Shown here: one piece after another, positions 1 to 64,000 of the stretch
Layout of the letters: every line of letters begins with the position of its first letter
How positions within the stretch are numbered: position 1 is the first letter of the stretch
DNA from: a virus
IMG/VR virus record: IMGVR_UViG_3300014835_000095
DNA: 64,000 bases
Reading direction: 5' to 3' (one strand)
The notes under the pieces: generated by a model
The model's input: the letters and a program-made list of their open reading frames with translations, nothing else
Databases searched by the model: none
Told to the model about the DNA's origin: nothing
Program-made: the position numbers and the translations under genes

Positions 1-693
1 ATGTTCTCCTGATAAATCTTTTTCTAGCTGATCATTATGAGCAAGAAATCCATCATGTTTTATACCATAATATGAATCCTTTTTATAGGCAGTATGACCT
101 TTATCGTTTATATGTGGCTGGAATGTTGCCCTTGCTATCTCTTTTCCTGTATGGTCGTGTAGATAAGATACAACAGTACCGTGTTCAACTTCATCTGGTA
201 AATAATGTTTATTAGAACCATTCTCTATATTTTTACATGAACCCTGTTCCCAGCTCTGGTTGTGTGATGTCTGTCCAGCAATCCCTTCTGGAGATCTTGT
301 AGTTCTAACAGATAATCCAGTAAATAACTTACTCTTCCTGGTATTATCGCTCTTATATTCATTCTTTAGCGATTCTGGAGCATTAGTCTTATCTAGCATC
401 TTGTCTATTCTAGGAACAGCGGTATTTCCTTTATCTCTAGTTAGGTTCTGTTTATAGTTATCGGACGATATTTCATGACCTAAATGTCGTTCTACTGCTC
501 TGTGGGTCTCTGATTTATCCTGTGTATCTAATAGCGGCTCATGTTTATCTTCTACACCCCTTCCAAAATAATGATCAGTTGCCTTTGTTGCTGATGGAGT
601 TCTTTTAGCCCATGCAGCAACCTGATCTTTTTCGTTTTGATTTAATGTCTCTTTTAGATAGACATCTCTAATATATTCTTTAAATGTTTTCAT
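1..693 (-). CDS. Putative virion-internal protein, 3'-truncated at window edge
   Basis: Not in ORF track; hand translation from ATG 693 gives MKTFKEYIRDVYLKETLNQ..., apparently open to position 1; overlaps upstream stop (TGATG); resembles 29492..30814. Confidence 0.75.
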   Translation of the reverse strand, partial: MKTFKEYIRDVYLKETLNQNEKDQVAAWAKRTPSATKATDHYFGRGVEDKHEPLLDTQDKSETHRAVERHLGHEISSDNYKQNLTRDKGNTAVPRIDKMLDKTNAPESLKNEYKSDNTRKSKLFTGLSVRTTRSPEGIAGQTSHNQSWEQGSCKNIENGSNKHYLPDEVEHGTVVSYLHDHTGKEIARATFQPHINDKGHTAYKKDSYYGIKHDGFLAHNDQLEKDLSGEH

Positions 694-1571
694 CATTGAT
701 ATGAATTCCTTTTAGCTTTTACATACAATTTATTGACTTCATCACTGTATCCATAATCAGTAATTACAGGGTGTTCTTTTCTAGTAACTGGATGTTTCCA
801 AACTCCATAATTTGCCAATCTTAAATCACCGGGATGATTACCTGTATTATATATAAAATCTTGGGTGTTTTCAAATAAAGGATGTTGTCTAATATGATCA
901 CGCTCTGCTTCAGTTGTTGCACTCCCAAATCTTTTCTCGCCATGTGCCTGATAATGATCGTGCTGTAAAGTATCAACAAATTTATTAAAATCTAAACCCT
1001 TTGGATGAGAAGCTATTTTAGTTAAATCTTTGAATTTTGCACCTGTTAATTTGTCGGCATGAGCCATTTCCAACCAATGATTTTGGTCGTGATTCTCAAA
1101 TACTGGAGCAGTAACACCATCAGGATTAGAGGTATAGCTCCCATCCTCATTTTGATGTAACATAGAATAGTTATGTGTAGTAAAATGGTCAGATTCTACA
1201 CGATTCTGATGCTCACCTAATAAATGAGTATCTTGAGTGTATTTATCTAAAGCACCAGGAAATGCTATTTTAACAGCAGTATGTTGTTTTGTGTCCTGAC
1301 CATCAACATTAATATCTTTTGGTGTGTGTGGAAAGAATACAGCCCGACTAGAACCCTTTTTCGGTTTACCATCAACTAAACCTGTATCAATATCATTTTT
1401 AGTAAGTTCTCTAAATTTCTTAGTGAAATTGTTTAATTTATTTTGTGTTGTTTTACCGGGCTTGTATTCTCTATCATTTTCTGGTGCATCTAATATACTT
1501 TGTAATTCTTTATGTATTTCTTCTGTAATAATATTACACATCAATTCTTTAAATGAAATCATTTTATTCAC
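693..1571 (-). CDS. Protein-kinase-like fold protein with capsid-targeting-like N-terminus
   Basis: KKGSSRAVF loop, AVKIA lysine, QNRVE, HPGDLRLANYG catalytic loop, DYG; M4-ISFKELM start motif. Confidence 0.6.
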   Translation of the reverse strand: MNKMISFKELMCNIITEEIHKELQSILDAPENDREYKPGKTTQNKLNNFTKKFRELTKNDIDTGLVDGKPKKGSSRAVFFPHTPKDINVDGQDTKQHTAVKIAFPGALDKYTQDTHLLGEHQNRVESDHFTTHNYSMLHQNEDGSYTSNPDGVTAPVFENHDQNHWLEMAHADKLTGAKFKDLTKIASHPKGLDFNKFVDTLQHDHYQAHGEKRFGSATTEAERDHIRQHPLFENTQDFIYNTGNHPGDLRLANYGVWKHPVTRKEHPVITDYGYSDEVNKLYVKAKRNSYQ

Positions 1572-2079
1572 CTATATGGGGGACAATTTCTCTATCCCAA
1601 TAATCTTTATATCCAATCCTACTTGAAATCGCTTTGGTGGGTTGGCCAGTTTTATCCGCAATATCAACAATCGCTTTCTGATATTGCTTAGTTCTTAATT
1701 TACTCCGATCTACATCAAATCCTTTATAATCATCACCAACAAATGCCCATTTTTGATGATAAATTTGTGGAATCTTTTTAGGTTTTGTATATTTACATCC
1801 CCCTTCTGGTGTTATCATTACAGAATCTTTTATTTGTGGCTCATGTGCAGTATCCCAATCCGGAGAATTTAAGAATGAACTATTGTTTGTTACTTTATTG
1901 TATTTTACTATAGTATAATTAAAATCAGGATAATTCTTATGCAATGCAATCAATGCTGAATTGTGAATATCCTTTGGAATAGCTACTTGATGGACATAAT
2001 TCTTATGTACGTATAAATCATGCCCCATTTTTTTACCAATAGCTCTATCTTCTAATAAAAATTCTTTAAATGATTTCAT
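1564..2079 (-). CDS. Putative internal head protein; resembles C-terminal part of phosphorothioation-associated methyltransferases
   Basis: MKSFKEFLLE start; SFLNSPDWDTAHEP...IYHQKWAFV (recalled similarity, unverified). Confidence 0.45.
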   Translation of the reverse strand: MKSFKEFLLEDRAIGKKMGHDLYVHKNYVHQVAIPKDIHNSALIALHKNYPDFNYTIVKYNKVTNNSSFLNSPDWDTAHEPQIKDSVMITPEGGCKYTKPKKIPQIYHQKWAFVGDDYKGFDVDRSKLRTKQYQKAIVDIADKTGQPTKAISSRIGYKDYWDREIVPHIGE

Positions 2080-2693
2080 TTTAATCTTGTTCCAATAACA
2101 GTATTTTTAGCTAATCCACTAATTTTCTTAAATTCAAAATCATTACCACCATGTTTTTGCATATGTTGCAACAAAGAATTACCATCAAAACCTCGTTGAT
2201 ATACATCAGCATTTTTCTTATGTACAATTATAGCATTTTCTTCTTCAGTTGCTGGAGTAAAGTTTTTTACAGTTGCAACATCACCTTTCCATCCTCGTGT
2301 ACCTACAACCACATGCCCACCAACTTTAACTTTTGATAATATATCTCTAGTAACTTCATCACGTTTTTTTGGAGGTAAAACATTTAATACGTTATGAGAT
2401 ACAACAGCATGATATCCAGTTGGTAATTCATCTGAACTTTTATATGTAGGAGTCCAGTTTTTAGCAAATGGTTCATAAGAATGAACAACATGATCATCAC
2501 CAAAAACTTTCTGCATAGCTTCAGAGCCTTTACCCATACCAGCACCATAATCTAATATTTTAGAATTAGAATCTAATTTTGGTAATAGTTTTTCCGCCGT
2601 CTTTCTATAAGTACCCGCTGTGGTAGCAACTTGAGTAGTTTCTGATCCAGGCTCATGCTGAATTGATTCTATTAATTCTTTGAATGATTTCAT
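2076..2693 (-). CDS. Class I SAM-dependent methyltransferase with capsid-targeting-like N-terminus
   Basis: ILDYGAGMGKG motif I; VVSHNVLNV; MKSFKELIE start. Confidence 0.75.
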   Translation of the reverse strand: MKSFKELIESIQHEPGSETTQVATTAGTYRKTAEKLLPKLDSNSKILDYGAGMGKGSEAMQKVFGDDHVVHSYEPFAKNWTPTYKSSDELPTGYHAVVSHNVLNVLPPKKRDEVTRDILSKVKVGGHVVVGTRGWKGDVATVKNFTPATEEENAIIVHKKNADVYQRGFDGNSLLQHMQKHGGNDFEFKKISGLAKNTVIGTRLK

Positions 2694-2723
2694 TGATATT
2701 CCTTATATGTTATAATAACTTGT

Positions 2724-2731
2724 TATTTATT
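2724..2731 (-). promoter_or_regulatory. T4-like late promoter core (AATAAATA)
   Basis: About 30 nt upstream of the 2693 operon; T4 consensus is TATAAATA. Confidence 0.55.
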
Positions 2732-2836
2732 TAGTACCTCTTGAATTCTAATAAGGCGACATACATTTATTTAATTGACACATTAATAGTTTAAATGATT
2801 TCATATTATATCTCGTAAATATGATTATTTATATAT

Positions 2837-2872
2837 AAAAATGGTTAAGCCTAGACTGACTTAACCATTTTT
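2837..2872. terminator. Bidirectional intrinsic terminator
   Basis: AAAAATGGTTAAG-loop-CTTAACCATTTTT downstream of td. Confidence 0.7.
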
Positions 2873-2916
2873 ATTATTTTAGAATCGTATGGATTCTCAT
2901 TCACCCAAAAATAATA

Positions 2917-3882
2917 TTACACTGCTATAGGTGCATAAATTCTAGGGTGTGATTGATAATTCACCAATTCAAATGATTCCATAGTAAAATCGTCTATGGA
3001 ATCATACTTTTTTGGAATCATTAAAGTTGGTAATGGATATAGTTCTAAATCACGTGCTAATAACTCATGAGCCTGTTCAATGTGGTTTTTATATAAATGT
3101 ACATTGCCCAAAGATATATGCAGTTTATCTGGCGCCATTCCAACCACATTAGCAATCATATGTGTCAGTAGTGCATATCCAGCAGTATTTGCCGGATTCC
3201 CAAGGTAAAAATCGTTACTTCTGATTGTAACCATACAACTCAACCCATACCTAACCACACCTAAAGTATCCATTAGATTATAGTATTCTTCGGAATGACT
3301 TTCTGTGGCATGCATATCAATTGGGCATAAATGAACTCTTTCTTCAAGAGATAATTTTCTAACATTGAACTGCATAAAAGCATGACAAGGAGCCAGAGCC
3401 ATTTTATCCAATTTAACATTTTCTTGTGGAGAAATAGATTCATCTGGTAAATCAGTAACATTCCAAGCCGAAATAATATGTCTACGGCTAAATGGTCTTT
3501 CTTTTAATCCTTGAATAAGATTATTAAATTGATCCTCCCCACCTAAACGATTATATATGTTACCACCCCAGTTGCGCCACTGGTGTCCATAAATTTTAGA
3601 AAGGTTGCCATCTTCTGTACACCATTCTTGCCAAATAGTGTCTTTATCATTACCATTAAATTTCTTCAAATCATTGTTGTTAATAGAACCAGATAACATC
3701 CATAACAATTCTGCTGCTACCATTTTAAAAGATGTGAATTTGCCTGTAAGTAAAGGAAACCCTTCTTTTAAATCATACTCAAGGTGTTTCCCGAATAAAC
3801 TTAATGTTCCTGTACCAGTTCTATCATCACTATCATTACCAATATCTAGTAAGTCTTGTAATAAATCATAATATTGCTTCAA
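2917..3882 (-). CDS. td: Thymidylate synthase
   Basis: DDRTGTGTLSLFG, LAPCH catalytic Cys, RSNDFYLG, HLYKNH. Confidence 0.97.
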   Translation of the reverse strand: MKQYYDLLQDLLDIGNDSDDRTGTGTLSLFGKHLEYDLKEGFPLLTGKFTSFKMVAAELLWMLSGSINNNDLKKFNGNDKDTIWQEWCTEDGNLSKIYGHQWRNWGGNIYNRLGGEDQFNNLIQGLKERPFSRRHIISAWNVTDLPDESISPQENVKLDKMALAPCHAFMQFNVRKLSLEERVHLCPIDMHATESHSEEYYNLMDTLGVVRYGLSCMVTIRSNDFYLGNPANTAGYALLTHMIANVVGMAPDKLHISLGNVHLYKNHIEQAHELLARDLELYPLPTLMIPKKYDSIDDFTMESFELVNYQSHPRIYAPIAV

Positions 3883-3891
3883 TATAATTCC

Positions 3892-4281
3892 TTAAATGTG
3901 GTTTAACATGATATAAATTGATTCAATAACAATAATCAATACTGTCACTAATAAAGTTGATTTTAATAATTTATTCCATGATTTTTGCTCATCAATAATA
4001 TCATTCTTTTTATCTAAAATAATTCTTCTATCATCTAAGTTTTTATCAATATCTTTATGTAATCCTTTAATAGTAAATGCCGATTCCATTTCATAGTTTT
4101 TATGTGTATGAACTAATCCATTATAATTTCTCAATGCTTCCATTTCTCTATCCATTAGTGAAACATTAATATCCAGGATTGTGGAGTAATCATTATACTG
4201 AACCCACTCACCTTCAACCTTTTGTTCCAATAAACCAAAACCGCCAAAACTAGGTGAAAATCTTTCTACTTTATTATTCAT
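3892..4281 (-). CDS. Hypothetical protein with C-terminal hydrophobic helix
   Basis: ORF with RBS; C-terminal LLVTVLIIVIESIYIML. Confidence 0.6.
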   Translation of the reverse strand: MNNKVERFSPSFGGFGLLEQKVEGEWVQYNDYSTILDINVSLMDREMEALRNYNGLVHTHKNYEMESAFTIKGLHKDIDKNLDDRRIILDKKNDIIDEQKSWNKLLKSTLLVTVLIIVIESIYIMLNHI

Positions 4282-4326
4282 AATATTCCTATAAATTAAA
4301 AATGGTCACATTGATTGATGTATTAC

Positions 4327-4788
4327 TTATACATTTGAAATAATAAAACTGATAGCCAATATAACTGATGCAATAGAAACGACTGTTATAGTTGTTCTCA
4401 TTTTTTTAATGATATCATATAATCCATCAATATCCTTAATCAAATTATCAGATAATTTATTCGCTTTATCTAATTCTAGCAAAGCGTTTTTTAGATCGTC
4501 TGGTTTAGGTTTAACGATTACAGGCTTAATAGACTTTTTAATGGCTGTAGGCTCAATGGTAGGCTCAATAGCTGTAGGCTCAATGGTAGGCTCAATGGTA
4601 GGCTCAATGGTAGGCTCAATGGTAGGCTCAATAGCTGTAGGCTCAATGGTAGGCTCAATGGCAGGCTCAATAACAGGTTCAATGGCTATCGGTTCAACAA
4701 TAGACTCAATAACAGACTTAACAGTTTTAGTTCTAGGTGCTCTAGTTTTTTTTAGTTTATTTTCTGTAGACAATACTTTTACTTTCAT
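4327..4788 (-). CDS. Membrane-anchored protein with (T/A)IEP repeats
   Basis: IEPT/IEPTA tandem repeats; C-terminal TM segment. Confidence 0.7.
   Translation of the reverse strand: MKVKVLSTENKLKKTRAPRTKTVKSVIESIVEPIAIEPVIEPAIEPTIEPTAIEPTIEPTIEPTIEPTIEPTAIEPTIEPTAIKKSIKPVIVKPKPDDLKNALLELDKANKLSDNLIKDIDGLYDIIKKMRTTITVVSIASVILAISFIISNV
4547..4697. repeat. 12/15-bp coding minisatellite (GGCTCAATGGTA)
   Basis: About 11 imperfect units visible directly. Confidence 0.9.
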
Positions 4789-4882
4789 GTTATTCCTTAT
4801 TTTTGTTGGTTGAATTTAAGTATAAATACATATGAATGGATACATAAGAGAGCAAGGAGGCTCGGTGACAAGGATGTCTCAT

Positions 4883-5185
4883 TTATTCATATATGTTATC
4901 CCATACTTTATTTGCTGTCAATTTTAAATTCTTTGATAATTTAATATCATGCGAAGATAAATTGTATAATGATTGAACTTCTTCTATTGCAGCCAATAGC
5001 GTTCCAATTTGTGCAGTTAATGCTATTCTATTTACAACTCCATTATTATCTAGTTTATCAATCCCAGTTCTGCTAATCATTGCAGTTATTTTAACACAAT
5101 ACCCTAATTCTTCTTGCAATTGATGTAAAGCATCTAAGTGTGCCATTATATACCCCATTTCTATGTCAATTTTAAAAAATATCAC
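4883..5185 (-). CDS. Hypothetical protein
   Basis: ORF track; start codon uncertain. Confidence 0.45.
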   Translation of the reverse strand: MIFFKIDIEMGYIMAHLDALHQLQEELGYCVKITAMISRTGIDKLDNNGVVNRIALTAQIGTLLAAIEEVQSLYNLSSHDIKLSKNLKLTANKVWDNIYE

Positions 5186-5398
5186 ATTTATTACTTAATA
5201 ACATTCCCAGGAAAGTCATAGTTTAAATTAGCTCTCAAATGCTTTATTCAAAAATTATCCAGTGTGCTGGTGCCAAATCGTACTCATCTTCAGAATAGTC
5301 ATTAAAATCATCCATTACTTCTTGTTCATAAAATTCTTTAGAGTCGTCTATTTGAATGTCATAATACATGGTGGCCTCAAGTTGTTTATATAGTGGTT

Positions 5399-5426
5399 AT
5401 TATAAGCCATCCTTGGCAGTTGTCAA
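5399..5426 (-). promoter_or_regulatory. Sigma70-type early promoter
   Basis: TTGACA-16-TATAAT; spacer contains GCCAAGGATGG. Confidence 0.7.
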
Positions 5427-5482
5427 TGTATATAGATATCTAGTCAATATGCCTACACTCAAAGACTTTTAAATATTCAAGA

Positions 5483-5704
5483 TCAATTGTGAGTTTCATT
5501 ACACAACTCCTTCCCTAATGCTCGTTCTTTTCTTTTGAAATACAGTCTAGTTTTATTTCTGTTTTCTGTCGACCTAGTGTATGATTTATATTCACCACTT
5601 TTAGTTTTTAAGCGACCAGTACTAGATTTCAATCCATATTGTCGGATATCAGCTTTATCTGGACATTCAATATCTTTGTCTCTAGGTAATCCATAAGGTT
5701 TCAT
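5483..5704 (-). CDS. Small basic hypothetical protein
   Basis: ORF track. Confidence 0.6.
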   Translation of the reverse strand: MKPYGLPRDKDIECPDKADIRQYGLKSSTGRLKTKSGEYKSYTRSTENRNKTRLYFKRKERALGKELCNETHN

Positions 5705-5913
5705 ATTAATTAGTCTCTAATCTTTTTTTTTAATTTGATACAATAGAAAGTATGTAATGGTTAATTATCGTTCTTTTCTTTTGAAATACAGTATAGTTTC
5801 ATTTCTACTTTCCGACGACCTAGTGTGCCATTATATACACTCATTTCTATACCAATTTTAAAAAATATTACATTTATTATTCAAACAACATTATTGATTA
5901 ATAATAACATTAT

Positions 5914-6321
5914 TTAAACAGTTAAAATATATGGTTTATTCCATTTTCCAATTTTTACATAGTAGTAATATGCAATGTCAAAGTAGTCCGATTGACTATC
6001 AGAATTATCATAGAAACTAGCACCACAAAGTGCTTTATGCGCTTCAGATAGGAATTTTAAAATTTCACCCTCAAATTCACTTTGAAAATGATATGGATTT
6101 ATTTCCATATTGGTAGACACTGCAGAAAATAAATAATTTCCATTATATTTTGCCCCAGCAATACGATTATACTGTTCAAAGAAATCAAATTTGGAAGATT
6201 TGATATTAAGATATATTGAAGAACAATCAACAGATAATGAAGCTTTAACACTATATTTTTTTAATATAGGTTGAATTAAATCATTGATTATTTTCTTTTT
6301 AGTTTGATTCATATTGGCCAT
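5914..6321 (-). CDS. Conserved phage hypothetical protein
   Basis: FYDNSDSQSDYFDIAYY...IGKWNKPY motif typical of phage early ORFs; RBS present. Confidence 0.7.
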   Translation of the reverse strand: MANMNQTKKKIINDLIQPILKKYSVKASLSVDCSSIYLNIKSSKFDFFEQYNRIAGAKYNGNYLFSAVSTNMEINPYHFQSEFEGEILKFLSEAHKALCGASFYDNSDSQSDYFDIAYYYYVKIGKWNKPYILTV

Positions 6322-6366
6322 GGTATTCTCTCTCTTTGTGTGTTTAAAGTATGTGTATATTATACA

Positions 6367-7974
6367 TCAATAATTGATGGAGTCAATCCTTTTTTCAAAC
6401 AATTCTTGGTCTATGGAAGAAATCAATGAATTTTTATTGAACGGTTTATTGACAATAGAATTTGCCCCTATGTCGATGCAATGTTTTAAGGTTTCGTTAG
6501 AACAATCTGCGGTAATAACAATTATAGGAAGATCTAAAAATTTAGGATCTTCCCTTATACATTTTATTGTTTCAACTCCACCCATAATTAACATGTTCAA
6601 ATCAATTAATATTAAATCAAAATTACCAATTTCCAATAAAGAAAGTGCTACCACACCATCATATGCTTGTTCTGATATTACATTATATGTATCTAAAATT
6701 CCTGATATTAAATTACACATAAATAAATCATCATCTACAATGAGAACTTTTTTATTTGATAATTTAAAATAATCATTTTCTGTATCAACATTTAAATTAA
6801 AGGAGAATGTTGAACCATTACCCAATTCGCTGGACACATCTAATCCACTTCCCATAAGGGTTAATAAATTATTGCTGATATATAACCCTAATCCAGTGCC
6901 ACCATAGGTTCGAGTTATCGCATCATCAACTTGACTAAATGGTTTAAATAATTTATCAAGATTTTTTTCAGAAATACCGACACCGGTATCAACCACTTTA
7001 AATAATAAATCCATATTATTACCTACAACACATCCCCTAGTTATATAAAGATTGATTCCCCCATCATCTGTAAATTTTATGGCATTACTAATTAGATTAG
7101 TTAATATTTGCTGCAATCTGAATTTATCTCCAATTATTGATTTAGGAATTTTAGAATCTATATTTACATTAAATGATATATTTTTGCTTTTTACTGTTTC
7201 TACAAATAATATATTAATATTTTCAATTAAATCAGACATAGTAAATAATTCATGGGTAATTATTATCCTTCCTTCATCTAATTTTGTTACATCAAGTATA
7301 TCATTAAGAATACCCAATAATCCTGTCGACGCAATATTTATTTTATCAACATAATCGCGAACTTCCATAGGCATTTTTTTAAGTAATGCTAAATATGAAA
7401 ACCCTATAATTGCATTCATGGGTGTTCTGATTTCATGAGACATATTAGCTAAAAACATAGATTTAACATTAGCCAATTTTTCAGCAGTTTCTTTTGATTC
7501 TAATAATTTAGTTTCATAAACCTTCCTCTCTGTAATGTCATCCTTAACACAAAGATAATGATATGAACTCCCGTCGTCTTGAATTATTGGAGTGATAGTT
7601 ACCAATTCAACGATTTCTTTATTTGATTTATTCTTATTTACAATTTCACCAATCCAAGTATTACCCAAAGAAATCGTTTTCCACATTTTTTTATATATAG
7701 AAATATTAGTTTTACCAGAATTAAACATACTAGGATTAGAACCTATAATTTCTTTTCTGCTATATCCAGAACTTTTTATAAGTGCAGAATTAATATATAT
7801 TATTTCATTTTGTTTATCTGTAATTAACACCGAACAAGGTATTTGATCTAAAGCCAATTTTAGTATTTTTAGTTTATATAATAATTTTTTATGTATTAAT
7901 ATCATTCTAGATATTGAAGATAAAAATGCCAATACTGATAAGAATAATAATACATCTGAAACTGAATCTATCAT
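6367..7974 (-). CDS. Hybrid sensor histidine kinase (TM-PAS-HisKA-HATPase-REC)
   Basis: FLANMSHEIRTPMNAIIG H-box, NLISNAIKFT N-box, DTGVGI, GGTGLGL, REC with LIVDDD/LIDLNM/KP. Confidence 0.95.
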   Translation of the reverse strand: MIDSVSDVLLFLSVLAFLSSISRMILIHKKLLYKLKILKLALDQIPCSVLITDKQNEIIYINSALIKSSGYSRKEIIGSNPSMFNSGKTNISIYKKMWKTISLGNTWIGEIVNKNKSNKEIVELVTITPIIQDDGSSYHYLCVKDDITERKVYETKLLESKETAEKLANVKSMFLANMSHEIRTPMNAIIGFSYLALLKKMPMEVRDYVDKINIASTGLLGILNDILDVTKLDEGRIIITHELFTMSDLIENINILFVETVKSKNISFNVNIDSKIPKSIIGDKFRLQQILTNLISNAIKFTDDGGINLYITRGCVVGNNMDLLFKVVDTGVGISEKNLDKLFKPFSQVDDAITRTYGGTGLGLYISNNLLTLMGSGLDVSSELGNGSTFSFNLNVDTENDYFKLSNKKVLIVDDDLFMCNLISGILDTYNVISEQAYDGVVALSLLEIGNFDLILIDLNMLIMGGVETIKCIREDPKFLDLPIIVITADCSNETLKHCIDIGANSIVNKPFNKNSLISSIDQELFEKRIDSINY

Positions 7975-7975
7975 A

Positions 7976-8455
7976 TTAATAGTCTATAGGCTTCCTTCTA
8001 ATAATTGTAAATTGTGGATCATGTAATATTTCTCCAACTCTCCAATAATTATTAATCCTATGCTCTGGGAGGAATATATCACCATCAACCTCAAAATTCA
8101 TATATGAGATAATTGATTCCGTGATATATGGTATTAACTCCTTATAAATTTGTGCTCCACCTGCAATGTAATACCGATTATCTGGATTTAGGTCAATCTC
8201 AGTTAATAATAATTCTGTTGTTATAGTCCTAAAGCCATCTAACGTATAATCTTGATTTCTTGATAAAACGATGCAATCCCGTCCAGACAAAACCCCAACC
8301 TGTTCTGCAGTAGTGCGACCCATTATGATAGTTCCACCAATTGTTTCCCGCTTAAAATGTTGTAATTCTTCTTTACAATACCAAGGCATTTTATCCAATT
8401 TAGAATTACCGATGACACCGTTTTGTGACACTGCTGCAATCATAATTAAACTCAT
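7976..8455 (-). CDS. frd: Dihydrofolate reductase
   Basis: MIAAVSQNGVIG, MPW, IIMGRTT, IAGGAQIY, VDGDIFLP. Confidence 0.95.
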   Translation of the reverse strand: MSLIMIAAVSQNGVIGNSKLDKMPWYCKEELQHFKRETIGGTIIMGRTTAEQVGVLSGRDCIVLSRNQDYTLDGFRTITTELLLTEIDLNPDNRYYIAGGAQIYKELIPYITESIISYMNFEVDGDIFLPEHRINNYWRVGEILHDPQFTIIRRKPIDY

Positions 8456-8649
8456 AACTCATCCTCTAGTATAGTTTGTGAAATCCTTAAATTAACAACT
8501 TCAACAAAAGATTTTAAATGGTATATCCTATTTGGCCTTTCAGTCGGACTCGCCTGTTCTATTGTTTTTAATAACAATTCATATGTACGTCTTTCAGCTA
8601 ATGTCATTGATATATTCCTATAGAAAATGTTTTTGATAATATACATCAC
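8452..8649 (-). CDS. Hypothetical protein (start probably about 8610)
   Basis: ORF track; overlaps neighbours. Confidence 0.45.
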   Translation of the reverse strand: MMYIIKNIFYRNISMTLAERRTYELLLKTIEQASPTERPNRIYHLKSFVEVVNLRISQTILEDEL

Positions 8650-9154
8650 AAAAAAGAACTTCTAACTGCGAATTGATGCCAGATAATCCTGCATCAAAAA
8701 CACGTTTAGCCCAATCAAAATATTCTATTTTCCTTTCAACAGACCAATCAGGAGGATTATGTAAAATATCCTGCATATTGGCAATTTTATCAGCCAATTT
8801 TAATACTCTAGCATTATCTGATAATAAAGGGGCATGTAAAATTTGCAACTGCTTTCTTTCTTTTTTAGGTAAAGATTTATCATCAGATGCTTCTAAAACT
8901 AGATTAGCAATTTCGCAACCAAATGTGCTTTCTAATTGTGTAACTGTTATATCAGTATCTTCTATTATGTCATGTAGTAATGCAGAACATAAAATAATTT
9001 CATTCTGAATGTTACCAATTTCCGATAATAATTGACAAACTTTTATTGGATGATTTATATAAGGTATTTTAGAACCTTTCCTACGTTGATTTTGGTGTGA
9101 TATAGCAGCATAATTTAATGCTTTTATTAAAATAATCATATATTTAATCTCCAT
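8618..9154 (-). CDS. Stand-alone HD-domain (p)ppGpp hydrolase-like protein (Mesh1/SAH type)
   Basis: PYINHP, ALLHDIIEDT, SDDKSL, KLADKIAN. Confidence 0.85.
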   Translation of the reverse strand: MEIKYMIILIKALNYAAISHQNQRRKGSKIPYINHPIKVCQLLSEIGNIQNEIILCSALLHDIIEDTDITVTQLESTFGCEIANLVLEASDDKSLPKKERKQLQILHAPLLSDNARVLKLADKIANMQDILHNPPDWSVERKIEYFDWAKRVFDAGLSGINSQLEVLFCDVYYQKHFL

Positions 9155-9220
9155 TATTAATTACAAAAAAACCCGTAGGATAATAACCAACCTAAAGGGT
9201 TTTCCTAAATTATAGTTTAT

Positions 9221-9610
9221 TTACATCTGCAGGCTTAAAAAATCTGTGTAATAATCTAACGCCCCTTGGACTCTACAATCACTCTTTATTCCTTCTTCAT
9301 CATATTCTTTTAAATATACCACAAAATCGCCCATTTCGATTCTACATTCACCCGCAACGTATTCAAACGCACCATAATATTGGAGGGATTTATCTGATGA
9401 TTTTGGGGTAATGATGCAATCTGAATCAATATATAATCTAAAACCAGATCTTTCATCTAAGCCGAGTTTTTCTGGAGAAACTTGCTCCATAGAAGTAACT
9501 TTGGTTTTAATAATGTTATTAATATTTCTAATAAATTCTAGCATTTTTAATTTCTCTCTGTAAGATTTAAGGTAAACGTTAGTTATATGCCATCCTTGGC
9601 TATCTGTCAA
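9221..9610 (-). CDS. Hypothetical protein (true start probably downstream of 9610)
   Basis: ORF track; annotated 5' end overlaps a promoter at 9582-9610. Confidence 0.55.
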   Translation of the reverse strand: MTDSQGWHITNVYLKSYREKLKMLEFIRNINNIIKTKVTSMEQVSPEKLGLDERSGFRLYIDSDCIITPKSSDKSLQYYGAFEYVAGECRIEMGDFVVYLKEYDEEGIKSDCRVQGALDYYTDFLSLQM

Positions 9611-9613
9611 TAA

Positions 9614-9970
9614 TTAAATAACTAATCTCTTTACGGCACGAACATAGCTCGCACTATTCTTATCATAGTAGTTCTGGAAGCCATTGAAGAAATACTGACC
9701 CCAAGCGTCGGTAGCAGAAAACTCAGCACTAGACCAATAGTAAGTCGCAATAAATTCTCTTCTAATATCTTCATTCATGTATGCTTCTAAAAGAATATTT
9801 CTAGGCGGCAATTCACCTCCGACAGTTTGGCACCATTCAATTGCAGCATCCCAGTCTAGTTCTTCATCGGCTTCTGGACCAAGCAGCCATTTAGTTCCAT
9901 TTAACTCACATATAACTGGGGCATTTTTCCAATCGTAAGGTTGATTTGTTAAAGCATCAATTTTAGTCAT
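9614..9970 (-). CDS. DUF1566/CLec-fold protein, candidate DGR target
   Basis: W..A...C...GG.LP, YWSS..F..AW...F..G..K..VRAV; paralog of 40500..40877. Confidence 0.85.
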   Translation of the reverse strand: MTKIDALTNQPYDWKNAPVICELNGTKWLLGPEADEELDWDAAIEWCQTVGGELPPRNILLEAYMNEDIRREFIATYYWSSAEFSATDAWGQYFFNGFQNYYDKNSASYVRAVKRLVI

Positions 9971-10008
9971 AATATATTCTCTCTTTGTGTGTTTGTTTTA
10001 AAGTACGG

Positions 10009-10200
10009 GTCAATTATCGTTCATCTAGAGGCAGGAGTCAAGTCTTTTTTTTCTTTCTTTCCAACCTTCCTGTCTCAAAGTAAGCGTCAATTATCGTTCA
10101 TCTAGAGGCAGGAGTCAAGTCTTTTTTTTCTTTCTTTCCAACCTTCCTGTCTCAAAGTAAGCGTCAATTATCGTTCATCTAGAGGCAGGAGTCAAGTCTT
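10009..10200. repeat. 2.5 tandem copies of a 77-bp unit, each with a minus-strand sigma70 promoter
   Basis: Copies start at 10009, 10086, 10163; each reads TTGACT-17-GATAAT on the minus strand. Confidence 0.9.
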
Positions 10201-10202
10201 AT

Positions 10203-10604
10203 TTAATCCAAATAAAGATGAGGTTTTTGGGAGATCCTTAATGCAATTCTCTCTAAAACAATATTGTCATCATCTATGGTTGATTCCCACCCATTATAAA
10301 ACTCAGTATCAAACCCATCAAATGCTACTATTCTATTTCGATCTGGATTATATCCACGATATTCCATTTCATCTGCTAATTGATTGAATCTATTTTTTAA
10401 AAAATCTAATTTATTATAAAAATAACGAACATGTCCAGAATTTAAGGTGAATTTTTTTGGGATATTTTTCAATACTTCTTTTTTAGATTTAGTTTTTAAA
10501 CTCCTACGTAAAGATCCAGAAATCATTGTGATTTCTCGTAATTCTGCTATTAGATGTAATCTTTTTAGGAATTGAGGGTTTATGTTGGAGTTAATTCTAG
10601 TCAT
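10203..10604 (-). CDS. denV: Pyrimidine-dimer DNA glycosylase (endonuclease V)
   Basis: MTRIN start, HLIAELREITMI, LNSGHVRYFYNKL. Confidence 0.92.
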   Translation of the reverse strand: MTRINSNINPQFLKRLHLIAELREITMISGSLRRSLKTKSKKEVLKNIPKKFTLNSGHVRYFYNKLDFLKNRFNQLADEMEYRGYNPDRNRIVAFDGFDTEFYNGWESTIDDDNIVLERIALRISQKPHLYLD

Positions 10605-10721
10605 TTGTATGCTTCTATGTTAAAGTGTTTATTGTCTATCATCTAAAAAAACAATGTTCATTTCATTGAGAAGTTATGGAACCTCGCTACTAATACTTCA
10701 GCAACGAGGTATAAAATATAA

Positions 10722-11168
10722 CTATGAAGGTAAGTTTTTTTTGATTAAAATTGAAGCAACCTCTCCATTATATAATCCAGGGAAGGATGTTTTTAAATAG
10801 GCCATAATTTTACCCATGGTGGCAGAACTTTCTTCCTGGATAAATGTGACAATTATAGAGGTCAATTCTTCATCTGAAATTAAAACTGGAAGGTATTCAT
10901 TGATGATAGAAATTTCAATATTTGCTTGATCCATCAACGCTTGATCGGTAATATTCTTTCTAGAATTGGCTGCCTTTATAATAGTTTCTGCTCCATCTTT
11001 AAATTTCTTTAATACAGCAATAACTTCTAGATCTGTAGATTCAGCATTTCTTAAATTTTTACCTACATTTGCGGATTCTGAGTACAGTGTAATTAGAAAT
11101 GATGATATAGAGCTTCTTTGTTTTCTAGCAACAATTGACGCTTCTTTGATTTGTTGTAATAGATTCAT
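10722..11168 (-). CDS. GatB/YqeY domain protein
   Basis: Helical YqeY pattern; EISIINEYLP..ISDEEL..MGKIMAYLK. Confidence 0.75.
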   Translation of the reverse strand: MNLLQQIKEASIVARKQRSSISSFLITLYSESANVGKNLRNAESTDLEVIAVLKKFKDGAETIIKAANSRKNITDQALMDQANIEISIINEYLPVLISDEELTSIIVTFIQEESSATMGKIMAYLKTSFPGLYNGEVASILIKKNLPS

Positions 11169-11209
11169 ATTGCCTCATTATTTAATAAAAATTAAATCAA
11201 TAAATCTTT

Positions 11210-11791
11210 TTAATTTACCATTTTTTTTGGGCGGCCTTTCGCCTTTGGGGGGATTCCAGAGTTTTGTGCCAACAATTCCTCCGATACCTTTGGGATTTTA
11301 ACTTGTTTCACCTCTTTTTTGAATTGTTCTAACATAAACTCATCCCGGTCTATCCCATTTGGCCACTCAAAGAAACCGGCATCAACAATTTTATCCAATG
11401 TAATATTAGGATATGATTCGTTCAATGTTTGATCTTTGATCAAAATCATTAATGTTGCTTCTGTATGGTGTAATGATTCAAGTAATTGAATGAATAACTG
11501 TTCGCGTTTAGTTTCTGTAAGATCAGTTCTGATAAACCTATCAAAATTCTTAGCCTCATATCCTAGATTACTGGTGGTTAAATCCATAGGAGCGTTATCT
11601 TTATTAAATGGGCATTCCCCCTCTGGCAAAAGAAATCTGCCCCTTGGAATAAACGCATAGCCCAGAACATTTTTTAATGCAGGATCTGATACGTTATCTT
11701 TCAATGATTGCAATACATCTTCAGATGTGTTGATTTTCTGAAGAATAATTGACATACTCTCACGTCTTGTTGTATTCATTTGCTTCCTCAT
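11210..11791 (-). CDS. Conserved T4-like hypothetical protein
   Basis: LPEGECPF, KREQLFIQLLESLH..EA..LI..KD pattern. Confidence 0.75.
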   Translation of the reverse strand: MRKQMNTTRRESMSIILQKINTSEDVLQSLKDNVSDPALKNVLGYAFIPRGRFLLPEGECPFNKDNAPMDLTTSNLGYEAKNFDRFIRTDLTETKREQLFIQLLESLHHTEATLMILIKDQTLNESYPNITLDKIVDAGFFEWPNGIDRDEFMLEQFKKEVKQVKIPKVSEELLAQNSGIPPKAKGRPKKMVN

Positions 11792-11817
11792 TTTATTTAA
11801 ATTACAAATTATATATA

Positions 11818-12711
11818 TTAAAATTCTTCAATAGAATCTATTAATAATCTACAGTTATGTTTAATAAAATATTTATAGATCAATCCTTGTGACCCATTAA
11901 TAATACAAGATGTAAAAGTATCAATAATATTATTAGAAATATTTTCTGGTATCATATCAAAAGATACTAATAACTCATTCCTCTGCCAATAACATCGCTC
12001 CGTGTCAGTCCTACAGGCTTCTATACCATGTTCAATAAATTCTTGTAACCTATCCTTTCTCATCGTATTTTGTCTAATTTTATTAACAAAAGAATCACCT
12101 GGGCTTAATGTATTACAAATACCATCACCCCTATCGCCATTAGCAATATGTTCATTAATAAATGCTTGAACATTTTTAGGTTTATCAATATACTTCTTTT
12201 GCATAGGACTATATTGTCTAATGTTGGAATATTGATGTAGTTGGGAAAAATCGTGATCCGCCGATAGTATTAGTGTTTTTTTACTTATATCTTCAATACC
12301 AGATATATCAAAATCGTTAGTCTGAGTCCATTTTGATATAACAGCAATGATATCATCGGCTTCACACTTTTCCACCTGGATGACTTTGTATGGGAAATTA
12401 GTTATTAAATCATCTTTAATGTTATTCATACAAGTGAAGATAAAATCCCAATCTATATCTGATTTTTCTCTACCTATCTTACGAGATGCTTTATAATGTT
12501 CAAATCTATCCCTCCTCCAATAATTACGATCATCAATTGCAATTACGAGCGTACCATAGTCTTTGCTGAATTTCTTTTTATTGGATAATATGCTAGATAT
12601 AATAGCATGTCTAATAATACTTTCACCCTCTTCTGGTGATGCAGATTTTATTTCTCTTTGGAATGCCAAAATAGCAGCAATTGAAATTTGTGAGTAATCT
12701 AATAGTATCAT
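11818..12711 (-). CDS. rnh: T4-type RNase H / 5' nuclease
   Basis: ILLDYSQI, YWRR, YKASR, EADDIIA, ILSADHDFSQL, GDRGDGICN. Confidence 0.95.
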   Translation of the reverse strand: MILLDYSQISIAAILAFQREIKSASPEEGESIIRHAIISSILSNKKKFSKDYGTLVIAIDDRNYWRRDRFEHYKASRKIGREKSDIDWDFIFTCMNNIKDDLITNFPYKVIQVEKCEADDIIAVISKWTQTNDFDISGIEDISKKTLILSADHDFSQLHQYSNIRQYSPMQKKYIDKPKNVQAFINEHIANGDRGDGICNTLSPGDSFVNKIRQNTMRKDRLQEFIEHGIEACRTDTERCYWQRNELLVSFDMIPENISNNIIDTFTSCIINGSQGLIYKYFIKHNCRLLIDSIEEF

Positions 12712-12719
12712 TTATAATC

Positions 12720-13856
12720 TCAGTTAAATGTTTTTAGGATAATCATATCTGAATTTGTTCTTCCAGTCACTACCTGTTTTTTGGTTGAAATAGAATCAAA
12801 GCGCAATTTGGCTTGTTTTTTAGTTGTTGATACTAAATCTTTTATTGCATCTGAATTTCTGATACTTTTAATACCAGAGGATTCAATATCAAATCCAATG
12901 ATTGTTGTACCTTTTATTGATAATGTTTCATTTTGAGCTGCAGTATAAAATGTCAATTTACGCTTTACAGTATCATACAAAAATGCACTGGTGCAATTGA
13001 TCAGCTTTACTGGAGATTCAGATTTTAAATTTAAAAATAAATCTTCAAAACTGATTAGGTATTTTAATGATTTAATAAGATCTATGGGTGCTTTTGCTTT
13101 AATCGTTACAGGCTTTTTTGCTAAGACTGATTGTTGTGTGCAACTAGACACAATATCATTCAATAATTGTAATAATCGTCTAACACTAACCACTTTAATG
13201 CTAGAATATGAATCATTTAGATCATCATCGGTTTTGGCTAATACTTCTTCTAATTCTAATATGTGAGATTTGTATAAAGGTGGTATTAGTTTTGATACTT
13301 GACTGCTAAGAGATTTGAGATTTGTCTTAAATTTATAATCTTTTGGATAACCATTATTAATGAAGCTATCAATCTCACCATCTATATCCGATGTTACCTC
13401 TTCAATAATTGTTTTAATTTTATCCTGTATTGGTAATACATTAGTTTTAGTTGTAGTTTTAATTTCACTAGGTATAAGTGCTGATGCAATCAATTCATCC
13501 ATTTTATTATTGATGTATGATAATTCACTATTTTCTAATACATTACCAAATTCTTTCATATGTATTAGGGTTCCGAGTTGTCTAAATTTTTCATCATCTA
13601 ATTTAGACAGTGCAGTTTTTTGAATTTTATCTGCAACAGAAGATAAAGCCCAAAGTTTTTTTGTTTTATCAATAGTAAAAATGTTATGCCAATTCATCGC
13701 CTGAATCAATGATAACTTATAATTTAAGGGATTAATAGTTGGTTCTAAGCCATCTCCTTTAAAAATCGCATCAATCTTTTCGCGTTTTTCTTTAATTCTA
13801 GCATTTTGATCCTTCTTAGCTAAAACAGCAGTATCACTTTTTTTAAGTAATTTCAT
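12720..13856 (-). CDS. Conserved T4-like hypothetical protein
   Basis: Long ORF upstream of rnh; FLYDTVKRKL...LSIKGTTIIGFD. Confidence 0.7.
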   Translation of the reverse strand: MKLLKKSDTAVLAKKDQNARIKEKREKIDAIFKGDGLEPTINPLNYKLSLIQAMNWHNIFTIDKTKKLWALSSVADKIQKTALSKLDDEKFRQLGTLIHMKEFGNVLENSELSYINNKMDELIASALIPSEIKTTTKTNVLPIQDKIKTIIEEVTSDIDGEIDSFINNGYPKDYKFKTNLKSLSSQVSKLIPPLYKSHILELEEVLAKTDDDLNDSYSSIKVVSVRRLLQLLNDIVSSCTQQSVLAKKPVTIKAKAPIDLIKSLKYLISFEDLFLNLKSESPVKLINCTSAFLYDTVKRKLTFYTAAQNETLSIKGTTIIGFDIESSGIKSIRNSDAIKDLVSTTKKQAKLRFDSISTKKQVVTGRTNSDMIILKTFN

Positions 13857-13941
13857 AATTTAACCTTTATTTTGAAGTGTAAAATTATCTAATTTTATAT
13901 TTTTACCTAAATAGGAGGACATCCTTGTCCAAAATTATTAA

Positions 13942-14208
13942 TTAGTCTTGTGAACCCATAATATTTTCATACATTACGGATAGTTCTTCATTTTCAGATT
14001 CCACTGTTGAAAAATTCTGTTTATGATAAATATTAGCCATTTTACGGATTAATTTCTTTTCAATATCAAAATCTTCGGATAGTGCTTCAATTGTTTCTTT
14101 AATAAGATCTCGTTCTGCTGCAATTCTTGTAAATGAGTTAGAGATTTCACCTAACATAGTTTTAATTTTTGCTTGATCTGCTGGGTTTGAAATGATCACA
14201 TTTGACAT
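13942..14208 (-). CDS. dsbA: dsDNA-binding protein DsbA
   Basis: EISNSFTRIAAERDLIKE..KLIRKMANIYHKQNF; start reassigned to MSNVIIS. Confidence 0.85.
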   Translation of the reverse strand: MSNVIISNPADQAKIKTMLGEISNSFTRIAAERDLIKETIEALSEDFDIEKKLIRKMANIYHKQNFSTVESENEELSVMYENIMGSQD

Positions 14209-14268
14209 AGTATAATTCCTAAATTTATATAAAATTGTGTATTTCACATCCTTGTGAATAGTAAAAGT

Positions 14269-14532
14269 TTAAATCAATGCTTCAAACGAAATAACATTTC
14301 CCAAATTAAAGCTTCTCCATGCTTCTTTTTCTGTGTCAAAAACAGCAATTGAATCAGTTGTTGATGGTGTTCTGGTTTTAGCACCTTCAGCAACATCTTT
14401 AATAGGCAACAAAGACTCTTTCAGTGTGCATTTCATATTTCTAACAGTACCATCTTTTTTAGTGAAAGAAACCAAAGCCACATTAGCAGCTAGAATAGTT
14501 AATAATTCAGTTTTTTCAATTTGGATAGTCAT
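14269..14532 (-). CDS. WYL_2/SH3-like conserved phage protein
   Basis: VSFTKKDGTVRNMKCTL...VFDTEKEAWRSF. Confidence 0.75.
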   Translation of the reverse strand: MTIQIEKTELLTILAANVALVSFTKKDGTVRNMKCTLKESLLPIKDVAEGAKTRTPSTTDSIAVFDTEKEAWRSFNLGNVISFEALI

Positions 14533-14816
14533 AATATAATTCCTAGGTTGTTTAAAGTAAGTGTGTAGTTTACAGCATTATGGATGATTGTCAAGCTTTA
14601 TTTTACAAATATTCTTCAGATTCTTCAAATTTCATTTTAACTAAATTGTTTTGAATTCTTTTATAATCAGTTTTCAATTTCACGGTGCGGCTTTGAAATT
14701 TTGGTTCTGACAATTCTTTAGCAACCCAATTTCTTTTAATTTTTTCTAGGCTTTGTTCTTCCACTTTATTCCTCATCATGAATTAATAGTAAGTTTGTAT
14801 TGTAATACAGATATTA

Positions 14817-15098
14817 TCAGATGTCAACTATTATTTCACAGTCATCTGATAAGTATTTGTGGTTGTATGTAGTGCCGAATATTATCTCTTTAAACTCTCT
14901 ATGCAAAAAATGTGATGTGAAAACGTCATATTGCATGTTATGCTTTTCTTTAATGTAATAAAAATTAACACATCTAGTTAGGCGTTCTGTTTCTATTTCG
15001 CAGTTTTCAATTGTAGGTAATACGTTAGATTGATATAGTTTTGCTGTAGCTATAATATCATAAGCCTTTTTTATATTAGGACGATTCATTTGATTCAC
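14817..15098 (-). CDS. Hypothetical protein
   Basis: ORF behind early promoter. Confidence 0.55.
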   Translation of the reverse strand: MNQMNRPNIKKAYDIIATAKLYQSNVLPTIENCEIETERLTRCVNFYYIKEKHNMQYDVFTSHFLHREFKEIIFGTTYNHKYLSDDCEIIVDI

Positions 15099-15384
15099 TC
15101 TGGATTAAAATAAACATTATATGCTAGTTATATCGTATGTCAAGCTTTAAATTCTCACCATTTTAACTTTATACTCCATGCCGAAATACTTTTTCTCGTT
15201 GGGACTAATGCTAACATTGAGATGTCTTATTTTTAAGACAGCTTCACTTTTTTTAAAAAATGATGTGATCAATTCCGGAACAGAGCCACTGACATTGTAA
15301 TATACGCCATATTTTAGCATGATATAATTTCTTTGTGATTTAGAGAGTGATTATTGTAACACAAAAGTGAGGAAAAGAAAAGGA

Positions 15385-15801
15385 CTATTTCAAATGTTTT
15401 TTATGTATTTTACAACTTATGATGCCATTATAATAGTCATTAGATTTTAATACATTATAATGGAACTGCAGGCGTGCTTCTTCGTACGAGAGGTTGCCTT
15501 TAGAGATTTCATACGACATGATTTCTCTGTAAAAATTGTCTGAGCCTAATTCTAAAATATCACGCTGCAACTCAACACAAGATCCAAAATAATCACGCCA
15601 ATCAGATTCAATTGGGATTTTTATTTTTTTCTTCTTTTTTACTCCAGATTTGAGTGCAATGGTTATCGTTTTTGTTTTTGTAAAATATTTAAGTTTTTTT
15701 CCTAAATATTTTCTACCAGTATGGATGCATGTAATTTTATACACAAAACCAACACAGTCTGGAAGTTCAGTTACTTCTTCATTTTTATAATACCAAGACA
15801 T
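15385..15801 (-). CDS. Small GIY-YIG (Seg-like) endonuclease
   Basis: GFVYKIT...RKYLGKK, YFGS, YYNG; start reassigned to MSWYY behind GGAGG. Confidence 0.8.
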   Translation of the reverse strand: MSWYYKNEEVTELPDCVGFVYKITCIHTGRKYLGKKLKYFTKTKTITIALKSGVKKKKKIKIPIESDWRDYFGSCVELQRDILELGSDNFYREIMSYEISKGNLSYEEARLQFHYNVLKSNDYYNGIISCKIHKKHLK

Positions 15802-15922
15802 TATAACCTCCATATGAATTAGAATAGATCGCGGGACACCTAGTCCCCACCTATTCTAAATATACCTATGTGATACAGGGATTACTGATTTAGCTATTCA
15901 TATGTATAGTAATAATTACTTT

Positions 15923-16069
15923 TTATTCATAATCTTCTTCTTCAAATTCCAAAAGTGGTGTAGCACATACTGGGCAAATAGATATATCATTTATTGTTAG
16001 ATCCACATTTTTAACTGATATCTGCCCAATAGTTCCACAGCTATCACACGAAAATATTTTTTTAATCAT
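15923..16069 (-). CDS. 48-aa zinc-ribbon protein
   Basis: Hand translation MIKKIFSCDSCG...ICPVCATPLLEFEEEDYE; not in ORF track. Confidence 0.75.
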   Translation of the reverse strand: MIKKIFSCDSCGTIGQISVKNVDLTINDISICPVCATPLLEFEEEDYE

Positions 16070-16087
16070 TTTTAAATTCCTTAAATT

Positions 16088-16831
16088 TTACCATTCATCC
16101 ATATCCCCCTTATTGGTTTCAAGATATTTGTATTTAGATGGCATTTTTGGTGAATAATCAATTGAAGTTATTTTTTCAATCGCAGCAACTGTTGTTATGT
16201 ATGTAGAAAAATCCAAAGATGTTTCTTTATTTGGAATCATAAAGGCCAAAACCTTATGTCTTTTAGCATCAATTAATATTTTATACATATGAGACGGCAC
16301 CGAAACCGTATTTATTACTTTAGGATTTTCACCAAATATAGTCCCAGTTATAATATATACCTGATTATATTTATTAACAAGAGATCTACTATATTGTTCC
16401 AATAAATTCCAGGTATGACGATTTAGATCTTGATTTTGCATCGTCATATTAGACATTAAAAATGAATCATGCATAACACTATCTGAATAATTAAAATCTG
16501 CGGCAGGTGCTAAATGTCCTCTATCAAACCCAGATCTTAAAAATTCACGAGTGGTATTCCTATGGTCTGATGGGATTTCAGCATCATCATGAAAATCATT
16601 CCTCCTGACACTAGACCCATTAATGTGATCTTTAGTCACATTTTCTAACACATAATAGGCAGCCTTTGTTTTATAATTATAATTTACAGCATAACCAGTT
16701 CTGCAAAGATATTGATTATTACCATCTGTAATAATAGGAGCACCCCACACATTATGATTAGGGCATTTATCATCAATACCATTGGCAAATACTGAAGATG
16801 AAAATAATATTAGTAATAGTGTTTTTTTCAT
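16088..16831 (-). CDS. Sugar non-specific endonuclease (NucA/EndoG family) with signal peptide
   Basis: FDRGHLAPAAD, SFLMSNMTMQ..LNRHTW..LE; hydrophobic N-terminus. Confidence 0.92.
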   Translation of the reverse strand: MKKTLLLILFSSSVFANGIDDKCPNHNVWGAPIITDGNNQYLCRTGYAVNYNYKTKAAYYVLENVTKDHINGSSVRRNDFHDDAEIPSDHRNTTREFLRSGFDRGHLAPAADFNYSDSVMHDSFLMSNMTMQNQDLNRHTWNLLEQYSRSLVNKYNQVYIITGTIFGENPKVINTVSVPSHMYKILIDAKRHKVLAFMIPNKETSLDFSTYITTVAAIEKITSIDYSPKMPSKYKYLETNKGDMDEW

Positions 16832-16950
16832 GTAATCGCCTTAGTTGAAATTGTCATATGTTTGTTTTTTAAAGTCATCAGTTTTTTCCTTAATATTATC
16901 TTTATTACAGTATATAGATCAACCCCATTAACTAATGTATATTCTTCATT

Positions 16951-17991
16951 TTACACCCACAATTTTGATAAATCTAAACTAGATAAATCGTTTTTAATTG
17001 ATCCCACTAGATAACTACTTAGTTCAACTTCTTGTGGAGCTGGGGCAGAATTTGAAGAAGTAAGATGCTTTTCAATCCAAGGTAATGGGTGACTGTTCTT
17101 AGGGATATTACTAAATAATCCAATATTTCTCATGCGTTTGTGTAATAAATAATCCACATATTTAGATAATATTTCAGCATTTAAACCCAACATACTTCCA
17201 TTGGTAAAGAGATATTCCGCCCATTCTTTTTCTTGTTGTCCAGCGGAAAGAAATATCTGTTCAGCTTTATCTTTATTGTCAGCGATAATCTCTATAAATT
17301 CGGGATCATCTTGAGGCAGTATTTTAAGTATATGTTGAACTAAAGATAAATGAACATTTTCATCACGAGCGATAAGCTTAACAATTTTAGCACTACCTTC
17401 TACTAATCCACGTTCTAAAAAAGAAAACGTACAAGCAAATGAAACATAAAATCTAATTGCTTCTAATGCATTTGCTGCTACTAATCCAAGATATAAATCC
17501 TCTTTACTTGGGTTTGATATAAGATTATCATACGATTTGGTAATATCATTAGCACAATCGGCAATTTGAATGATATTAGGCATATCATCAATTACAACTT
17601 TCGGATCAGGATAAATAGCTCTGATGATTTGAGTATAACTTTGAGAATGAATAGTTTCAAAGAAAGCCCACGTTGTTAAACAATTCTCCAATGATGGATC
17701 AGTACAATGTGGCAAAAATGCTAGTGTTGGTGCTCTACCTTGAATGGAATCAAGAAGTATTTGCCGTTTTAGATTAGCTGTGAATATGAATTGCTCCATA
17801 TCTGTCATACCTGAAAATGATCGTTTTTCTTGACCTAAATCCACCTCTTGCGGATTCCAATAAAAAGATTTCATTTTTTCATTAATTTTATCTAATACCG
17901 GGTATCTCACCACATCATAACGTGATATCCCGTGACCAGATTCCCCAAAGAATAATTTATCTGGGTGTACATTCATATTTAAAATTGACAT
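16951..17991 (-). CDS. nrdB: Ribonucleotide reductase class Ia beta subunit
   Basis: FETIHSQSY, LEAIRFYVSF, IARDENVH, APQEVELSSY. Confidence 0.97.
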   Translation of the reverse strand: MSILNMNVHPDKLFFGESGHGISRYDVVRYPVLDKINEKMKSFYWNPQEVDLGQEKRSFSGMTDMEQFIFTANLKRQILLDSIQGRAPTLAFLPHCTDPSLENCLTTWAFFETIHSQSYTQIIRAIYPDPKVVIDDMPNIIQIADCANDITKSYDNLISNPSKEDLYLGLVAANALEAIRFYVSFACTFSFLERGLVEGSAKIVKLIARDENVHLSLVQHILKILPQDDPEFIEIIADNKDKAEQIFLSAGQQEKEWAEYLFTNGSMLGLNAEILSKYVDYLLHKRMRNIGLFSNIPKNSHPLPWIEKHLTSSNSAPAPQEVELSSYLVGSIKNDLSSLDLSKLWV

Positions 17992-18000
17992 TATATATCC

Positions 18001-20238
18001 TTAAAGTTTACAAGCACCACCAGCACATCCATCATCTATTTCATCACTTGAACCATCATTCACTTGACAATAATATAAGGTTTTTAATCCCAATTTATAA
18101 GCCAAAAATAAATCTTCTACCAATCTCGACATAGTTATTTCTCCTTTAGATGGATCATAACTAGTATTAGCAGAAATGCTTTGATCGACATATTTCTGAA
18201 ACACTGCTACAGTTTTAAGATAATCTTTACTATCTACTTCCCACAATGTTTGATAGGCATGATTTAATTTATTATATTCAGGAACTACTTGTGGTAGGAC
18301 TCCATCTTTAGATCCTTTAATAGTCAACAAAGAGCGGGGTGGTTCTATACCATTAGTTTCATTAGAAAGTGATGCACTTGTTTCTGCAGGAAATAATGCC
18401 ATCAAAACTGCATTTCTAATACCATATTTTTTCAAATCTAACCTAAGAGTGTCCCAATCCATCAATTCAGAATTTACATCAATTTTAGACAAATCTCTTG
18501 GTATAATGCCATCAGAATACATCGTTGAAATTTGTAATGGACCAAACTCTTTAGCTAAATCGTTAGATGCTTGAGTGAGATAATAAGCCTGCTTTTCCAT
18601 TAAGGTTTCTGTTAATTCTAATGATATATCAGACCCCCAAACATTTCTAGATTTAGCCAACCAATGTGCATATCCAATGATACCTACACCCAAAGGTCTA
18701 TATAACATAGTTGCTCTTTCTGCTGCATCAACTGGATAATCCTGATAATCTAACACAGAATCTAATGCACGGATAGTCATTTGACAGCAATCTTTTAAAA
18801 TAAGTTCTTCTTTTTCTGTTAAACTATTTGAAAATTTACCCCAATTAATAGCAGCAAGAGTACATAATGGTAACAATGATTCTTCACCACCTAATGGTTT
18901 AGATGAAATCAAAATTTCTTGACATAAATTACTGAAATATATAGGGCTTTTTAAAGGTGAACTTTTATTCACGTTATCTGCGTTGAAGATATAGATACGA
19001 CCAGTTTCATATCGTTCTGTCATTATTTTAGTAAAGAATTCCATTGCAGAAATAGTTTTCTTTGTTACTTTATTGGAAGATTCGTATTTTACATACAATT
19101 CTTCAAACACAGAAAGATCTTTACTATAAAATGCTTCATATAGATCTGGAACTTCATCTGGACTAAAAAGGGTAATATTTTTACCATCAATCAATCTTTG
19201 ATAAAGAGTCTCATTTAGAGCGATAGAATAATCCATAGTTCTAACTCTAGTTTCCTCAGTACCTTTGTTGTTCTTAAGTTCAATCAATCTATCAAATTCT
19301 AAATGCCAACCCGGAAATGATGATGTACAACTCGCCCCACGTAAGGAACCTTGAGAAACGGATTTTAATGCAGCATTGAATAATTTTGTAAAGGGTATTA
19401 CTCCGGTAGTAATAGCATCACCATTTCTAACAGGTTGTCCAAGAGATCTTAATCTCCCAATATTTAAACCAATGCCAGCCTTTCTTGATGCATAATCTAC
19501 GATGGCTTTAGATGTAGAATTGATAGAGTTTAATGAATCACCACAATCAATAATAGTACAAGACGAAAATTGTTTAACATTAGTTCTTAATCCAGCCATG
19601 ATAGGTGTAGGCAAAGAAATATAATGTCGACTCACTAAATCATAAAACTTTTTAATCCATTCCATCCTAGTTTCTTTTGGATAATGTGCAAATAGAATCA
19701 CTGGAACCATGATATATGGAAATTGAAATGACTCATATAACTGTTTAGTTTTACGATTCTGCACTAGGTATTTCTTACGCATTTGTTCAGAACCACAATA
19801 TTTGAATAAATCATCTCTATCATGATCTATCATGTCGTTTATTTGATCAAATTCTTTTGTAGTATAATGATTAATAATATCTTCATTATATACTCCAGCA
19901 GAAATGTTTCTTTTTAGAACAACCGACAAATGAGGTGGATTGTTATCATTGAATGCTTCTTTTCTCACAGCTAACCATACCAATCTTGCTGCTACTTGAT
20001 CATAGTTTGGAGTTTCTTCTGTTATTAGATCCGCAGATGCTTTAATAAGCATTTCATGAATATCTTTAGTTTTAATTTTACTATGGAAATGTGGATTAGC
20101 TTGCATTTCAATTTGTGATACAGATACCCCCTTTATTGGGGGGAAAACACCATCACCATTACATGCCCAATCTACTACTGCATGTATTTTATCCAGAGTC
20201 ATTTCTTCTAAACTCCCACTACGCTTTGTTACTACCAT
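18001..20238 (-). CDS. nrdA: Ribonucleotide reductase class Ia alpha subunit
   Basis: ATP-cone VTKRSG, FSSCT, SNLCQEI, LCTLAAINW, GLKTLYY; no intein. Confidence 0.97.
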   Translation of the reverse strand: MVVTKRSGSLEEMTLDKIHAVVDWACNGDGVFPPIKGVSVSQIEMQANPHFHSKIKTKDIHEMLIKASADLITEETPNYDQVAARLVWLAVRKEAFNDNNPPHLSVVLKRNISAGVYNEDIINHYTTKEFDQINDMIDHDRDDLFKYCGSEQMRKKYLVQNRKTKQLYESFQFPYIMVPVILFAHYPKETRMEWIKKFYDLVSRHYISLPTPIMAGLRTNVKQFSSCTIIDCGDSLNSINSTSKAIVDYASRKAGIGLNIGRLRSLGQPVRNGDAITTGVIPFTKLFNAALKSVSQGSLRGASCTSSFPGWHLEFDRLIELKNNKGTEETRVRTMDYSIALNETLYQRLIDGKNITLFSPDEVPDLYEAFYSKDLSVFEELYVKYESSNKVTKKTISAMEFFTKIMTERYETGRIYIFNADNVNKSSPLKSPIYFSNLCQEILISSKPLGGEESLLPLCTLAAINWGKFSNSLTEKEELILKDCCQMTIRALDSVLDYQDYPVDAAERATMLYRPLGVGIIGYAHWLAKSRNVWGSDISLELTETLMEKQAYYLTQASNDLAKEFGPLQISTMYSDGIIPRDLSKIDVNSELMDWDTLRLDLKKYGIRNAVLMALFPAETSASLSNETNGIEPPRSLLTIKGSKDGVLPQVVPEYNKLNHAYQTLWEVDSKDYLKTVAVFQKYVDQSISANTSYDPSKGEITMSRLVEDLFLAYKLGLKTLYYCQVNDGSSDEIDDGCAGGACKL

Positions 20239-20514
20239 AGTAATTCCTTATAAATATTAATTTTATAATGTCAAAAAAAGTGAAATTGATATGAATATTA
20301 TTGCTACAAAAAAACATGGGAACAATACTCCACTTATCATATAGCTGCATTTTAGTATGCAATATATTGGGGATATTAGTATTTGTCATATTTTCTCTCA
20401 TTGGGTTTTTTCTCATTTCTGTTTTTATTTGTTTCATTATATTCTTTTGTACCACATTATGTATTATTAATGGTGGAGCATTTAAGTGACAGAATGCTCC
20501 ACCAGAATAATTAT

Positions 20515-20925
20515 TTAAAGATCATTATCAGCACGATTTTCTGAAAAATAAGGATTAAATTTTCCACCAGGATAACGTGATTCTAGTTTACGAACATTCT
20601 CTGCAAATACTTCATTTAGATTAATCCCCAATGCTCTAGTAGCATTAGTTAAATACCATGCAATATCAGAAAGTTCTCTCAGCATATGGTGATGGATTTC
20701 ATCTGAAAATGGTTTACCCTGGAAGATCATTTTCTTGACGATTTCTGTAAATTCTCCAGATTCTGCTGATAATCCCACTGCAGCAGTTAATAACAAAGAC
20801 ACATTACAGCCATCACCCTCCAACTTTCTAATGCGATCAATCATTAATTCAGTTGAGTTTGATTCGTCTGAAGTAACAGCTTCTACAAATTTGGAATATT
20901 CTTTTAAATCAATTTTTTGCATCAT
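20515..20925 (-). CDS. MazG-like NTP pyrophosphohydrolase
   Basis: GLSAESGEFTEIVKK, ELSDIAWY, NVRKLESRYP. Confidence 0.9.
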   Translation of the reverse strand: MMQKIDLKEYSKFVEAVTSDESNSTELMIDRIRKLEGDGCNVSLLLTAAVGLSAESGEFTEIVKKMIFQGKPFSDEIHHHMLRELSDIAWYLTNATRALGINLNEVFAENVRKLESRYPGGKFNPYFSENRADNDL

Positions 20926-21012
20926 TATATATCTCCAAGAGTTAAGTATTCATTATATCTTATATATCTAAATTAGTCAATATACTCCCAAGCTTACATC
21001 CAAGTCGTCAAT

Positions 21013-21630
21013 TTAAGACATGTCACCATCACAGTTTGACCAAAAAAAGTAAGGATTTTCTTTAGTTAAAAAAGATTCTATTGAATGAATAGTTCTATCT
21101 GTTAGATCAACCTCAAACACTGTATTAGGTTCTAAACTTTCAGAATTGGCAAATTTAGTTGAAGATATATCCATTTTGTTGTTGATGAATAAAGGGCATA
21201 TTTCATTGCGAAAAAGGTATAGTTTATTTTTTCTATACAGCACACAAGCAAACGATCCATCTATTACAGAGAGAACAGACCAACCTTCTGTAATTATCCT
21301 TTGAAGCAACCATTCGGTATCCCAAACATTTTTATCAAGGTTGTTTTGTTTAATAATACCATTGTGCCATAACAAAACATCTTCTATCTCCGATGGATGA
21401 ATGTTATTTGTGTTTGTAGTAGGTGCTTGTGCATGACCAATATAGAACATACCATCTATATGGTTATCTAGGTATTCCTTTTCAAACTTTCCCGAATACT
21501 TGTTTAGTTGTTGTAATTCACTATTCGTATTGAAAGAACTTATAGAGGTACTAATTTCACCTCTATAAGAATTCAATTCAAATAGTGCTATAGTAGTTTC
21601 TTTACTAAACGAACCAACGATAGCACACAT
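21013..21630 (-). CDS. Class II glutamine amidotransferase (Gat) adjacent to QueC
   Basis: N-terminal MCAIVG, RG, GHAQAPT, HP, LWHNGII, DTE. Confidence 0.85.
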   Translation of the reverse strand: MCAIVGSFSKETTIALFELNSYRGEISTSISSFNTNSELQQLNKYSGKFEKEYLDNHIDGMFYIGHAQAPTTNTNNIHPSEIEDVLLWHNGIIKQNNLDKNVWDTEWLLQRIITEGWSVLSVIDGSFACVLYRKNKLYLFRNEICPLFINNKMDISSTKFANSESLEPNTVFEVDLTDRTIHSIESFLTKENPYFFWSNCDGDMS

Positions 21631-21632
21631 AG

Positions 21633-22385
21633 TTATTCTTTGATAAGATTAAACCAAGGGATAGCCAATGAATAGGGAATAGGATCTATCTCTTTAACAT
21701 CAGCAAAGTTTTTAATCCTTTCTGCACAAGACGGACATTTTCCACAAGATCTACCTTTGTCGTCAGGATTATAACAAGTTAAAGTAAGTGACATTAAATG
21801 TAATTCTCCGTCCAATTCTCGTAGAACTTCCAATTCCTGTTTTTTACTTAACAAGTTAAATGGAGCAACTAACTTGATTTTAACTTTACGATTTTCAGAA
21901 AAAATAGAATTCATCTTTTCTACGAACCTTGCTGTAGTATCCCAATAACCATATTCATCATGAACTTGTAATCCTGTTACAATAGTATCAACACCTTGTA
22001 CCTCAGCATATGCCGCTGCAATAGACATCAATATCATATTACGATTAGGAACATAGGTAATAGGAGTTGCATCACCAATAACATCTTGGATAGTAGGCAT
22101 ATCAATACTCTTATCTACATTTGCAGAGAAGCCTTGAGAGATATCACCTAGAAAGGAAGCATCTACTATCTTATGGTTCACATGAAGTCTTTTTGTACTC
22201 TCTTTAGCCTTTTCAATTTCAAACACTTGTTTTTGACCGTAGTCAAAAGTGATAGCAGAAACATTCTTAAACCCATACTTTTCAACAGCCAATCTCATTG
22301 CAATAGTAGAGTCCATACCACCAGATAAAACTACAACACAACCTTTAGTTTCTGGTAATAATTCTAAAATTTCATTTATATTCAT
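21633..22385 (-). CDS. queC: 7-cyano-7-deazaguanine synthase
   Basis: VLSGGMDST, FDYGQK, TYVPNRN, TLTCY, CGKCPSCAER. Confidence 0.95.
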   Translation of the reverse strand: MNINEILELLPETKGCVVVLSGGMDSTIAMRLAVEKYGFKNVSAITFDYGQKQVFEIEKAKESTKRLHVNHKIVDASFLGDISQGFSANVDKSIDMPTIQDVIGDATPITYVPNRNMILMSIAAAYAEVQGVDTIVTGLQVHDEYGYWDTTARFVEKMNSIFSENRKVKIKLVAPFNLLSKKQELEVLRELDGELHLMSLTLTCYNPDDKGRSCGKCPSCAERIKNFADVKEIDPIPYSLAIPWFNLIKE

Positions 22386-22404
22386 ATTATATCCTAGTTA
22401 AACT

Positions 22405-23727
22405 TCAAAAAAAACTATCTAAGTTAAAAATCATACTATGGTCACTTTCAATTCGTTCAATTCTATTAGATTTTAGATAATTAATAACTTTACTTCTATG
22501 ACTATTATACCACAAATCTCCAGAATTACAATGTTTTTCTAAATATTTTATTATTTGACATCCACTTATTTTTGAGGATTCATACTTATAATCAACATCA
22601 TCAATACACTTATCAATAACACTAATGAAATTTTGAACAGAATATAAACTAGCACAAAGTCTTACAGCTTGACAACAGTCTATATTATTTTGATCTTTAG
22701 TAGGGGATAGGTATAAACTTTTTGATGTAGACAAATCTTCAGTCACAATATGATTCCATTCATCCCTAGTAACATTCAAATGTTTTTTGATATGTTCTTC
22801 AAATCTATCATACACTTTTCCAAAAATCTCTTTAGATTTTGTACTACGTGATTTCGTACCAAAGTTAAACACTTTCAAATTTTCTTCTATTACTCCACCC
22901 ATTATAAATCTACTAGAATGACTTGTTGAATCATAACTGATAGTGTAATCGGAAAACATTCCGTTTCGTTTTAACATGATGATTGGTAGAAGTCTGCTCA
23001 CAGACCCATAACCTAAGAAATGTAAATGTTTTCCCATTTCAGGAGGAATGTCTAAACAATCAAAAGCATAACATGAATCTAAAACCTCTAAAATACCAAT
23101 ACCAATAGCACTACCGGCAATAGCAAATCCCCCAACCTCTTTATAATTTTCGGGTGAAATTTGACTCTTAATAGCCTCAAAGTAATCAATGAAATCTTGT
23201 TTTGAGTTACCTTGAATTACTATTAATGGTTTTGTATGAAATAATGAAGTATCTCTGTTGTTTTTAAAATATTCAATTTGTTGTTGAACATATTTTCCTG
23301 AAGTGATACCACATTCTATATTCCTAGAAACTTCAAATTTTTTTACAGACATGTCTATTTTACCAGAACCAACCCCAACAATTTTAATAGGAATACTATC
23401 AAAACTCATTGCTATATGTGATGCCTGTGCTTGTACTTTAAAAATATCTTCAGCAATTTTGGGTGTTATAGATTTACCTTGATGCATCATTTGTAACCCA
23501 CCGGAATCCGTATGAATAGATTTTATACTATCACTATAAGGAGTAATCCAGTCAACAGCACTTTTCTCTGTCAAAGCATTATATAACAATCCAAGTTTAT
23601 GGGAATCTCTATGCCCATTAGTTTGGGCTAAAATGTCTTTGGCTAATTCAACTAAAACTGGTCTATCAAACCAAGGTTTAGTTTGTAATTTAGTCATAGA
23701 CACACCGGACATAATATATTCAAACAT
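22405..23727 (-). CDS. dpdA: TGT-fold DNA deoxyguanine transglycosylase (DpdA-like)
   Basis: DSGGLQ, SFDSIP, VIQG, HLHFLG, SYDSTS; embedded in the que cluster. Confidence 0.8.
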   Translation of the reverse strand: MFEYIMSGVSMTKLQTKPWFDRPVLVELAKDILAQTNGHRDSHKLGLLYNALTEKSAVDWITPYSDSIKSIHTDSGGLQMMHQGKSITPKIAEDIFKVQAQASHIAMSFDSIPIKIVGVGSGKIDMSVKKFEVSRNIECGITSGKYVQQQIEYFKNNRDTSLFHTKPLIVIQGNSKQDFIDYFEAIKSQISPENYKEVGGFAIAGSAIGIGILEVLDSCYAFDCLDIPPEMGKHLHFLGYGSVSRLLPIIMLKRNGMFSDYTISYDSTSHSSRFIMGGVIEENLKVFNFGTKSRSTKSKEIFGKVYDRFEEHIKKHLNVTRDEWNHIVTEDLSTSKSLYLSPTKDQNNIDCCQAVRLCASLYSVQNFISVIDKCIDDVDYKYESSKISGCQIIKYLEKHCNSGDLWYNSHRSKVINYLKSNRIERIESDHSMIFNLDSFF

Positions 23728-24413
23728 TAAATACTCCGTACAATAGACATAAATTCAGACCTTACCATTGGATCTGTTTTAAATACACCACCTACCTTAG
23801 AAGTAATAGTCCTTGAACCTACATCTTCAACGCCTCTACTTTTAACACAAAAGTGCTGTGCATCTATTACTACTGCAATATCATCAGTACCTAAAATATA
23901 TTGAAGAGCATGGTAAACTTGTTCAGTTAGTCTTTCTTGTATCTGAGGACGTTTAGAGAAATATTCAACTACTCTATTGATCTTAGATAACCCTAATACT
24001 GTATCACTAGGAATATAGGCAACAGTAGCAAAACCGTCAATCACTACTAAATGATGTTCACAGTTAGATTGAACATTAATGTTCTTCTCTATAACCATTT
24101 CATCATATTGCATCTTGTTATTAACTGTGGTACACTTTGGGAATGCTTCATAGTCTAACCCCCAAAATATTTCCCCTACATACATTTTGGCAACTCGTTT
24201 AGGTGTATCCATTAGACTATCATCAGATAGATCTAAACCCAATGTTTCCATAATATCTCTAAACTTGGTTGAGATAGTATCTATCTTATTTGATCTGGAT
24301 ATGCCATTAGGAACCATAGGTGTCTCGACACCTTTAGATACCAGGTGGTTGTGTATTTCTAACCCTAAAGCAGCGTCGCATTTTATTTTATTGTGACTCA
24401 TTTTACACTCCAT
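23727..24413 (-). CDS. folE: GTP cyclohydrolase I
   Basis: DTPKRVAKM, SNCEHH, LGLSKINR, PQIQERLT, HFCVKSRG. Confidence 0.97.
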   Translation of the reverse strand: MECKMSHNKIKCDAALGLEIHNHLVSKGVETPMVPNGISRSNKIDTISTKFRDIMETLGLDLSDDSLMDTPKRVAKMYVGEIFWGLDYEAFPKCTTVNNKMQYDEMVIEKNINVQSNCEHHLVVIDGFATVAYIPSDTVLGLSKINRVVEYFSKRPQIQERLTEQVYHALQYILGTDDIAVVIDAQHFCVKSRGVEDVGSRTITSKVGGVFKTDPMVRSEFMSIVRSI

Positions 24414-24436
24414 AAACTGTTAATGTTATTTACTGC

Positions 24437-24961
24437 CTACCCAGAATAGCTACAATGGCTCTTTTTAGTTTCCCACAACTCCAACGATTCAACTTTAGCG
24501 ATATCTCCTATTTTAGATTGTGCGTATATTTTTAAATACTTACAGATGTTTTCGCTTGTTGGTACAAAATCAACTAATACAAAACTATTGCGATGCAACG
24601 ACAGATTAGTATCCTCAACATTATACGCTTCATTTAGATTCATAAAGTTCCAAGTTGTATCTGGCACCTTAGATCCTGTAATGAGTTCAAAGTTTGGATC
24701 ATTAATATCAATCATAAACTTATGATCCAGAACATCATCTACAAACTGCTTCATGAAGTTAAGATTCTTAAAATCAGTAACCATTTGGCTATGGTCTAAC
24801 TCGTCTGCTCCCAAAAACACCTTAATGGTATAACTATGACCATGTAGATGTTTACAAGCACATTCCGTAGATAAACTCAAATCCGGTCTATCTAGTTTCT
24901 GAGCCCATACACGATGGCCCATTTCAAAGGAAAACTCTTTATCTATAATCCATTTACTCAT
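24437..24961 (-). CDS. queD: 6-carboxytetrahydropterin synthase
   Basis: FEMGHR, CKHLHGHSY, DHKF, PTSEN, LWETKKS. Confidence 0.93.
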   Translation of the reverse strand: MSKWIIDKEFSFEMGHRVWAQKLDRPDLSLSTECACKHLHGHSYTIKVFLGADELDHSQMVTDFKNLNFMKQFVDDVLDHKFMIDINDPNFELITGSKVPDTTWNFMNLNEAYNVEDTNLSLHRNSFVLVDFVPTSENICKYLKIYAQSKIGDIAKVESLELWETKKSHCSYSG

Positions 24962-25836
24962 TATCTATTCCTATCGTCAGACCATATGTAAGTATGGTTT
25001 CTTGTTGCTATTTTAAATCCTAGTTGCTGATACTTTTCAACAATAGGGGCTATTTGTAACTGATCTTCTCTAGTAGAACCTAAAGGCATTACCCAATATT
25101 CATATTGTGAACTGCTATTATACATCAGTTTCTCTACAAAGTAAAGGAGTTCTGTTTCACATTCCTCAGATGCATCTGCCACAAACTTCAATTGACCCGG
25201 AAAGGCATCTAATATTTTAGTAATATTTTCAACATTAACTGCCAGTAATTCACCACTAACAGTCTTTAGTTTAGGACTAATGGAAAAGAACGGGATTACA
25301 TTCGTGTTATGTATCAACCAACGATAAAAGTCTTCTGTTAGAATTTGGGTACTATTAGTTTCCATAGTAAAATGAACTATTTCATTATCTAGTGCAAACA
25401 TTGAAACCACTTCTTGTATCATCTTTTGATACACCTTCAGAAGAGGTTCACCGCCAGTAAAAACTAAATGGATATCATTGCCAGTTAAAGGGTGTACTAA
25501 AGAACCTGACGGATTATGTTTATCCGTAATCACATTTTTTAAGTTATCATACACTTCTTGTGAAGTATAAGATTGATGTTGATTCTTAAAAGAAGGATTC
25601 CATGAGTATTCTGTATCGCACGGGAATCCTAAACACTTAAGATTACAACCAAAGGATCTTACCCATATACTAGGTGTTCCAGCATAATGCCCCTCCCCTT
25701 GTATGCTTAGAAAGCCGACCTCAGAAAGTCTATATCTAATATCACTGTTTTTTATCATTTCATTTTTCCCATCGTTATTAACACATCCACTTTCAGTAAT
25801 TTGCTTAACTTCTTTTGCAATGAGATTATCCATCAC
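24961..25836 (-). CDS. queE: 7-carboxy-7-deazaguanine synthase (radical SAM)
   Basis: SIQGEG, GCNLKCLGFPCDTEYSW, FTGGEPL, ETN, SISPKL. Confidence 0.93.
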   Translation of the reverse strand: MMDNLIAKEVKQITESGCVNNDGKNEMIKNSDIRYRLSEVGFLSIQGEGHYAGTPSIWVRSFGCNLKCLGFPCDTEYSWNPSFKNQHQSYTSQEVYDNLKNVITDKHNPSGSLVHPLTGNDIHLVFTGGEPLLKVYQKMIQEVVSMFALDNEIVHFTMETNSTQILTEDFYRWLIHNTNVIPFFSISPKLKTVSGELLAVNVENITKILDAFPGQLKFVADASEECETELLYFVEKLMYNSSSQYEYWVMPLGSTREDQLQIAPIVEKYQQLGFKIATRNHTYIWSDDRNR

Positions 25837-25863
25837 CGATTTAATTTATGAGTTATTATAACA

Positions 25864-26325
25864 TCACTTATGGTTGGTGTCAACAAAGAATTCCCACGGA
25901 TAAACGATCCAAACAGGATCTGTTTGCTTGTCTATTTTCCAATGATAGAAGTCTGTCTTTATGATACTACCCACATTATATGTGAGAGTAGCAATTTTAA
26001 TGTCAGATGTTGATATGTGCCAGTTATGTAAAATCCAATGTAAAGTCTCACCTGTGTCGTTTATCTCGTCCATAATAAGGATATTCTTGCCGTATTTAGC
26101 ATGTATATCATCAATGTCTAAAGTTTCTTGGATAGTGCCATCTCGTAGTTGAACTGTGACAATCTTACATGGTATGTTGGATATCTTACTAAACAAAGTA
26201 GCTGGTATTGAACCCCCATTAGCAATGCCTATAATAACATCCGGTTTCCATTCTGTGTTATTAATTTGTTCGTGTATGTCTTTTACAGACATTTCTATAT
26301 CTGTCCAACTATAATATTTTTTCAT
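25864..26325 (-). CDS. Type I purine phosphoribosyltransferase
   Basis: IIGIANGG, ILIMDEINDTGETL PRPP motif, WIVYPWE. Confidence 0.88.
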   Translation of the reverse strand: MKKYYSWTDIEMSVKDIHEQINNTEWKPDVIIGIANGGSIPATLFSKISNIPCKIVTVQLRDGTIQETLDIDDIHAKYGKNILIMDEINDTGETLHWILHNWHISTSDIKIATLTYNVGSIIKTDFYHWKIDKQTDPVWIVYPWEFFVDTNHK

Positions 26326-26541
26326 TAGAATTTAAACTCCGATGTTTTTTTGTTTGACTTTATAAATACAATTACATATTTAAATGATGTTGTTTTAAAC
26401 TTTTTTCAAGATATTTTATATTAACCACTGGGTATAGGACAATTTCAATCTAGTAGATTTTTTAATAGTTACATAATCTTTTTTGCTCAAATAGTTGTCA
26501 TTAAATCAACATTATATATTAATTCTTAACTATAGTCAAGT

Positions 26542-27564
26542 TCAAACTTTCCTCCAACTGGCCAATTTTAATGTAGCGGATACCCCTTTAACAGTATTAT
26601 CTAAAATGATTTGTTCCAGTTCTGTAGGTGTCGTTTTTGCCAATATCATTTCATTGATATCTTTACCTACAATATTTTCTGGGAATAAACATACTGAATA
26701 TCCAAGATTAATATATTTTTCAAGTGTTTTTACAATTTGTAAATTCCTAGGTTCATTATCAATTATCAATACAACAACATCTTTATGCTCTCTAGTAAAT
26801 ATGGTATCAAATGAGGATACCCCCCCAGTGGCAATACAATTAGTTAAAAATAATGAATCTAATTGACCTTCAACAACATTAATAGTTTTTGTAATATCAA
26901 CTCGTTCTAACCCGTATATCAAGGCATCATCTGTCAATTTAACAATATGATATCGTAAGAACTCTGCACCAAACGCTCTACCAGACCAACCAATAAGATC
27001 GCCATTTTGATTATATGTAGGTATTACCAATCTTGGTGTGTCTTTATCTATCTTAATCTCTTTATCATTATGTCTTTTACACCACTCAATATACTTAGCA
27101 CAAAAGTATAATTTATCCCAATGTTCTTCTGGTATCAATCTCTTTGCGACATATTGCACAGCAGGATGTGTTTTTGATAATTCTGATAACTTATACAATT
27201 CATCTAGCGGTGATTTGGTTTTAAGATCAAGAGTTCTAGATGGTTTAGGGAATTCCAATTTAGGAACATGGGGGTGTGTTGCATTTGATTTATATTTTTC
27301 TAATATGTATTCGTTATGTAATAATGGATCCAATTCTTTTAAGAAATTAGAAAATGTTGTTGATTTACCACATTTATGACATCTATAAAGTAAAGTCCCT
27401 TTAGTTGTATATAAGTATCCTCTAGCTTTATTTTTTTGTTTAGTGGAATCACCACAATAATTACAAGAGAAATTCCAAACCCCACTGCCTTTGTCTTTAA
27501 AATTTCTTAATCTGAATGATATTCTTGAAACAAATTGAATATCGACATAATATGCTATAGACAT
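26542..27564 (-). CDS. 61: DNA primase gp61
   Basis: FSCNYCGDS..RCHKCG zinc finger; VVEGQLDSLFL TOPRIM; KDINEM. Confidence 0.95.
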   Translation of the reverse strand: MSIAYYVDIQFVSRISFRLRNFKDKGSGVWNFSCNYCGDSTKQKNKARGYLYTTKGTLLYRCHKCGKSTTFSNFLKELDPLLHNEYILEKYKSNATHPHVPKLEFPKPSRTLDLKTKSPLDELYKLSELSKTHPAVQYVAKRLIPEEHWDKLYFCAKYIEWCKRHNDKEIKIDKDTPRLVIPTYNQNGDLIGWSGRAFGAEFLRYHIVKLTDDALIYGLERVDITKTINVVEGQLDSLFLTNCIATGGVSSFDTIFTREHKDVVVLIIDNEPRNLQIVKTLEKYINLGYSVCLFPENIVGKDINEMILAKTTPTELEQIILDNTVKGVSATLKLASWRKV

Positions 27565-27599
27565 TTAATAACCTTATTAATTGTTCAATGAAGTAGAGT

Positions 27600-27758
27600 G
27601 AGTTATCCACTTAACCCACTACAGATATATTATAAGCCTGTTTGGAGCAAAAGTCAACCCCAAAAAGTAAATAAATATTATCATTTAATCAGGAGCAATA
27701 ATGTTATCATTCAAACAATTTTTAAAAGGAGTCTACCTGGTTGAAGCTACAGCTAAAC
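27600..27758. repeat. Long direct repeat, copy 1 (divergent promoter cassette plus gene start)
   Basis: About 160 bp nearly identical to about 52853-53011. Confidence 0.9.
27628..27656 (-). promoter_or_regulatory. Near-consensus sigma70 promoter driving the primase/que cluster
   Basis: TTGACT-17-TATAAT; identical copy at 52882-52910. Confidence 0.85.
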
Positions 27759-28771
27759 ATTTTCCCTTTCTAGATGCCGATAATGAATATCACAAAAAGT
27801 TGATTGATGCTTATAATATGGGACATTCCGCCAATGATCTAGCGGTGCCGAGGAATCCTAGTCAGATAAAATCTATAGAGCAACTTGAAGATGTAGTTCA
27901 GCCACATCTGAAAAAGATTAATCAGAAAGAACAAGAAGATAAAGATGATAAAGCATCCTTTGATCGTGGGGATGCAACTTTAGTCCACCATGATCCAGAA
28001 TCTAAACTCAAGATTTATCGTGTAGACAGTCAACCCGGATCTGTTGCAGCATTAAAAGATATTGGTAAAACTCCACCTTGGTGTACTGCAAAGCGATATG
28101 CCTTAGAAGATGTAGTGAGAAAATATGCTCCAGGTGGTAATGCTTTTATTATTCATAACCCCAAAGCAAAGGAGCCAAATATGAGAGTTATGGGGATTTA
28201 TGGCAGAGAGCATGGTAATACTAGACAGGATATACAAAATCATTATATTGATGATGCAAAATGGAATCAGACACGCAGAGAATTGGGTCTTGATAAAATA
28301 AAATATTTACAGGGTTCTATTGGTAGTATTCCATTGAGTAATGAAAATAGAGAGAAATATGAGAATGAATTATCCAATAGCATTAAAAATAATACTGCTA
28401 AATCTGAAGATATAATACATGCCATTCACAACGATTATCTGTCAAATAATCTTAGAGACAATTTACTTTCCAATACAAATACAAGTCATGTTATATTGCA
28501 TAATCTTGCCGTACATAATGAAGATTCCGAAGTACATAGCGATATAATAAACCACCCAAATGTAAATACTAAAGCATTAAATGCAATTGCAAATAATAGT
28601 TATGATTCAGAAGTGCATAAGATGTTATTAAACCACCCAAAGATAAATCATGTTACTATAAATAATATTGCTAAAAACACAGATGATCCGGAAATATTTA
28701 ATGCAATCTCAAATCACCCTAAAGCTAGCGAATATGCAAAAAAAGATGCTCTTAGGAGTTTGAATAGATAG
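27701..28771 (+). CDS. Putative internal virion protein, WCT domain plus LRV/HEAT-like repeats (paralog 1)
   Basis: MLSFKQFLKGVYLVE; PWCTAKR; about 26-aa repeats with HP; AATAAATA at 27670. Confidence 0.8.
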   Translation: MLSFKQFLKGVYLVEATAKHFPFLDADNEYHKKLIDAYNMGHSANDLAVPRNPSQIKSIEQLEDVVQPHLKKINQKEQEDKDDKASFDRGDATLVHHDPESKLKIYRVDSQPGSVAALKDIGKTPPWCTAKRYALEDVVRKYAPGGNAFIIHNPKAKEPNMRVMGIYGREHGNTRQDIQNHYIDDAKWNQTRRELGLDKIKYLQGSIGSIPLSNENREKYENELSNSIKNNTAKSEDIIHAIHNDYLSNNLRDNLLSNTNTSHVILHNLAVHNEDSEVHSDIINHPNVNTKALNAIANNSYDSEVHKMLLNHPKINHVTINNIAKNTDDPEIFNAISNHPKASEYAKKDALRSLNR

Positions 28772-28970
28772 TAGTAAGGTATTGATATATAATGAAATAT
28801 TTATAAAATGTACTTTAAATTAAAAAAGATAATTTTAAGCTACCCATTTGTATAGATAACACAATTTAAAGTGCTTTGTGGCTTATAAGTTATTGATTTT
28901 AAAGACAGTAAAATTGGGTTTTTATTGTGTGTGGGCTTTTAAGAATGGGGTAACTAATTACCCCATCATA

Positions 28971-29495
28971 CTATGATGCAATAATGCATTCCATCTTCAT
29001 TAGATCGATAACTCTTTTTGGTGTCTTTTTTCTACGTATAATTGCCGTTAATGGTTTTTCTGCATAAGACACTTGAGACGTATTATTTGTGGGGGTATTC
29101 TCACCCTCTAAAAATTGCAACACAGCAAGTTCTTCTTCTACTAATACTAAATGATTAGAGTCCAATTCCTCCACCAAACCAATTAATCGTACTTCCATGT
29201 CTTCCGCATTATCTGTGATATAAGATTCTTTTATTAACATATAAGCTGCTATTAAATTCTTAGTGTATGTATCTCCTCCTGGCAATTTCTTTAATAATCT
29301 CTTAAGATTAAATACTAATCTATGCAGATAAGTGTAAGAATTCTTTTCATAGGATTTAGTTAAGGTATTAGCTTTTCTGAGAACCTTTCCACTATCATCA
29401 ATAATCCCATATTTAAAAGCATCTGATTTGTTGAATGGAGTCACTAAAAGTTTTAATATTCTATATGCAATAGCATTGTCTATTAATACACTCAT
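28971..29495 (-). CDS. Conserved T4-like hypothetical protein
   Basis: AYRILKLLVTPF..AFKYGIID..YTYLHRLVFNLKR. Confidence 0.75.
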   Translation of the reverse strand: MSVLIDNAIAYRILKLLVTPFNKSDAFKYGIIDDSGKVLRKANTLTKSYEKNSYTYLHRLVFNLKRLLKKLPGGDTYTKNLIAAYMLIKESYITDNAEDMEVRLIGLVEELDSNHLVLVEEELAVLQFLEGENTPTNNTSQVSYAEKPLTAIIRRKKTPKRVIDLMKMECIIAS

Positions 29496-30814
29496 ATTTT
29501 ATGTCCATATGATTTTAATTTTTTAATATTTTCTGAAGACAGTTGTACCATACCTGCCCTAATCCCCCTTAACAATCCAAGATGAGATTCCTTGGCTTCT
29601 GTATTATTTACAAGATTATTGACATTTTCGGGTGACAATTTGAGCATATCTTCATTATTTGCACTAACTATATTACTTTGAGCTTCTGCTGAATTTGGAT
29701 GGCTTGTAATGTGGTTGATACTTTCAGGTGTTAATTTTATATGCCCTATTCTATGATACATTGCCATGAATTGGTGGGCTTGTGCTAATTTAGGGTTTTT
29801 AGCTATATCTGTTATATGTGTGGGGGATAAATAATCATTTTCTATAGCATGATTGATGTCCATTATATTTACAGTGCCATCTTTAATTGCGGATTGGAGT
29901 TTCTTGATATGCGAATCTTTTACTTCTGGTGCTAACGGCATTCTTATTTTAGATTTTGGCTCATCCCTTTGATATACTCTTGGATCCAGAGTATATTCAT
30001 TATGTTTCATGGGATAGTTATTTTCTAAATAATCAGCCGTAGTTTTATGAAAACTTTCATGAGCATCATCCTCTCCATATCTTTTATTAGAAGCTCTTAA
30101 TATAGTGTGGATGATTTTGCCGTTTTTATCTCTAGCATGCCAAGGATAGATAGCAACACGTCCGCGAACTTTTGTAGGATTAGTATGATCCATTTCATCG
30201 TGGTCCATTAAAAATGCAACACCGCCTCCACTTTCCACATGACCATCTAGATTATCACTAGCATCTGTATCATCTCGAAGCATATCAGTAGGTTTTCTCC
30301 ATCCAGAGCAGCTAGCCCAAGGTTTTCCCTCTGTCATCCCCTGAGATGCATTTGGATGTCCGGTTAAGATCACCTTCACATGCTCGAGGTTTAGACTAGG
30401 TGCAGTCCATCTTCGTTCTCCAACTTTATTTTTAATATCATAATCATCTGAAACTTCTGTTTTTTTAGATCCAACATTAGAATATTCTTTTAATAAATCA
30501 GGATTAGATTTTAATACACCAGATAATTTAATTTTTCTACCATCAGGATGAATCGCCATTTTTGGATTAGACGCATCTCTCTGATAAAATCCCATATGAT
30601 TTCCCACTCTATCATATATCGGACTATTTTTGAGGTGATTGGAAATCTTAAGGTCTAATGGATTTTGCAGTGGAATTTCTACATAATCTCGTCCTTTTGG
30701 TATGATTTTTGCAAAATTCTTTTTTATGGCTGCAGTGTTTAATTTTTTATCAATAACTATCTTCTGCTGTGCATCGTCTAGGTGTTCTTTAATGAATTGT
30801 TTATATGTTTTCAT
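29492..30814 (-). CDS. Putative internal virion protein
   Basis: MKTYKQFIKE start; WASC motif; INHAIENDYL shared with the plus-strand paralogs. Confidence 0.75.
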   Translation of the reverse strand: MKTYKQFIKEHLDDAQQKIVIDKKLNTAAIKKNFAKIIPKGRDYVEIPLQNPLDLKISNHLKNSPIYDRVGNHMGFYQRDASNPKMAIHPDGRKIKLSGVLKSNPDLLKEYSNVGSKKTEVSDDYDIKNKVGERRWTAPSLNLEHVKVILTGHPNASQGMTEGKPWASCSGWRKPTDMLRDDTDASDNLDGHVESGGGVAFLMDHDEMDHTNPTKVRGRVAIYPWHARDKNGKIIHTILRASNKRYGEDDAHESFHKTTADYLENNYPMKHNEYTLDPRVYQRDEPKSKIRMPLAPEVKDSHIKKLQSAIKDGTVNIMDINHAIENDYLSPTHITDIAKNPKLAQAHQFMAMYHRIGHIKLTPESINHITSHPNSAEAQSNIVSANNEDMLKLSPENVNNLVNNTEAKESHLGLLRGIRAGMVQLSSENIKKLKSYGHKI

Positions 30815-31161
30815 AAATTCCTTAGATTATCAATAATGTTTTGATCTAGTGGTCCTGTTTCTGAGGATGGCAATAATCTATTTAAATAAATCAAGAATAC
30901 TAATAACGCTTGGATATATTCTTGATTTATTTTATGTAATAACATAAAGGTGGCATTATCCCCAAACACATTATATAGAACTATAATATGGTTGAGGATT
31001 AATCTTTCTTTTAAATCATTATATTCTTTATATCGTTTGAATAATTTATTTATATATTCAAATCTTTGCAAGTCAGATTCAAACTCTTTAACAGAAAAGC
31101 ATTGAGGGTTTTCATATGAATGCATAGCATATTGGATGAAATTGCCCTCAGTTAATATCAT
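30811..31161 (-). CDS. Conserved T4-like hypothetical protein
   Basis: NFIQYAMHSYENPQC...LKERLILNHIIVLYNVFG. Confidence 0.8.
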   Translation of the reverse strand: MILTEGNFIQYAMHSYENPQCFSVKEFESDLQRFEYINKLFKRYKEYNDLKERLILNHIIVLYNVFGDNATFMLLHKINQEYIQALLVFLIYLNRLLPSSETGPLDQNIIDNLRNL

Positions 31162-31746
31162 TTATGATACTATTAATTTAACTGCAACAGAAGTAATACT
31201 TACTGCATTTGCCGCAGAAACAATAACTCTGTATGTAGCCCCATTAAATCCTGTAGTATTACTAATGTCTAATGTGTTAGTAGTTACACCGGAATAAACC
31301 CCAGTATTAGTCAAAATCTCATAATTCTTCGTGGATGTATTCAATTTTTCCCATTGATACGATAAAGCTCCACCACCTGCTGAAATATTAGCAATTGCTA
31401 CTAGTGTTGTAGCAGCTGGGGCAATAACTGTTCTGTTAGTTGGCTTGGTAGTAAATGATAATACATATGAACTAGGTAATTCAATACCCGCATCAATAGT
31501 TTGTCTATCGCCAGAATCTGTAGCTGGTGTTTTCATGGATACTAGATATTCTGCTTTATGTCTAGTATTACCAAATGAGTCTTTATATTCATTATATAAC
31601 CACCAACCTGGGCCAGTAATGCCTTTCTTAATAGAATTTGGGTTTTTAGCTTCTGTGTTATCTATAAAAACTGCGTTTGCTTTTTGTTCTTCATTTAGAT
31701 ATTTTGGGATACCAGCATCGGTATCTACTTTTTTCCATAGTGCCAT
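31162..31746 (-). CDS. Virion structural protein with C-terminal Ig-like domain
   Basis: MALW start; LSYQWEK...TLDIS...GATYRVIVS. Confidence 0.7.
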   Translation of the reverse strand: MALWKKVDTDAGIPKYLNEEQKANAVFIDNTEAKNPNSIKKGITGPGWWLYNEYKDSFGNTRHKAEYLVSMKTPATDSGDRQTIDAGIELPSSYVLSFTTKPTNRTVIAPAATTLVAIANISAGGGALSYQWEKLNTSTKNYEILTNTGVYSGVTTNTLDISNTTGFNGATYRVIVSAANAVSITSVAVKLIVS

Positions 31747-31774
31747 TCTTTTCTCCTAGTTTTTTATATTAAAT

Positions 31775-32110
31775 TTATTTCCAGATACTTAATTTAAATG
31801 GGTTCATATTTTTATCATTATCTTTTGTAATTGTAGCCTTTTTTCCATTTATATCAAAATTAGTTTTAGACTCATTACCGGAATCTGTTGAATATATGTG
31901 ATCTGTAAAATCAGTTTCTATTCCTTGTATGTTTAGATATTTTTGCATGTTTTGTAATGCTGAATTATATGTTGGATGATATGAGTGAAATTGATTGATA
32001 GAGTCATATACATCATCCCCATCAAAAGTTTTAGATTTTAATATTCCTCTTATATTATCTCCACCTAAAGCTGCGGTATTATCATTAATAAACCGTTTAA
32101 ATGTTTTCAT
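31775..32110 (-). CDS. Putative internal virion protein
   Basis: MKTFKRFIND start; in late cluster. Confidence 0.55.
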   Translation of the reverse strand: MKTFKRFINDNTAALGGDNIRGILKSKTFDGDDVYDSINQFHSYHPTYNSALQNMQKYLNIQGIETDFTDHIYSTDSGNESKTNFDINGKKATITKDNDKNMNPFKLSIWK

Positions 32111-32571
32111 TTAAACGAATTCCGCCTTTTTAATTCTGCACCAATAACTAATCTGGATAGATAACCATTTGATCCAGGCTTAGATTTCATAAGCATACTG
32201 TGTTGTGATTGTAGGACTCCAGTATCAATATATGATAGATCCTCTGGATTTAAAAAAGATTCATTTTGCGCTATTTTAGTAGCAGTATCATACATAACAC
32301 CTTCTGCATTTTTACCATATTTCTTTTTAAAATATGGTAGGTTTTTTTTCATCCCTTTAACAATTTCTTCTTTTTGTTTAATATCTGTAGGTGTTAATGT
32401 TTTTTCATCTAAATCTTTTTTCTTTTTTCTTAAAATTTTAAAATCATTTGCAGTTAGTTTTCCATCTTTATCCATATCTAATTTTTTATTATAGGTTTCA
32501 TCCATAGGTTTTTTCATGGATAAATAAGTTTGTTGTACTGCATCTAAATCTTTTATATCTTGTATTTTCAT
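32107..32571 (-). CDS. Late hypothetical (possible head) protein
   Basis: KLDMDKDGKLTANDFKILR; KEEIVKGMKK..GVMYDTATK; AATAAATA at 32590-32597. Confidence 0.65.
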   Translation of the reverse strand: MKIQDIKDLDAVQQTYLSMKKPMDETYNKKLDMDKDGKLTANDFKILRKKKKDLDEKTLTPTDIKQKEEIVKGMKKNLPYFKKKYGKNAEGVMYDTATKIAQNESFLNPEDLSYIDTGVLQSQHSMLMKSKPGSNGYLSRLVIGAELKRRNSFK

Positions 32572-32765
32572 AAAACTTCCTTATTAAGTTATTTATTGAT
32601 TCTAATCTTCCCATCTTCTTCTAGTTGCAATTTTAGTATAATGACATAGATTCAGATAATATTGGAGCTGATAAATGATGCAAAAAGTTATATAAAATTG
32701 GATGGTTTTGTATTTGCTTGTTCTATTAAAAAATCTTTAAATGTAATCATAAAGGGCTCCTCGCA

Positions 32766-33548
32766 TTAAGACGGTTTTGGATGCAATCTGGTATTTTCTA
32801 TTTCTCTAAGCTTTGGTACCAATTTTAAAGCTATTCTATTTATAAGTGTTTTTTTAGTTTCAATAAATCGTTCTACTCTTTCTTTTTGTGCTATAGATAA
32901 AGTGTTTAGTGGCTGTTTTATAAACTTCAATTTCAACAATTTAATAGCAGTGACTCTAGCTCTATGGTTTATTCTAATGGGAGATGATTTCATTTTAAGT
33001 GCAAGTTTTAATTTTCTTTCTCTGGATCCCTCCGTCTGTTTAAAACGAATAGATGCTCGGATTCTTTCTATTCTAGATAATACTTCATTTAAGACATCCT
33101 CTGATTCGTGAATACCTTTCAAATCACTCAATTCTGATATATGTTTACCTTTAGAATCTATAAGATGTAATTCATCATCCCTATATGTATCAATAATATC
33201 ATCTAAAGAGTCGACACCTGAAATCAAATCATCAATCTCTTTGTCTGTAAGATCAAAATCTACTATTGATTTGTCTTCATTTATATGAATACCCGCTGAT
33301 TTTATTATATTTATCATATTAGTTATGATTTGTTTTTCTTTAGGGGTTTTTTTATAGTCTTTAGAATAGGTTAATGCTAGATTAATCAATTTTTCGGGGG
33401 ATGTATTTTTGGAGATAGTTGCTGGAGATAAACCCAAAGATTTAGCAATGATCTTTGCTAATTTAAGTTTGTCTTCAGTATTATGGCTATTTATGTGTGG
33501 TTCTGTTGATATTTTTAGTGATTTCATATTTAAGTATCTCATATTCAT
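32766..33548 (-). CDS. Late hypothetical protein, possibly prohead-core-like
   Basis: Acidic middle, LxE sites, basic C-terminus; TATAAATA upstream. Confidence 0.55.
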   Translation of the reverse strand: MNMRYLNMKSLKISTEPHINSHNTEDKLKLAKIIAKSLGLSPATISKNTSPEKLINLALTYSKDYKKTPKEKQIITNMINIIKSAGIHINEDKSIVDFDLTDKEIDDLISGVDSLDDIIDTYRDDELHLIDSKGKHISELSDLKGIHESEDVLNEVLSRIERIRASIRFKQTEGSRERKLKLALKMKSSPIRINHRARVTAIKLLKLKFIKQPLNTLSIAQKERVERFIETKKTLINRIALKLVPKLREIENTRLHPKPS

Positions 33549-33560
33549 GTAGGATATGAG

Positions 33561-33568
33561 TATTTATA
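33561..33568 (-). promoter_or_regulatory. T4 late promoter TATAAATA
   Basis: Exact consensus heading the 33548-28971 cluster. Confidence 0.75.
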
Positions 33569-33728
33569 CTTTTTTTTAAGATATGTGATACATATCATGT
33601 TCTTTTGACATCATACCTAAAGAGGGTGGGTTTTTGATAAATATTTTTTAAAACTCATCATAGCCACCCCCCATTTTATTAGTTATAGGGTGTTTTACTT
33701 TTAAAATTCAAAGACATATATGTAGTAG

Positions 33729-34487
33729 TTAACTACATATAATATATTGTGCTAATCTTTTCCAATCTGTATCAATAATACCAGATCTAGATCTGATTTT
33801 AGTTACTTGTATCAAAGTTCTCAATGATAAATCTTTTACTGTACTACCCAAAGATTCAATTAAATCTAAAGCATCTTTCTTATGTATGTCAAACGATTCT
33901 TCCATGAAATTATTCTGATTTATCAAATATCGCATTCTTTCAATTTTATCATACCTGGTGGCTGATAAATCAACAGTCATGGATCTAGTTAATAACGCAG
34001 GATTAATTTTAGTGACACTAAGATTGCTAATAAAAACTACTTTTCCTTCAAATTTAAAAGATTTTGGAAGATCTGTTTTAATTGTAGATTTCCATGATAT
34101 AATTCTCTTAGAATAGCTATCTAATGCAGCTTTTAGTAAATTAATACTCACATCGTTTTGAAGTATGTTATCAGTATCATCAAATACTAAAATACAATTA
34201 GAATTTCTATTTTCATATAGGTCTTGATATAAACCCTTCGGCGTGGAATAACCTGACACTTTTTTAAATACCTTATCTGATATATGATCTGCAATATCAA
34301 TATCATCAAATTCTGTAATATCAATATATCCACAAGACAATAATGTTTTAATTACAGTATGGCTTTTTCCTATCCCAGAATCTCCAGTAATTATTACTGA
34401 TGGTTGATCTGATGTTGCCATCATAGTAACCATTTGAGTTACAAATTCAAATCTTTCGTTTATGCTATATAAAGATGTTGTTTCCAT
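33729..34487 (-). CDS. P-loop AAA-type ATPase
   Basis: IITGDSGIGKS Walker A; ILVFDDTD Walker B. Confidence 0.85.
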   Translation of the reverse strand: METTSLYSINERFEFVTQMVTMMATSDQPSVIITGDSGIGKSHTVIKTLLSCGYIDITEFDDIDIADHISDKVFKKVSGYSTPKGLYQDLYENRNSNCILVFDDTDNILQNDVSINLLKAALDSYSKRIISWKSTIKTDLPKSFKFEGKVVFISNLSVTKINPALLTRSMTVDLSATRYDKIERMRYLINQNNFMEESFDIHKKDALDLIESLGSTVKDLSLRTLIQVTKIRSRSGIIDTDWKRLAQYIICS

Positions 34488-34683
34488 AATATTTTCTCTA
34501 TTTAAAAAACTATATTATACATCAATAATTAAAAAATGCAACTTTATTTAAACGCTATCTATGTGATAGTTAATCCAATGCAAAATGTTGATTTATAATT
34601 CAATAAGTCATATTAATCATCAAAACAACCCATATGATTATAGCGTAAAATTGTATCACAAATCAACTGCTTAAAAAATCTAT

Positions 34684-35280
34684 CTAAAATACAAAATCTG
34701 AAGTATCACGCTTTTCCTTCTTATTAGAAGTATAAGACATAGGTGGTGCTTTCTGTGGATCTGCAATACCAACCTGTGAACTATTTTCTGTATCAAATAC
34801 TCTCATTTTGTTCCTATCTATACCCACAACAAATTTATTATAATAATTAACATCGGCATATCTGTTTTTCAACTGTTTTATCATGATCTGTCCGAGTTCT
34901 TCTAACTCTGGGGTAGATATTAATCCTAACATTAAGTCGCAAGTTTGGGGGAGACCTATTGAATTTTTAGTTAGAATATCGTTACAATAAAAAAGGTTAT
35001 CACCTGTTACCGAAATATCAATAGTTTGCAAAGTACCCACATCTTCTATAGACATAATTTCATCATTATAATCTATAAGCTTATCAGACAATTCTGATTT
35101 TAATTGACGTTCTTCTTCTATAGTAAATAACAAATCTGTCAGTTCAAATAATTCTATTTCATTGGTTTGATGGATATAACCTTTTTCTTTTAAATAAATT
35201 GCTTTTTTAAAACACTTTTCATACAAAGATGGATCTTGCTCATAATTTGGTTGATTCATATTGTTCCTATGATTTAGCAT
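34684..35280 (-). CDS. 41: gp41 helicase C-fragment with split-intein C half
   Basis: ...NLFYCNDILTKN|SIGLPQTCD...KQLKNRY; likely start M8 (35259) behind AGGA. Confidence 0.92.
   Translation of the reverse strand: MLNHRNNMNQPNYEQDPSLYEKCFKKAIYLKEKGYIHQTNEIELFELTDLLFTIEEERQLKSELSDKLIDYNDEIMSIEDVGTLQTIDISVTGDNLFYCNDILTKNSIGLPQTCDLMLGLISTPELEELGQIMIKQLKNRYADVNYYNKFVVGIDRNKMRVFDTENSSQVGIADPQKAPPMSYTSNKKEKRDTSDFVF
34963..35259 (-). mobile_element. Split intein C half with extended N-terminus (gp41)
   Basis: DEIMSIEDVG..TIDISV...FYCNDILTKN; Ser at +1. Confidence 0.85.
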
Positions 35281-37058
35281 GATTTTAATAAATCCCCAAC
35301 GGACAAATCCATATTGACAGATTTTCTACCTGTATTAGATGGAAATACATGATCTTTAGATACAATAATAGTTTTACCACTTTTTAAAGTGATCTTTACA
35401 CATTCTTTAGGTTTTTCATGATGCACAAACATGACAGTTTTAAACACATCATTGGCGGTAATCTGATCCCCCGGAACAATATCACCAATTCTTTTGAGAG
35501 TACCATCTAATAATTTAACTTGTTCTCCCACCCAAATACATTCAGATGTGCTAGTCAGATCTAGATCTGACGAATTAATTGATTCACGATTTGCCTGGGT
35601 AGCGGAAACTATAGGTACATTATTTTCAACCGCCAATCCTCTCAATTCTTCTGCTATAGATTTGATATAAGAGTAACTATTGACACCTGCCCCAAATTTC
35701 ATTCTTTGAGATGAACAGATATTAAGGTAATCAATATAAATAACATCAGGTATAAAATCTTTCTTAATTTTCAACTCTTCTATTAGTGCTCTAAAATGCC
35801 CAGCATGAGCTCCTGATGTTGGGTATTCTTTAACAATCAAAGTTCCGGTGGTTTTCTTTTTCAATTTTTGAATGCGACTATTAAAAATGTCATATTCAAC
35901 TGTTTTAAGTTCATGCATACCCAAATTTAATAAATTAGCATCTATACGCTCTGCAATGCGCTCCTCGCTCATCTCCATAGTTATATAAAGCACATTTTTA
36001 TTATTAGAAATATTAGCAGAAGCCATATGGCACATAACTAAACTTTTTCCAACACCAGTATTATGGGAGCTGACACTATTGGTATAATATCTGTGATTGT
36101 CATGATCCACTTGAATATCAACAATAGGAATTAGTTTTCCCGTTTTTCTAACATTACCATGTATTAATATTCCACCTTTAGTTAAATATAGTTGATTTGG
36201 GATATTTATTAAATCTTTAGCATATTGCCAACCTATATCGGTTTCAAATAAGTGATTTTCATTTACTCGGACTTCTACACCAGATTCTAAAATTAAAACA
36301 TATTCATTCCATTCACCCTTATCCACAAATAATAATATAGGCACAAAACCATCAGGTGAATCTACTGTAATTCTATTACCTGATTCTAACAATTCTTTTA
36401 TTTGACCAATACGGATTGTTATTACATGATTTTCATCATTTAATTTTACATATATATTAGTTTCTGGATGCACACATCCCGCTAAAAGTACATTGAGTGA
36501 TTTTTTAGACAACCCACCATTAGTGATTTTATTTAACAGTTCAATATCAAAAGCTAGCTTTTCTTCAGTTTTTCTATAAAATTCAAATCGGTCATTTGCA
36601 TCTGCAATGTAATCGTGACCAACTGAAGAATCAAAAGTGATACCCAATGCCTCTGATAAAATGCTGGGGATAGCTTCTGGCGTATATTGTTTATCTTTAC
36701 CCTCAATGATACCGATGGATGCCAAAATTGCTATATATACAGCTCGTTCTTTTACAAATACTTCAGTTTCACGCAATATCCAATTTTCATTAATATCGGT
36801 CTTATCTAACACAGCAATGAGCTTTTCTGCTTCAATCAATTCATTAGAATTAATATCTCTACGATTGGATACTTGTATTGATAGTATTTCTTTAGTTGCT
36901 GGCTTGTTAAATTCTGCAAAAAACTTTAGTAGTTCTTCTGAAACTATAGCTTCAACTCTATCTGCAAAGTATTCTTTTTTAAGAAATGGTATAACTTTTC
37001 TAGAATACTCTTCGTTATGAATTAAATTAGATAATATTGTTGTTTCTATTCTAGACAT
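35274..37058 (-). CDS. 41: gp41 helicase N-fragment with mini-intein and split-intein N half
   Basis: LLAG|intein|TGVGKS; YIDYLNI; SATQANR; ends in CIWVGEQ...GDLLKSC. Confidence 0.95.
   Translation of the reverse strand: MSRIETTILSNLIHNEEYSRKVIPFLKKEYFADRVEAIVSEELLKFFAEFNKPATKEILSIQVSNRRDINSNELIEAEKLIAVLDKTDINENWILRETEVFVKERAVYIAILASIGIIEGKDKQYTPEAIPSILSEALGITFDSSVGHDYIADANDRFEFYRKTEEKLAFDIELLNKITNGGLSKKSLNVLLAGCVHPETNIYVKLNDENHVITIRIGQIKELLESGNRITVDSPDGFVPILLFVDKGEWNEYVLILESGVEVRVNENHLFETDIGWQYAKDLINIPNQLYLTKGGILIHGNVRKTGKLIPIVDIQVDHDNHRYYTNSVSSHNTGVGKSLVMCHMASANISNNKNVLYITMEMSEERIAERIDANLLNLGMHELKTVEYDIFNSRIQKLKKKTTGTLIVKEYPTSGAHAGHFRALIEELKIKKDFIPDVIYIDYLNICSSQRMKFGAGVNSYSYIKSIAEELRGLAVENNVPIVSATQANRESINSSDLDLTSTSECIWVGEQVKLLDGTLKRIGDIVPGDQITANDVFKTVMFVHHEKPKECVKITLKSGKTIIVSKDHVFPSNTGRKSVNMDLSVGDLLKSC
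35277..35540 (-). mobile_element. Split intein N half, 88 aa (gp41)
   Basis: TSTSE|CIWVGEQV; block B SKDHVFP. Confidence 0.9.
36060..36476 (-). mobile_element. Contiguous mini-intein, 139 aa, in gp41 Walker A
   Basis: AG|CVHPET...NENHLF...SVSSHN|TGVGK; no endonuclease domain. Confidence 0.93.
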
Positions 37059-37342
37059 TATATTCCACCGTAAAATATAGTATTTTTATTTTTTACAGAA
37101 TCTTCAATAACTTCTACTAAAATGTCTCCAATAATTATTCTAAATGCTTCTAGATTTTCTACAATACCGACATGTAAGGTATATTCAAATGATAAAATCG
37201 GTTCATCTTCATATGGGAATTCAACTTTCCCATATGAATAAACCACACCAGAAAGATCACCAGATGTTAATTCAAAAGCAATGATTTTTTCGCCTGTCTT
37301 ATCAATATAATCTATAACTTCATATAACATATAATTCTCCAA
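37058..37342 (-). CDS. Hypothetical protein at the gp40 position
   Basis: Synteny between uvsX and 41. Confidence 0.55.
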   Translation of the reverse strand: MENYMLYEVIDYIDKTGEKIIAFELTSGDLSGVVYSYGKVEFPYEDEPILSFEYTLHVGIVENLEAFRIIIGDILVEVIEDSVKNKNTIFYGGI

Positions 37343-37352
37343 TAAAAAAACT

Positions 37353-37399
37353 ATTATACTTTAAAAAATAGGAGATGTCAACTTTTATATTGACATCTC
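37353..37399 (-). promoter_or_regulatory. Hairpin after uvsX overlapping a sigma70 promoter
   Basis: GGAGATGTCAA/TTGACATCTCC stem; TTGACA-17-TATAAT. Confidence 0.7.
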
Positions 37400-37406
37400 C
37401 ACAAGT

Positions 37407-38483
37407 TTAATCTAATTCAATTTTGGACAATTCTTCTCCAATGGTTTCATCTGCAATTAACATGCCTGCCGATACTTGATACCTATTTTTAACCCAATCC
37501 TGAAAATTAACATCCAATAGAATAGGCAGCCAAAAATCTTTATTATCAGTATCTTTTATTCTATATTTTTTATCCTCAATAACACCTGCACATAAATCCA
37601 TTTTAGAATACCAACCAATTGCTGGTTTTTGAACATGGCCAGATTCAAGCGCCATTTCAAGCAATCCTGACCAAGGGCTCAAACCACCTTCATACTTTAC
37701 TGAAATTGGAATTTTAGATTTTTCTTTTACATATCTAGATTTTTCCACATTAATAATAAAATTATATCCTAATAATTCTTTACTACTTGTATCTTTTTCC
37801 TGCTGTCTGCCAATAATGAAAATATTATCAGAAGCAAAGTAACTACCATTGCCACCAGCTACAACGTCTTTAGCGTATAATTCTAAAGTTTTATATGATC
37901 TATTAACAATAATCATAGGGATATCTTTCACGCTTAGGTATGGAGGAACCATTCTAAAAAAACCGTTTAACATTTTTGCTCTAGTCATATCTTGTGTAGA
38001 CTTACCCTCTATTGTGTCCAAAATTTCCTTTTTTGAAGAAGAATTCCCAATAGAATCAATGACAAATATTACATGATCTCCACGAACTATGGCTTCTAAT
38101 TGTTTCATAGTTTCAAAGCGAAGCTCTTCAATATTAAGAAATGGGGTATGTATAACTCTGTCTGTATCAATACCCATTGATTCAAAATATGATAATGGTG
38201 TTCCAAATTCACTATCTAAAAAAATCATAATGGCATCTGGATATTTATCCATATAAGCCTTTGATAATAAAAGAGAAAATAGTGTTTTAAAATGTTTTGA
38301 AGGTCCCACAAATTGAGTAATCCCTGGAGTCAATCCCCCATCTAATCGTCCAGATAATGCGACATTAATAGCTGGGACAGATGTGGTGATCATGTCCTTC
38401 TTAGTAAAGAATTTTGATTTAGATAATATTGCAGAATCTTTAATAGTGCTATTTTTTTTCAATCTTGCTAATAACTCACTCAT
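37407..38483 (-). CDS. uvsX: RecA-like recombinase
   Basis: ALSGRLDGGL, GPSKHFKT, DSEFG, IDSIGN, EKSRYVKEK. Confidence 0.96.
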   Translation of the reverse strand: MSELLARLKKNSTIKDSAILSKSKFFTKKDMITTSVPAINVALSGRLDGGLTPGITQFVGPSKHFKTLFSLLLSKAYMDKYPDAIMIFLDSEFGTPLSYFESMGIDTDRVIHTPFLNIEELRFETMKQLEAIVRGDHVIFVIDSIGNSSSKKEILDTIEGKSTQDMTRAKMLNGFFRMVPPYLSVKDIPMIIVNRSYKTLELYAKDVVAGGNGSYFASDNIFIIGRQQEKDTSSKELLGYNFIINVEKSRYVKEKSKIPISVKYEGGLSPWSGLLEMALESGHVQKPAIGWYSKMDLCAGVIEDKKYRIKDTDNKDFWLPILLDVNFQDWVKNRYQVSAGMLIADETIGEELSKIELD

Positions 38484-38537
38484 AATATACCCTCAAATGT
38501 AAATAAATATTATATCACATGTTTAAACTATAAACAA

Positions 38538-39470
38538 TTAAAAAAACGAATCTAAATTTGATATTTCTTCTAGATTCCAGCCAATTGGCTCAATAATTCC
38601 TCCTAGCGCATCCAAGAACACTTTTTCAAATTGAAAATCCCAGTCTACATATTTGTGCAATCCAAATTCTGGTGGTAGAACGGATGGAAAAGCAATAACA
38701 TTTTCTTTAATTGTATTGGGTTTCTTTAAATATATGAATTTAATCTTATCGCCAGAATTGATCGGTTGATACTTATTAGTAAGACATAGCTCTGTTATTA
38801 GATGGTTATATAATAGAGCACCTCTAACGTGTATGGGGCACCCTTTGGAGTAAATTGTAGCATTGCTCTGGTATTTCTCCATACCGTTAACACCGCGTGG
38901 AAATGCAATATCTTCAACTGGTATTTTTTTAAATTCTTCTCTAGCATCATCAATAAATGCAATTAGATCTGGATTCGTCTTATCAAAAATAACATCAATA
39001 GAAGATTTCAATTTATCTCTAATAACTGCGGGGGTGGATGATTTTACAATTTCCAACCCCATGATTTTATACTTGGGTTGGTCATATTGCACACCTTCAG
39101 AATTGTGGACTCTTAGTATGTATCGCTTTTTCACTGCTGGAAACAGTCCTTTGGAGCATAAGACCTCTCGCTTCATAGACATAAGCTGTTGATATGATTG
39201 CAGATAATCTGCCAATTCCTCATAAGACTTTTTGATGAATGGTGTTAATATTTTTTCACTAAAGGTATCCATAAAGGCAATCTTTTCATCCACAGACTTA
39301 TCTTTTTGTGTAGATTCTATTAAATTCTCTAATGTCAAATACACAGAATTGTGAACACATATATCATTGCCAAAGAAATTGTGAGTATCTTCTACCTCAA
39401 TATCATAAACAAACTGTTCTTGGATGCCCAAATCTGTAACCTCAAATACATCACTAAATTCTAAATTCAT
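38538..39470 (-). CDS. 43: gp43 DNA polymerase fragment 3 (41-aa IntC plus palm/thumb)
   Basis: YDIEV..HNFFGNDICVHN|SVYL; KKRYIL; KIMGLE; CPIHVRGAL. Confidence 0.95.
   Translation of the reverse strand: MNLEFSDVFEVTDLGIQEQFVYDIEVEDTHNFFGNDICVHNSVYLTLENLIESTQKDKSVDEKIAFMDTFSEKILTPFIKKSYEELADYLQSYQQLMSMKREVLCSKGLFPAVKKRYILRVHNSEGVQYDQPKYKIMGLEIVKSSTPAVIRDKLKSSIDVIFDKTNPDLIAFIDDAREEFKKIPVEDIAFPRGVNGMEKYQSNATIYSKGCPIHVRGALLYNHLITELCLTNKYQPINSGDKIKFIYLKKPNTIKENVIAFPSVLPPEFGLHKYVDWDFQFEKVFLDALGGIIEPIGWNLEEISNLDSFF
39348..39470 (-). mobile_element. Split intein C half (gp43)
   Basis: Blocks F/G ending VHN; Ser at +1. Confidence 0.9.
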
Positions 39471-39527
39471 ATAATATCCTATATAGGTATAGCTACTTTT
39501 GATTTTAAGTCAAAAGTAGCTATAAAA

Positions 39528-39713
39528 TTATTTCATCTCATTAAGAACTAAATCCATTCCCACAATTCTAGCAAAAACAAAAGCATCCTTTCTAGAATTA
39601 AAACTGGCACTAACAATCTCTTCACCAATTAGATTGACAATATGGTATTGGAGTTTTTGATTAACCAGACACATTGATAAAATACCAGATGGTACTGCAT
39701 TAAAATTATACAT
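39528..39713 (-). CDS. Hypothetical protein between intein halves
   Basis: ORF track. Confidence 0.45.
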   Translation of the reverse strand: MYNFNAVPSGILSMCLVNQKLQYHIVNLIGEEIVSASFNSRKDAFVFARIVGMDLVLNEMK

Positions 39714-39727
39714 CTTAATCTCTCTAT

Positions 39728-39958
39728 TCAGATTAACTTATGCTTTGAGCCATCTTGACAAATAACTGATATATGATTTGTACTTGGTCCAGACATATTG
39801 ATAATCGTGACATTTGACGTACCACCACCATTTTCACATTCTTTGTTAATAGCTTGTGAAATGACATTTACTTCATACGGATTGAGCGATAATACTTGAA
39901 TAAGAGATGTTATAATTACTATAGATGTTAATGCAAATGCTAATAATATTGTTTTCAT
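39728..39958 (-). CDS. Small exported/membrane protein between intein halves
   Basis: Signal-like N-terminus; two Cys. Confidence 0.6.
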   Translation of the reverse strand: MKTILLAFALTSIVIITSLIQVLSLNPYEVNVISQAINKECENGGGTSNVTIINMSGPSTNHISVICQDGSKHKLI

Positions 39959-40434
39959 TTAGTGCCCATTTTGAGTAAGGTATTGATAGAAACCATAAAC
40001 ACATTATTGGTTAATTCTGGATCCATTCTTACACCTTCAGCGATTTTAATAGATAAAATAATAGATGTTTTATAAGAAGGGTTATACAAATTTACCGCCA
40101 AATTGAATTCTTTATTGTACATAATTTTAGAAAAATGACTATAAACAGATTTGATGGGTAAATTATCATAAGGTTTAAAACCAACCCGACTTAATTTTGT
40201 GTTAATATCTGTGGTATCTTCCAAAAAGATATTCTGTTGGAATTGCAATACCTCTAATTCCAACATTTTAATAATCACATCACCATGATCTAAATTTCTC
40301 ATAGTCCAAATTTTAATAAATCTATTTTTTTCAAAATGGTTATTAATAGAAGTAAATATTCTCAAAGGGGACATATTGTTGACTTGTGTTGAAATTATTT
40401 TTTTAGTCATTGCATTGATAGAAAATGTATTCAT
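39955..40434 (-). CDS. Hypothetical protein between intein halves
   Basis: ORF track; behind a promoter at about 40471-40499. Confidence 0.6.
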   Translation of the reverse strand: MNTFSINAMTKKIISTQVNNMSPLRIFTSINNHFEKNRFIKIWTMRNLDHGDVIIKMLELEVLQFQQNIFLEDTTDINTKLSRVGFKPYDNLPIKSVYSHFSKIMYNKEFNLAVNLYNPSYKTSIILSIKIAEGVRMDPELTNNVFMVSINTLLKMGTK

Positions 40435-40499
40435 GTTTATTGTCTCTATGTGATTAAAGTAAATAGAATTGTATTGTCATCCTCAGCTCAAGTCAATAA

Positions 40500-40877
40500 T
40501 TAAATGTCTAATCCCCTGACGGCACGAACAAAGTACGCAATAGTCTTATTGTGGCCGCTCTGGGCGCCATTGCGGAAATTCTGGTACCAAGCATTGGTAG
40601 CAGTAAACTCCGTACTAGACCAGTAATTGGCCGCAGTGAATTCCTTTCTAATTTCATTATTCAGGTATGCTTCCGAAAGAATATTTCTTGGTGGTAGTTC
40701 ACCTCCGACAGTTTGACACCATTCAATTGCAGCATCCCAATCCACCATTTCTGGTGCTTCTGGCCCCAATATCCACCGGTATCCATTTAATTCGCAGATA
40801 ACTGGAGCAGTAGCCCAATCATATGATTGATTTGTTAAAGCATCAATTTGTTGTTGTATTTGTTCACATTTAGTCAT
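40500..40877 (-). CDS. DUF1566/CLec-fold protein, candidate DGR target (paralog 2)
   Basis: YWSSTEF..AW..F..G..K..VRAV; high identity to 9614..9970. Confidence 0.85.
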   Translation of the reverse strand: MTKCEQIQQQIDALTNQSYDWATAPVICELNGYRWILGPEAPEMVDWDAAIEWCQTVGGELPPRNILSEAYLNNEIRKEFTAANYWSSTEFTATNAWYQNFRNGAQSGHNKTIAYFVRAVRGLDI

Positions 40878-40950
40878 AATATTTCTCTTTAAGAGTTAAG
40901 GTAAGCATCAATTGTACTACCATCCTTGGCTAAGGTCAACTATTTTAACA

Positions 40951-41640
40951 TCATTGTGGAAAATTCTTACTATCAACTCCCACTAGATCATTTATTGATA
41001 TGAGACAATGTATTTTGGAATCTAATAATCCAGGCTTAATTGATTCTATCTCACATGTAAGTTTATTCTGCACTATAACAGAGTGATCTTCTGTTACAAT
41101 AACCTCTTTACCCTGGGTTTTTATTGAAAACATTCGCTTATTGACTTTATGTTTCATCACATATTTAATATTAGAATCTACCAATTCACTATCGGCATTT
41201 ACAGAATTTGTTTTACCGTGAGATAATTTAACCATATTATCATGATCATTCTTTATAAAGAAGTCAGGCATTGAATCATAATAATCAGATATAGAAATTT
41301 TATTTCCATTTACTGTAATAATAGTGCTACCGATGACTGAATCGGTATCTGAAGCAATCACGTAATCTTTATTTTTAGTTTTGAGTGCTAGATTAAGATA
41401 ATTATTTAATTTATTAGCAATCCACCTAATCGCTAATTGACCTGTTGTAGTGATAGATTCAGCCATCCTTAGATCATAATATCTAAAATGTGTGCTGCCC
41501 AAAATGCCATAGCAAGAATTAAGTGCGATTTTTTTCCCCATTTGAAGATTGTCGAGTCTAGAAATCTCTTTTACTAAAAACACCTTGTGTTTAAGTAAAT
41601 CATCATCGGACATCATTTGTATATCAAGACCCATAATCAT
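40951..41640 (-). CDS. 43: gp43 DNA polymerase fragment 2 (motif B plus IntN)
   Basis: KIALNSCYG, ITTTGQ, ASDTD|SVIGST. Confidence 0.95.
   Translation of the reverse strand: MIMGLDIQMMSDDDLLKHKVFLVKEISRLDNLQMGKKIALNSCYGILGSTHFRYYDLRMAESITTTGQLAIRWIANKLNNYLNLALKTKNKDYVIASDTDSVIGSTIITVNGNKISISDYYDSMPDFFIKNDHDNMVKLSHGKTNSVNADSELVDSNIKYVMKHKVNKRMFSIKTQGKEVIVTEDHSVIVQNKLTCEIESIKPGLLDSKIHCLISINDLVGVDSKNFPQ
40954..41340 (-). mobile_element. Split intein N half, 129 aa, Ser1 (gp43)
   Basis: SVIGSTII; block B VTEDHSV; inserted in the DTD|S motif. Confidence 0.9.
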
Positions 41641-43262
41641 AATCCTCGTTTTTTAATTTCATTCTTAACTAGCTCGTATTCTTGTTCACATTTTAGCATC
41701 TGCTTTTTATCAACTGTACGACTTACATATAATGTCTCCATCAATTCTGGAAGAAACCCTTGTTTGTCTTTTCTGTAGCACCAACCGTTTGCAGTAATTG
41801 ATAGATCTGTTTTAGGTAAAGGATCTTTATTTAATAACGTATCTAAAGTGATATTTAACTTAGTTGTTGAAATAGTTTCGGGACTTATGTTGCATTGTCT
41901 GATTAAAGATGGGTAGAGTGATGCCAAATCAAACGATGCTACCCATTGATGCATACCTGCCAGGGGTTCTTTTACATATGCACCTATGAATTGCTCACCT
42001 TTCTGTTGATGTTTGCTATTAGGGATAACAATATGTTTTTTAAGTAAATTATTATATATGATAGAATCCCACAATTTAACTGGACTTAGAGCATCATTAT
42101 AATTCAATTTCCCCATGTATGCCATCGTCAAATGTAAATTTATCAGCTTTAATTTATCGTCAAGTTTAGTAATAAGTTCAACATCCATTCTATTATATAA
42201 AGTATATTCATTCCATGCTGATTGTCTTAGTGATTTATCTAACTCCTCATATTCTCCCATTCGTACAGAATCTAAATATGGGATATCTTTTTTAAGTTGT
42301 GTTCTCCTAAATCCGAGTTTATTGTGGTCTGTTGGGTTCTCGCCAAGATCTAATACATCATAAACACCTGTACAATATTCTCTAAAAGTAGTTCCGTGGG
42401 TGTGTTCTAATTTGGATTCCCCTAATTCTATAGCACCAATATTGCCTAAGCTATAACTTTCTCTATTTTTATAAGTATATTTTTTATAAAGGACTAGGTA
42501 ATCTAATGAACTAATGCCTATAATTTTATACATCTGTTCTTCTTTGCCTTGGACGTTGATATTCTGCTCATCAACAAAACCCCAAGGAGACAATCTCTTA
42601 TAAGCATCTCCTAACACATGTTTGATTCTATTTACAATGTATGGAATATCAAATGTGTCACTATTATATCCAACAACAATATCCGGATAATCATATTGCC
42701 AAAATAGTAAAAATTTATTTAATAACTCTTTTTCATCTACACATTGCACATAATCTTCTTGATATTTTCCTGTATAAGGTCTAGATCCAAATGTTGTTAT
42801 TTTATTAGATGTTTTATCTTGTAGAGTAATAAGAACAATTTCATCCCTAGCAAATTTGGGATCAGGAAAAACACCAGATTCTGATACTAAAAGTTCTATG
42901 TCTAATGTTAGGATTTTAATCAAATCAGAATCATATAATACATCGTCTTTGTAGTTTTCAGAAATATATTGTAGGGCATAATTAGATTGTCCAAAGATAT
43001 TGAAATCTTGAACACCTTCATAGGTTTTAATAAAAGCTTTTGCATCATCAATTCCCCCAGGTTTGATTGGATATGCTGGTATATCATCTAAGGTCCTCCA
43101 TGGAGTTTCTGTATTTGGAGTTTTTTGGTTAGTTGTAAATAGTGTGGGCTTAAATGGTATTTTAGATCTTTGCGGTTGACCGTTTACTATTTCACGCACT
43201 AGGAGGTTATCCCCCCGTCGAATTACCGATGTGTAGAAATTCTTTGACATTGTATTCTCCAA
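41637..43262 (-). CDS. 43: gp43 DNA polymerase fragment 1 (N-terminal, 3'-5' exonuclease, motif A)
   Basis: LDIE, YNSDTFDIPY, YNRMDV, SFDLASLYPS; ends in the fingers helix. Confidence 0.95.
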   Translation of the reverse strand: MENTMSKNFYTSVIRRGDNLLVREIVNGQPQRSKIPFKPTLFTTNQKTPNTETPWRTLDDIPAYPIKPGGIDDAKAFIKTYEGVQDFNIFGQSNYALQYISENYKDDVLYDSDLIKILTLDIELLVSESGVFPDPKFARDEIVLITLQDKTSNKITTFGSRPYTGKYQEDYVQCVDEKELLNKFLLFWQYDYPDIVVGYNSDTFDIPYIVNRIKHVLGDAYKRLSPWGFVDEQNINVQGKEEQMYKIIGISSLDYLVLYKKYTYKNRESYSLGNIGAIELGESKLEHTHGTTFREYCTGVYDVLDLGENPTDHNKLGFRRTQLKKDIPYLDSVRMGEYEELDKSLRQSAWNEYTLYNRMDVELITKLDDKLKLINLHLTMAYMGKLNYNDALSPVKLWDSIIYNNLLKKHIVIPNSKHQQKGEQFIGAYVKEPLAGMHQWVASFDLASLYPSLIRQCNISPETISTTKLNITLDTLLNKDPLPKTDLSITANGWCYRKDKQGFLPELMETLYVSRTVDKKQMLKCEQEYELVKNEIKKRGL

Positions 43263-43282
43263 TTAAATAAATATTATAACAA

Positions 43283-43852
43283 TTAATCTGGTTCTTTAAA
43301 ATATAATAATTGTAGTGAATCTAAAATACAGTCACAAATTGGGTCATGTTTTATTATTTGATTGGGATTAAAGCCTGGGAGGTATATTGGACAATAACCA
43401 TTGTTAGAATTTTCAGCCAATATTGTAATGGCAGTTCTTACATCCATAAATTGATTATATTTAACTAAATATGGGATGTCTACACTGTTGCATAATGACT
43501 CAATACACATTTGATCTAGAGATCCACGAGTCCACAAAATCTTTCTAGGGCTAGGGTCTATATCAAGAAACCCTCTAAGTAGTTCAATGCCTTCAATAGC
43601 AGACACATCTTTTGCAGAAGGGTTTAAGTTTAGGGTTTTTGCAAAATCGTTTTGTTTTTTCCACCATTCTAACGTCGATTGTCCAATAGTCCGTTTATAT
43701 TTTTGAATCTGCTCTTTAGCATCAAATTTAACAAAGATTGAATTTCTTTTTAAATCATCAAAATTCATACCCTCATCAAAATATACCATTGCAGCAGATA
43801 ATATCACAGCGGTTGATTCCACATCCAGGGTTTCTATATCAAATAAAATCAT
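43283..43852 (-). CDS. DEDDh 3'-5' exonuclease (DexA-like)
   Basis: FDIETL, WTRGSLD, DVRT, HDPICD. Confidence 0.8.
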   Translation of the reverse strand: MILFDIETLDVESTAVILSAAMVYFDEGMNFDDLKRNSIFVKFDAKEQIQKYKRTIGQSTLEWWKKQNDFAKTLNLNPSAKDVSAIEGIELLRGFLDIDPSPRKILWTRGSLDQMCIESLCNSVDIPYLVKYNQFMDVRTAITILAENSNNGYCPIYLPGFNPNQIIKHDPICDCILDSLQLLYFKEPD

Positions 43853-43961
43853 AAATTAGCCTTAAATTGAAATTAAAACAATATTATACTATATGATATC
43901 GGCAATGTCAAATATTAAAAATGCTGAGACCGTATAAAGCTATAGGGTCTCAGCAGATATA

Positions 43962-44267
43962 TTATAAGATGATTTTAGAGGATGGGACTTGAATTAGAGG
44001 TGTTTCGGTGAACCTGGACTGGTATTCATCGGCCAAGTCTATAGCAGGGGTACCATAAGCAGCTATAGCATTTTTATTGATTGTAATTACGCCTTCAATG
44101 TACGGAAGCATCGCCATAATCATCATTCCGATTTTCCCTTCAGAATTTTCTTGCATAGCAATTTGTGCTGGGTTTTTACATTCATAGTGGAATTCACAAT
44201 CTGTTGTAATCTCAGAAATAACCTCTTCACCTGAAATCAACTTTAGTACCATAATTTTATTTTTCAT
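43962..44267 (-). CDS. Conserved T4-like hypothetical protein
   Basis: LKLISGEEVIS...SSKIIL. Confidence 0.7.
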   Translation of the reverse strand: MKNKIMVLKLISGEEVISEITTDCEFHYECKNPAQIAMQENSEGKIGMMIMAMLPYIEGVITINKNAIAAYGTPAIDLADEYQSRFTETPLIQVPSSKIIL

Positions 44268-44581
44268 ATAATCCTCTTGATTAACCTAATAATATTTCAA
44301 CATCATTTATTTTATGAGATTCTTTTGTATCTTGTAAACTCCTTTGATTTTTAATTTTAGTCACTAACCCTGAAATATCTTTAAAGGGTTGCCCTTCTAA
44401 TACATCTAACAGATGATCATATTCCGCATCTTCTAATTCAAATGACATGATAATACCTATTCTAATTTTTCATTATTTTTTGTGTGAGATGTCCATCATT
44501 CAGGATGGGATTGACTTGCATGTATTACTTTAATTTATGTTTTGATCAAACGGCTATTTTGATAATGATGCAATAGTCAAA

Positions 44582-45049
44582 TTAAGTATCAATTTTATAT
44601 GTTTCACAATTATCCCAGGTTTTTTTAAGACCTAGTTGATATTTAGCAACCAAAGACCATTTAAATTTATCTTTATATGCGATAATTTTAATATTATTTA
44701 AAGATACTCGTTCAATATGGTTATCAGGCTGTAAAATTGTTAATAATTTCCACTCTTGTAATAGGTTAGCAATAGTATTTCTTCTTGATATATCATCAGA
44801 GGTAAGTGTTGATGCTCTACCGTCTAAATTGAAAATCTCTTTGAAATGTACTATATAATATTTCCCCTTTTTGTGTAGAATATTACAACTTTGGTATAGA
44901 GTATCATTCTTTTTAGAAGCAACACCAATCCTTGTCAATGTTTCTTTTATTTTTAAGAAATTATCCGGTTCTGGAATACTAATCTCTAACATAGATTCGA
45001 TTGACCAACCTATCAATAAATCAGAAACACTGCCCTTTTTATTATCCAT
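44582..45049 (-). CDS. regA: Translational repressor RegA (start may be internal)
   Basis: FLKIKETLTRIGVAS, LYQSCNILHK, YYIVHFKE, RRNTIA. Confidence 0.95.
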   Translation of the reverse strand: MDNKKGSVSDLLIGWSIESMLEISIPEPDNFLKIKETLTRIGVASKKNDTLYQSCNILHKKGKYYIVHFKEIFNLDGRASTLTSDDISRRNTIANLLQEWKLLTILQPDNHIERVSLNNIKIIAYKDKFKWSLVAKYQLGLKKTWDNCETYKIDT

Positions 45050-45157
45050 GTAAATACCTATTTTATATTATATTGTCAATAGGATGATGCTATCCTATAA
45101 TAAAGTATTATCTAACCTATTCATAGATAATACTGTATTTAGTTGACAATATAATTA

Positions 45158-45538
45158 CTATTTACCTCCTTTAAACTGACTTTTTTTAATGAATTCTATT
45201 TGTTCTATTGATAATAAATCAATAATTTCCAACACCTTTTGTCTTGGATACTTATAATACTCCATAAGTAATTCAACATCAGGATTGTCTATTTTCTTAT
45301 CCCATTTAGAATACCTCTTCTTCTTAGTAATAGCATTAACATAATACTCAAATTGCATTTTTTTTGGTAGATTGTCATTTCTATCCATTTCTGACGCATG
45401 GAATACTGTATCAATAAAGTATGATAGATTACGATTAATTATAAAAGCATTATAATCCTTTTCTGCGGTATCTCCATCAAATAAATTCTCCTTAGAAAAT
45501 GATATAGCTTTTACAAAATCAAAAGGTGAGAGTGCCAC
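45158..45538 (-). CDS. 62: Clamp loader small subunit gp62
   Basis: YNAFIINRNLSYFIDT..A.EMD; position. Confidence 0.9.
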   Translation of the reverse strand: MALSPFDFVKAISFSKENLFDGDTAEKDYNAFIINRNLSYFIDTVFHASEMDRNDNLPKKMQFEYYVNAITKKKRYSKWDKKIDNPDVELLMEYYKYPRQKVLEIIDLLSIEQIEFIKKSQFKGGK

Positions 45539-45548
45539 AATACACCTC

Positions 45549-46505
45549 CTATATGAATTTAGAAGAAATCATAATTTCAACAAGGCATGCCGTATTATTG
45601 ATTTCCTGATCCACACTAAATGCGGATTTATATCCATATTCAGCTAGCGTTAGAACCAAGTCTGGGATACTACCCAACTCAATATACGTAATAGCTTTAT
45701 CGTAGATCTTTCTATATAACTCTGCCGATTCAATATCTGAATTTTGTGTAACCCATTTACGCACATCTGTAAAATTCTTTTCTTTTAAATATTTAAACAG
45801 TACATTAATATTATCTTCGGATGTAGATACTAATACACTAGTTTCAAGCTTACCTGATCCAGAATATCTTTGTAATTCATTGATAACCCGTCTATAATCT
45901 GGAAAATATTTAGTGATAATTTCAGCAACAACTTTAGGATCAAATTCAATATTCTCGTTTTTAAGGATACCTATAGCACGTTTGAAAAAGGTGGCCGCCA
46001 TTATCTGTCTATCTTTATTGTCAATCTTAAAATCAATACAGGAGCATCTAGAATGTAGTGGTTCAATAATTCTTGCTTTATAATTGCATGTCAATATAAA
46101 TGAACAATTTGCTGAAAACTCCTCAATAAACGCACGAAGTGCTGGCTGTACACTTTGGGCATTCATAAAATCAGATTCATCAATTATCACAACTTTTTTT
46201 GCATCAGTTAATGAAATAGTAGATGCAAATTGTCTAATAGTAGATCGCAATGTTTCAATATGTCTTCCAGCATCGGAACCATTCAATAATAAATATTCCG
46301 CACCAATTTCATTGCATAAAGATAAACTGATTGTGGTTTTTCCTGTTCCAGCAGTTCCAGATAATAACAAATGAGAGATGCGACCTTCTTTTACCATATC
46401 TCTAAATGAAGATTTGATTTGTTCAGGAAGCACACAATCTTCAATAGTTCTCGGTCTATATTTTTCTGTCCAAATAAATTGATTTGGATATGTAACCATT
46501 GTCAT
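45549..46505 (-). CDS. 44: Clamp loader large subunit gp44
   Basis: WTEKYRP, GTAGTGKT, IIDESD, PLHSRC. Confidence 0.96.
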   Translation of the reverse strand: MTMVTYPNQFIWTEKYRPRTIEDCVLPEQIKSSFRDMVKEGRISHLLLSGTAGTGKTTISLSLCNEIGAEYLLLNGSDAGRHIETLRSTIRQFASTISLTDAKKVVIIDESDFMNAQSVQPALRAFIEEFSANCSFILTCNYKARIIEPLHSRCSCIDFKIDNKDRQIMAATFFKRAIGILKNENIEFDPKVVAEIITKYFPDYRRVINELQRYSGSGKLETSVLVSTSEDNINVLFKYLKEKNFTDVRKWVTQNSDIESAELYRKIYDKAITYIELGSIPDLVLTLAEYGYKSAFSVDQEINNTACLVEIMISSKFI

Positions 46506-46569
46506 AGTAATTCCTCAAATAATCATAATATAAGTAGAGCTGTAAATTAATACAGCTCTATATTTCTAA

Positions 46570-47229
46570 TTAGTTGAATGTAGAATCTGATTCTATTCCA
46601 ACAAAATATAAAAGGTTTTGTTCTTTAGCGGTAAATCTTGCAACCTTTCTAGGCGAGACATCTACCGTATATGTGTGCGGCATAAATTTGAACATATCCA
46701 CTTTAAATTTAATAACAAATTCTTTATCAGTTTCTCCCATATCTAATTCAAAAGCATTGCTTGTGCTATTCTTTTTATCAGATACTACTAATTTCAATTT
46801 ATTATCTTCTCCAACAAATGAAATATCTGGAACTCTTAAAATTGATGCTGTTTTATTAATAGATGCTAATGTATCTGATGACAATGTAAATGAAATATCC
46901 GCTTCTGGAAATTCAATTTCTTTCTGTGGATATGTAAGGACAGATTTATCTGCAGAAAAGTATTTAATAGATGTTCTACCTTCAGTAATCCGCACAAATG
47001 TATCATTGAATTCTAAATCAGGATTATTAAAAATACTAATAACACTTAGAAATTCTGGAAGATCATAGATGCCAAACTCAGATGGGAATGAATCTATAAC
47101 AGTTGCGGCGGCATAGATTGTATTCTGAATAGATTTAGTTTTAATTATTGACCCAGGAGCAATCAAAAGATTTGGGCTAATACTTGCAAAGTTTTTTAAA
47201 ATAGCTAATGTTGGTTTTGTAATAATCAT
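46570..47229 (-). CDS. 45: Sliding clamp gp45
   Basis: TLAILKNFASISPNL, FGIYDLPEFL; position. Confidence 0.93.
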   Translation of the reverse strand: MIITKPTLAILKNFASISPNLLIAPGSIIKTKSIQNTIYAAATVIDSFPSEFGIYDLPEFLSVISIFNNPDLEFNDTFVRITEGRTSIKYFSADKSVLTYPQKEIEFPEADISFTLSSDTLASINKTASILRVPDISFVGEDNKLKLVVSDKKNSTSNAFELDMGETDKEFVIKFKVDMFKFMPHTYTVDVSPRKVARFTAKEQNLLYFVGIESDSTFN

Positions 47230-47290
47230 AATATATCCTAGTAGTTAAAAATCAATTAAAGTAATATTGTACACTAATCATACACTTTTG

Positions 47291-47707
47291 TCAACCCTTT
47301 TTATTTTCTAAATCTTCTTCTAGGAGAAACATTAAGCAACATACAGCATGAGAAAGATGGTTCTTTCCAGTCTCATCGTCCAATATATCGCCATCTTTCC
47401 ACGATATCATGTGGCGCATTGCTGCTGCCCAATATCTATCATGTCTCCCCTCTACATAACGCCAATTATCTCTAGAATATTTTAGACTCCCATATGTCAG
47501 AACATCAACTACATCTTTTAACGATTTCAAAGGGATCAATGAATAGTCCGGTTTTTCAGAATCAAACTTCATACCTAATGGATCTTTTGAATTAAGAGAA
47601 ACCGTTTCTTCTGTAGTTGCAATATCAATTAATTTCAAATCTTCCAACATAGGATCAACTTTGATGGATAAATCTTGAGTAACATCTTTAGACATATATA
47701 TCTCCAT
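47291..47707 (-). CDS. dATP/dGTP diphosphohydrolase-like (DUF5664) protein
   Basis: GMKFDSEKPDYSLIP, YGSLKYSRDNW, AAMRH, DETGKNHLSHA. Confidence 0.8.
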   Translation of the reverse strand: MEIYMSKDVTQDLSIKVDPMLEDLKLIDIATTEETVSLNSKDPLGMKFDSEKPDYSLIPLKSLKDVVDVLTYGSLKYSRDNWRYVEGRHDRYWAAAMRHMISWKDGDILDDETGKNHLSHAVCCLMFLLEEDLENKKG

Positions 47708-47775
47708 AATTATTACAAGGGTTCTCTTTGTAGGTTACATTATAAGCTACAAAGAGATGAAAAGTCAATTTTTAT

Positions 47776-48960
47776 TTATAAAGCATTCGGTGTGAGCTCT
47801 TCTGTTTGGTCATTTTGGATTTTATCAAATAGATCAATAAATGCCAATCTAGTGACTTCATCAAATCTATTGACACACAATTCAATGGATTTTTTCTTAT
47901 TTTTAAAAATACCATAAGCTTTTACGATGTGAATTAATCTGCGTGTTGTAATATTTTCATCCATAATTCCATCATTAAAACAGATGCGTATTGCATTAGC
48001 CCACCTCACCAAATCTGTTGCATACTCATCATCAACACAACCATTTTCTAACATTATATTTTGAATAATTTTTAACTCTACATTAGATTTAGGGAATTCC
48101 TGCACCATTGTAATAGCAAATCTTTCCAGGAACGACTCATTGAGAACTTGTGTTCCAATATATCTACCATCTTCACTACCTTTTCCCTTTGTATTGCCAG
48201 TTGCAAAAATATTAAACCCTGGTGCTGGAGTGATTATTTCATGCTTTAATTTAAAATAGAAATCCTTTCCTTCCATTATACCCTGAATTGCCAGGATAGA
48301 ATTTGCATTAGCTGCATCTAATTCTTCAAATACAATAATCCAACCATTTCTTAAAGCTTTTACTACTGGACCTTCTACAATTTCAACATTGCCATCTATT
48401 AAAGTTTTAGATCCAATCAATTGGTCTTCGTCAATGTGGTTATTTAAATTTATACGAATGATCGGTCTTTTTAATTTTGCACATACTTGTTCAATTGTGG
48501 TTGATTTTCCATTGCCAGATTCTCCATACACATATACCGGATAAAACATATTTGATTTGATAATTTGTTCTACATCTTTATGAATACCAAATGGCACATA
48601 ATTAGGATCTATTTTAGGAATTAGATTGGGTGATTGGTGTTCAATATTTACAGGATGTAAATGAGTAACAATTTCCAATTTGGTGGGCATAACAGCCATA
48701 TCTATAGCTGTCTGTTTAAATTCAACATCAGACAATGTAAGCATAGGTTCCAGACTTAATGTTGGTTTAACATATCCAGGCAAAGCGTAAATACCTCTAG
48801 TAATGGTATTTTTGGGTTCAAGAAACCAATGTTTTTTATAATCATCCGACAAATTAAGGATACTAAGAATTTGTGATCTTGTTGCTGTTTTAGTATTTTT
48901 TGTTTCTGGGTGAATCTTATATATCAATTCTAATGCTACATTTCTCATAATATTTCTCAT
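47776..48960 (-). CDS. MoxR/CobS-like AAA+ ATPase
   Basis: GESGNGKS, FEELDA, ATGNTKG, LNESFLERF. Confidence 0.9.
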   Translation of the reverse strand: MRNIMRNVALELIYKIHPETKNTKTATRSQILSILNLSDDYKKHWFLEPKNTITRGIYALPGYVKPTLSLEPMLTLSDVEFKQTAIDMAVMPTKLEIVTHLHPVNIEHQSPNLIPKIDPNYVPFGIHKDVEQIIKSNMFYPVYVYGESGNGKSTTIEQVCAKLKRPIIRINLNNHIDEDQLIGSKTLIDGNVEIVEGPVVKALRNGWIIVFEELDAANANSILAIQGIMEGKDFYFKLKHEIITPAPGFNIFATGNTKGKGSEDGRYIGTQVLNESFLERFAITMVQEFPKSNVELKIIQNIMLENGCVDDEYATDLVRWANAIRICFNDGIMDENITTRRLIHIVKAYGIFKNKKKSIELCVNRFDEVTRLAFIDLFDKIQNDQTEELTPNAL

Positions 48961-49074
48961 TTTGTGTGTGTTTGTTGTAATAATTGTAGGCCATTAAGCT
49001 CGGTTTGGATATGTACTCCCTATTTAAAGTATACGACTATTGTACAGTAAAAAGGGAGTATGTCAAATTTTATT

Positions 49075-51024
49075 TTAACATATCTGGGATATGAATTTAT
49101 TTAAAACTACTCTGCTCCTTTTATCTCGTCTCAAACATCTTCCCATACTTTTAGATATGGCCGTAGGTGTCATATTATCTTTTAATTGTAATTGAGTATC
49201 CTGGTGACCTTTTGTACTGGGAATCAGGTATAATTGATCATACACATAACTTTTACATATATATGCACCATCAGATCGTACATCTTTAAGAATTTTGTCA
49301 ATGTCCGCCATCATATGTACAGAGTTCATATAAGTTGATATAAATGAAAAAACAGTCCTCTTAGATATCGGTGTTATATAAAATCCTAAGATGGGAATAT
49401 TATATCTATCTTTTATAATAGTTAATAGCACTTTAGTTTGATCTTCCGCGTTATTATTCAGGGTATATGTTTTTTTTCTTTTAGAATCCCATATTTTATG
49501 TTTAACTCCATAGTCAGGATCTGTATATAATCTATCACTCACACCATCGGTTAATATAACTAATGACATTTTTTCTATATTATTTCCTTTAATAAAAATG
49601 TTAATGTAGTCTGTCATATATAATAACGATACATTTAAAGGTGTGTGGGTTAGTCCCATCTTGAAATTATATAACCAAGGTTTTGATAATAAAAAATCTA
49701 CCATTTTATTGAATTTCAAATTTGGCATATTGTTATTAAATAATTCCAACAAATTGAAATGTCCACCATCTATAGTTTCATGTATATTAATTTTTGTATC
49801 ACTAAACCTGGTGGTGAATGCAAACACTTGGAATTTAATATTAGCCCTTCTACAAAACATAGATAAGTTGATAACTTGTTTAACAGTATCTTCTATCATA
49901 TTATGCATAGATGCAGACCAATCTAATAAAAATATCATACCATGATTTGTATCATCTGTTACAACTTGTATAGATTTAAAAATATTATCTGTTAATCTAT
50001 ACGCATGTAATTTATTAGTATCTAAAGTTCCTGTTTTAGCTGTGACACTTCTATTATACCGTGCTGCTGATTTTTTCATTTCAAATTCTTTAACTAAAGA
50101 ATTTACATAATTATTTGAAGTTAATTTAAACTGCTTAATAGAAGTAATATTGATGTTTGGATTTGGATAAGAGTCACTTACATCAAGAATATCTTGATAT
50201 TTTATAATAGCCGATGCGTAACCATCTGTCAGCGACAAAGTATGTGTTAATGTTTTGAGATTATTATCAATAGTGTCTTTTAGGTTTTCATCAAATAGAT
50301 TCTGAGTTCTAACTTGCAAGCCATCATCTAATTCCCCCTCGTCGTCTGAACCCTTAATACCATCTAATTCTCCCTCGTCGTCTGAACCCTTAATACCATC
50401 TAATTCTCCCTCGTCGTCTGATTCCTCAATAGAATCAAAAATGGGATTGTTTTTTTTCTGCAATGTGGATTGATCTTTTTCACTCTCATAATCTGCTTTT
50501 GAATATTGATATATTTCTGCTGCCAATGCTATCACATCATTAGCAGTATCACACTTAATAACTTTATCAACTAAAAATTGCTCCTTGTTTGTAAAAATCA
50601 CACCACATGTAGAGCCAACCTTAAAATATAAATTTATACGATCTATCAAATTCAATTTAGCCAATTCCAATGTTTTAACACCAAAGAAATCTTTATCATT
50701 AAGTTCTTTATATCCAGTGTTAAAATCTTTTTTTAATCCTGGAAACATAGATTTAATCTTTTGTTCTATACGAACATCTTCTATTACATTGCGATATGGC
50801 TTAGGTGATGTTTTGTCCACAACAAGATCAAGTGGTGTAAATAAACAATGACCAACTTCATGCGCAATAAGCATTGTTTCTATTTGATCGGACATATCCT
50901 CCCATTGGGGGATTGTTAAAATGCGACTCTGAACATCAAATGATGCTGTTTGCACATTTGAATGAACAATATCAATATTTTCAGATGCTAATAATTTTGC
51001 TAATAAATCTAAGTGAACAGCCAT
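49075..51024 (-). CDS. CobT-like vWA protein with N-terminal HExxH domain
   Basis: AHEVGH; LLDWSASM MIDAS; TPLN; LTDG. Confidence 0.88.
   Translation of the reverse strand: MAVHLDLLAKLLASENIDIVHSNVQTASFDVQSRILTIPQWEDMSDQIETMLIAHEVGHCLFTPLDLVVDKTSPKPYRNVIEDVRIEQKIKSMFPGLKKDFNTGYKELNDKDFFGVKTLELAKLNLIDRINLYFKVGSTCGVIFTNKEQFLVDKVIKCDTANDVIALAAEIYQYSKADYESEKDQSTLQKKNNPIFDSIEESDDEGELDGIKGSDDEGELDGIKGSDDEGELDDGLQVRTQNLFDENLKDTIDNNLKTLTHTLSLTDGYASAIIKYQDILDVSDSYPNPNINITSIKQFKLTSNNYVNSLVKEFEMKKSAARYNRSVTAKTGTLDTNKLHAYRLTDNIFKSIQVVTDDTNHGMIFLLDWSASMHNMIEDTVKQVINLSMFCRRANIKFQVFAFTTRFSDTKINIHETIDGGHFNLLELFNNNMPNLKFNKMVDFLLSKPWLYNFKMGLTHTPLNVSLLYMTDYINIFIKGNNIEKMSLVILTDGVSDRLYTDPDYGVKHKIWDSKRKKTYTLNNNAEDQTKVLLTIIKDRYNIPILGFYITPISKRTVFSFISTYMNSVHMMADIDKILKDVRSDGAYICKSYVYDQLYLIPSTKGHQDTQLQLKDNMTPTAISKSMGRCLRRDKRSRVVLNKFISQIC
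50325..50421. repeat. 36-bp coding tandem repeat (DDEGELDGIKGS x about 2.7)
   Basis: Directly visible. Confidence 0.9.
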
Positions 51025-51087
51025 GAAATAATCCTCTATATTTAAATTGTGTACACATTATATAACAATTTGGAGGATTGTCAACTT

Positions 51088-52233
51088 TTATTTATCTTTT
51101 GGCCCAACTACATTTAGTGTCGGAGATCCAAAAGGACCACTTTTTGTTTTAGTGCGTATACCCATCATATATGTATGCTGTGATGGATCAAACGCACTAT
51201 TACCAATAGGTTTTTTTAATGCATAGATACGAGTAGTATTGCCAGAAACAATAGCATGATACCCGTGTACATGTGAGGTTAATTGATCATCTAGTTTAGT
51301 ATTCCCAGATATATGCGTAGTCCATGATATATTAGTCGTAGGTTTTCTTTTAGTATTTCCGACAATAGTTTTTGCTCTCATAATAGGATATATAGAGGTG
51401 GGTTCAAGCCAGCTTTTTATAAGTTTCTTAATTGGGTGGTTTATAGCATTTTCATGATTTATAGCATTTTCATGATTTATAGCACTACCAATTTCAATTG
51501 CTGTATTTCGCAGCATTGCTTTTTTTGACTTATGAATTTTTTGAGATATGTACCTTACAAAATCATCCTCATCATCTATCATAGATTTAAAAAGCTCATT
51601 AGATTCTTTATTAGTTCTTTTTTTTGCCGAGGTAGGCATGTAAGTCGCTGTTTCAGCGTAATGCTGATCTTGAGGTAAATCACCCACTTTATAAGCATGG
51701 TTTCCAATAATGCGATTTAAATCCCCCATCCCTGGAGATCTTGCTGTAGTTTGCCCACGATTAGATAACATTTTTGCACTACATCCAACATATGCAGTAT
51801 GATCACCACGATCATCTTTTATATTATACCCTAGCATCATATCGGCATTACTATTAGGATCATCTTTTAATTTAGTTTTTGAGTCTGGTGTCCATATAAC
51901 ACTATGTACGGATACTCCTTTAGCCTTCAATTCAGAGACTTGCGTATTGACAGAGTGTATAGATCCATTATAAATATGACGTATTTTATCATCAGTTATT
52001 CCCTGTTTAACAGTATTATACTGATTTTGTATAGATGTGACATGGTCTGGAAATTTCAGATTTGGAATTGGTTCATTGGGTCCAAGGTGAGCCAAAGCTG
52101 GATTTTTATCTATATGACTTTGCCACGCATGTAGCATAAACATCTCATGGAGCTTACCATGTTTTTCTCCATTTCCACTAGTTGATGCTTCTAATAGATA
52201 CATCTCTTTTAAGAATTGTTTGAATGTGATCAT
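51088..52233 (-). CDS. Putative internal virion protein, possible PD-(D/E)xK nuclease
   Basis: MITFKQFLKEMYLLE; HE...ADMML...GCSAK; CATAAATA at 52260-52267. Confidence 0.6.
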   Translation of the reverse strand: MITFKQFLKEMYLLEASTSGNGEKHGKLHEMFMLHAWQSHIDKNPALAHLGPNEPIPNLKFPDHVTSIQNQYNTVKQGITDDKIRHIYNGSIHSVNTQVSELKAKGVSVHSVIWTPDSKTKLKDDPNSNADMMLGYNIKDDRGDHTAYVGCSAKMLSNRGQTTARSPGMGDLNRIIGNHAYKVGDLPQDQHYAETATYMPTSAKKRTNKESNELFKSMIDDEDDFVRYISQKIHKSKKAMLRNTAIEIGSAINHENAINHENAINHPIKKLIKSWLEPTSIYPIMRAKTIVGNTKRKPTTNISWTTHISGNTKLDDQLTSHVHGYHAIVSGNTTRIYALKKPIGNSAFDPSQHTYMMGIRTKTKSGPFGSPTLNVVGPKDK

Positions 52234-52466
52234 AAATATACCCTATTACTAAATACTTCTATTTATGGCATAACTATGATTCTCTTTAAACAATTCTTAA
52301 AAGATACTTTTTGACGTAGGATACTGCTAGAACAAATATTAATATAAGAAAAATGGATTATGTATAAACATTGGTAATACATAATCCACATAGATTAAAC
52401 GATTATCTTATAAATAATCACCCTAATTGTTATTTATAATTACAACTAAAGTAACATGACCAGTTT

Positions 52467-52790
52467 TCATATTTTAAAAAGCCTAAAGGTTAGACATTTT
52501 GGTGTTTCAACTTTTTGATAATTATTTTCTTTACATATATCATCTAATTGTTTACTGATTTTAGTATTTCTAACTTTTATTTTTTCCAATTTAATTGCAA
52601 TAAACTTTTTATTATAAGTGATATAACTATTTTCAAAAATATACCCATGTTCCAGTATATCTTTAAATGTTTCTGCGCGACTTCTTTCGTAACCTGAATA
52701 TGTATGACGACTTTTATTGTTACGAACAGTATCAGTAGATTCCATATTTAATCCTATGTGTATGTGATGATTGAATAATTTATTATACAT
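52467..52790 (-). CDS. Hypothetical protein
   Basis: ORF behind the promoter at 52882-52910. Confidence 0.55.
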   Translation of the reverse strand: MYNKLFNHHIHIGLNMESTDTVRNNKSRHTYSGYERSRAETFKDILEHGYIFENSYITYNKKFIAIKLEKIKVRNTKISKQLDDICKENNYQKVETPKCLTFRLFKI

Positions 52791-52852
52791 GAATTAAAGC
52801 ATTTAGCAACTTTTAACAGAAATGATTTTAAATTGTTTAGAACAAGTAAAGC

Positions 52853-53011
52853 AACTAATCTACTTAACCCAGTACAGATATATTATAAGCCTGTTTGGAG
52901 CAAAAGTCAACCCAAAAAAGCAAATAAATATTATCATTTAATCAGGAGCAATAATGTTATCATTCAAACAATTTTTAAAAGGTGTCTACCTGGTTGAAGC
53001 TACAGCTAGAC
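52853..53011. repeat. Long direct repeat, copy 2 (divergent promoter cassette)
   Basis: Nearly identical to about 27600-27758. Confidence 0.9.
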
Positions 53012-54174
53012 ACTTTCCTTTTTTAGATCCAACAAATCAACACCATCAAGATTTGGTTGCTGCTTATAACACCGCACATTCTGCTAATGATCCATTGGTG
53101 AAAAGACACCCTGGGCAAATAAAATCTATAGCTCAGCTTGAATTAGAAGTAAAGCTACACCTTGATAAAATTCATCAGGAAAGGCGGCATGCTACAGACG
53201 ATAAAGAAGCATGGGATAGAGGAGATGTAAAGCTCATTCACCACAATACAAGAACAGGATTTAAAATATATCAACCATTTAATCAACCTGGAGTTATGGC
53301 TGCTTTATCTGATATTGGGGGAAAAAGACCTATTTGGTGTACCGGGAAACGTGATGCTGGTGCCGACATGGTGCATCATTATGATAAACCTAAACATCAA
53401 GGTGGCCCGAGTATGAGATCTTTTATATTCCATGATCCATCATCTAAAAATAAAGATCATAGGATTATTGGATCTTTTGGTGAGTTTAAAGAAGGATTAA
53501 ATAATTTCAACGGTGTCGGGAACACAGAAGTCCAACACGATGATTGGTCCAAGTATATAAAAAAACATGGATTAGATGATATTAAAGAATTGTGGGGTAA
53601 AGTTAGAGGGATTTCATTATCAGATGCTAATAAAGAAAAGTATCAGAATGAATTATCAGATAAAATAAAAATTGGAAATATAAATCCTAAAGATTTTAAT
53701 CATGCTATAGAAAATAATTATTTAACAGATGAACATGAGAAAAACTTCATTTCTAATAAAAATATTAGTTCTGATACATTAGATACACTAATAGTTCACC
53801 CAGCATTACATAAATTAATTATCTCCCATCCAAATGCTAGTGAAAATACTTTACGTACCATTGCTAGTGATACTAAAGACCCAGATGTACATAAGATGAT
53901 GATAGTAAAATCTAATGTTAGTAATATAGTTTTACATAGGATTGCCCGCAATACATCAGACCCAGAAGTACATAAGGCAATAATAGCAAAGCCTACTATT
54001 AATGATGATATTTTGAATGCTATTGCGTATAATACATCAGACCCAGAAGTACATAAGGCAATAATTTATCACCCCAAGGCTGATGGCGATGTTTTAGAGT
54101 CTGTCTCCGATAATACAGATGATCTAGAAGTGAAGAAATTGTTGGCAAAGAGATTGGAAAAAATAAAACACTAA
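52954..54174 (+). CDS. Putative internal virion protein with LRV/HEAT-like repeats (paralog 2)
   Basis: MLSFKQFLKGVYLVE; IWCTGKR; DPEVHKAII repeats. Confidence 0.8.
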   Translation: MLSFKQFLKGVYLVEATARHFPFLDPTNQHHQDLVAAYNTAHSANDPLVKRHPGQIKSIAQLELEVKLHLDKIHQERRHATDDKEAWDRGDVKLIHHNTRTGFKIYQPFNQPGVMAALSDIGGKRPIWCTGKRDAGADMVHHYDKPKHQGGPSMRSFIFHDPSSKNKDHRIIGSFGEFKEGLNNFNGVGNTEVQHDDWSKYIKKHGLDDIKELWGKVRGISLSDANKEKYQNELSDKIKIGNINPKDFNHAIENNYLTDEHEKNFISNKNISSDTLDTLIVHPALHKLIISHPNASENTLRTIASDTKDPDVHKMMIVKSNVSNIVLHRIARNTSDPEVHKAIIAKPTINDDILNAIAYNTSDPEVHKAIIYHPKADGDVLESVSDNTDDLEVKKLLAKRLEKIKH

Positions 54175-54388
54175 CTTATTGATGGATAAAGAGAAAAATC
54201 AAATAAGTACATTTAAATCATATTGTATAAAACCAACCCATAGAAATGTACTAATTGTGCAATTTAACATACTTTCATGTCTGTAAGTTATTGATTTAGA
54301 ATGAGTTAAAATTGAGTTTTTGTGGTTGTGGCAAAATATTTAGGTGGTTAACAGGTATAAATACTATTATTTAATCGGGGGGGTAATA

Positions 54389-55654
54389 ATGTTATCATTC
54401 AAACAATTTTTAAAAGAAGTATATCTAGTTGAGGCTACAGCAAAACATTTTCCGTTTTTGGATCCAACAAATCAACACCATCAAGATCTTATTGCTGCTT
54501 ATAATAGCGGCCATTCTTCTAATGACCCAGCGGTGCCAAGACATCCAGGTCAGATTAAATCTATAGAACAGCTACAAACAGCAGTTAAGCCACACCTGGA
54601 TAAGTTTCTTCAAAAAAGACAGGAAGGTGTTGATGATAAAACGGCATTTGAGTCTAGTGAAGCAAAACTAATTCATCATAATCCTGACACTGGAGTTAAG
54701 GTCTATCAGGTACATAGTCAAGCTGGATCATGTGCTGCAGGGGCTTCTAGTACATGGTGTACAGGAAAACGCAAAGCTGCTACGGATATGGTAAAATATT
54801 ATGATGAAGGAGGGAATAACTCCTTTATATTGCACTTTCCAAAAGAGTCCAAAAAGCATTTAAGAACTATTGGTGCTTATGGTAAATTTAACGGTAGAGA
54901 TAATTTTCAAGATGCTGAAAACCATACTGTTCCAGAACATGAATGGAGCAGATTAAGATCAGAACATGGATTAGATAATATTAAACATTTACAAGGTGTT
55001 GTTAGAGGAATTCCATTATCAGATGATAATAAAGAAAAACATAAAAAGGAATTATCAGATAAAATAAAAAGTGGCAATATTAAATCCGAAGATATCAGCC
55101 ATGCTATAAATAATAATTATTTAACAGATGTACATAAGATGATGATAGTAAAATCTAATGTTAGTAATATAGTTTTACATAGGATTGCCCGCAATACATC
55201 AGACCCAGAAGTACATAAGGCAATAATAGCAAAGCCTACTATTGATGATGGTATTTTGGATGTTATTGCCCGCAATACATCAGACCCAGAAGTACATAAG
55301 GCAATAATTTCTCATCCTGATGCTAGCAAGTATGTTTTAGAAAAAGTTGCTGAAAATACTGAGGATCCAGAAGTACATAAAGCAATAATTTCTCATCCTG
55401 ATGTTAGCAAGTATGTTTTAGAAATAGTTGCTAAAAAGACTGAGGATCCAGAAGTACATAAGGCAATAATTTCTCATCCTGATGCTAGCAAGTATGTTTT
55501 AGAAAAAGTTGCCAGAAAAACTAATGACCCAGAAGTACATAAGGCAATAATTTCTCATCCTGATGCTGATGGCGATGTTTTAGAAAAAGTTGCCAGAAAA
55601 ACTAATGACCCAGAAGTAAAAAGGTTAGCAGCAGAGAAAATGGAAAAAATATAA
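54389..55654 (+). CDS. Putative internal virion protein with LRV/HEAT-like repeats (paralog 3)
   Basis: Start reassigned to MLSFKQFLKEVYLVE; TATAAATA at 54356-54363; about 7 DPEVHKAIISHP-type repeats. Confidence 0.82.
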   Translation: MLSFKQFLKEVYLVEATAKHFPFLDPTNQHHQDLIAAYNSGHSSNDPAVPRHPGQIKSIEQLQTAVKPHLDKFLQKRQEGVDDKTAFESSEAKLIHHNPDTGVKVYQVHSQAGSCAAGASSTWCTGKRKAATDMVKYYDEGGNNSFILHFPKESKKHLRTIGAYGKFNGRDNFQDAENHTVPEHEWSRLRSEHGLDNIKHLQGVVRGIPLSDDNKEKHKKELSDKIKSGNIKSEDISHAINNNYLTDVHKMMIVKSNVSNIVLHRIARNTSDPEVHKAIIAKPTIDDGILDVIARNTSDPEVHKAIISHPDASKYVLEKVAENTEDPEVHKAIISHPDVSKYVLEIVAKKTEDPEVHKAIISHPDASKYVLEKVARKTNDPEVHKAIISHPDADGDVLEKVARKTNDPEVKRLAAEKMEKI

Positions 55655-55665
55655 AATATTGGTAT

Positions 55666-55695
55666 ATGGGGGGTTTAATCATCCAAACCCCCCAT
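55666..55695. terminator. Bidirectional hairpin terminator
   Basis: ATGGGGGGTTT-loop-AAACCCCCCAT. Confidence 0.75.
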
Positions 55696-55712
55696 AAGGA
55701 AATTTAGAATGG

Positions 55713-55786
55713 TGGCAGCCTCTAGTAGTTACGCTCTACTCCGTTCAGATTCAAATTCTGACATGCTACTAATACATCAAGAGGCA
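55713..55786 (-). ncRNA. Atypical tRNA-like cloverleaf, anticodon UUG (Gln-like)
   Basis: Hand-folded 74-nt cloverleaf with all four stems, G73-CCA, non-canonical D and T loops; TATAAATA at 55809-55816. Confidence 0.7.
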
Positions 55787-55851
55787 AAACACTTTCTTTT
55801 ACTATAAGTATTTATATAAATTGGGTCTAAAAAGCAGTAATTATTCCAATA

Positions 55852-56849
55852 TTAAGTGGTTGCACTTATATTAACAGTTTTTTGGTAAATAACTGTAATG
55901 TCGGAATTCTTTTTAGATGATAATGTTTGATTTGATTGGCGTTTACTACTATTTACTGAAAAGGTATTAACCTTATCAAATCTCAATTCAGTCTGATACT
56001 GTAATACATCATCATTCATATCATTTTTACCCACGTTCCAGCAAGATACTCCATTTTCAGTTAATAATATATTGCTTTTCACTATAATATCCTTTAAGAA
56101 ATAATCAATCCATTCTCTATAAGAAGAATGTGTTGATGTGGATTGAGAATTTTCATTACAATATATTTCAAGGTCAAAATATGGGGGACTTGTTAATACT
56201 AAATCCACCTTAGGTAAATTATACTTATCCATATTCATTGCATCATCTTGTATGATAGTTATTCTACCCTCAATGTCTAAGAATGATGCTAATTGTTTAA
56301 GATTATTATACGTCACAGAATTAGGTTCAAATCCTATATAATGAGCTTTTGCTGCAATAGCATCCTACCACCCCAACCGCAGCATGGGTCTAATACTATT
56401 TTGGGTTGATAAAAATCGCAGATAGATTTTGTCATTTGAGGTCTATACATTGTATTTTTAGTGAGACCGCAACAAAAGAATACTCCGAGCTTTAGTTCTG
56501 AAAGATAAGGTGTAGAATGACTTTTCCATCTTAATATCTTTATCAGATTATCTTTAGCCCAAAGATTATTGAAACTTTGTCCTTTAGTATTAGTTATATC
56601 ATAGAAATTGTGGAAAAAATGTTCACATAATTTCATACCTATTCTAGATGTAGAATTGATATTGGTTATCGCATTCTTCCACCTATTCAATTTGATCCAG
56701 TCATCTATCAATTGAGCATTGGTATATTCTGGATATATTGAAACTTTAGAAATAGCTTCGGCTAATTCTTCAATAATAGATTCAAAAAGTTCATCTGACA
56801 AATTTCTGGTTGAATGTCTAACATTTAAGTAATGATCAAGATTAACCAT
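55852..56849 (-). pseudogene. Frameshifted amino-methyltransferase (two ORFs)
   Basis: Motif I LDPCCGWGGRM and motif IV TSPPY in different frames; shifted frame continues IAAKAHYIGFEPN at about 56358. Confidence 0.8.
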
Positions 56850-57416
56850 TTATACACCTATCACATATGGTTCATTAATATAAGAGACTTTTAAATCTAC
56901 CCATAATTGATCGGACATATTTTTAACGATTTTAGCATTAAAAGTGTTAGATGTACATTTCCATCCACCATTAGTGACTACCCAATTATTGTTAGAATAA
57001 TCTAATGTGGCGGAATCAAATACAAATAGATAATATCGTTTTACTCCGGTCAACCATTCTTTTTTATTCCGTGATAGACAGAAATACTTATCATCATTAT
57101 GTTCTGATATGAATGCTATTTTTTCTTCTATTGTTTTGTATTTGGTAGTTCTAGATCCATTGATAGTTAGAGTTTTTTTCTTGAAATTATATTCTCCAGA
57201 TTTGCAGGATATTTTCCCTAGATCTTTATGAATTATATCTTTGCCAATAGTGTGTGATCGTGTAGGTGTCCACTCCGATTCATTGTTGATATCTATAAAT
57301 GATTTATGTAGAATTTCTTCCCATATTTCAGCAAATACAGGTAAATCATACAATCTATGGTGAGCTTGAATTCTTTTGTGTATCGCATCTATGTTCTTCA
57401 TAATGCTCCAAGTCAA
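56850..57416 (-). CDS. Putative restriction-type PD-(D/E)xK endonuclease
   Basis: WEE...KDII...ISCKSG; abuts the MTase gene. Confidence 0.55.
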   Translation of the reverse strand: MTWSIMKNIDAIHKRIQAHHRLYDLPVFAEIWEEILHKSFIDINNESEWTPTRSHTIGKDIIHKDLGKISCKSGEYNFKKKTLTINGSRTTKYKTIEEKIAFISEHNDDKYFCLSRNKKEWLTGVKRYYLFVFDSATLDYSNNNWVVTNGGWKCTSNTFNAKIVKNMSDQLWVDLKVSYINEPYVIGV

Positions 57417-57726
57417 ATATAAGAATATACATTATAATCTAATATGAGATAAAAGTCAATAGCTATTTTTTTTGTTATTTGGGCGGTTGATTTGGAGAAG
57501 AACACTTGGCAAATTGTGAACTTATGCCACATTAGATATGTAAGAAGAATTCAGGGTATCTAAATCAAAGAGGTTACTCGGTGAAATTTAAATTCTTATA
57601 AATAGATCAATGAAAGAAGAAACTATTTTAGAAGGGCAACATCATTTGTAATGAGAACAAATACAAAATCATTCAAAGATATCGATGTGATGTAGATGAT
57701 GAAAGTTTAATTGATTTATAAAACAT

Positions 57727-57801
57727 TGGTGAACCGACAGGGATTTGAACCCCGATTTTGCATCTTATGAGGATGGTACATTACCATTATGTTATCGGTT
57801 C
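57727..57801 (-). tRNA. tRNA-Met or Ile2 (CAT)
   Basis: GAACCGA/TCGGTTC acceptor, CTCATAA loop, TTCAAAT T-loop, CCA; one C-C mismatch in the anticodon stem. Confidence 0.88.
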
Positions 57802-57864
57802 AATATTAGTGCTATCTACGATTATGAATCCATAACCTTAACGACTTCAAGCATTGCCGTTTAT

Positions 57865-57938
57865 TGGAGTCGTTAATAAGAATCAAACTTCTATCTAGAG
57901 ATTACAAGTCAATTGTATTATCATTATACTATATCGAC
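57865..57938 (-). pseudogene. Degenerate tRNA-Thr(TGT)
   Basis: Correct spacing, D-stem and CTTGTAA loop, CCA; broken anticodon stem and T-loop TTTGATT. Confidence 0.65.
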
Positions 57939-57962
57939 ATAATGCTTTTATTTATATCAAAT

Positions 57963-58445
57963 TCAATGTGATGAAATAAATTGTTTAATACTATTTGAAT
58001 TCTCTTTTCTATATTGTTTAATTGATAGTTTAGATTCTATTTGATACTGTTTAATACTAATTGCATTTTCTTTTCTGTACTGTTTAATTTTATTAGCATC
58101 GTTTATTTTATATTGTTGAATATTAGATACAACATTATTTTTATACTGTTTAACTGTGTTATTCATATCAATCTTACACTGATTTATAATTTCTGCATTG
58201 TCTATTCTATATTGTTTAACTATAGATGTTTTTTCATTAAACAGCTTACGCTCTTTAGTGCAGAATTTACATATCAACATATACCCATCGGGTGTTTTTT
58301 TATTCTTTCTAAATTCAGTAATAGATTTATTGGTATCACAAGATTCGCAATGTTTTTCCATAATATTGTTCTTCATAATTATTAAGAAACCCCTACTATA
58401 ATAGCAGGGGGTTTTGAATTTATCTACCGTTGGAGATAAATTCAT
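57963..58445 (-). CDS. Zn-finger plus KQY repeat protein, probable homing-endonuclease remnant
   Basis: CESC..K...F.KNKKTPDGY..ICKFC; no nuclease domain recognised. Confidence 0.55.
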   Translation of the reverse strand: MNLSPTVDKFKTPCYYSRGFLIIMKNNIMEKHCESCDTNKSITEFRKNKKTPDGYMLICKFCTKERKLFNEKTSIVKQYRIDNAEIINQCKIDMNNTVKQYKNNVVSNIQQYKINDANKIKQYRKENAISIKQYQIESKLSIKQYRKENSNSIKQFISSH

Positions 58446-58698
58446 TCATACTTTTAGCCTTTTCAATAATATCTAGTTCCGATGGATATGGTAGAAATCC
58501 TGGGTGTACAGGATATTTTATATCTCTTATTTGTTCTATTGTTATATTTGACAAACTTAGAACGCGTTCCAAAATATCTACTTCTAAATTATAATTTTGT
58601 ATATCCTTCTCCCGGCTAGATTCCCAATCATTAGTTAAAATATCTTTAGCAAGTTTCAAAAGTTCTAATCTAAGTTCAAAAGGAGACATATCGGCCAT
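58420..58698 (-). CDS. Conserved T4-like hypothetical protein
   Basis: SPFELRLELLKLAKDIL...YPSELDIIEKA. Confidence 0.75.
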   Translation of the reverse strand: MADMSPFELRLELLKLAKDILTNDWESSREKDIQNYNLEVDILERVLSLSNITIEQIRDIKYPVHPGFLPYPSELDIIEKAKSMNEFISNGR

Positions 58699-58760
58699 AT
58701 TAAATTCCTGTAGTGTGAGTAAAAGAGTCCAATAGTTTTAAGGATCTAGTAACCTATATT

Positions 58761-58919
58761 CTATTTAATTAATTTCAATCTATTTCTAATTTTATCTTGC
58801 ATTTTTGGACAAGCGGTTTCAAGCATTTTTTCTAATCCTTTAATACCAATAGCGCCCAATCTCACTTTCCCACTTCTTGTCAATGTGGTGCTTTTAATCT
58901 TCTTTTTCACTGCTGCCAT
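58761..58919 (-). CDS. 52-aa basic protein
   Basis: Hand translation MAAVKKKIKSTTLTRSGKVRLG...; RBS; not in ORF track. Confidence 0.65.
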   Translation of the reverse strand: MAAVKKKIKSTTLTRSGKVRLGAIGIKGLEKMLETACPKMQDKIRNRLKLIK

Positions 58920-59457
58920 AATTTATATTCCTATTTTTTAACACTGAATCTAATTCAAAATTAGATATGAAAACCACAATAAAGATAATATCATTCCCCA
59001 TTATGTATTGGTGATTCAATAGACAACTCTGATGTAGCACTCATTGTAGTAACTCTCTCATAAAAAGCAATAATAGCTATTGTACATATAAGCAACAATA
59101 ATATTTTTTTCATGATATATCCAGTTTTTTAAACTATTAATTGTCATAGAACACTTGGTATTCTACGTTGTTTATTTAAACTATACAGTATATAGTATCA
59201 GAATTCATCATACTGCTCAAGGATACGTGCTAATTCTATATTATTGTTGATAAGTTTAGTCTTTGCGCATATTGTAGTTTTGTTATTGTGAACTGATGCA
59301 TCTTCTACCACTAATCCACGTCCTAATAATTCAATTCTAGATAATCCGATCTTATCTCATCTAGAATTTCATCATATTCTTCCGCAAGCGCATCTTTAAT
59401 GCTTTTCAATTGAATCAATCTTGTTAGGGCAATAGTATAATCTTTCATAATATATCC

Positions 59458-60315
59458 TTAAATTGAATTTTTAATATCAGTAAATGTGGATTTATTTAGT
59501 ACATATTGTATAGCATTTTTATTTTGCGATATAGCTTTATTAATTATTCCAATATTAGGGTTTTTAACATATTGTAGATTACCCCCATTGGTCGCAACAC
59601 CCAATAAACAAAGTTCTGGGGTTTGTACATTTACATATCTTAAGGCATCACCATTCTGTTTTATAGCAGCTAGACATATCTCGGGTGTTTGGTTCTTAAC
59701 ATATTGTAAAATTAATCCGTTTTTCATAACTGCCATTTTGCACAATTCAGGAGTTTGGTTCCTTACAAATTGCAACGAAAATGGGTTATGTTGGATTGCT
59801 ATTTTACAATATTCATCACACTGTTCTGGTATATATAGTAAAGAAAAAGCATTTTGTACTAATGCAGTCTTGATTATATCATCTGTTTTATCTAACACAT
59901 ATTTCAATAAATCTCCATCATCAGTAACAGCCGCCAGTGAAATTGTTGGTGATTGTATATTTACATATTTAAAAGCCAAACTATTATGTTTAATAGCTGC
60001 CAAACACAATAACTCTGTCTGGATATTGACAAATAACAGCACAAAGCCGTTTTGTTTTACAGCAGTCATACACACCTCATCTGTTTGATTGATGACATAT
60101 TGTAACGCATCACCATTCTGTTTTACAGCTGCTAGACATATTTCATCAGTTTGATTGATGACATATTGTAAAGATTCACCATTCTGTTTTACAGCTGCTA
60201 GACATATTTCATCAGTTTGAGTTTGTGCAAATCTAATATTATTTCCATTTTTTTTCACTAGATGTAATAATTCTTTTGAATCTTCAATCCCCCGATATAC
60301 CATAAATGGCTCCAT
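59458..60315 (-). CDS. DUF4116-type repeat protein
   Basis: About 22-aa repeats CLAAVKQNG.ALQYV.NQT.EI. Confidence 0.85.
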   Translation of the reverse strand: MEPFMVYRGIEDSKELLHLVKKNGNNIRFAQTQTDEICLAAVKQNGESLQYVINQTDEICLAAVKQNGDALQYVINQTDEVCMTAVKQNGFVLLFVNIQTELLCLAAIKHNSLAFKYVNIQSPTISLAAVTDDGDLLKYVLDKTDDIIKTALVQNAFSLLYIPEQCDEYCKIAIQHNPFSLQFVRNQTPELCKMAVMKNGLILQYVKNQTPEICLAAIKQNGDALRYVNVQTPELCLLGVATNGGNLQYVKNPNIGIINKAISQNKNAIQYVLNKSTFTDIKNSI

Positions 60316-60581
60316 AATAAATTATTTATGTGATGCTTCCAATTCCAATTCTTGAAGTTCATCTTTATGTACTTTAATATTATCAATAACAGCTATTTCA
60401 GGATACTGTCCGAATAATGCAATTGTAATATCATCAAAGTAGTAAAAATATCCAATTGTGATTACAAGGATTACCTCATATAATGATATATATTTCATCT
60501 AAAATTCCTATTATTTAAAGTATATATTATACTGTATATAGTATGTGAAGTCAACTTTTAAATCAATTATACTGTAAAATA

Positions 60582-62564
60582 TCAAGCTAGGCAAATCTCA
60601 CTAAAATCGTGACGCTTCTCAAAAGTCAATACTCTGTCAAATTTATCAATTATATCATCAACATAGTGAGATATTACAATGCAATTATTCTGTTCATTTC
60701 CTGCATTTGTTATTAATTTTAACACATTGTCTGTTCCTGCAGAATCTAAACTTCCTGATAATATCTCATCCATAATCAGGAGGTTGGTGTTAGCAGAATT
60801 CTTCATTCTTGCTATTTCTCTAAACGTGAATAGTAACGCCAAATCAATCTTTATCTTTTCACCCTCGGAGAAGCTGGCATAAGTAAATTCATCCCGAAAT
60901 CTTGATTTGATGGTTTCTGTAAAAGATTCATCTAGCTCAAATTGAATATGTAATTCCATAGCATTTAAGAACTTAGCTATAAGCTTATTTATAGTAGGAA
61001 GATATTCTCTAATTACAGATGTTTTAATTCCGGTGTCTTTTAGTAATAATGATGCAATATCTTCAATATTACGTTGCTCAAGCACCTCGGTTTTAACTGT
61101 AATATTGTTGACAGCACTAGCAGCAAGTAATTTAAGCTTCTCTCTCTCTGCTTTAATATTGCCCCGATCTCCCTTAGTATTAATAATATCTTTTTCTAGG
61201 CTTCTATTTTGTCTAATAAGGGTCTCTGCCGCGGATTTGGCAGAATAACTAGAGTTTTTAGCAGAAATGATAGTAGATTCTATCAATTTAATAGAAGCCA
61301 TCCTAGTATTATAAATTTTTAAACTATCATCTAAGGTATCTATTTGAGCTTTATTTTGATCATATTCAACCTGCAACATATTTCGTATTGACGACTTATG
61401 TTCATGTGGTATTTGCTGTGAACACGATGGGCAATCGTCATTCTCATCAAAGAAGCTAAAAGTCTTTTCGATTAAAACATTACCGTGAGTCACAGTTTGT
61501 TTCATAGTATGTGTATGATCAATCTTATCAAGAACTTCTTTATTATCGCATATAGATAATTGATGCTGTTCAATATCATCAGTTAATAATTTTAAGGTAT
61601 TGGCATTAGATACAATTTCTTTATGATTAGAATCTATTCTAGCTTGAATATTATCAATTTGTTCTTGCTTACCAGTCTCCATACTCTTAATAAGGGTTTG
61701 TTGATGATCAACTTTAGTCTTAGAAATATTAATATCATTATTGAGTACATCTAATTTTTGTTTAGATGCTTGAATTTGATCCTTCAGAATAGAATTCATG
61801 GTACTAAAGATTCTAATATCAAGAATATCTTCAATAACTTCTCTTCTATTTGCAGAAGACAATTGCATGAAAGGCACAAAAGACGCAGAGCCTAAAATTA
61901 CTACTTGACAGAAAACTCTATATCCCATCCTCAGAATTTGTTGCTCTAGAACGGTTTGGTAATCTTTCAAAGCTGCATCTTGTGTAATAAGAATACCATT
62001 TTTCCAGATTTCAAATATGCTAGGCTTAATACCACGCTTAACCAAATATTCAGAACCACCCACATCAAATTCAATTTCAACTAAAAGGTTCTTTCCATTG
62101 ATTGAATTGACTAATTGACCTTTATTGACATTTCTAAATGGTTTTCCAAATAACCCAAGTGTTAATGCATCTAATATTGTTGAATTATGAGATACCAAGC
62201 CATTGGCATAGAATTCATGTACATCCTCAACTTGAAGATCATATAGGTTTTCAGTATAATCTAATAGTGTAATTGATTCTATACCAACTGGAGTATCCAT
62301 AGAAACTAAATTATCATTAATAGATAAATCTTTTGTCATAACCCATTTGTCATTAGATAACATTTGATGATTAGGGCTTGTCTTTATTGATACACCAGAA
62401 GTGATTTTAATTTCATACACTTTAGAATTATAGGCGGTTATATCAGCGGCTAAAATGGACTTATACCCAAATCGGGTATTAACTTTTATTTTACCGACAT
62501 ATTCTGGGTAAGCTTGATAGAATTTATAAACATTTTCAATTGTTGATTCCATAATATTTCTCAA
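60582..62564 (-). CDS. 46: gp46 recombination ATPase C-fragment with long IntC
   Basis: ...YANGLVSHN|STILDAL; SFSEGEK, LIMDE, VISH. Confidence 0.95.
   Translation of the reverse strand: MRNIMESTIENVYKFYQAYPEYVGKIKVNTRFGYKSILAADITAYNSKVYEIKITSGVSIKTSPNHQMLSNDKWVMTKDLSINDNLVSMDTPVGIESITLLDYTENLYDLQVEDVHEFYANGLVSHNSTILDALTLGLFGKPFRNVNKGQLVNSINGKNLLVEIEFDVGGSEYLVKRGIKPSIFEIWKNGILITQDAALKDYQTVLEQQILRMGYRVFCQVVILGSASFVPFMQLSSANRREVIEDILDIRIFSTMNSILKDQIQASKQKLDVLNNDINISKTKVDHQQTLIKSMETGKQEQIDNIQARIDSNHKEIVSNANTLKLLTDDIEQHQLSICDNKEVLDKIDHTHTMKQTVTHGNVLIEKTFSFFDENDDCPSCSQQIPHEHKSSIRNMLQVEYDQNKAQIDTLDDSLKIYNTRMASIKLIESTIISAKNSSYSAKSAAETLIRQNRSLEKDIINTKGDRGNIKAEREKLKLLAASAVNNITVKTEVLEQRNIEDIASLLLKDTGIKTSVIREYLPTINKLIAKFLNAMELHIQFELDESFTETIKSRFRDEFTYASFSEGEKIKIDLALLFTFREIARMKNSANTNLLIMDEILSGSLDSAGTDNVLKLITNAGNEQNNCIVISHYVDDIIDKFDRVLTFEKRHDFSEICLA
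62184..62564 (-). mobile_element. Atypically split intein C half, about 123-127 aa (gp46)
   Basis: Contains block B SPNHQML and blocks F/G; Ser at +1. Confidence 0.88.
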
Positions 62565-62680
62565 AATAATTCATTATAAATGGGTAATATTCTTTTTTTT
62601 GATTTCATTATAATATAGATTCAAAAGTCTCTATATTATAATGAATGCTATGTTGTGTTGTAATCAAAATCCAGATAATA

Positions 62681-62881
62681 TTAATTATTAAATTGTGTAA
62701 ATAACTCTCGTATCTCCAGATCATCTATATGAATGTTTATATTAGTAAGCTTATCAAGACATTTACCTGCAGAATTTTTACCAACTGTTAGAGTAGTATT
62801 ATGTGTATTTAGTTCTATTTTATTAGGCACATTGCCTGTTGATAAAAAATTTTTATAAGAAACACTTTTAAAGATAATCAA
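62681..62881 (-). CDS. 46: gp46 N-fragment (40 aa) plus 26-aa IntN
   Basis: FKSVSYKNFLSTGN...GKNSAGK|CLDKLT. Confidence 0.9.
   Translation of the reverse strand: MIIFKSVSYKNFLSTGNVPNKIELNTHNTTLTVGKNSAGKCLDKLTNINIHIDDLEIRELFTQFNN
62684..62761 (-). mobile_element. Atypically short split intein N half (gp46)
   Basis: CLDKLTNINI block A only. Confidence 0.85.
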
Positions 62882-63933
62882 TTTTGAACTCCAATGGCTT
62901 CAATGTATAGTGATTTCATGAATAATTTAACAGATTCTTTATTATCATGTTCAGATATAGATTCAACATATGATTCTAATATTTCAAGAGTATTTTCAAC
63001 ATCTATCTGAATATTATCGGATGTAGTTTCTGAGAATGCAGTAAGATCTTCTAGAATCTTTATCTCATATGTATCGGCTTCATATAGGCTACGAAGAAAT
63101 TGATCGTATAGATAAAAATCATTCTTCTTGATAACTACTATCTTAATATACTTATGTACAAATGGACTAATATCAAAGGTTAAATAATCATTAATTTCAT
63201 CGTTGTATTCGTGTCTAATAAACATTTCTTGTGGTGATGGTATAAATTCTAGTTCTCTTGTTTCTGTGTCAAAAATATGAAATCCCTTCTGGTCAGAAAA
63301 ATCATTCCATACATTTTGATAAGGAGTACCAAGGTAATGAATATTACCGCTAGATGATCTAGTGTGAAAATGTCCAGACCACACTGATTTATATCTTTTA
63401 AATATATTCTTAGATAATCCACCATGTGCTTGAACTCCCTTGTACATAGCAAAGTTTTCTATTTCAAAATGCCCACAACAGATATCAGAATTACTATTCT
63501 TTATAAATTCAATAACTTCTGCGGAATTATCAGAACATATCCAGGGGATCATATCAAAAGTTACACCGCCAATTTCAAGTGAAGTCGGTTTATCGTAGAT
63601 ATGTACATTTGAATATTCATTCAAGAGTAATGATTGAGCATTAAGTTCTAAAGAGTATCTATAGAAAATATCATGGTTTCCAATAAGTGTATATAGATCC
63701 ATTTTGGCATCTTCTATTGGCTGAAAGAAGTATCTCTTAGCATCAGATAAAGCATTAAAATTGATAGATCTCCGAGCATCAAAAAGATCACCCAGTTGTA
63801 TTATGGTATCTATCTTATGTTCTTTTAAATAAGGAAAAAAAGTATCAGTGAAGAAATTATCCATCATTAAAGAAAAGTGTGGATTAGCATTTCTAAGTCC
63901 CAGATGCAAATCTGAAATTACACAAATTTTCAT
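62878..63933 (-). CDS. 47: gp47 Mre11/SbcD-like nuclease
   Basis: SDLHLG, LGDLFD, IGNHD, CGHFE, SGHFH. Confidence 0.96.
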   Translation of the reverse strand: MKICVISDLHLGLRNANPHFSLMMDNFFTDTFFPYLKEHKIDTIIQLGDLFDARRSINFNALSDAKRYFFQPIEDAKMDLYTLIGNHDIFYRYSLELNAQSLLLNEYSNVHIYDKPTSLEIGGVTFDMIPWICSDNSAEVIEFIKNSNSDICCGHFEIENFAMYKGVQAHGGLSKNIFKRYKSVWSGHFHTRSSSGNIHYLGTPYQNVWNDFSDQKGFHIFDTETRELEFIPSPQEMFIRHEYNDEINDYLTFDISPFVHKYIKIVVIKKNDFYLYDQFLRSLYEADTYEIKILEDLTAFSETTSDNIQIDVENTLEILESYVESISEHDNKESVKLFMKSLYIEAIGVQN

Positions 63934-64000
63934 ATACTTTCCTTATGATTAATATCATTGTTATAATAAAAAAACACAATCTATTACTAAATTCTTTTAA

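Follow-up and report, generated by a model that had tools for sequence, protein, structure and literature searches.

A probable T4-type capsid-targeting sequence at the start of ten varied genes in an uncultured freshwater phage

The window, by which we mean the whole 64 kb stretch of viral DNA analysed here (IMG/VR record IMGVR_UViG_3300014835_000095), contains ten full genes that begin with a common N-terminal peptide, called the tag below, and two short remnants that also carry it. These genes, the promoter-like elements near them and one associated head gene are as follows; a slash marks the predicted cut by the prohead protease.

1..696, minus strand: 5′ part of the 606-aa tagged gene, start 693; MKTFKEYIRDVYLKE/T; N-terminal domain, then ~12 LRV repeats
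Contig L001, 5158-6975: complete copy of the 606-aa tagged gene, which completes the window's partial gene
693..1562, minus strand: 289-aa tagged, predicted protein-kinase-like enzyme; MISFKELMCNIITE/E
1564..2079, minus strand: 171-aa tagged protein; MKSFKEFLLE/D; weak TIGR04096 match, phrog_16075 match
2076..2693, minus strand: 205-aa tagged protein; MKSFKELIE/S; SAM-methyltransferase-like motif I; opens a tagged operon of four genes
2724..2733, minus strand: late-promoter-like core CTAAATAAATA; the ATG at 2693 follows after 36-40 nt
2751..2804, minus strand: 18-aa remnant ORF; starts MKSFKLLMCQLN
27668..27677, plus strand: late-promoter-like core TAAATAAATA; the gene start at 27701 follows after 29-33 nt
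27701..28771, plus strand: 356-aa tagged protein; MLSFKQFLKGVYLVE/A; PcfJ-like N-domain and LRV repeats
29492..30814, minus strand: 440-aa tagged protein; MKTYKQFIKE/H; C-terminal repeats weakly LRV-like
31162-31746: phrog_613 'head protein' gene, inside the operon 32571->28971
31775..32110, minus strand: 111-aa tagged protein; MKTFKRFIND, with Asp for Glu at position 10
32590..32595, minus strand: TAAATA core in front of the operon 32571->28971 (111-aa and 440-aa tagged genes, phrog_613 gene)
32688..32750, minus strand: 20-aa remnant ORF; MITFKDFLIE/Q; ribosome-binding site and tag intact; downstream of the late gene 33548-32766
51088..52233, minus strand: 381-aa tagged protein; MITFKQFLKEMYLLE/A; sequence orphan, net charge +13
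52260..52265, minus strand: late-promoter-like core ATAAATA; the gene start at 52233 follows after 32 nt
52925..52930, plus strand: late-promoter-like core ATAAATA; the gene start at 52954 follows after 29 nt
52954..54174, plus strand: 406-aa tagged protein; MLSFKQFLKGVYLVE/A; PcfJ-like N-domain and LRV_2 repeats
54356..54363, plus strand: TATAAATA, matching the T4 late-promoter consensus exactly; the gene start at 54389 follows after 31 nt
54389..55654, plus strand: 421-aa tagged protein; MLSFKQFLKEVYLVE/A; PcfJ-like N-domain and LRV_2 repeats

An earlier note on this DNA had claimed at least ten ORFs with a common N-terminal motif, and all ten are present with the N-termini it gave, together with the two remnants. 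The motif M-[KIL]-[ST]-[FY]-K-x-[FYL]-[ILM] matches the six-frame translation of the window 11 times, always at an ORF start, against a mean of 0.01 matches (maximum 1) in first-order Markov simulations and 0.002 in residue-shuffled real proteins. When the window was scanned with a position-specific profile, the 11 members scored 19.5-27 bits and the remnant at 2804, a twelfth and weaker match, 11.9 bits; the best non-member among 1186 Met-initiated ORFs reached 2.0 bits. This gap, 19.5 vs 2.0 bits, rules out a chance Lys-rich start as the origin of the tag. Two forms occur, one of 10 residues and one of 15 residues ending YLxE/A. All 11 strong tags have F or Y at position 4; at position 7, nine have F/Y and two have L; position 8 is I, L or M, and Glu falls mostly at 9-10 or 13-15. 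A prohead-protease site, (L/I)-x-E, lies within residues 7-15 in 10 of the 11, the exception being the 111-aa protein (I-N-D). AlphaFold models give the tag as a short helix, predicted with low confidence and separate from the folded body. The bodies had been described as unrelated; this holds for about six body types and fails for the ten genes as a set, since five of them have LRV repeats in common.

The tag is nearly identical to the N-termini of the T4 internal proteins, to which the earlier note had pointed as a resemblance. Read from NC_000866, ipI begins MKTFKEF..ITE/A, and ipII and ipIII begin MKTYQEFIAE/A. Mutagenesis of T4 IPIII showed that positions 4 and 7 matter for targeting and positions 8 and 10 for processing (PMC9026906), and all four are conserved in the window tags. 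We therefore regard the common N-terminus as quite probably a T4-type capsid-targeting sequence (CTS), a cleavable propeptide. By analogy with T4, the tagged proteins of this phage are very likely packaged and cleaved, and we infer that they are injected and act as effectors. Because its position 10 is Asp instead of Glu, the 111-aa protein should, by T4 precedent, be targeted to the head yet remain uncut. Text searches of the literature with tag peptide strings found nothing relevant.

Each of the six tagged transcription units has a TAAATA core (or TATAAATA) 24-40 nt upstream, vs only 13 of 74 untagged genes with a TAAATA core anywhere within 70 nt; these promoter calls are consensus matches, TAAATA being common in 31% GC DNA. 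No RNA run was found to contain the stretch. The cores had been reported before, and they lie where they were placed, at the head of every tagged unit. One unit includes the 'head protein' gene (phrog_613). Contig L005, which overlaps the right end of the window with 99.5% identity over 8.7 kb, carries just right of the window genes for Portal_T4, Peptidase_S77 (gp21), T4_CASP (gp22 scaffold) and Gp23, with Pfam matches to PF03420 (S77 protease), PF25623, PF07230 and PF07068; a gp55-like gene is also on L005. The gp22 of L005 has YLEE in the expected propeptide region, and its gp23 has LFE/T there. The S77 protease and gp22, the late cores, and the (L/I)xE site kept by homologs with varying linkers support the earlier reading of the tag as a capsid-targeting propeptide. 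A predicted complex of the L005 gp21 with residues 1-40 of the 381-aa protein reached a score of 0.01, a value that speaks on neither side. The phage is found in several lakes (contigs from four freshwater runs were placed on 44-60 kb of the window), and these contigs show no clear presence/absence polymorphism in that interval. The assemblies of the four runs break at the paralogs. No close DNA or protein relatives were found among cultured phages; the DNA polymerase is only ~43% identical to those of the nearest isolates, and the lineage is uncultured and freshwater.

The genes at 27701 and 52954 hardly differ over ~100 nt upstream and their opening ~50 coding nt, while their bodies are only 42% identical. 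The tag might accordingly be read as a nucleic-acid-level cassette, comprising a late promoter, a ribosome-binding site and leader codons, that serves late translation or recombination and sorts no protein. Its A/T-rich codons fit such a cassette, as does the 18-aa remnant at 2751..2804, a relic of a rearrangement within tags: P0009, a homolog from the kinase family of the 289-aa protein, has the same 12 residues, MKSFKLLMCQLN, at its N-terminus. However, conservation is at the peptide level, with distant contigs encoding the same peptide with other codons (e.g. ATGAAGACGTTTAAGCAGTTT), and it extends to Glu10 and the (L/I)xE site outside the scanned pattern. The tag is also present on promoterless internal operon genes (starts 2079, 1562, 693, 30814, 32110), and it equals the experimentally defined T4 CTS. 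We consider a purely nucleic-acid role very unlikely, and return to the tag as a capsid-targeting propeptide.

Several of the bodies behind the tag resemble enzymes. The AF2 model of the 289-aa protein (pLDDT 92.7) is a two-lobed kinase fold, and all 50 of the PDB matches listed by Foldseek are kinase-fold proteins, mostly protein kinases with a few small-molecule kinases. The top folds are Rio1, PRPK/Bud32 and PINK1, with a TM of only ~0.34. The catalytic set consists of Lys98 (AVKIA), HPGDLxxxN (Asp246, Asn251) and DYG (Asp269), and across 80 homologs K98, D246, N251 and D269 vary little or not at all. The model thus predicts a protein-kinase-like fold of RIO/Bud32-like type. Among 120 homologs of the kinase family, 55 start with the tag and 104 have [LIVM]-x-E immediately ahead of the conserved body; propeptides range in length from 12 to 28 residues. 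The [LI]xE ahead of the kinase body could have a structural role instead of being a cleavage site. PDB sequence searches with the 289, 440 and 421 aa proteins returned nothing, or designed helical repeats only.

For the 381-aa protein, a word-indexed search, an exhaustive HMMER search and a PDB sequence search found no sequence relatives. The structural neighbours of its ESM Atlas model include restriction endonucleases of the HaeIII, HinP1I and MspI type, with TM values of 0.63/0.73 for viral clusters containing RE_HaeIII, 0.47/0.63 for R.HinP1I and 0.41 for MspI. D131...S152-A-K154, picked out by eye, is a candidate PD-(D/E)XK motif, and the modelled protein resembles restriction endonucleases. 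The 205-aa protein has a motif-I-like ILDYGAGMG, a phrog methyltransferase match at E = 0.0037, and a score of 21.7 bits against Pfam Methyltransf_23, below the cut-off of 27. The 171-aa protein weakly matches the C-terminal part of TIGR04096, a dnd-associated putative methyltransferase family; besides this, PADLOC and NCBIfam gave no meaningful match, and the Atlas gave no usable match for it.

The 356, 406 and 421 aa proteins are paralogs with 42-50% identity, and their LRV repeats recur in the 606-aa protein and, weakly, in the 440-aa protein. Homologs of this family keep L-x-E/A ahead of a conserved TAKHF despite indels in the linker. Foldseek found no match in PDB for the N-domain of the family, and in AFDB clusters only uncharacterised, PcfJ-like or DUF4116 entries; the N-domain of the 440-aa protein gave only weak, GNAT-like structural leads.

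The tag extends well beyond this phage and is widespread in aquatic T4-like contigs. A pattern scan of IMG/VR located it in at least 120 contigs, always at ORF starts and ahead of 75 BLAST-unrelated bodies. ART, SAM-lyase, NUDIX and GNAT bodies stand behind tags in other contigs. Although position 10 lies outside the scan pattern, 75 of 94 unique N-termini (80%) have Glu there. The scanned loci are contig fragments averaging about 9 kb; even so, T4-like genes are present on 59 of the 120. A frequent location of tagged ORFs is between gp20 and gp21, or beside gp23, and all three near-complete tag-bearing genomes tested encode an S77 protease (PF03420). That the tag directs proteins elsewhere, to a membrane, to secretion, to a degradation pathway or to another part of the virion such as the baseplate, is hardly credible given this co-occurrence with the protease and clustering beside head genes, its match to the T4 head-targeting sequence and its lack of a hydrophobic signal-like stretch.

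Virion data from cyanophage S-SCSM1 bear on delivery to the head. [quoted passage not shown] The tag architecture is as in the window, and the enzyme family is different. Neither the GenBank annotation nor the accessible portion of PMC9602691 interprets this N-terminus as a CTS. These data support the conclusion that tagged enzymes reach virions in a related phage group. A small tagged ORF between virion genes of the same phage, ORF30, is not annotated as a virion protein despite the analysed virion proteome; since it is annotated only as hypothetical, it lends no proteomic support.

Targeting to the prohead core need not imply injection, as the proteins could work within the head, in assembly, DNA condensation or core building, or be degraded there. 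Small tagged ORFs of relatives occupy the gp67/gp68 position between portal and protease genes, T4 IPIII mutants have head-assembly defects (PMC9026906), and helical-repeat proteins could be structural. In contrast, no obvious job in a head suggests itself for a kinase fold whose catalytic set is intact, nor for nuclease- and methylase-like bodies or the ART, SAM-lyase, NUDIX and GNAT bodies of other contigs; moreover, in T4 the IPs and Alt enter the host by ejection, as do CTS fusions (PMC9026906, PMC9391042). A role confined to the head is for these proteins unlikely in our judgement.

Under the injection model, gp55-type late promoters (TAAATA cores) would drive the tagged genes late in infection. 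The first ~10 residues (M-K/I/L-S/T-F/Y-K-x-F/Y/L-I/L/M) would dock each protein onto the gp22-based scaffolding core during prohead assembly, and the S77 prohead protease gp21 would cut after the Glu of (L/I)-x-E, at positions 8-10 in short tags and 13-15 in the long 'xYLxE/A' tags. The mature protein would be free in the head and exit together with the DNA when the next host is infected. The cargo, unusual in its size and in its share of enzymes, would comprise a kinase-fold enzyme, a basic restriction-endonuclease-like protein, a SAM-methylase-like pair, five LRV proteins and one small protein; to pass the tail, the 606-aa and 440-aa cargos would need unfolding or a slender shape. We extrapolate core docking, cleavage and ejection from T4, and likewise an action that precedes phage gene expression. 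Since a head-loading tag close to that of T4 stands on ten varied genes, this freshwater T4 relative probably carries an enzyme kit into its next host with its DNA. More speculatively, the kit may be a first strike packed by means of the ancestral T4 CTS, with an active kinase, a nuclease that spares the phage's own, probably 7-deazaguanine-modified DNA, and methylase-like and repeat proteins; the tag would be a general, readable address label in aquatic T4-like phages, and its conserved DNA would serve a second purpose, as a recombination handle through which cargo is exchanged. We hold this fuller picture only tentatively; if true, it would explain why enzymes like NMNAT recur in cyanophage virions.

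If the tag works as in T4, the injected protein set of aquatic T4-like phages, from abundant cyanophages to uncultured freshwater lineages, could be read from genome sequence. Such a reading would name candidate proteins for host takeover and anti-defence that act before phage gene expression, and would account for unexplained metabolic enzymes in cyanophage virions. The natural 10- and 15-residue tags would likewise be ready for loading foreign proteins into T4-type capsids.

A phage protein kinase that acts on host machinery at the start of infection is familiar from T7 gp0.7, the product of an early gene that is not packaged; the kinase-fold protein of the window differs in being tagged and predicted to be transcribed late, and its nearest folds are RIO/Bud32-type. 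To our knowledge, kinase-fold and nuclease-like cargos have no packaged precedent in T4-like phages. T4 Alt, an ADP-ribosyltransferase that is packaged, gp21-processed and injected, shows that a large enzyme can be delivered with the DNA before phage transcription, as proposed here, although its propeptide is unlike the IP-type tag and the window has no ART, such domains standing behind the tag in other aquatic contigs. In SPN3US and phiKZ-like giant phages, many head-internal proteins reach the host after cutting by a prohead protease related to that of T4; their ejection propeptides are longer and heterogeneous, and the accessible portions of these reports describe no shared T4-type decapeptide tag (PMC5694885, PMC7411985). 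The closest parallel is with the T4 internal proteins, whose MKTFKEF and MKTYQEFIAE stand beside MKTFKEY, MKSFKEFLLE and MKTYKQFIKE in the window. Decapeptide architecture, (L/I)-x-E cut site, late-promoter-type cores and gp21/gp22 machinery are common to both, and in both the tag alone unites the bodies. In contrast to the T4 internal proteins, which are three small basic proteins, the window has ten tagged genes and two remnants per 64 kb, with bodies of 111 to 606 aa, several of them enzyme-like, and a second, 15-residue form of the tag ending YLxE/A; one or two tagged genes were found in each cyanophage or IMG/VR genome checked. The mechanism is known from T4; the scale and the cargo are new.

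The motif M-[KIL]-[ST]-[FY]-K-x-[FYL]-[ILM], referred to here as the tag, occurs 11 times in the six-frame translation of the window, each time at the first methionine of an open reading frame, against 0.01 matches expected from first-order Markov simulations and 0.002 from residue-shuffled real proteins. A profile built from the tags scored these 11 members at 19.5-27 bits and the next best of 1186 candidates at 2.0 bits; a twelfth member, the 18-aa remnant at 2804-2751, was recovered by profile at 11.9 bits, giving ten full-length tagged genes (111-606 aa, named below by length) and two remnants. The shared tag is thus a confirmed observation, and the earlier note was right that at least ten ORFs carry it. 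The accompanying claim that the bodies are unrelated stands for the 289-, 171-, 205-, 111- and 381-aa proteins, which have no detectable similarity when compared with each other, but not for the 356-, 406- and 421-aa proteins, which are paralogs, nor for the 606- and 440-aa proteins, which share with them the LRV helical repeat (weakly in the 440-aa protein).

Minus-strand features of the window
1564-2693 (-), 205- and 171-aa genes, with an ATGA overlap and each with its own tag
2751-2804 (-), 18-aa remnant ORF, matching the N-terminus of the kinase-family homolog P0009 exactly over its first 12 residues
20515-26325 (-), preQ0/7-deazaguanine cluster: FolE (GTP cyclohydrolase I), PTPS/QueD, a radical-SAM QueE-like protein and QueC
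32688-32750 (-), 20-aa remnant ORF, with a strong ribosome-binding site, a perfect tag (MITFKDFLIE) and a stop after 20 codons

In T4 (NC_000866), ipII and ipIII begin MKTYQEFIAE and ipI begins MKTFKEF...ITE; tags in the window include MKTFKEY, MKSFKEF, MKTYKQFIKE and MITFKQFLKE. The first 10 residues of IPIII are enough for encapsidation, with residues 4 and 7 acting in targeting and 8 and 10 in processing; an Asp in position 10 prevents cleavage yet leaves targeting intact, and the prohead protease gp21 cleaves after the Glu of L/I-x-E (reviewed in PMC9026906). The conserved tag positions in the window are 4 (F/Y), 7 (F/Y/L) and 8 (I/L/M), and (L/I)-x-E is found in 10 of the 11 tags, at positions 7-10 or 12-15. 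The exception, the 111-aa protein, reads I-N-D and by T4 precedent would be targeted but untrimmed. Five tags have a longer form ending YL-x-E, with Ala next in four. The phage's own gp22 scaffold contains LYLEE, and its gp23 propeptide region reads LFE followed by T, corresponding to LTE followed by A in T4 gp23.

Among the best 120 of at least 184 metagenomic homologs of the 289-aa protein, 55 start with the tag, and in 104 the conserved body (ELHxEL...) is directly preceded by [LIVM]-x-E, the propeptides being 12-28 residues long. A start and a cut site that are both conserved, with a linker of variable length between them, look like a propeptide, and because some of these homologs lack the tag entirely, it behaves as a separable module. 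In the LRV family, L-x-E followed by A is kept ahead of a conserved TAKHF despite indels. Close relatives have the kinase-like gene within the structural module, adjoining gp23 and a tail-tube-like gene, and two tagged small ORFs there (MKSFKEF..LDE) sit between portal and protease, the position of gp67 and gp68 in T4. A homolog of Gad2 (PF26128), an anti-defence-type gene, is present in the neighbourhood of one relative's kinase gene (L132:17766-18713).

Late-promoter-like cores lie where the earlier note placed them: as consensus matches, TAAATA stands 24-40 nt upstream of the first ATG in all six tagged transcription units, one core being an exact TATAAATA; of 74 untagged genes, 13 have such a core anywhere within 70 nt. 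Cores of this type also precede the head genes of L005, a public contig continuing beyond the right end of the window, whose early genes have TTGACA...TATAAT. One operon (32571->28971) combines the 111- and 440-aa tagged genes with a homolog of the phrog_613 'head protein'. The conserved cassette that precedes the plus-strand tagged genes (27600-27700 and 52853-52953) also has a TTGACT-N17-TATAAT promoter-like site, on the opposite strand and facing the neighbouring minus-strand genes. A 260-aa late gene (32766-33548, -), for which no family match was found, has TATAAATA just 18 nt upstream of the first ATG; translation from an internal start would yield MKSLKISTE..., a degenerate tag-like N-terminus.

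Evidence from virions comes from the cyanophage S-SCSM1. Its virion proteome, obtained by mass spectrometry, contains an NMNAT (ORF91), which puzzled the authors and which, they noted, is seen in other cyanophage virions too (PMC9602691).

L137:13820-15049, S-SCSM1 ORF91 (NMNAT), which starts MKSFLQFLKE, then Ala

Its homologs, the widespread cyanophage 'cytidylyltransferase' (T4-GC190; L138-L141), start MKKFSAFLTE, MKKFSTFISE, MRSFLTFLTE and MKKFSAFLNE, each followed by Ala. Since ORF91 has a tagged start and was detected in the proteome, a non-structural enzyme with such tag architecture is, experimentally, a virion protein, and a CTS-like tag ending in Glu followed by Ala would explain the repeated detection of NMNAT in cyanophage virion proteomes.

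The candidate cargo is rich in enzyme-like bodies. All 50 PDB fold matches listed for the 289-aa model (pLDDT 92.7) are kinase-fold proteins, Rio1 and PRPK/Bud32 being the top matches (probability 1.0, TM ~0.34), and the AVKIA Lys98, HPGDLxxxN (Asp246, Asn251) and DYG (Asp269) residues are invariant or nearly so. The 381-aa protein (net charge +13) found no relatives in sequence searches and is a sequence orphan; the viral clusters nearest its Atlas model contain RE_HaeIII (TM 0.63/0.73), followed by R.HinP1I and MspI. Given the preQ0 cluster in the window, an attractive hypothesis is that it would be a packaged nuclease to which the phage's modified DNA is immune. The 205-aa protein is weakly SAM-methylase-like and the adjoining 171-aa gene product has a weak match to the C-terminal part of TIGR04096; the two may represent a split enzyme, both halves tagged and packaged as two pieces. 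The N-domain of the LRV family (model pLDDT 82) has similarity only to uncharacterised, PcfJ-like or DUF4116 proteins. No assignment was obtained for the 440- and 111-aa bodies.

The sequence also suggests gene turnover at the tags. To judge from the 18-aa remnant, recombination within tags may have placed the methylase-like pair behind a second copy of the kinase tag, and the 20-aa ORF is probably what is left of a tagged gene since deleted. The promoter-plus-tag segments of the genes at 27701 and 52954 are near-identical and their bodies have diverged. Together, the remnants and these segments indicate that the tag region doubles as a recombination handle, in line with a proposal made for T-even internal-protein loci (cited in PMC3012670).

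The window (64 kb, 31% GC) carries the replication and nucleotide-metabolism region of a T4-like phage, including a gp43 DNA polymerase ~43% identical to cyanomyovirus counterparts and CobS/CobT-like genes. GATase-, MazG- and PRTase-family genes lie beside the preQ0 cluster, within which a different 440-aa gene (22405-23727), without a Pfam match, may encode the DNA transglycosylase. At the DNA level the phage has no close cultured relative; near-identical sequence is present in freshwater and lake metagenomes of five studies. L001, a public contig extending beyond the left end (99.8% identity), completes the leftmost gene, and L005 (99.5% identical across 8.7 kb) continues rightward with portal gp20, three small ORFs, Peptidase_S77 gp21, gp22 scaffold, gp23, UvsY, UvsW and a gp55-like gene. 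Precomputed Pfam matches place intein/HINT signatures in a split UvsW and a gp46-like gene (L005:6616-9001 and 11384-13354). Just left of the window, on the strand of the tagged operon, the 606-aa tagged gene is followed directly by a HEARO RNA (RF02033, IscB-associated omega RNA; L001:7028-7257, 106 bits, E = 4.5e-23); no IscB ORF appears before the end of L001.

Scanning IMG/VR with an exact pattern of the first 7.7 codons yielded at least 120 contigs, represented by pieces averaging about 9 kb. Among the matches listed, every one is at an ORF start; position 10, which the pattern left free, carries Glu in 75 of 94 unique N-termini, I/L occupies position 8 in 82, and the 141 tagged ORFs of at least 50 aa fall into 75 BLAST-unrelated body clusters. 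Pfam matches, one representative body each, include ART-PolyVal/ADPrib_exo_Tox, S-AdoMet lyase, Zeta_toxin/AAA_33, PolyA_pol, CTP_transf_like, NUDIX, GNAT, NT5C and HEAT/LRV; one tagged ORF matches Phage_capsid (E = 2.8e-24). Homologs of the phage's T4-like genes, most often gp20 and gp21, are on 59 of the 120 listed contigs, and tagged ORFs among these matches commonly separate gp20 from gp21 or come immediately after gp23. The three near-complete tag-bearing genomes examined all encode an S77 protease but have only one or two tags each by a looser pattern; S-SCSM1 has one match to a narrower pattern requiring K/Q at position 5, which misses the ORF91 tag. Ten tagged genes in 64 kb are therefore an expansion. 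A comparable tag island, a row of six tagged ORFs next to a gp20 homolog, occurs on an IMG/VR contig (L024:5900-9450). A 105-aa tagged ORF beside cyanophage head genes is a 'hypothetical protein' in all of the about 60 of 135 records whose annotation was examined, so GenBank annotation does not recognise the tag, and the literature searched contained no description of it outside T-even and giant-phage papers.

The capsid-targeting reading is supported, agreeing with every available computational test and with the proteome of a related group. For this phage itself, packaging and cleavage are predicted from sequence, and roles in injection and as effectors would follow from T4 precedent. The mechanism is one already known; the novelty lies in a distant freshwater lineage whose cargo set is expanded and rich in enzymes, and in the recognition of the same tag as common across aquatic T4-like phages.

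Follow-up and report, generated by a model that had tools for sequence, protein, structure and literature searches.

Does a phage gene cluster that holds both a DNA transglycosylase and a small phosphoribosyltransferase (PRTase) modify DNA only after replication or also by way of the nucleotide pool, and which 7-deazaguanine base does it leave in the DNA? This question is raised by a cassette in an uncultured freshwater T4-like phage, which we studied in a window (the whole stretch of DNA that was analysed) of 64 kb.

Gene content of the cassette

All eight genes that an initial annotation had claimed for the cluster were found at the locus by HMM profile, PHROG, sequence and fold matches. They all lie on the minus strand (8/8), with a gp61 primase gene upstream and NrdA/NrdB downstream, and a second assembly (L018; 99.5% identity over 9 kb) has the same gene calls. 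The genes and promoter-like sites are:

26511–26539, minus strand: candidate sigma-70-like promoter TTGACT-N17-TATAAT upstream of the PRTase gene (consensus match)
25864–26325, minus strand: PRTase, 153 aa, small 6-oxopurine-type (Gpt/HGXPRT-like); PF00156, E 1e-14
25855–25883, minus strand: putative promoter TTGACA-N17-TATAAT (12/12 consensus), overlapping the 3' end of the PRTase gene
24961–25836, minus strand: QueE, radical-SAM CDG synthase; matches phrog_2076 (E 1e-38), yet scores below the cut-offs of the bacterial QueE equivalogs (TIGRFAMs)
24437–24961, minus strand: QueD, CPH4 synthase; PF01242, CxxxHGH motif
23727–24413, minus strand: FolE, GTP cyclohydrolase I; TIGR00063 and NF006824, both above cut-off
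22405–23727, minus strand: DpdA2 DNA-guanine transglycosylase, 440 aa; homology to nt-1 DpdA2, TGT fold
21633–22385, minus strand: QueC, canonical stand-alone preQ0 synthase; TIGR00364, 166.7 bits (cut-off 150.3)
21013–21630, minus strand: Gat, stand-alone class II (Ntn) glutamine amidotransferase; GATase_7 E 1e-4, phrog_12378 E 1e-42
20952–20980, minus strand: promoter-like site upstream of mazG (consensus match), putative start of a separate unit
20515–20925, minus strand: MazG pyrophosphohydrolase, cyanophage-type; phrog_229, E 1e-45

Exact TTGAC[AT]-N17-TATAAT sites occur nine times in the window against 0.18 expected, and the site at 25855–25883, judged by its letters, is the probable promoter of queE-queD-folE-dpdA2-queC-gat. 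[quoted passage not shown] QueE has Cx3Cx4C spacing and is 77–87% identical to relatives of 258–259 aa, and its true start may be 25833 or 25758. QueD gave no match to the DpdL profile and hence is not DpdL, and QueC retains the PP-loop and the Zn cysteines as invariant alignment columns.

Sequence and modelled fold identify the 440-aa protein as a transglycosylase of the DpdA2 type. It is 35% identical (E 4e-49 to 5e-48) to YP_008125322 of Vibrio phage nt-1, the founding DpdA2 (PMC6884629), and its AlphaFold model (pLDDT 93.7) has TGT and DpdA 7ui4 as top Foldseek matches. Residues D74, D110 and D266, which are assigned catalytic roles by analogy, are invariant in the alignment. A Pfam search gave no meaningful match, a PDB sequence search was empty, and nothing significant was found against the DpdA proteins of 9g, VpKK5, immuto and CP220. 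The DpdA2 relatives used here came from an alignment-based locus scan, a single-sequence scan having returned none.

These family matches, together with the DpdA2 homology, bear out the reading of FolE-QueD-QueE-QueC plus DpdA as a 7-deazaguanine DNA system, and we think it probable that the cassette is a post-replicative system of the DpdA2 type, the core of which is already published. FolE, QueD and QueE would convert GTP to CDG, as is established for these families, and QueC would turn CDG into preQ0 with ammonia that the separate Gat may obtain from glutamine. DpdA2 would then swap guanine for preQ0 in replicated phage DNA, as has been shown for DpdA2 of nt-1 and VH7D, either of which alone puts 7-deazaguanines into plasmid DNA in E. 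coli (PMC10516641). The outcome would probably be the low-density modification that is typical of DpdA2 and was found in all DpdA2 phages with measured DNA, and it might protect against restriction, as shown for other deazaguanine phages. Palindrome avoidance was considered as a proxy for modification density and rejected, because fully substituted or DpdA3 phages (immuto 0.75, L012 0.69) are as depleted as the window (0.78).

The final base and the role of the separate Gat

Within the 64-kb window, profile searches found no homologue of QueF, ArcS2, DpdL, DpdN, DpdA3 or NMP kinase; the ArcS2 and kinase profiles were built from one or a few sequences, and only best labels were counted for QueF since its profile also matched FolE. 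As the window is 64 kb of a genome, QueF, ArcS2 or a kinase could be encoded elsewhere.

By analogy with nt-1, whose DNA contains dPreQ0 > dADG > dG+ (PMC6884629, PMC10516641), the final base is probably dPreQ0 for the most part, possibly accompanied by trace amounts of dADG or dG+. The two loci are alike in DpdA2 (35% identity), QueC (49%) and FolE (61%), in the order dpdA2-queC-gat, in an orthologous split Gat (VPFG_00173, 34%, unannotated) and in being without QueF. Unlike nt-1, the window shows no ArcS2 homologue in its 64 kb, carries the PRTase, has queE in the operon and comes from freshwater.

The initial annotation had taken Gat together with QueC as a pointer to dG+. That the two are distinct genes is confirmed, the ORFs lying 2 nt apart, and a Gat-QueC fusion is absent from the window and from related loci. 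Gat has a Cys nucleophile and an HNG oxyanion motif (C2, R23, H89-N90-G91 and D104 invariant among 39 aligned sequences), and it adjoins QueC in 58 of 59 loci (locus counts in this study are pattern-selected best matches with redundant genomes included). If split Gat and QueC behaved as does the Gat-QueC fusion of Enterobacteria phage 9g, dG+ would be the main base. The intact glutaminase residues, the adjacency to QueC, the lack of a QueF in the 64-kb window to divert preQ0 and the 44 dG+ per million nucleotides in nt-1 DNA are in keeping with this, but we judge it unlikely. Phage 9g, which contains dG+, likewise has QueC, a DpdA and a class II Gat domain, but there Gat and QueC are fused in reversed order, belong to other subfamilies and are accompanied by DpdA1. 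The match of the Gat profile to 9g Gat-QueC is marginal (E 0.026), and the canonical QueC is 28.5% identical to that protein, compared with 49% to QueC of nt-1 and phi-Grn1 and 49–51% to the split type. The window Gat instead has its orthologue in an unannotated gene that follows queC in the Vibrio phages nt-1 and phi-Grn1 (34–38% identity to the nt-1, phi-Grn1 and pf16 proteins). The orthologous pair is present in phi-Grn1 and phi-ST2, which were measured at 0 dG+, and nt-1 has mostly dPreQ0 (232 per million) with a minor share of dG+ that ArcS2 could make, as ArcS2 plus DpdA2 yield dG+ in E. coli. The split pair is thus not supported as a pointer to dG+. Because phi-Grn1 DNA is without dG+, Gat is probably, by analogy, an ammonia donor for QueC, although QueF of phi-Grn1 could use up preQ0 and so mask a G+ activity of Gat-QueC. 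A complex prediction of QueC with Gat scored 0.01 and was given no weight in either direction.

[quoted passage not shown] They differ in having QueF between dpdA2 and queC and Asp at loop position 205 of DpdA2, and no PRTase match was found in them. The measured bases of phi-Grn1 and phi-ST2 are dPreQ1/mdPreQ1. The final base here might likewise be dPreQ1 or a derivative if QueF were encoded beyond the window or supplied by the host, which may itself provide preQ1. QueF is present in 52 of 61 split-Gat loci, DpdA2 of VH7D inserts host preQ1, and the window is a minor part of the genome. Nevertheless this is quite unlikely, since QueF sits within the cluster wherever it is found and the closest cassettes (L016, L330) are also without it. 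Moreover, loop 200–210 of the window DpdA2 has Gly205, as do nt-1 and other QueC-only DpdA2, in place of the Asp seen in 3/3 QueF-linked DpdA2. With QueC and Gat present and QueF and ArcS2 not found in the window, the cassette offers a clean test case for deciding between two roles of a split Gat, making dG+ or only supplying QueC.

The substrate of the PRTase

The PRTase has a type I PRTase fold with intact PRPP-binding (DEINDTG) and hood (WIVYPWE) motifs, and its best PDB relatives by sequence and fold are 1vdm and 4z1o (Z about 18). It shares fold (Z 16–18), PRPP motif and hood tryptophan with 1vdm of P. horikoshii, 4z1o (S. solfataricus HGXPRT) and Gpt of E. coli and Yersinia, and judged on these likenesses it is of 6-oxopurine type. 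It differs from the small 6-oxopurine PRTases in its deazaguanine gene context, in its score against the Gpt equivalog NF006613 (35 bits, cut-off 138), in Asn36 for the usual Arg and in Asn117, which replaces the Lys of solved structures. The latter exchange is found in most PRTase groups, Lys being retained in 29 of 38 PRTases from DpdA2 clusters. D90, which we take to be the equivalent of the N7-facing Asp in HGPRT, is invariant.

The PRTase does belong to the system, as the initial annotation had supposed, and is a genuine recurring partner of deazaguanine systems: it co-occurs with DpdA1 (there fused to FolE), DpdA2 and DpdA3. In relatives of 78–85% identity the cluster is without QueC, and the PRTase is kept upstream of either a DpdA2-DpdL-glycosyltransferase-like module (L014, L332) or DpdL-DpdA3 (L012). 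Our quick PRTase tree, with a mostly open backbone, was used only for the starred four-member clade around the window. The closest cellular relatives, in marine Bacteroidota, are encoded in operons with YhhQ, a preQ0/preQ1 transporter (40/80 loci). These bacteria have QueA (5/5) and TGT (3/5); in their incomplete genomes neither QueC nor QueF was detected, nor a canonical Hpt above cut-off.

Salvage of guanine had been one of several options and is now the favoured reading. Judged by the 6-oxopurine type and the invariant D90, the PRTase would, somewhat more probably than not, turn guanine released by DpdA2, with PRPP, into GMP. Such recycling might take away a competitor in the reversible exchange and replenish the GTP pool drained by FolE. 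The high conservation (78–85%) despite a downstream chemistry that differs between clusters supports guanine as substrate, and preQ0 is an unlikely one because those same relatives have no QueC in the cluster.

Three observations sit less easily with guanine recycling: Asn117, the linkage of the nearest cellular relatives to YhhQ, and the occurrence of PRTase-FolE fusions (in siphoviruses) in phages of Vibrio and Pseudomonas. These hosts possess guanine salvage of their own.

Guanine recycling is favoured over a DpdA2 system in which the PRTase uses a 7-deazaguanine base that every variant shares. CDG is the most plausible such base, and the PRTase would build or degrade its nucleotide, be it as an intermediate, for storage or to clean the pool. 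We see this as a possibility of secondary rank. The PRTase accompanies FolE/QueD/QueE genes (73/80 loci) and not QueC (0/80); the fusion to FolE, the operons with YhhQ in the Bacteroidota and the frequent Asn117 agree with it. CDG specificity in a PRTase has a precedent in TubE of tubercidin biosynthesis (PMC6112128); likened by description only, it is also clustered with FolE/QueD/QueE-type genes, but it is an antibiotic pathway enzyme. Against CDG stand the invariant D90 and the Lys kept in most DpdA2 clusters. Furthermore, DpdA takes free bases, so a CDG nucleotide would be without a clear consumer in the window, and the Bacteroidota enzyme may, given the missing canonical Hpt, simply perform guanine salvage. 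It appears doubtful that the small PRTases in deazaguanine clusters of phages are in general dedicated 7-deazaguanine (CDG-type) phosphoribosyltransferases. If they were, bacterial YhhQ salvage and the modification of phage DNA would share a nucleotide-level step so far undescribed, and the PRTase of the window would supplement DpdA2. DpdA3 phages would then have a pre-replicative route, against the published view of all modifications as post-replicative, and the making of fully substituted phage genomes would be reopened. Neither the PRTase nor the split Gat is discussed in the literature that we searched on PRTases with deazaguanine phages, DpdA2 and DpdA3. As the PRTase relatives are tied to different downstream chemistries, a single assay would inform a whole widespread family.

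MazG and a proposed pre-replicative route

It had also been suggested that the PRTase feeds preQ0 into replication. In such a dual route the PRTase would make a preQ0 nucleotide, host kinases and phage NrdAB would convert it to a dNTP, MazG would lower dGTP and the polymerase would incorporate the base, all beside the exchange by DpdA2. PRTase, MazG and NrdAB are indeed neighbours, and related PRTases occur in all three fully substituted phage groups (phiST, immuto and Campylobacter CPt10/CP20). In addition, pf16 likewise has a pyrophosphohydrolase after gat, and MazG of cyanophage S-PM2 prefers dGTP and dCTP (PMC6850273). However, we hold the dual route to be highly improbable. The nearest, near-identical PRTases are located in clusters without QueC, DpdA2 alone modifies E. 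coli DNA, and measured DpdA2 phages carry little modification. An NMP kinase, expected of dZ-like or putative DpdA3-like pre-replicative replacement and typical of DpdA3 clusters (46/61 Gat loci), was found neither in the window nor in any DpdA2 locus (0/62). A dGTP-removing enzyme is not conserved with the cluster either, as MazG is missing from the nearest cassettes.

MazG, which had been counted as a module member, is a neighbour or bystander and no conserved part of the cassette. It has its own promoter-like site, is absent from a cassette 94% identical to that of the window, and does not follow gat in L330/L331 or L016; the MazG profile was built from two sequences and rechecked by phmmer, and pyrophosphohydrolases of other families, the pf16 enzyme among them, would escape it. 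The family is a generic one with 616 phage records, cyanophages for the most part. The window protein is 48.5% identical over its full length to the S-PM2 MazG (PMC6850273), which adjoins gp41, whereas here the gene adjoins the cassette.

Cassette layout and its boundary

The eight-gene 7-deazaguanine cluster with both a transglycosylase and a purine-type phosphoribosyltransferase (PRTase) that the initial annotation proposed was confirmed by family searches, by a match to DpdA2 of Vibrio phage nt-1 and by a second assembly 99.5% identical to the window cassette. The cassette is real and largely explained. Its genes (minus strand, 26325 down to 20515, in the order PRTase, QueE, QueD, FolE, DpdA2, QueC, Gat, MazG) have gp61 primase on one side and NrdA/NrdB on the other; the phage is T4-like and AT-rich, and its sequences stem from freshwater and lake metagenomes. 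Family searches assigned all products (Gat as class II) except a 440-aa protein. QueE (24961-25836) has Cx3Cx4C spacing, as have 12 related sequences; its start codon is uncertain because its N-terminal extension is missing in relatives.

The window contains nine copies of the sequence TTGAC[AT]-N17-TATAAT, compared with an expectation of 0.18. Three of these lie in the cassette, upstream of the PRTase gene, at its 3' end ahead of queE, and upstream of mazG, which suggests three transcription units: PRTase, queE-gat and mazG. An identical 29-nt promoter-like sequence at 27629-27657 and 52882-52910 adjoins plus-strand ORFs (27701-28771 and 52954-54174) that break the minus-strand gene run.

MazG had been counted as part of the module. 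Besides having its own promoter-like site, it is absent from a 94%-DNA-identical cassette, where the match ends at 21043, close to the gat end, and an unrelated 245-aa gene takes its position. It is likewise absent from the related locus L016 (DpdA2 67%, QueC 84%), and it is of a common cyanophage type (616 phage records). Because of this absence and type we regard MazG as a neighbour of the cassette, with the caveat that Pseudomonas phage pf16 has a different pyrophosphohydrolase in the same position. S-PM2 MazG prefers dGTP and dCTP.

The transglycosylase and the final base

For the gene of the 440-aa protein, located between folE and queC, family searches gave just one unnamed PHROG match. 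Its product is 35% identical to nt-1 YP_008125322, the protein defining DpdA2 (PMC6884629), its model (pLDDT 93.7) matches TGT and DpdA structures, and D74, D110 and D266 are invariant across 67 homologues. In loop 200-210, the window protein, nt-1 and most QueC-only members carry Gly205, and all three QueF-linked members, a small sample, carry Asp. The cassette agrees with the nt-1 DpdA2 system in every defining trait that sequence and structure could address, and should work likewise.

The pairing of Gat with QueC had been read as a pointer to archaeosine (dG+), a reading that we do not retain. In phage 9g the two are fused, whereas here they are separate genes, and the pair is not of the 9g type. 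The Gat family profile barely touches the 9g fusion (E 0.026), and window QueC is 49-51% identical to the split type versus 28.5% to 9g. Among isolates, pf16 and 49 records of Vibrio phages have Gat homologues (34-38% identical to window Gat), in each case an unannotated gene 3' of queC. [quoted passage not shown] A Gat-QueC G+ activity may be hidden by QueF in phi-Grn1. Gat adjoins QueC in 58/59 cases among 61 viral Gat loci (not dereplicated), 52 of which have QueF, and the split Gat retains the Ntn glutaminase residues. On the simplest reading, Gat would supply QueC with glutamine-derived ammonia.

No homologues of QueF, ArcS2, DpdN, DpdL, DpdA3 or an NMP kinase were found in the 64-kb window. 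By itself, nt-1 DpdA2 puts preQ0 into DNA in E. coli. dPreQ0 is the probable final base; dG+, some other base and a dPreQ1 type all seem unlikely, to about the same degree. Modification levels of DpdA2 phages are low. The combination of DpdA2, QueC, free Gat and PRTase with neither QueF nor ArcS2 is a variant otherwise seen only in a few metagenomic cassettes, and we found no discussion of PRTase or free Gat in the literature on deazaguanine phage systems.

DpdA2 clusters lacking QueC nearly always carry DpdL (HRH motif) and a ~354-aa protein (L164:7593-8666; L014:13734-15151) with no Pfam or PHROG match, whose consensus resembles a GT-B glycosyltransferase; judging from these genes, an undescribed base is possible there. 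Many T4-like contigs encode a family of ~490-aa proteins (L133:4261-5718) that constitutes another DpdA-like subfamily (profile match to DpdA2 97.7%, DSGGFQ motif).

The phosphoribosyltransferase

Both sequence and fold place the PRTase among the small 6-oxopurine PRTases. Far from being a stray, it belongs with the cluster, as initially proposed: it is present in 39 of 62 DpdA2 loci, and FolE, QueD or QueE is nearby in 73/80 PRTase-anchored viral loci (counts from pattern-selected best matches, not dereplicated). Examples among isolates are BUCT-ZZ01 (DpdA2) and the phiST, immuto and Campylobacter groups, which are fully substituted. DpdA1 siphoviruses (e.g. VpKK5, MMDA13) encode a PRTase-FolE fusion with intact motifs. 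In VpKK5, MMDA13, NP1, Quinobequin-P09 and others (L323:5998-6900, L324:4989-5876, L325:4971-5864) the PRTase is joined to the FolE N-terminus directly 5' of dpdA1, and the fusion is annotated as GTP cyclohydrolase only.

The closest cellular relatives are in marine Bacteroidota, where the PRTase gene and that of the preQ0/preQ1 transporter YhhQ (QPTR) make up a tight two-gene unit in 40 of 80 loci (L244:6001-7056 and 39 further loci within L243-L322). Five such genomes, all incomplete, have QueA (5/5) and TGT (3/5), with no QueC, QueF or canonical Hpt above cut-off.

Two of the nearest relatives represent a natural swap of the downstream module under a kept PRTase. L014 (PRTase 85%, QueE 87%, FolE 85% identical to the window) is followed by a distant DpdA2, DpdL and a glycosyltransferase-like gene, and L012 (78%, 77% and 82%) by DpdL and DpdA3. 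Both PRTases share one starred clade with that of the window in a quick tree with a mostly open backbone. Because neither cluster contains QueC, the substrate common to all relatives should be guanine or CDG, not preQ0. We somewhat favour guanine, given the fold, the invariant D90 (equivalent to the N7-facing Asp in HGPRT) and a Lys retained in most DpdA2-linked PRTases. A further argument is that each DpdA2 exchange would release guanine able to re-enter the reaction, which the PRTase would remove. Action on CDG is a weaker candidate, favoured by the tie to FolE/QueD/QueE, the link to YhhQ, Asn117 and the precedent of TubE, a CDG-specific PRTase.

The initial annotation had also suggested that incorporation during replication is combined with exchange by DpdA2. 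Such a dual route would require a kinase and dGTP removal travelling with the cluster. Neither the window nor the DpdA2 loci have such a kinase, and MazG does not stay with the cluster in its relatives, which makes this route very improbable in this phage. The idea fits DpdA3 phages better. Their clusters typically include a kinase (46 of 61 Gat loci, and CP220 as well). DpdA3 there adjoins an NMP-kinase-like gene (L327:4862-7355; L186 and other Gat loci), in CP220 also with an HD phosphohydrolase. For fully substituted phages this arrangement hints at chemistry at the nucleotide level.

Other features of the window

2917-3882, thymidylate synthase
7976-8455, DHFR
8618-9154, metal-dependent phosphohydrolase
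55713-55786, tRNA-Gln(TTG)
57727-57801, tRNA-Met(CAT)

The first three lie 11-20 kb from the cluster. The gp43 polymerase match (38538-43262) is spread over three ORFs that small ORFs separate. The gp41 helicase (34684-37058) occupies two ORFs, and the first of these contains a large insertion (candidates are an intein, an intron or a split gene). At 55852-57416, two unannotated ORFs precede an ORF of 154 aa that partly matches an N6/N4 DNA methylase.

Follow-up and report, generated by a model that had tools for sequence, protein, structure and literature searches.

Fragmented forms of the replicative DNA polymerase gp43 are known among T4-related phages, where distances of 2 bp to 3 kb separate the gp43 ORFs, and a Pfu polymerase with an AUGA-coupled fingertip split performed like the wild-type enzyme (PMC3061061). 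Separate subunits and their association are known only from phage 25, whose gp43A and gp43B purify together and show activity (PMC2988022). A second kind of interruption is represented by the Aes123 PolB1 intein (PDB 9HTH), a naturally split, cysteine-less intein that trans-splices at a rate described as ultra-fast (PMC11923092). The Vsr-like endonuclease family that accompanies such inteins in relatives of the locus described here was first described by Dassa et al. 2009 (PMC2677866). Here, we analyze a freshwater T4-like phage whose gp43 is spread over three minus-strand ORFs. We consider it highly probable that this is a genuine three-cistron replicative polymerase with the assembly set out below, carrying the scars of mobile elements and a repurposed gap.

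Organization of the three gp43 cistrons

The window, meaning the whole 64,000-nucleotide stretch analyzed (IMG/VR record IMGVR_UViG_3300014835_000095; source habitat freshwater/lake), presents the gene anatomy and its homologies directly. The first ORF, gp43A (41637-43262, minus strand), matched Pfam DNA_pol_B_exo1 (1e-23) and DNA_pol_B (7.5e-16) and aligned with residues 2-503 of RB69 gp43 (E = 7.5e-69). It comprises the N-terminal domain, the 3'-5' exonuclease, palm motif A (DLASLYPS) and the first finger helix, ends in ...NEIKKRGL*, and likely starts at the ATG at 43250, giving 537 aa. The second ORF, gp43B-1 (40951-41640, minus strand), consists of an N-extein (41341-41640) followed by an N-intein. 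The N-extein holds the second finger helix and the palm up to motif C (DTD); its residues 1-100 correspond to RB69 residues ~524-623, including KxxxNSxYG (motif B, here KIALNSCYG) and DTD, with matches to T4 gp43 550-623 and RB69 555-630 at E values of 1e-17 to 4e-20. The third ORF, gp43B-2 (38538-39470, minus strand), carries a C-intein followed by a C-extein (38538-39347) that begins at Ser+1 and supplies the remaining palm, the thumb and the C-terminal tail; from Ser42 on, it matched T4 gp43 about 620-897 (E = 1.6e-32) and RB69 gp43 624-892. Together the pieces make up a family B polymerase homologous to T4 and RB69 gp43 (E down to 7.5e-69), with exonuclease and polymerase motifs present and all polymerase and intein motifs intact.

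Passenger genes between the intein halves

The intein halves are separated by 1,480 nt (39471-40950) containing four ORFs on the same strand (125, 159, 76 and 61 aa). Searches with Pfam and PHROGs, and tblastn using the endonucleases of L002, L042 and Aes508 (E ≥ 0.14), revealed no homing endonuclease in this gap, so that an earlier reading made from the sequence only, which had described about 1.5 kb with four ORFs and no recognizable endonuclease, was accurate. That reading had also called for a survey of relatives for different cargo at this site. Instead of cargo, the relatives hold either a Vsr/DUF559-like endonuclease (Aes508, PTm1, L002, L042 and L085) or a spacer of 23-104 nt (L003, L081 and L117); among the relatives surveyed, only the window phage has cargo in the intein gap, and at least three strains retain it.

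ORF159 (39955-40434, minus strand) encodes an orphan protein for which a search of 5.8 billion proteins returned only itself, and its Atlas model (pLDDT 0.38) offers no confident fold. In a ~2% diverged strain, four of the five listed substitutions in ORF159 fall at third codon positions. ORF76 (39728-39958, minus strand), a small protein with a hydrophobic N-terminus, has a start that overlaps the ORF159 stop (ATGA), and the small ORF61 (39528-39713, minus strand) begins 14 nt after it; neither gave a family match in Pfam or PHROGs.

The ORFs had been proposed to have their own promoters, but promoter-like elements precede only two of them. Sigma-70-like elements on the minus strand end 34 nt before the starts of ORF125 (40911-40939, TTGACC-17-TACAAT) and ORF159 (40468-40496, TTGACT-17-TACAAT), but none was seen for ORF76 or ORF61. 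A second copy of ORF125, together with the promoter-like elements on either side, lies at 9.6 kb, an ordinary intergenic site. The element before ORF159 is homologous to one downstream of the ORF125 paralog at 9614, and upstream of the paralogous cassette, at about 9.97 kb, the alignment shows a weakly similar TTGACT-17-GATAAT element. A hairpin of 17-18 bp with 94% complementarity (39488-39524, unstranded) lies directly after ORF61 and 18 nt before the start of gp43B-2; with a TTGACT hexamer in its loop region, it appears terminator-like and PeSL-like. In the PeSL (promoter-early/stem-loop) shuffling cassettes of T4-like phages, a terminator stem-loop is combined with an early promoter on the flanks of variable genes; the two promoter-like elements have no stem-loop.

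ORF125 is a likely target of a diversity-generating retroelement

ORF125 (40500-40877, minus strand) encodes a small DUF1566/Lcl_C (C-type-lectin-like) protein, although its Pfam Lcl_C match (2.9e-7) is under the family cut-off. Its variable region (40509-40637) is the C-terminal DUF1566 part, and here the signature of a diversity-generating retroelement (DGR) is directly visible. All 14 mismatches between the variable region and the template repeat on contigs L092/L173 fall at template adenines; with 44 A in the 129 nt of the repeat, the chance of such an outcome is about 3e-7. Moreover, two strains that are otherwise 99.9% identical differ by 30 substitutions inside 40521-40634 (114 nt) and by about five in the other 7.4 kb. 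The 3' flank of the variable region is shared with the cognate target and absent from the template repeat. In the 5' 50 nt of a second ORF125 allele, 9-10 mismatches fall at positions other than adenines, for which a single template repeat is insufficient. The adenine-specific mismatches and the strain turnover strongly support the assignment of ORF125 as a DGR target, for which it had earlier been only a candidate.

The reverse transcriptase and template repeat lie outside the window, on L092/L173, which derive from the same samples (ERZ27298307; JGI 3300047277). The cassette there contains RVT_1 (1.9e-17), bAvd (2e-13), the template repeat and a 696-aa Lcl_C target. L092/L173 and the window are similar in contig depth and are not joined on one contig, and the DGR contigs have a GC content of 34.5% versus 30.9% for the window. 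Given the co-occurrence in samples and the similar depth, the cassette may belong to the same genome as ORF125.

Possible roles of the gap

Two functional readings of the gap were considered. The first, which we regard as unlikely, is that after endonuclease loss the gap became a protected, early-transcribed slot within an essential gene, housing a stand-alone, hypervariable lectin-fold protein rewritten by the DGR. If so, a lytic T4-like phage would be diversifying a small early protein and not a tail fiber; this early hypervariable protein would perhaps bind host factors that change, and its location inside gp43 would shield it from deletion.

The second, put forward in the sequence-only reading and decidedly unlikely in our assessment, holds that trans-splicing acts as a replication checkpoint and that the gap is a selected safe harbor guarding cargo against deletion. 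The cargo truly sits in the gap and persists across strains, and a deletion into either intein half would be expected to inactivate an essential gene. However, relatives carry no such cargo, and the same ORF125 cassette also occupies the ordinary intergenic site at 9.6 kb. The window's intein is cysteine-less, with no catalytic cysteine in the alignment of ten members, and known intein redox switches do not apply to cysteine-less inteins. The ultra-fast splicing reported for the homolog (PMC11923092) also speaks against a checkpoint. A safe harbor fits only weakly, insofar as an intein gap free of endonuclease acts like an ordinary intergenic slot.

A split intein at the catalytic DTD|S

The N-intein (40951-41340, minus strand; gp43B-1 residues 101-229) has 129 aa plus a stop and matched 9HTH with an E value of 2.4e-24. 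It contains Ser1 (SVIGSTII) and block B (VTEDHSV) and is 51% identical to the Aes508 N-intein. The C-intein (39348-39470, minus strand; gp43B-2 residues 1-41) has 41 aa ending in HN, is recognized by Pfam Intein_splicing, carries VYDIEVEDTHNFF and NDICVHN, and matched 9HTH residues 130-171 (E = 5.9e-10). These lengths compare with the approximately 120 aa and 40 aa by which N- and C-inteins of the Aes123 PolB1 type are recognized. The insertion lies at PolB motif C, at DTD|S, and the intein is split where an endonuclease would be. Ser1, the block B TxxH, the C-terminal HN (penultimate His and terminal Asn) and Ser+1 are kept in all 10 aligned family members, namely the window's intein and nine relatives with 35-78% identity. 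The 9HTH match and this alignment uphold the original identification of a Ser1/Ser+1 split intein of the Aes123 PolB1 type at DTD|S. The two extein ends directly adjoin each other in intein-free relatives; therefore, the predicted junction peptide ASDTD|SVYL is correct, as it had been placed from the sequence (ASDTDSVYL).

Trans-splicing in the window phage would follow from this homology. Alternatively, the intein halves could serve only as a non-covalent clamp without splicing, leaving a three-subunit polymerase comparable to the Aeh1 NrdA fragments, which are joined through domains of mobile-element origin. Enzymes in fragments joined by element-derived interaction domains are known (PMC3045599), and poor splicing in vitro is common among natural split inteins (PMC11923092). 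Nevertheless, the conservation of every one of the above splicing residues, and the fact that the closest characterized homolog, the Aes123 PolB1 intein, splices, make a clamp highly improbable.

The fingertip break between gp43A and gp43B-1

The break (41632-41651, minus strand) reads AAAAAA CGA GGA TTA TGA TT ATG and holds an A6 run encoding Lys-Lys, GAGGA as a ribosome-binding site, the gp43A stop and the gp43B-1 start(s). It separates the two finger helices, and with them motif A from motif B, with gp43A ending near RB69 residue ~508 and gp43B-1 starting near ~524. The position of the break had been recognized as of the gp43A/B type, and it indeed lines up with those of Aeh1, phage 65 and Aes508. 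The ATGA overlap at 41637-41640 originally described did not hold, as gp43B-1 likely starts at the second ATG (41634), 8 nt downstream of GAGGA, which leaves 2 nt after the TGA instead.

Reads fusing the first two fragments had been named as evidence that would speak against the break, but three runs from three studies show no indel at the junction, which is also identical in six further contigs from JGI, ENA and Logan (L001, L078-L080, L089 and L090). Because the junction is identical across at least three studies and relatives break at the same spot, the break is not an error. Two relatives' loci, which we take to be those of Aeromonas phages Aeh1 and 65, are broken at this same fingertip site. 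The site is also shared by L096, L004, L005 and L003, with 0-860 nt separating the ORFs. In L077 (77% aa identity), gp43A ends in ...NELKKRGL* and is followed by a 380-aa reverse-strand NUMOD3/GIY-YIG-like ORF. What separates the ORFs in relatives is either a spacer or a homing endonuclease gene, the break being a site of free-standing GIY-YIG or HNH endonucleases. Approximately 25 fingertip residues are common to all split forms and absent from unsplit relatives.

A -1 frameshift or slippage on the A6 run, fusing gp43A to gp43B-1 into a two-piece polymerase interrupted only by the intein, has the barest chance of being correct. A -1 shift on ATT AAA AAA C would enter the gp43B-1 frame, which is open only from there, with stops immediately upstream, and the A6 run lies exactly at the fusion point, so a minor fused product may be made. 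However, T AAA AAA C departs from the canonical X XXY YYZ heptamer, the A-run is accounted for by the conserved Lys-Lys, and the RGL-stop after it is conserved at the protein level, through differing codons, in L077, L096, L004, L005 and L003. In L077, L004 and L005, an endonuclease gene or spacer follows the gp43A stop, which makes fusion impossible there, and the -1 frame of Aeh1 contains two stops. Finally, there is virtually no chance that the window, although derived from a metagenome, shows an assembly artefact or a decaying pseudogene with replication by another polymerase, since the same structure recurs in contigs of JGI, ENA and Logan and across the runs of three studies, the ~2% diverged strain among them, the polymerase and intein motifs are intact, and the isolated phages Aes508 and PTm1 replicate with the same layout.

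Proposed assembly and origin of the three-cistron polymerase

In the three-cistron polymerase that we favor, gp43A and gp43B-1 would be made separately, by termination and then re-initiation at the fingertip break. The N-intein of gp43B-1 and the C-intein of gp43B-2 would associate and trans-splice at DTD|S, giving a gp43B of about 367-369 aa, the size of gp43B in two-piece relatives. By homology with Aeromonas phage 25, gp43A and gp43B would then form a non-covalent heterodimer. Both breaks are most likely scars of mobile elements. The intein of relatives is normally accompanied by a Vsr-like free-standing endonuclease between its halves, and the window lineage probably lost both endonucleases. 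The intein gap would thereby have turned into an ordinary intergenic slot, into which promoter-flanked passenger cassettes presumably arrived, one passenger being a putative remote target of the phage's DGR.

Comparison with known systems

A three-piece polymerase, which the sequence-only reading implied to be new, is already annotated, fingertip split and split intein included, in Aes508 and PTm1, and three metagenomic lineages likewise have a three-piece gp43. In Aeromonas phage Aes508/Aes123 (GenBank JN377894), the order is gp43A, a Seg-like GIY-YIG gene, gp43B-1 (with an intron and the N-intein), a Vsr-like ORF and gp43B-2 (with the C-intein). The window shares with it the equivalent fingertip break, the intein family, DTD|S, Ser1/Ser+1 and three same-strand cistrons. 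In Aes508, both gaps are occupied by endonuclease genes and a group I intron interrupts gp43B-1, whereas the window has neither endonuclease nor intron, its gp43A and gp43B-1 abut, and its intein gap holds four unrelated ORFs. Tenacibaculum phage PTm1 (AP019524) also has three pieces, an intein-bearing middle fragment and the same intein family, but its fingertip gap contains two hypothetical ORFs, and a Vsr endonuclease occupies its intein gap.

The bicistronic gp43 of T4-related phages (Petrov and Karam; phages 25, 44RR, 65 and Aeh1) is likewise broken between the finger helices, with tail and head peptides at the break similar in type to those of the window; the Aeh1 and 65 loci differ in having two pieces and no intein. 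As in the fractured genes of Dassa et al. 2009 (PMC2677866), the intein halves lie on adjacent same-strand ORFs of a replication gene, but the free-standing endonuclease that defines those loci is absent between the halves. The locus thus looks like the stage after endonuclease loss in the scheme of Dassa et al., heading to uncoupling of the halves.

ORF125 resembles remote DUF1566/CLec DGR targets (PMC5758913, PMC4159848) in its adenine-specific differences, its C-terminal DUF1566 variable region and a 3' flank that matches the cognate target and not the template repeat. Unlike them, it is a 125-aa stand-alone protein with an early-type promoter, nested in a polymerase split intein, with the reverse transcriptase cassette outside the window. 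What is new in this locus is the presence of four small passenger genes, one of them DGR-hypermutated, in an intein gap with no homing endonuclease.

Organization of the three-piece gp43

The window phage is a T4-like myovirus of low GC content (31%), known from metagenomes of freshwater or lakes. It carries its replication genes on the minus strand, with gp43 spread over three ORFs. The first of these, gp43A (41637-43262, minus strand), aligns with RB69 gp43 residues 2-503 and comprises the N-terminal domain, exonuclease, motif A and first finger helix. The second, gp43B-1 (40951-41640, minus strand), supplies motif B, in the second finger helix, together with the palm as far as motif C (...ASDTD), followed by a 129-aa N-intein whose first residue is Ser. 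The third, gp43B-2 (38538-39470, minus strand), begins with a 41-aa C-intein ending in ...VHN and continues with Ser+1, the remaining palm and the thumb. A sequence-only reading had described this polymerase as three ORFs with one intein-less split and one split intein; the observation was confirmed and its structural interpretation is right. Further three-piece examples were found in metagenomic lineages L003, L085 and L081 (22 contigs). An apparent intervening sequence lies within motif B of L003 (5272-5816; NSAL / YGALG), at the position of an annotated group I intron in Aes508 gp43B-1; the window, unlike these two, has none. A metatranscriptome run yielded one 259-nt contig on gp43B-2, which is unable to show transcription.

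A genuine and long-standing break at the fingertip

In the window, gp43A and gp43B-1 meet at AAA AAA CGA GGA TTA TGA TT ATG, and not a letter of this junction differs in three Logan contigs, two ENA contigs and one IMG/VR contig from a second strain. No indel at the junction was seen in three runs from three studies, including a strain diverged by about 2%, in keeping with the claim of a fingertip break lacking an intein. The A6 run is the sole place where a -1 shift could join the two ORFs and bypass the split, but such a shift is very improbable: the RGL-stop after the run is conserved at the protein level with different codons in five relatives, the A-run merely codes a conserved Lys-Lys, and in three of the five fusion is impossible because a spacer or endonuclease gene comes after the gp43A stop. 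In L077, the closest different relative (77% aa identity), the gp43A tail reads ...NELKKRGL-stop; next come an ORF of 380 aa on the opposite strand, bearing NUMOD3 and GIY-YIG-like motifs, and then gp43B-1. The gp43 ORFs abut in L096 (74%), which has no intein, and the spacer at the break measures 170 nt in L004 and 860 nt in L005. All split forms carry about 25 residues at the break that are absent from unsplit relatives of similar distance (L006, L008, L010 and others). The aligned break position is common to L003, Aes508, PTm1 and the Aeromonas phage loci L070 and L074, which we take to be Aeh1 and phage 65.

The intein-less break of L081 (3697-5888) lies about 20 residues past motif A, earlier than the fingertip. 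Its tail and head peptides (...EAEKRGLM-stop / ..MSDEEIL..) are of the same kind as those of fingertip splits, and five loci (L016-L018, L026 and L044) have an insertion of about 1 kb at about this site. By analogy with the Aeh1 NrdA case, the peptide pair may travel with a mobile element. A fingertip-split class with gp43 ORFs 2 bp to 3 kb apart is already described in PMC3061061, which also reports wild-type-like behavior of a Pfu polymerase with an AUGA-coupled fingertip split; according to PMC2988022, gp43A and gp43B of phage 25 co-purify and are active.

A cysteine-less split intein at the catalytic motif

Both intein halves match PDB 9HTH (N-intein, E 2.4e-24; C-intein, 5.9e-10), the cysteine-less, naturally split Aes123 PolB1 intein, which interrupts gp43 in T4-like phages of Aeromonas salmonicida and whose 120- and 39-aa fragments trans-splice (PMC11923092). 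Ten aligned family members conserve Ser1, the block B T-x-x-H, VYDIEVE..HNFF, the terminal HN and Ser+1, and with these matches the proposed Aes123 PolB1-type Ser1/Ser+1 intein between DTD and S was borne out. Given this homology and the conserved motifs, trans-splicing of gp43B-1 and gp43B-2 is the best inference. The Ser1/Ser+1 chemistry is retained in the window, L077, L002, L003, L042, L081, L085 and L117. Protein engineering makes use of cysteine-less split inteins, a rare family to which these loci add natural members. Insertion was precise, since the Ser of SVY directly follows DTD in intein-free relatives. The N-intein ORF of L002 terminates (6600-6639) in a second copy of ...GADTDS..., which looks like a duplicated target-site remnant, adjoining a Vsr-like endonuclease gene.

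In the gp41 helicase region (34684-37058), the gp41 ORF contains an apparent in-frame mini-intein (...LLAG / C...HN / T; read by eye) and terminates in a second N-intein (Hint match). The next ORF (34684-35280), which shares 7 nt with it, encodes a C-intein-like end (...ILTKN / S) and a helicase C-terminus (PHROG DnaB, 7e-16). As gp41 is also split in this manner, the window phage would make two or more of its replication proteins by trans-splicing. The second strain departs from the window immediately downstream of uvsX (window 37058-37342 and beyond): where the window has ORF94 and gp41, L001 7486-9767 has a helicase-like ORF of 454 aa and a DNA-methyltransferase-like ORF of 305 aa (SPPF motif, by eye). 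Either the strains have swapped genes here or the assembly is chimeric.

Cargo of the intein gap

Among the intein-bearing loci inspected, a 1,480-nt gap with four ORFs (39471-40950) occurs in the window phage only. Aes508, PTm1, L002, L042 and L085 contain a Vsr/DUF559-like endonuclease (36-39% mutual identity among L002, L042 and Aes508), and the gap is only 23-104 nt in L003, L081 and L117. The suggested survey for different cargo in relatives therefore showed variable content, endonuclease or short spacer, but passenger genes in the window phage only. Searches of the window gap with Pfam, PHROGs and tblastn using the relatives' endonucleases found no Vsr-like or Seg-like remnant, in agreement with the reported four-ORF gap devoid of a recognizable homing endonuclease. 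Joints in the read placement of one run (e.g. 38675 to 41338), considered as a cargo-free form, were instead short low-likeness patches from another organism's polymerase.

ORF159 is an orphan with no homologue in a search of 5.8 billion proteins and no usable Atlas match; it looks coding, because four of five listed substitutions relative to the diverged strain hit third codon positions. ORF76 and ORF61 are small and matched no Pfam or PHROGs family. The ideas of a replication checkpoint and of a safe harbor for cargo are unlikely, and how such polymerases are thought to work is unchanged by these findings.

ORF125 as a target of a diversity-generating retroelement

On sequence grounds, the remaining passenger, ORF125, is a target of a diversity-generating retroelement (DGR). 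The window and the second strain (L001/L088) differ by 30 substitutions inside 40521-40634 and by about five across the other 7.4 kb. A recombination patch is disfavored because the invariant codons of this segment are identical between strains even at synonymous sites and the paralog at 9614-9970 agrees at no more than 6 of the 30 sites; this paralog was rejected as a gene-conversion source of the second allele. A pattern built from the invariant positions and run against IMG/VR contigs identified a canonical cassette of a 696-aa Lcl_C target, bAvd, an Asn-rich template repeat and an RVT_1 reverse transcriptase. The window ORF125 variable region (40509-40637) differs from this repeat at 14 positions, all 14 at template adenines, as do all 10 differences of the cassette's own target, and the earlier suggestion of a candidate DGR target in the gap was accordingly substantiated. 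The cognate target is a larger protein than ORF125, and its gene adjoins a tail assembly chaperone gene.

Sensitive blastn for the template repeat or reverse transcriptase within the window returned the 9614-9970 paralog only. Cassette and window likely belong to one genome, since they share samples and comparable contig depths: one ENA sample yielded both an identical copy of the cassette (L173) and L089, a contig 100% identical to the window, one JGI sample yielded both a variant cassette (L094) and the second ORF125 allele, and repeat-like contigs have depth comparable to the phage in two runs. On this reading, the DGR acts at a distance on a 125-aa target among the replication genes of a T4-like phage.

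The second allele (L088/L001, JGI 3300047277) has 9-10 non-adenine mismatches, all in the 5' 50 nt of the variable region, whereas its 3' two-thirds departs from the repeat at adenines only; the 5' changes may stem from a second repeat or from mosaicism with a different variable region. Logan contig ends near ORF125 were suggestive of within-sample variation, which contigs are unable to show.

Cargo arrival and comparison with known systems

The homology of ORF125 to the second copy at 9614-9970 extends into the flanking sequence on either side. This 118-aa paralog has 78% nucleotide identity to ORF125 over the last 221 nt and the same flanking promoter-like elements. Its variable region departs from the template repeat at 17 adenine and 12 non-adenine positions, and it may have been a target in the past or be served by a different repeat. 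The elements flanking ORF125 (TTGAC..AGGATG..TAcAAT) each end 34 nt before the next start codon. The cassette and its flanks resemble the promoter-mediated cassette shuffling of T4-like phages termed PeSL (PMC4122927), but the stem-loop part is present in the window gap before gp43B-2 only, so the label is not applied here. Cargo probably arrived by promoter-flanked cassette movement.

The three-piece architecture itself is of a known kind. The GenBank annotation of Aes508 already lists gp43A, a Seg-like GIY-YIG gene, gp43B-1 with intron and N-intein, a Vsr-like ORF and gp43B-2 with C-intein, and that of PTm1 is similar. What is new here is the cargo-bearing, endonuclease-free intein gap and the DGR target inside it. 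This gap documents a stage predicted by the fractured-gene model (Dassa et al. 2009), with the endonuclease gone, unrelated genes between the intein halves and the halves still linked.

Follow-up and report, generated by a model that had tools for sequence, protein, structure and literature searches.

A phage tRNA-Gln(UUG) gene with an alternative elbow in an uncultured T4-like freshwater myovirus

Introduction

Does an RNA that folds as a tRNA-Gln(UUG), and that lacks the bases on which the tRNA elbow normally depends, still serve translation, or does it have another function? This question is raised by a short gene in a 64-kb stretch of viral DNA (64,000 nt; hereafter the window), which is part of an uncultured freshwater T4-like myovirus of 31% G+C whose DNA was found in freshwater and lake metagenome runs only. 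The window encodes an SbcC/gp46-like gene with an intein and a CobT-like 'peptidase' gene with 30–33% identity to its cyanomyovirus counterparts. The gene in question lies in a 197-nt gap between convergent genes. A first-pass annotation of the window had described it as a late-expressed, non-canonical tRNA-Gln-like RNA with intact stems and replaced loops, and had suggested a decoy for anticodon nucleases, an aminoacyl donor or a packaged RNA.

The G18·Psi55 and T54·A58 contacts are near-universal in tRNAs, and they are the basis of gene finders and of three 'universal' modifications. The enzymes that introduce Psi55, m5U54 and Gm18 need U55, U54 and G18, respectively. The G18·Psi55 contact and the anatomy of the T-loop have been reviewed (PMC7912444).

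Results

An intact tRNA-Gln(UUG) cloverleaf

The minus strand from 55786 to 55710 reads exactly as the first-pass annotation gave it, and the features of the locus are collected in Table 1. Standard pairs occupy 20 of 21 stem positions, the exception being a U1·U72 mismatch, in an acceptor stem of 7 bp, a D-stem of 4 bp (one G·U), an anticodon stem of 5 bp and a T-stem of 5 bp. As had been proposed, this tRNA-Gln(UUG)-type RNA thus has intact stems, unlike its visibly decayed tRNA-Thr-like neighbour. The variable loop is ACGG (4 nt), G73 precedes the CCA and the base at position -1 is U. The tRNA-conserved U8, A14, A21, U33, G53:C61, C56 and R57 are all present, both in the sequence and in the Rfam alignment, and G19 is retained in a D-loop that has no GG. 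The canonical elbow bases G18, U54, U55 and A58 are absent, and A18, A54, G55 and U58 are found instead. The MFE structure is the cloverleaf, for the gene alone and within the predicted precursor.

A weak 1-72 pair, G73, U35, G36 and A37 are the usual marks of a bacterial tRNA-Gln. In agreement, U34-U35-G36, A37, an unpaired U1·U72 and G73 are all present in the window gene. The identity elements recognised by E. coli GlnRS include G10, G2-C71 and G3-C70. The window gene has G2-C71, with A10-U25 and C3-G70 at the other two places, and the members of the family described below vary there too.

Table 1. Features of the tRNA-Gln locus and A54-type tRNAs of related phages
Feature	Position	Strand	Basis or detail
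Whole element: 71-nt cloverleaf and CCACCA	55710-55786	-	read from sequence
tRNA-Gln(UUG) body, 71 nt, positions 1-73	55716-55786	-	ARAGORN, Rfam RF00005, family alignment
D-loop ATTAGTA	55767-55773	-	A at 55770 replaces G18; G19 = 55769
Anticodon loop ATTTGAA (A32, U33, A37, A38)	55750-55756	-	UUG = 55752-55754
T-loop AGCGTAA (A54, G55, C56, G57, U58)	55729-55735	-	sequence; G55 = 55734
First encoded CCA	55713-55715	-	sequence
Second CCA	55710-55712	-	sequence
Leader, 22 nt, octamer to tRNA position 1	55787-55808	-	fold of 55650-55803
Octamer TATAAATA, matches T4-type late-promoter consensus	55809-55816	-	consensus match
13-bp G+C-rich hairpin between convergent genes	55665-55696	.	fold
Sigma-70-like promoter TTGACT-17-TATAAT, 11/12	57431-57459	-	promoter scan
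A54-type tRNAs of relatives, contig G001	L172 1417-2306; L175 133-207
A54-type tRNA of relative, contig L001	L001 8809-8884

Detection of the gene and the role of chance

ARAGORN, one of the checks suggested at the outset, called a tRNA-Gln(ttg) at 55713-55786. The Infernal-type check gave a divided answer: the Rfam tRNA model RF00005 matched with 33.6 bits (E = 6e-6; gathering cut-off 29 bits) when 121 nt were searched with relaxed filters, and it reported nothing here on the whole window or on a 4-kb stretch because of its speed filters. Dinucleotide-shuffled versions of the 64-kb window (150 of them, 9.6 Mb in all) yielded no ARAGORN call. These results confirmed that the cloverleaf is real and beyond chance. 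A cloverleaf arising by accident in AT-rich intergenic DNA would be in keeping with the folding energy of the gene, which is unexceptional compared with shuffles (z = -0.26). However, the Rfam score above the cut-off, the empty shuffles and the ungapped fit to a family of 67 members, down to an identical T-loop (see below), already refute an accident, and its probability is practically nil.

Homologues were not found with direct searches. Megablast and blastn of the region against INPHARED returned no homologue, and scans of IMG/VR with exact or loop-only patterns of the window gene gave only chance matches that lacked a cloverleaf. The loop pattern, run against 185,579 prokaryote genomes, gave 11 matches, all by chance (8–12 of 21 pairs). 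The loop-only pattern missed the relatives of the gene because it demanded A32 and GCCA, which are absent in most of them.

A family of phage tRNA-Gln genes with A18 and G55

Ninety-five stretches of IMG/VR matched a fixed-spacing pattern that specified T8, A14, A18-G19, A21, TTTGA, G53, W54, G55, C56, R57, W58, C61 and G73 only. Among the first 80 loci, 69 had at least 19 of 21 cloverleaf pairs, and the remainder had 5–11, which is the level expected by chance. Over all fetched loci, this gave 67 distinct phage tRNA-Gln(UUG) sequences with A18/G55 (IMG/VR contigs L225-L319). The commonest T-loop in the family, AGCGTAA (21/67), is identical to that of the window gene. The commonest D-loop is AATAGTA (29/67), and AAAAGTA and similar loops also occur, all with A-G in the same place. 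Positions 54/58 were A/U in 47 members and U/A in the other 20; the two non-complementary combinations that W/W also admits, A/A and U/U, did not occur. The 1-72 pair is weak or mismatched in every one of the 67 (A-U, U-A, G·U or no pair). A CCA is encoded by 45 of the 67 genes, CCACCA by none, and A32 is found in four.

The window gene therefore shares with this family the A18-G19, the G55-C56-R57, complementary bases at 54/58 and an intact cloverleaf, and differs from it in a D-loop of ATTAGTA rather than AATAGTA, in A32 together with A38 and in the CCACCA end. A gap-free alignment could be made of the window gene and 52 family members (53 sequences). Within it, 98.2% of the pair cells were standard and 21 of 22 pairs changed on both sides; the choice of sequences with at least 19 pairs raises the percentage paired, not the compensatory counts. 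The 54:58 pair was A-U in 38 sequences and U-A in 15, with nothing else observed. None of 500 shuffles matched the pairing or covariation values of the alignment, and slid registers were also far below them. Hence, covariation in relatives, proposed earlier as a check, revealed abundant compensatory changes in all stems, and the lack of such changes in homologues that would have refuted the original description was not observed.

Positions 18 and 55 are coupled across other phage tRNAs

Coupling between positions 18 and 55 was assessed in 372 non-Gln tRNAs that ARAGORN called in the same loci; since the pattern had not selected these tRNAs, the test is free of circularity. A D-loop GG occurred with U55 in 302 of them and with G55 in three, and a D-loop AG (no GG) occurred with G55 in 43 and with U55 in nine (odds ratio 481; Fisher P = 7e-43). 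At least 15 amino-acid specificities are represented among the G55 tRNAs, which make up, on average, 32% of the tRNAs of a locus. In four loci (L225-L319), a G55-type and a U55-type tRNA-Gln are both present, and the two elbow types coexist within single arrays.

As 18/55 and 54/58 co-vary, the 'replaced loops' form a coherent alternative elbow that is used by phage tRNA sets. Judged from the sequences, this is an elbow in which a predicted A18·G55 replaces G18·Psi55 and a predicted A54-U58 replaces T54-A58, with G19:C56 and R57 kept. The first-pass annotation had read the loops as lost or replaced and had seen in them a hint of a non-ribosomal role, which does not fit with the presence of the same elbow in at least 67 tRNA-Gln and 43 neighbouring tRNAs. 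Instead, its spread over at least 15 specificities in ordinary arrays fits translational use.

The same data bear on the proposals that the RNA acts outside the ribosome as an aminoacyl donor for a transferase, that it is packaged in virions, or that its tRNA-like shape is a signal for 3′ processing of the upstream mRNA. The gene does come last in an operon, with a strong hairpin shortly after it, and it has a superficial likeness to the staphylococcal non-proteinogenic tRNA-Gly. However, the elbow recurs in at least 15 specificities within ordinary phage arrays, the neighbouring gene families include no aminoacyl-transferase partner, and the tRNA-Gln identity marks and a real anticodon loop have been kept. 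We therefore regard all of these roles as very improbable. Nothing was found to support the decoy, aminoacyl-donor or packaged-RNA ideas, and the family context makes them less likely.

The nearest relatives of the phage have a canonical tRNA-Gln

Searches with the CobT-like peptidase gave 160 loci from IMG/VR and JGI metagenomes, and the best relative of this core protein had 45% amino-acid identity in IMG/VR and 40% in JGI metagenomes. In the nearest contig (L001), the same peptidase gene is closely preceded by a group of tRNA genes (Asn, Gly, Gln, Ala), of which the tRNA-Gln(UUG) is canonical (59 bits), with a length and layout identical to those of the window gene. A complete 160.9-kb relative (G001) encodes 29 tRNAs, and its tRNA-Gln(UUG) has the U1·U72 mismatch, G73 and CCA of the window gene. 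The U1·U72 mismatch is therefore a clade trait of tRNA-Gln. Among 67 tRNAs in the clade loci, only the window tRNA-Gln combines the absence of GG with G55, and A32·A38 is found in one of the 67. The window gene has its alternative elbow in a T4-like freshwater myovirus, and the phages closest to it have a canonical tRNA-Gln.

Compared with the canonical tRNA-Gln(UUG) of E. coli, phage T4, L001 and G001, the window gene has the same 71 nt plus CCA, the same 7-nt D-loop and 4-nt variable loop, and the same UUG, U33, A37, weak or mismatched 1-72 pair, G73 and encoded CCA. It differs in G18 to A, U54 to A, U55 to G, A58 to U and A32, it is without the G10 and G3-C70 of the E. coli set, and it has a second CCA.

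Six tRNAs of G001 and L001 (His, Ile, Met, Glu, Asp and Gly) have A54 and U58 (A58 in Met), with U55 and GG kept (Table 1). Therefore, the 54/58 swap is independent of the 18/55 swap.

Further RNA genes were observed in related DNA. The 29-tRNA array of G001 includes, at about 21.3–22.1 kb (L198), an ARAGORN tRNA with anticodon CUA that was labelled Pyl and is possibly an amber-suppressor tRNA. Another related phage contig (L007, 17360-17725) has a permuted tmRNA, called by ARAGORN, with the tag peptide ANDSNYNYALAA. A 198-nt contig of run X3, aligned at 55746-55779, carries a tRNA that matches positions 8-41 of the window tRNA-Gln at 30 of 34 nt. It comes from a tightly packed tRNA cluster and combines a canonical T-arm (T-loop TTCGAAC) with an acceptor stem unlike that of the window gene; it may be a near cousin with the canonical elbow or a partner in recombination.

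Constraint on the gene in a decaying neighbourhood

Six other contigs with the tRNA-Gln gene are 100% identical and hence uninformative on constraint. A strain with roughly 4–6% divergence is represented by contigs from runs X5, X6 and X8 (two studies), which cover 55615-56137. Its 18 listed substitutions, together with indels, all fall at 55640-55684 and 55838-56090, and none is listed at 55685-55837; all 7 differences of the X8 contig are accounted for, and X5 and X6 each have one unlisted difference near the contig end. The changes affect the hairpin and the terminal part of the gene next to it, or they lie upstream of the octamer and in a methyltransferase (MTase) gene fragment. The hairpin itself has several substitutions and indels. 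No change is listed in the leader, where the unlisted X6 difference may fall (55793-55806). The chance that 18 changes would miss the 153-nt block is (370/523)^18, or about 0.002, and the chance that they would miss the 77-nt tRNA alone is (446/523)^18, or about 0.06. These counts, from one diverged lineage, lend modest support to purifying selection on the tRNA-Gln, which agrees with its intact stems and contrasts with its decaying neighbours.

One of these neighbours is a 154-aa ORF (55852-56316, minus strand) that corresponds to the C-terminal two-thirds of an N6/N4 DNA methyltransferase. Its C-terminus is complete and it lacks the N-terminal SAM-binding motif found in homologues of 200–260 aa. 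The ORF is broken further into 73 and 76 aa in two contigs (L086, 3768-4231; L087, 1615-2078), and the diverged strain has a 27-nt deletion or a 9-nt insertion inside the fragment, which is probably a pseudogene. No relative of the fragment protein was found in IMG/VR, and contigs with homologues of 48–58% had no RNA gap downstream. We considered whether the tRNA shape might be what decay has left of the 3′ end of this MTase gene, and rejected this, as the 154-aa product lacks the N-terminus and has a complete C-terminus.

The second neighbour is a tRNA-Thr(UGU)-like gene (57868-57938, minus strand) that has canonical loops, five non-standard stem pairs and a CCA end. It scored 43.9 bits with Rfam at 27% G+C, and ARAGORN was silent; it has the look of a tRNA in decay or of one that has drifted strongly towards AT. 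Between this gene and a tRNA-Met(CAU) is a 63-nt spacer (57802-57867, minus strand) with arm-like inverted repeats, which may be the remnant of a third tRNA. The ATA codon is used at 31 per 1000 codons in the window, and the CAU tRNA might be a lysidine tRNA-Ile2 rather than tRNA-Met.

Such surroundings raise the possibility that the tRNA-Gln is itself an early pseudogene, recently made non-functional and carried in a decaying accessory region. In line with this, its Rfam score is low and default filters missed it, its A32·A38, A10 and duplicated CCA are atypical even for the family, and decay is evident in both the tRNA-Thr-like gene and the MTase fragment that is split in L086 and L087. Yet all 20 stem pairs besides 1-72 are intact, the loop 'defects' are the norm of the family, the diverged strain has no listed substitution in the gene despite variable flanks, and a promoter-like octamer and the CCA have been retained. 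On balance, a pseudogene is distinctly improbable.

Predicted expression, processing and decoding

Late expression from an own promoter and terminator was part of the original description, and this part is a reasonable guess rather than a finding: the octamer and the hairpin are present as stated, but the octamer is not enriched and the hairpin has no U-tract. Indeed, the window has 21 copies of TATAAATA compared with 22 expected, and 11 of the 21 fall in non-coding DNA, which makes up 16% of the window. A second copy (57949-57956) lies 10 nt upstream of the tRNA-Thr-like gene. Taken alone, the octamer is weak evidence for a putative promoter. The hairpin was not called in a terminator scan because it is without an adjacent U-run, and beyond it lies the end of a plus-strand LRV-repeat gene; from its predicted fold, it is possibly a bidirectional terminator or a stabiliser of RNA 3′ ends. 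On the other side of the tRNA-Gln, the upstream minus-strand operon consists of genes for a 188-aa protein, a 171-aa protein and the MTase fragment, and we infer read-through into the tRNA-Gln from its sigma-70-like promoter.

Our preferred reading is that the window gene is a phage tRNA-Gln(UUG) of an alternative-elbow class that works in translation, and we consider this likely. An elbow shared with many phage tRNAs points to an RNA that probably functions in translation rather than as a decoy. Its transcription would come from read-through of the upstream operon and possibly also from its own TATAAATA. RNase P would then cut off the 22-nt leader, and exonucleases would trim the 3′ trailer back to an encoded CCA. 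Charging would follow the glutamine route of the host, guided by the weak 1-72 pair, G73, U35, G36 and A37, and on the ribosome the tRNA would read CAA and perhaps CAG. In the 66 ORFs of the window, Gln is encoded by 427 CAA and 129 CAG codons (77% CAA). Counting against this reading are A10 for G10, C3-G70 for G3-C70, the rare A32·A38 and the decay of the neighbourhood.

The second CCA, which could disturb 3′ maturation, sets the gene apart from the other two tRNAs of the window, each of which has a single CCA. In the predicted fold of 55650-55803, part of the leader pairs with the trailer, including the second CCA. Specifically, in the predicted precursor (55787-55803 with 55701-55712, minus strand), the leader segments GAAA and GUG pair with the trailer segments CAC (of CCACCA) and UUCU. 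The CCACCA may thus be trailer sequence that pairs with the leader, and in this folding model the pairing extends the acceptor helix, which may explain why the second CCA is retained. The second CCA is probably incidental, because a CCA at one given place has a chance of about 1% at the base composition of the window.

Discussion

The window gene is a clear member of a sizeable natural class of phage tRNAs that swap both near-universal elbow contacts for a co-varying alternative. We found no paper that describes either an A18/G55 or an A54/U58 tRNA elbow, and the class appears to be an undescribed form of tRNA.

Departures from conserved loop bases are known in other tRNAs. The staphylococcal non-proteinogenic tRNA-Gly departs from the D-loop GG and from T-Psi-C, and it forms a small host-specific set that serves the Fem transferases. 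The window gene is alike in its departure from GG and T-Psi-C; in contrast, the phage elbow spans at least 15 specificities in phage tRNA arrays and is not known to have a transferase partner. A CCACCA end is known from tagging, in which the CCA-adding enzyme adds a second CCA to unstable tRNAs that have a 5′ GG and a destabilised acceptor stem. The window gene has the same 3′ CCACCA, but as part of its DNA sequence, and its tRNA starts with UG instead of GG. The T-loop of eukaryotic initiator tRNA-Met, with A54-A58, is a textbook exception at position 54 (PMC7912444). It resembles the window gene in that a purine at 54 replaces the 'universal' U54. However, that exception is specific to the initiator and to eukaryotes and keeps A58, U55 and G18, whereas the window gene swaps both 54/58 and 18/55.

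A further comparison is with phage tRNAs that evade defence (PMC10264068, PMC11464382, PMC11555353), in which the fold is likewise retained although conserved loop bases differ from those of the host. In those cases, the changes are in the anticodon loop and the nucleases are identified; in the window gene, the changes are in the elbow and no defence system is implicated. Such tRNAs suggest a reading in which the window tRNA works, and its altered elbow (and maybe A32 and the extra CCA) is adapted against host factors that recognise or cleave canonical tRNAs, such as modification enzymes or nucleases directed at the T-loop, elbow or tail. The tRNA would then be of use chiefly because it resists or titrates a defence that targets tRNAs, and less for codon supply. 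This reading overlaps with the preferred one, and the difference is in what is selected. Consistent with adaptation against host factors, A18, A54 and G55 mean that the window tRNA cannot carry Gm18, m5U54 or Psi55. The elbow variant is also a minority in the arrays, and four loci have both Gln types, as would be expected of a special-purpose back-up. Moreover, published cases of phage tRNA escape or neutralisation provide precedents: loop changes let phage tRNAs escape anticodon nucleases (PMC10264068), a T5 tRNA neutralises PARIS (PMC11464382) and phage tRNAs act against retron effectors (PMC11555353). A nuclease that cuts the CCA tails of tRNAs, Cas12a3, also exists (PMC12851939).

Several points weigh on the other side. 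The published escape cases concern anticodon loops, not elbows, the window shows no link between the tRNA-Gln and a defence or counter-defence system, and the CCACCA belongs to the window gene alone and is no family trait (0/67). In addition, we know of no nuclease against tRNA-Gln or the elbow in the host of this phage. Selection chiefly for defence is therefore unlikely. A more specific form of the idea, which we hold to be quite unlikely, is that A18·G55 and A54-U58 make a deliberate 'stealth' corner that hides or shields the tRNA from host enzymes and immune nucleases that read or cleave the Gm18/T54/Psi55 elbow, while the spare CCA buffers against tail-cutters. Such a corner would keep the L-shape and ribosome function. 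If this were true, phage tRNA counter-defence would extend from the anticodon loop to the elbow and the tail. The elbow may have been selected as a way round host enzymes or nucleases, or it may be neutral.

For this locus, the most likely conclusion is an ordinary codon-supply tRNA and no new kind of RNA. In a small sample, the class to which it belongs already counts at least 67 distinct tRNA-Gln genes of phages, along with dozens of phage tRNAs of other specificities. Since default Rfam filters missed the window gene, phage tRNA repertoires may be under-counted. With the class, nature supplies material for testing which features of the elbow are needed by RNase P, the CCA-adding enzyme, EF-Tu and the ribosome. 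It also suggests a hypothesis that can be tested, namely that a changed elbow helps phage tRNAs to avoid host enzymes.
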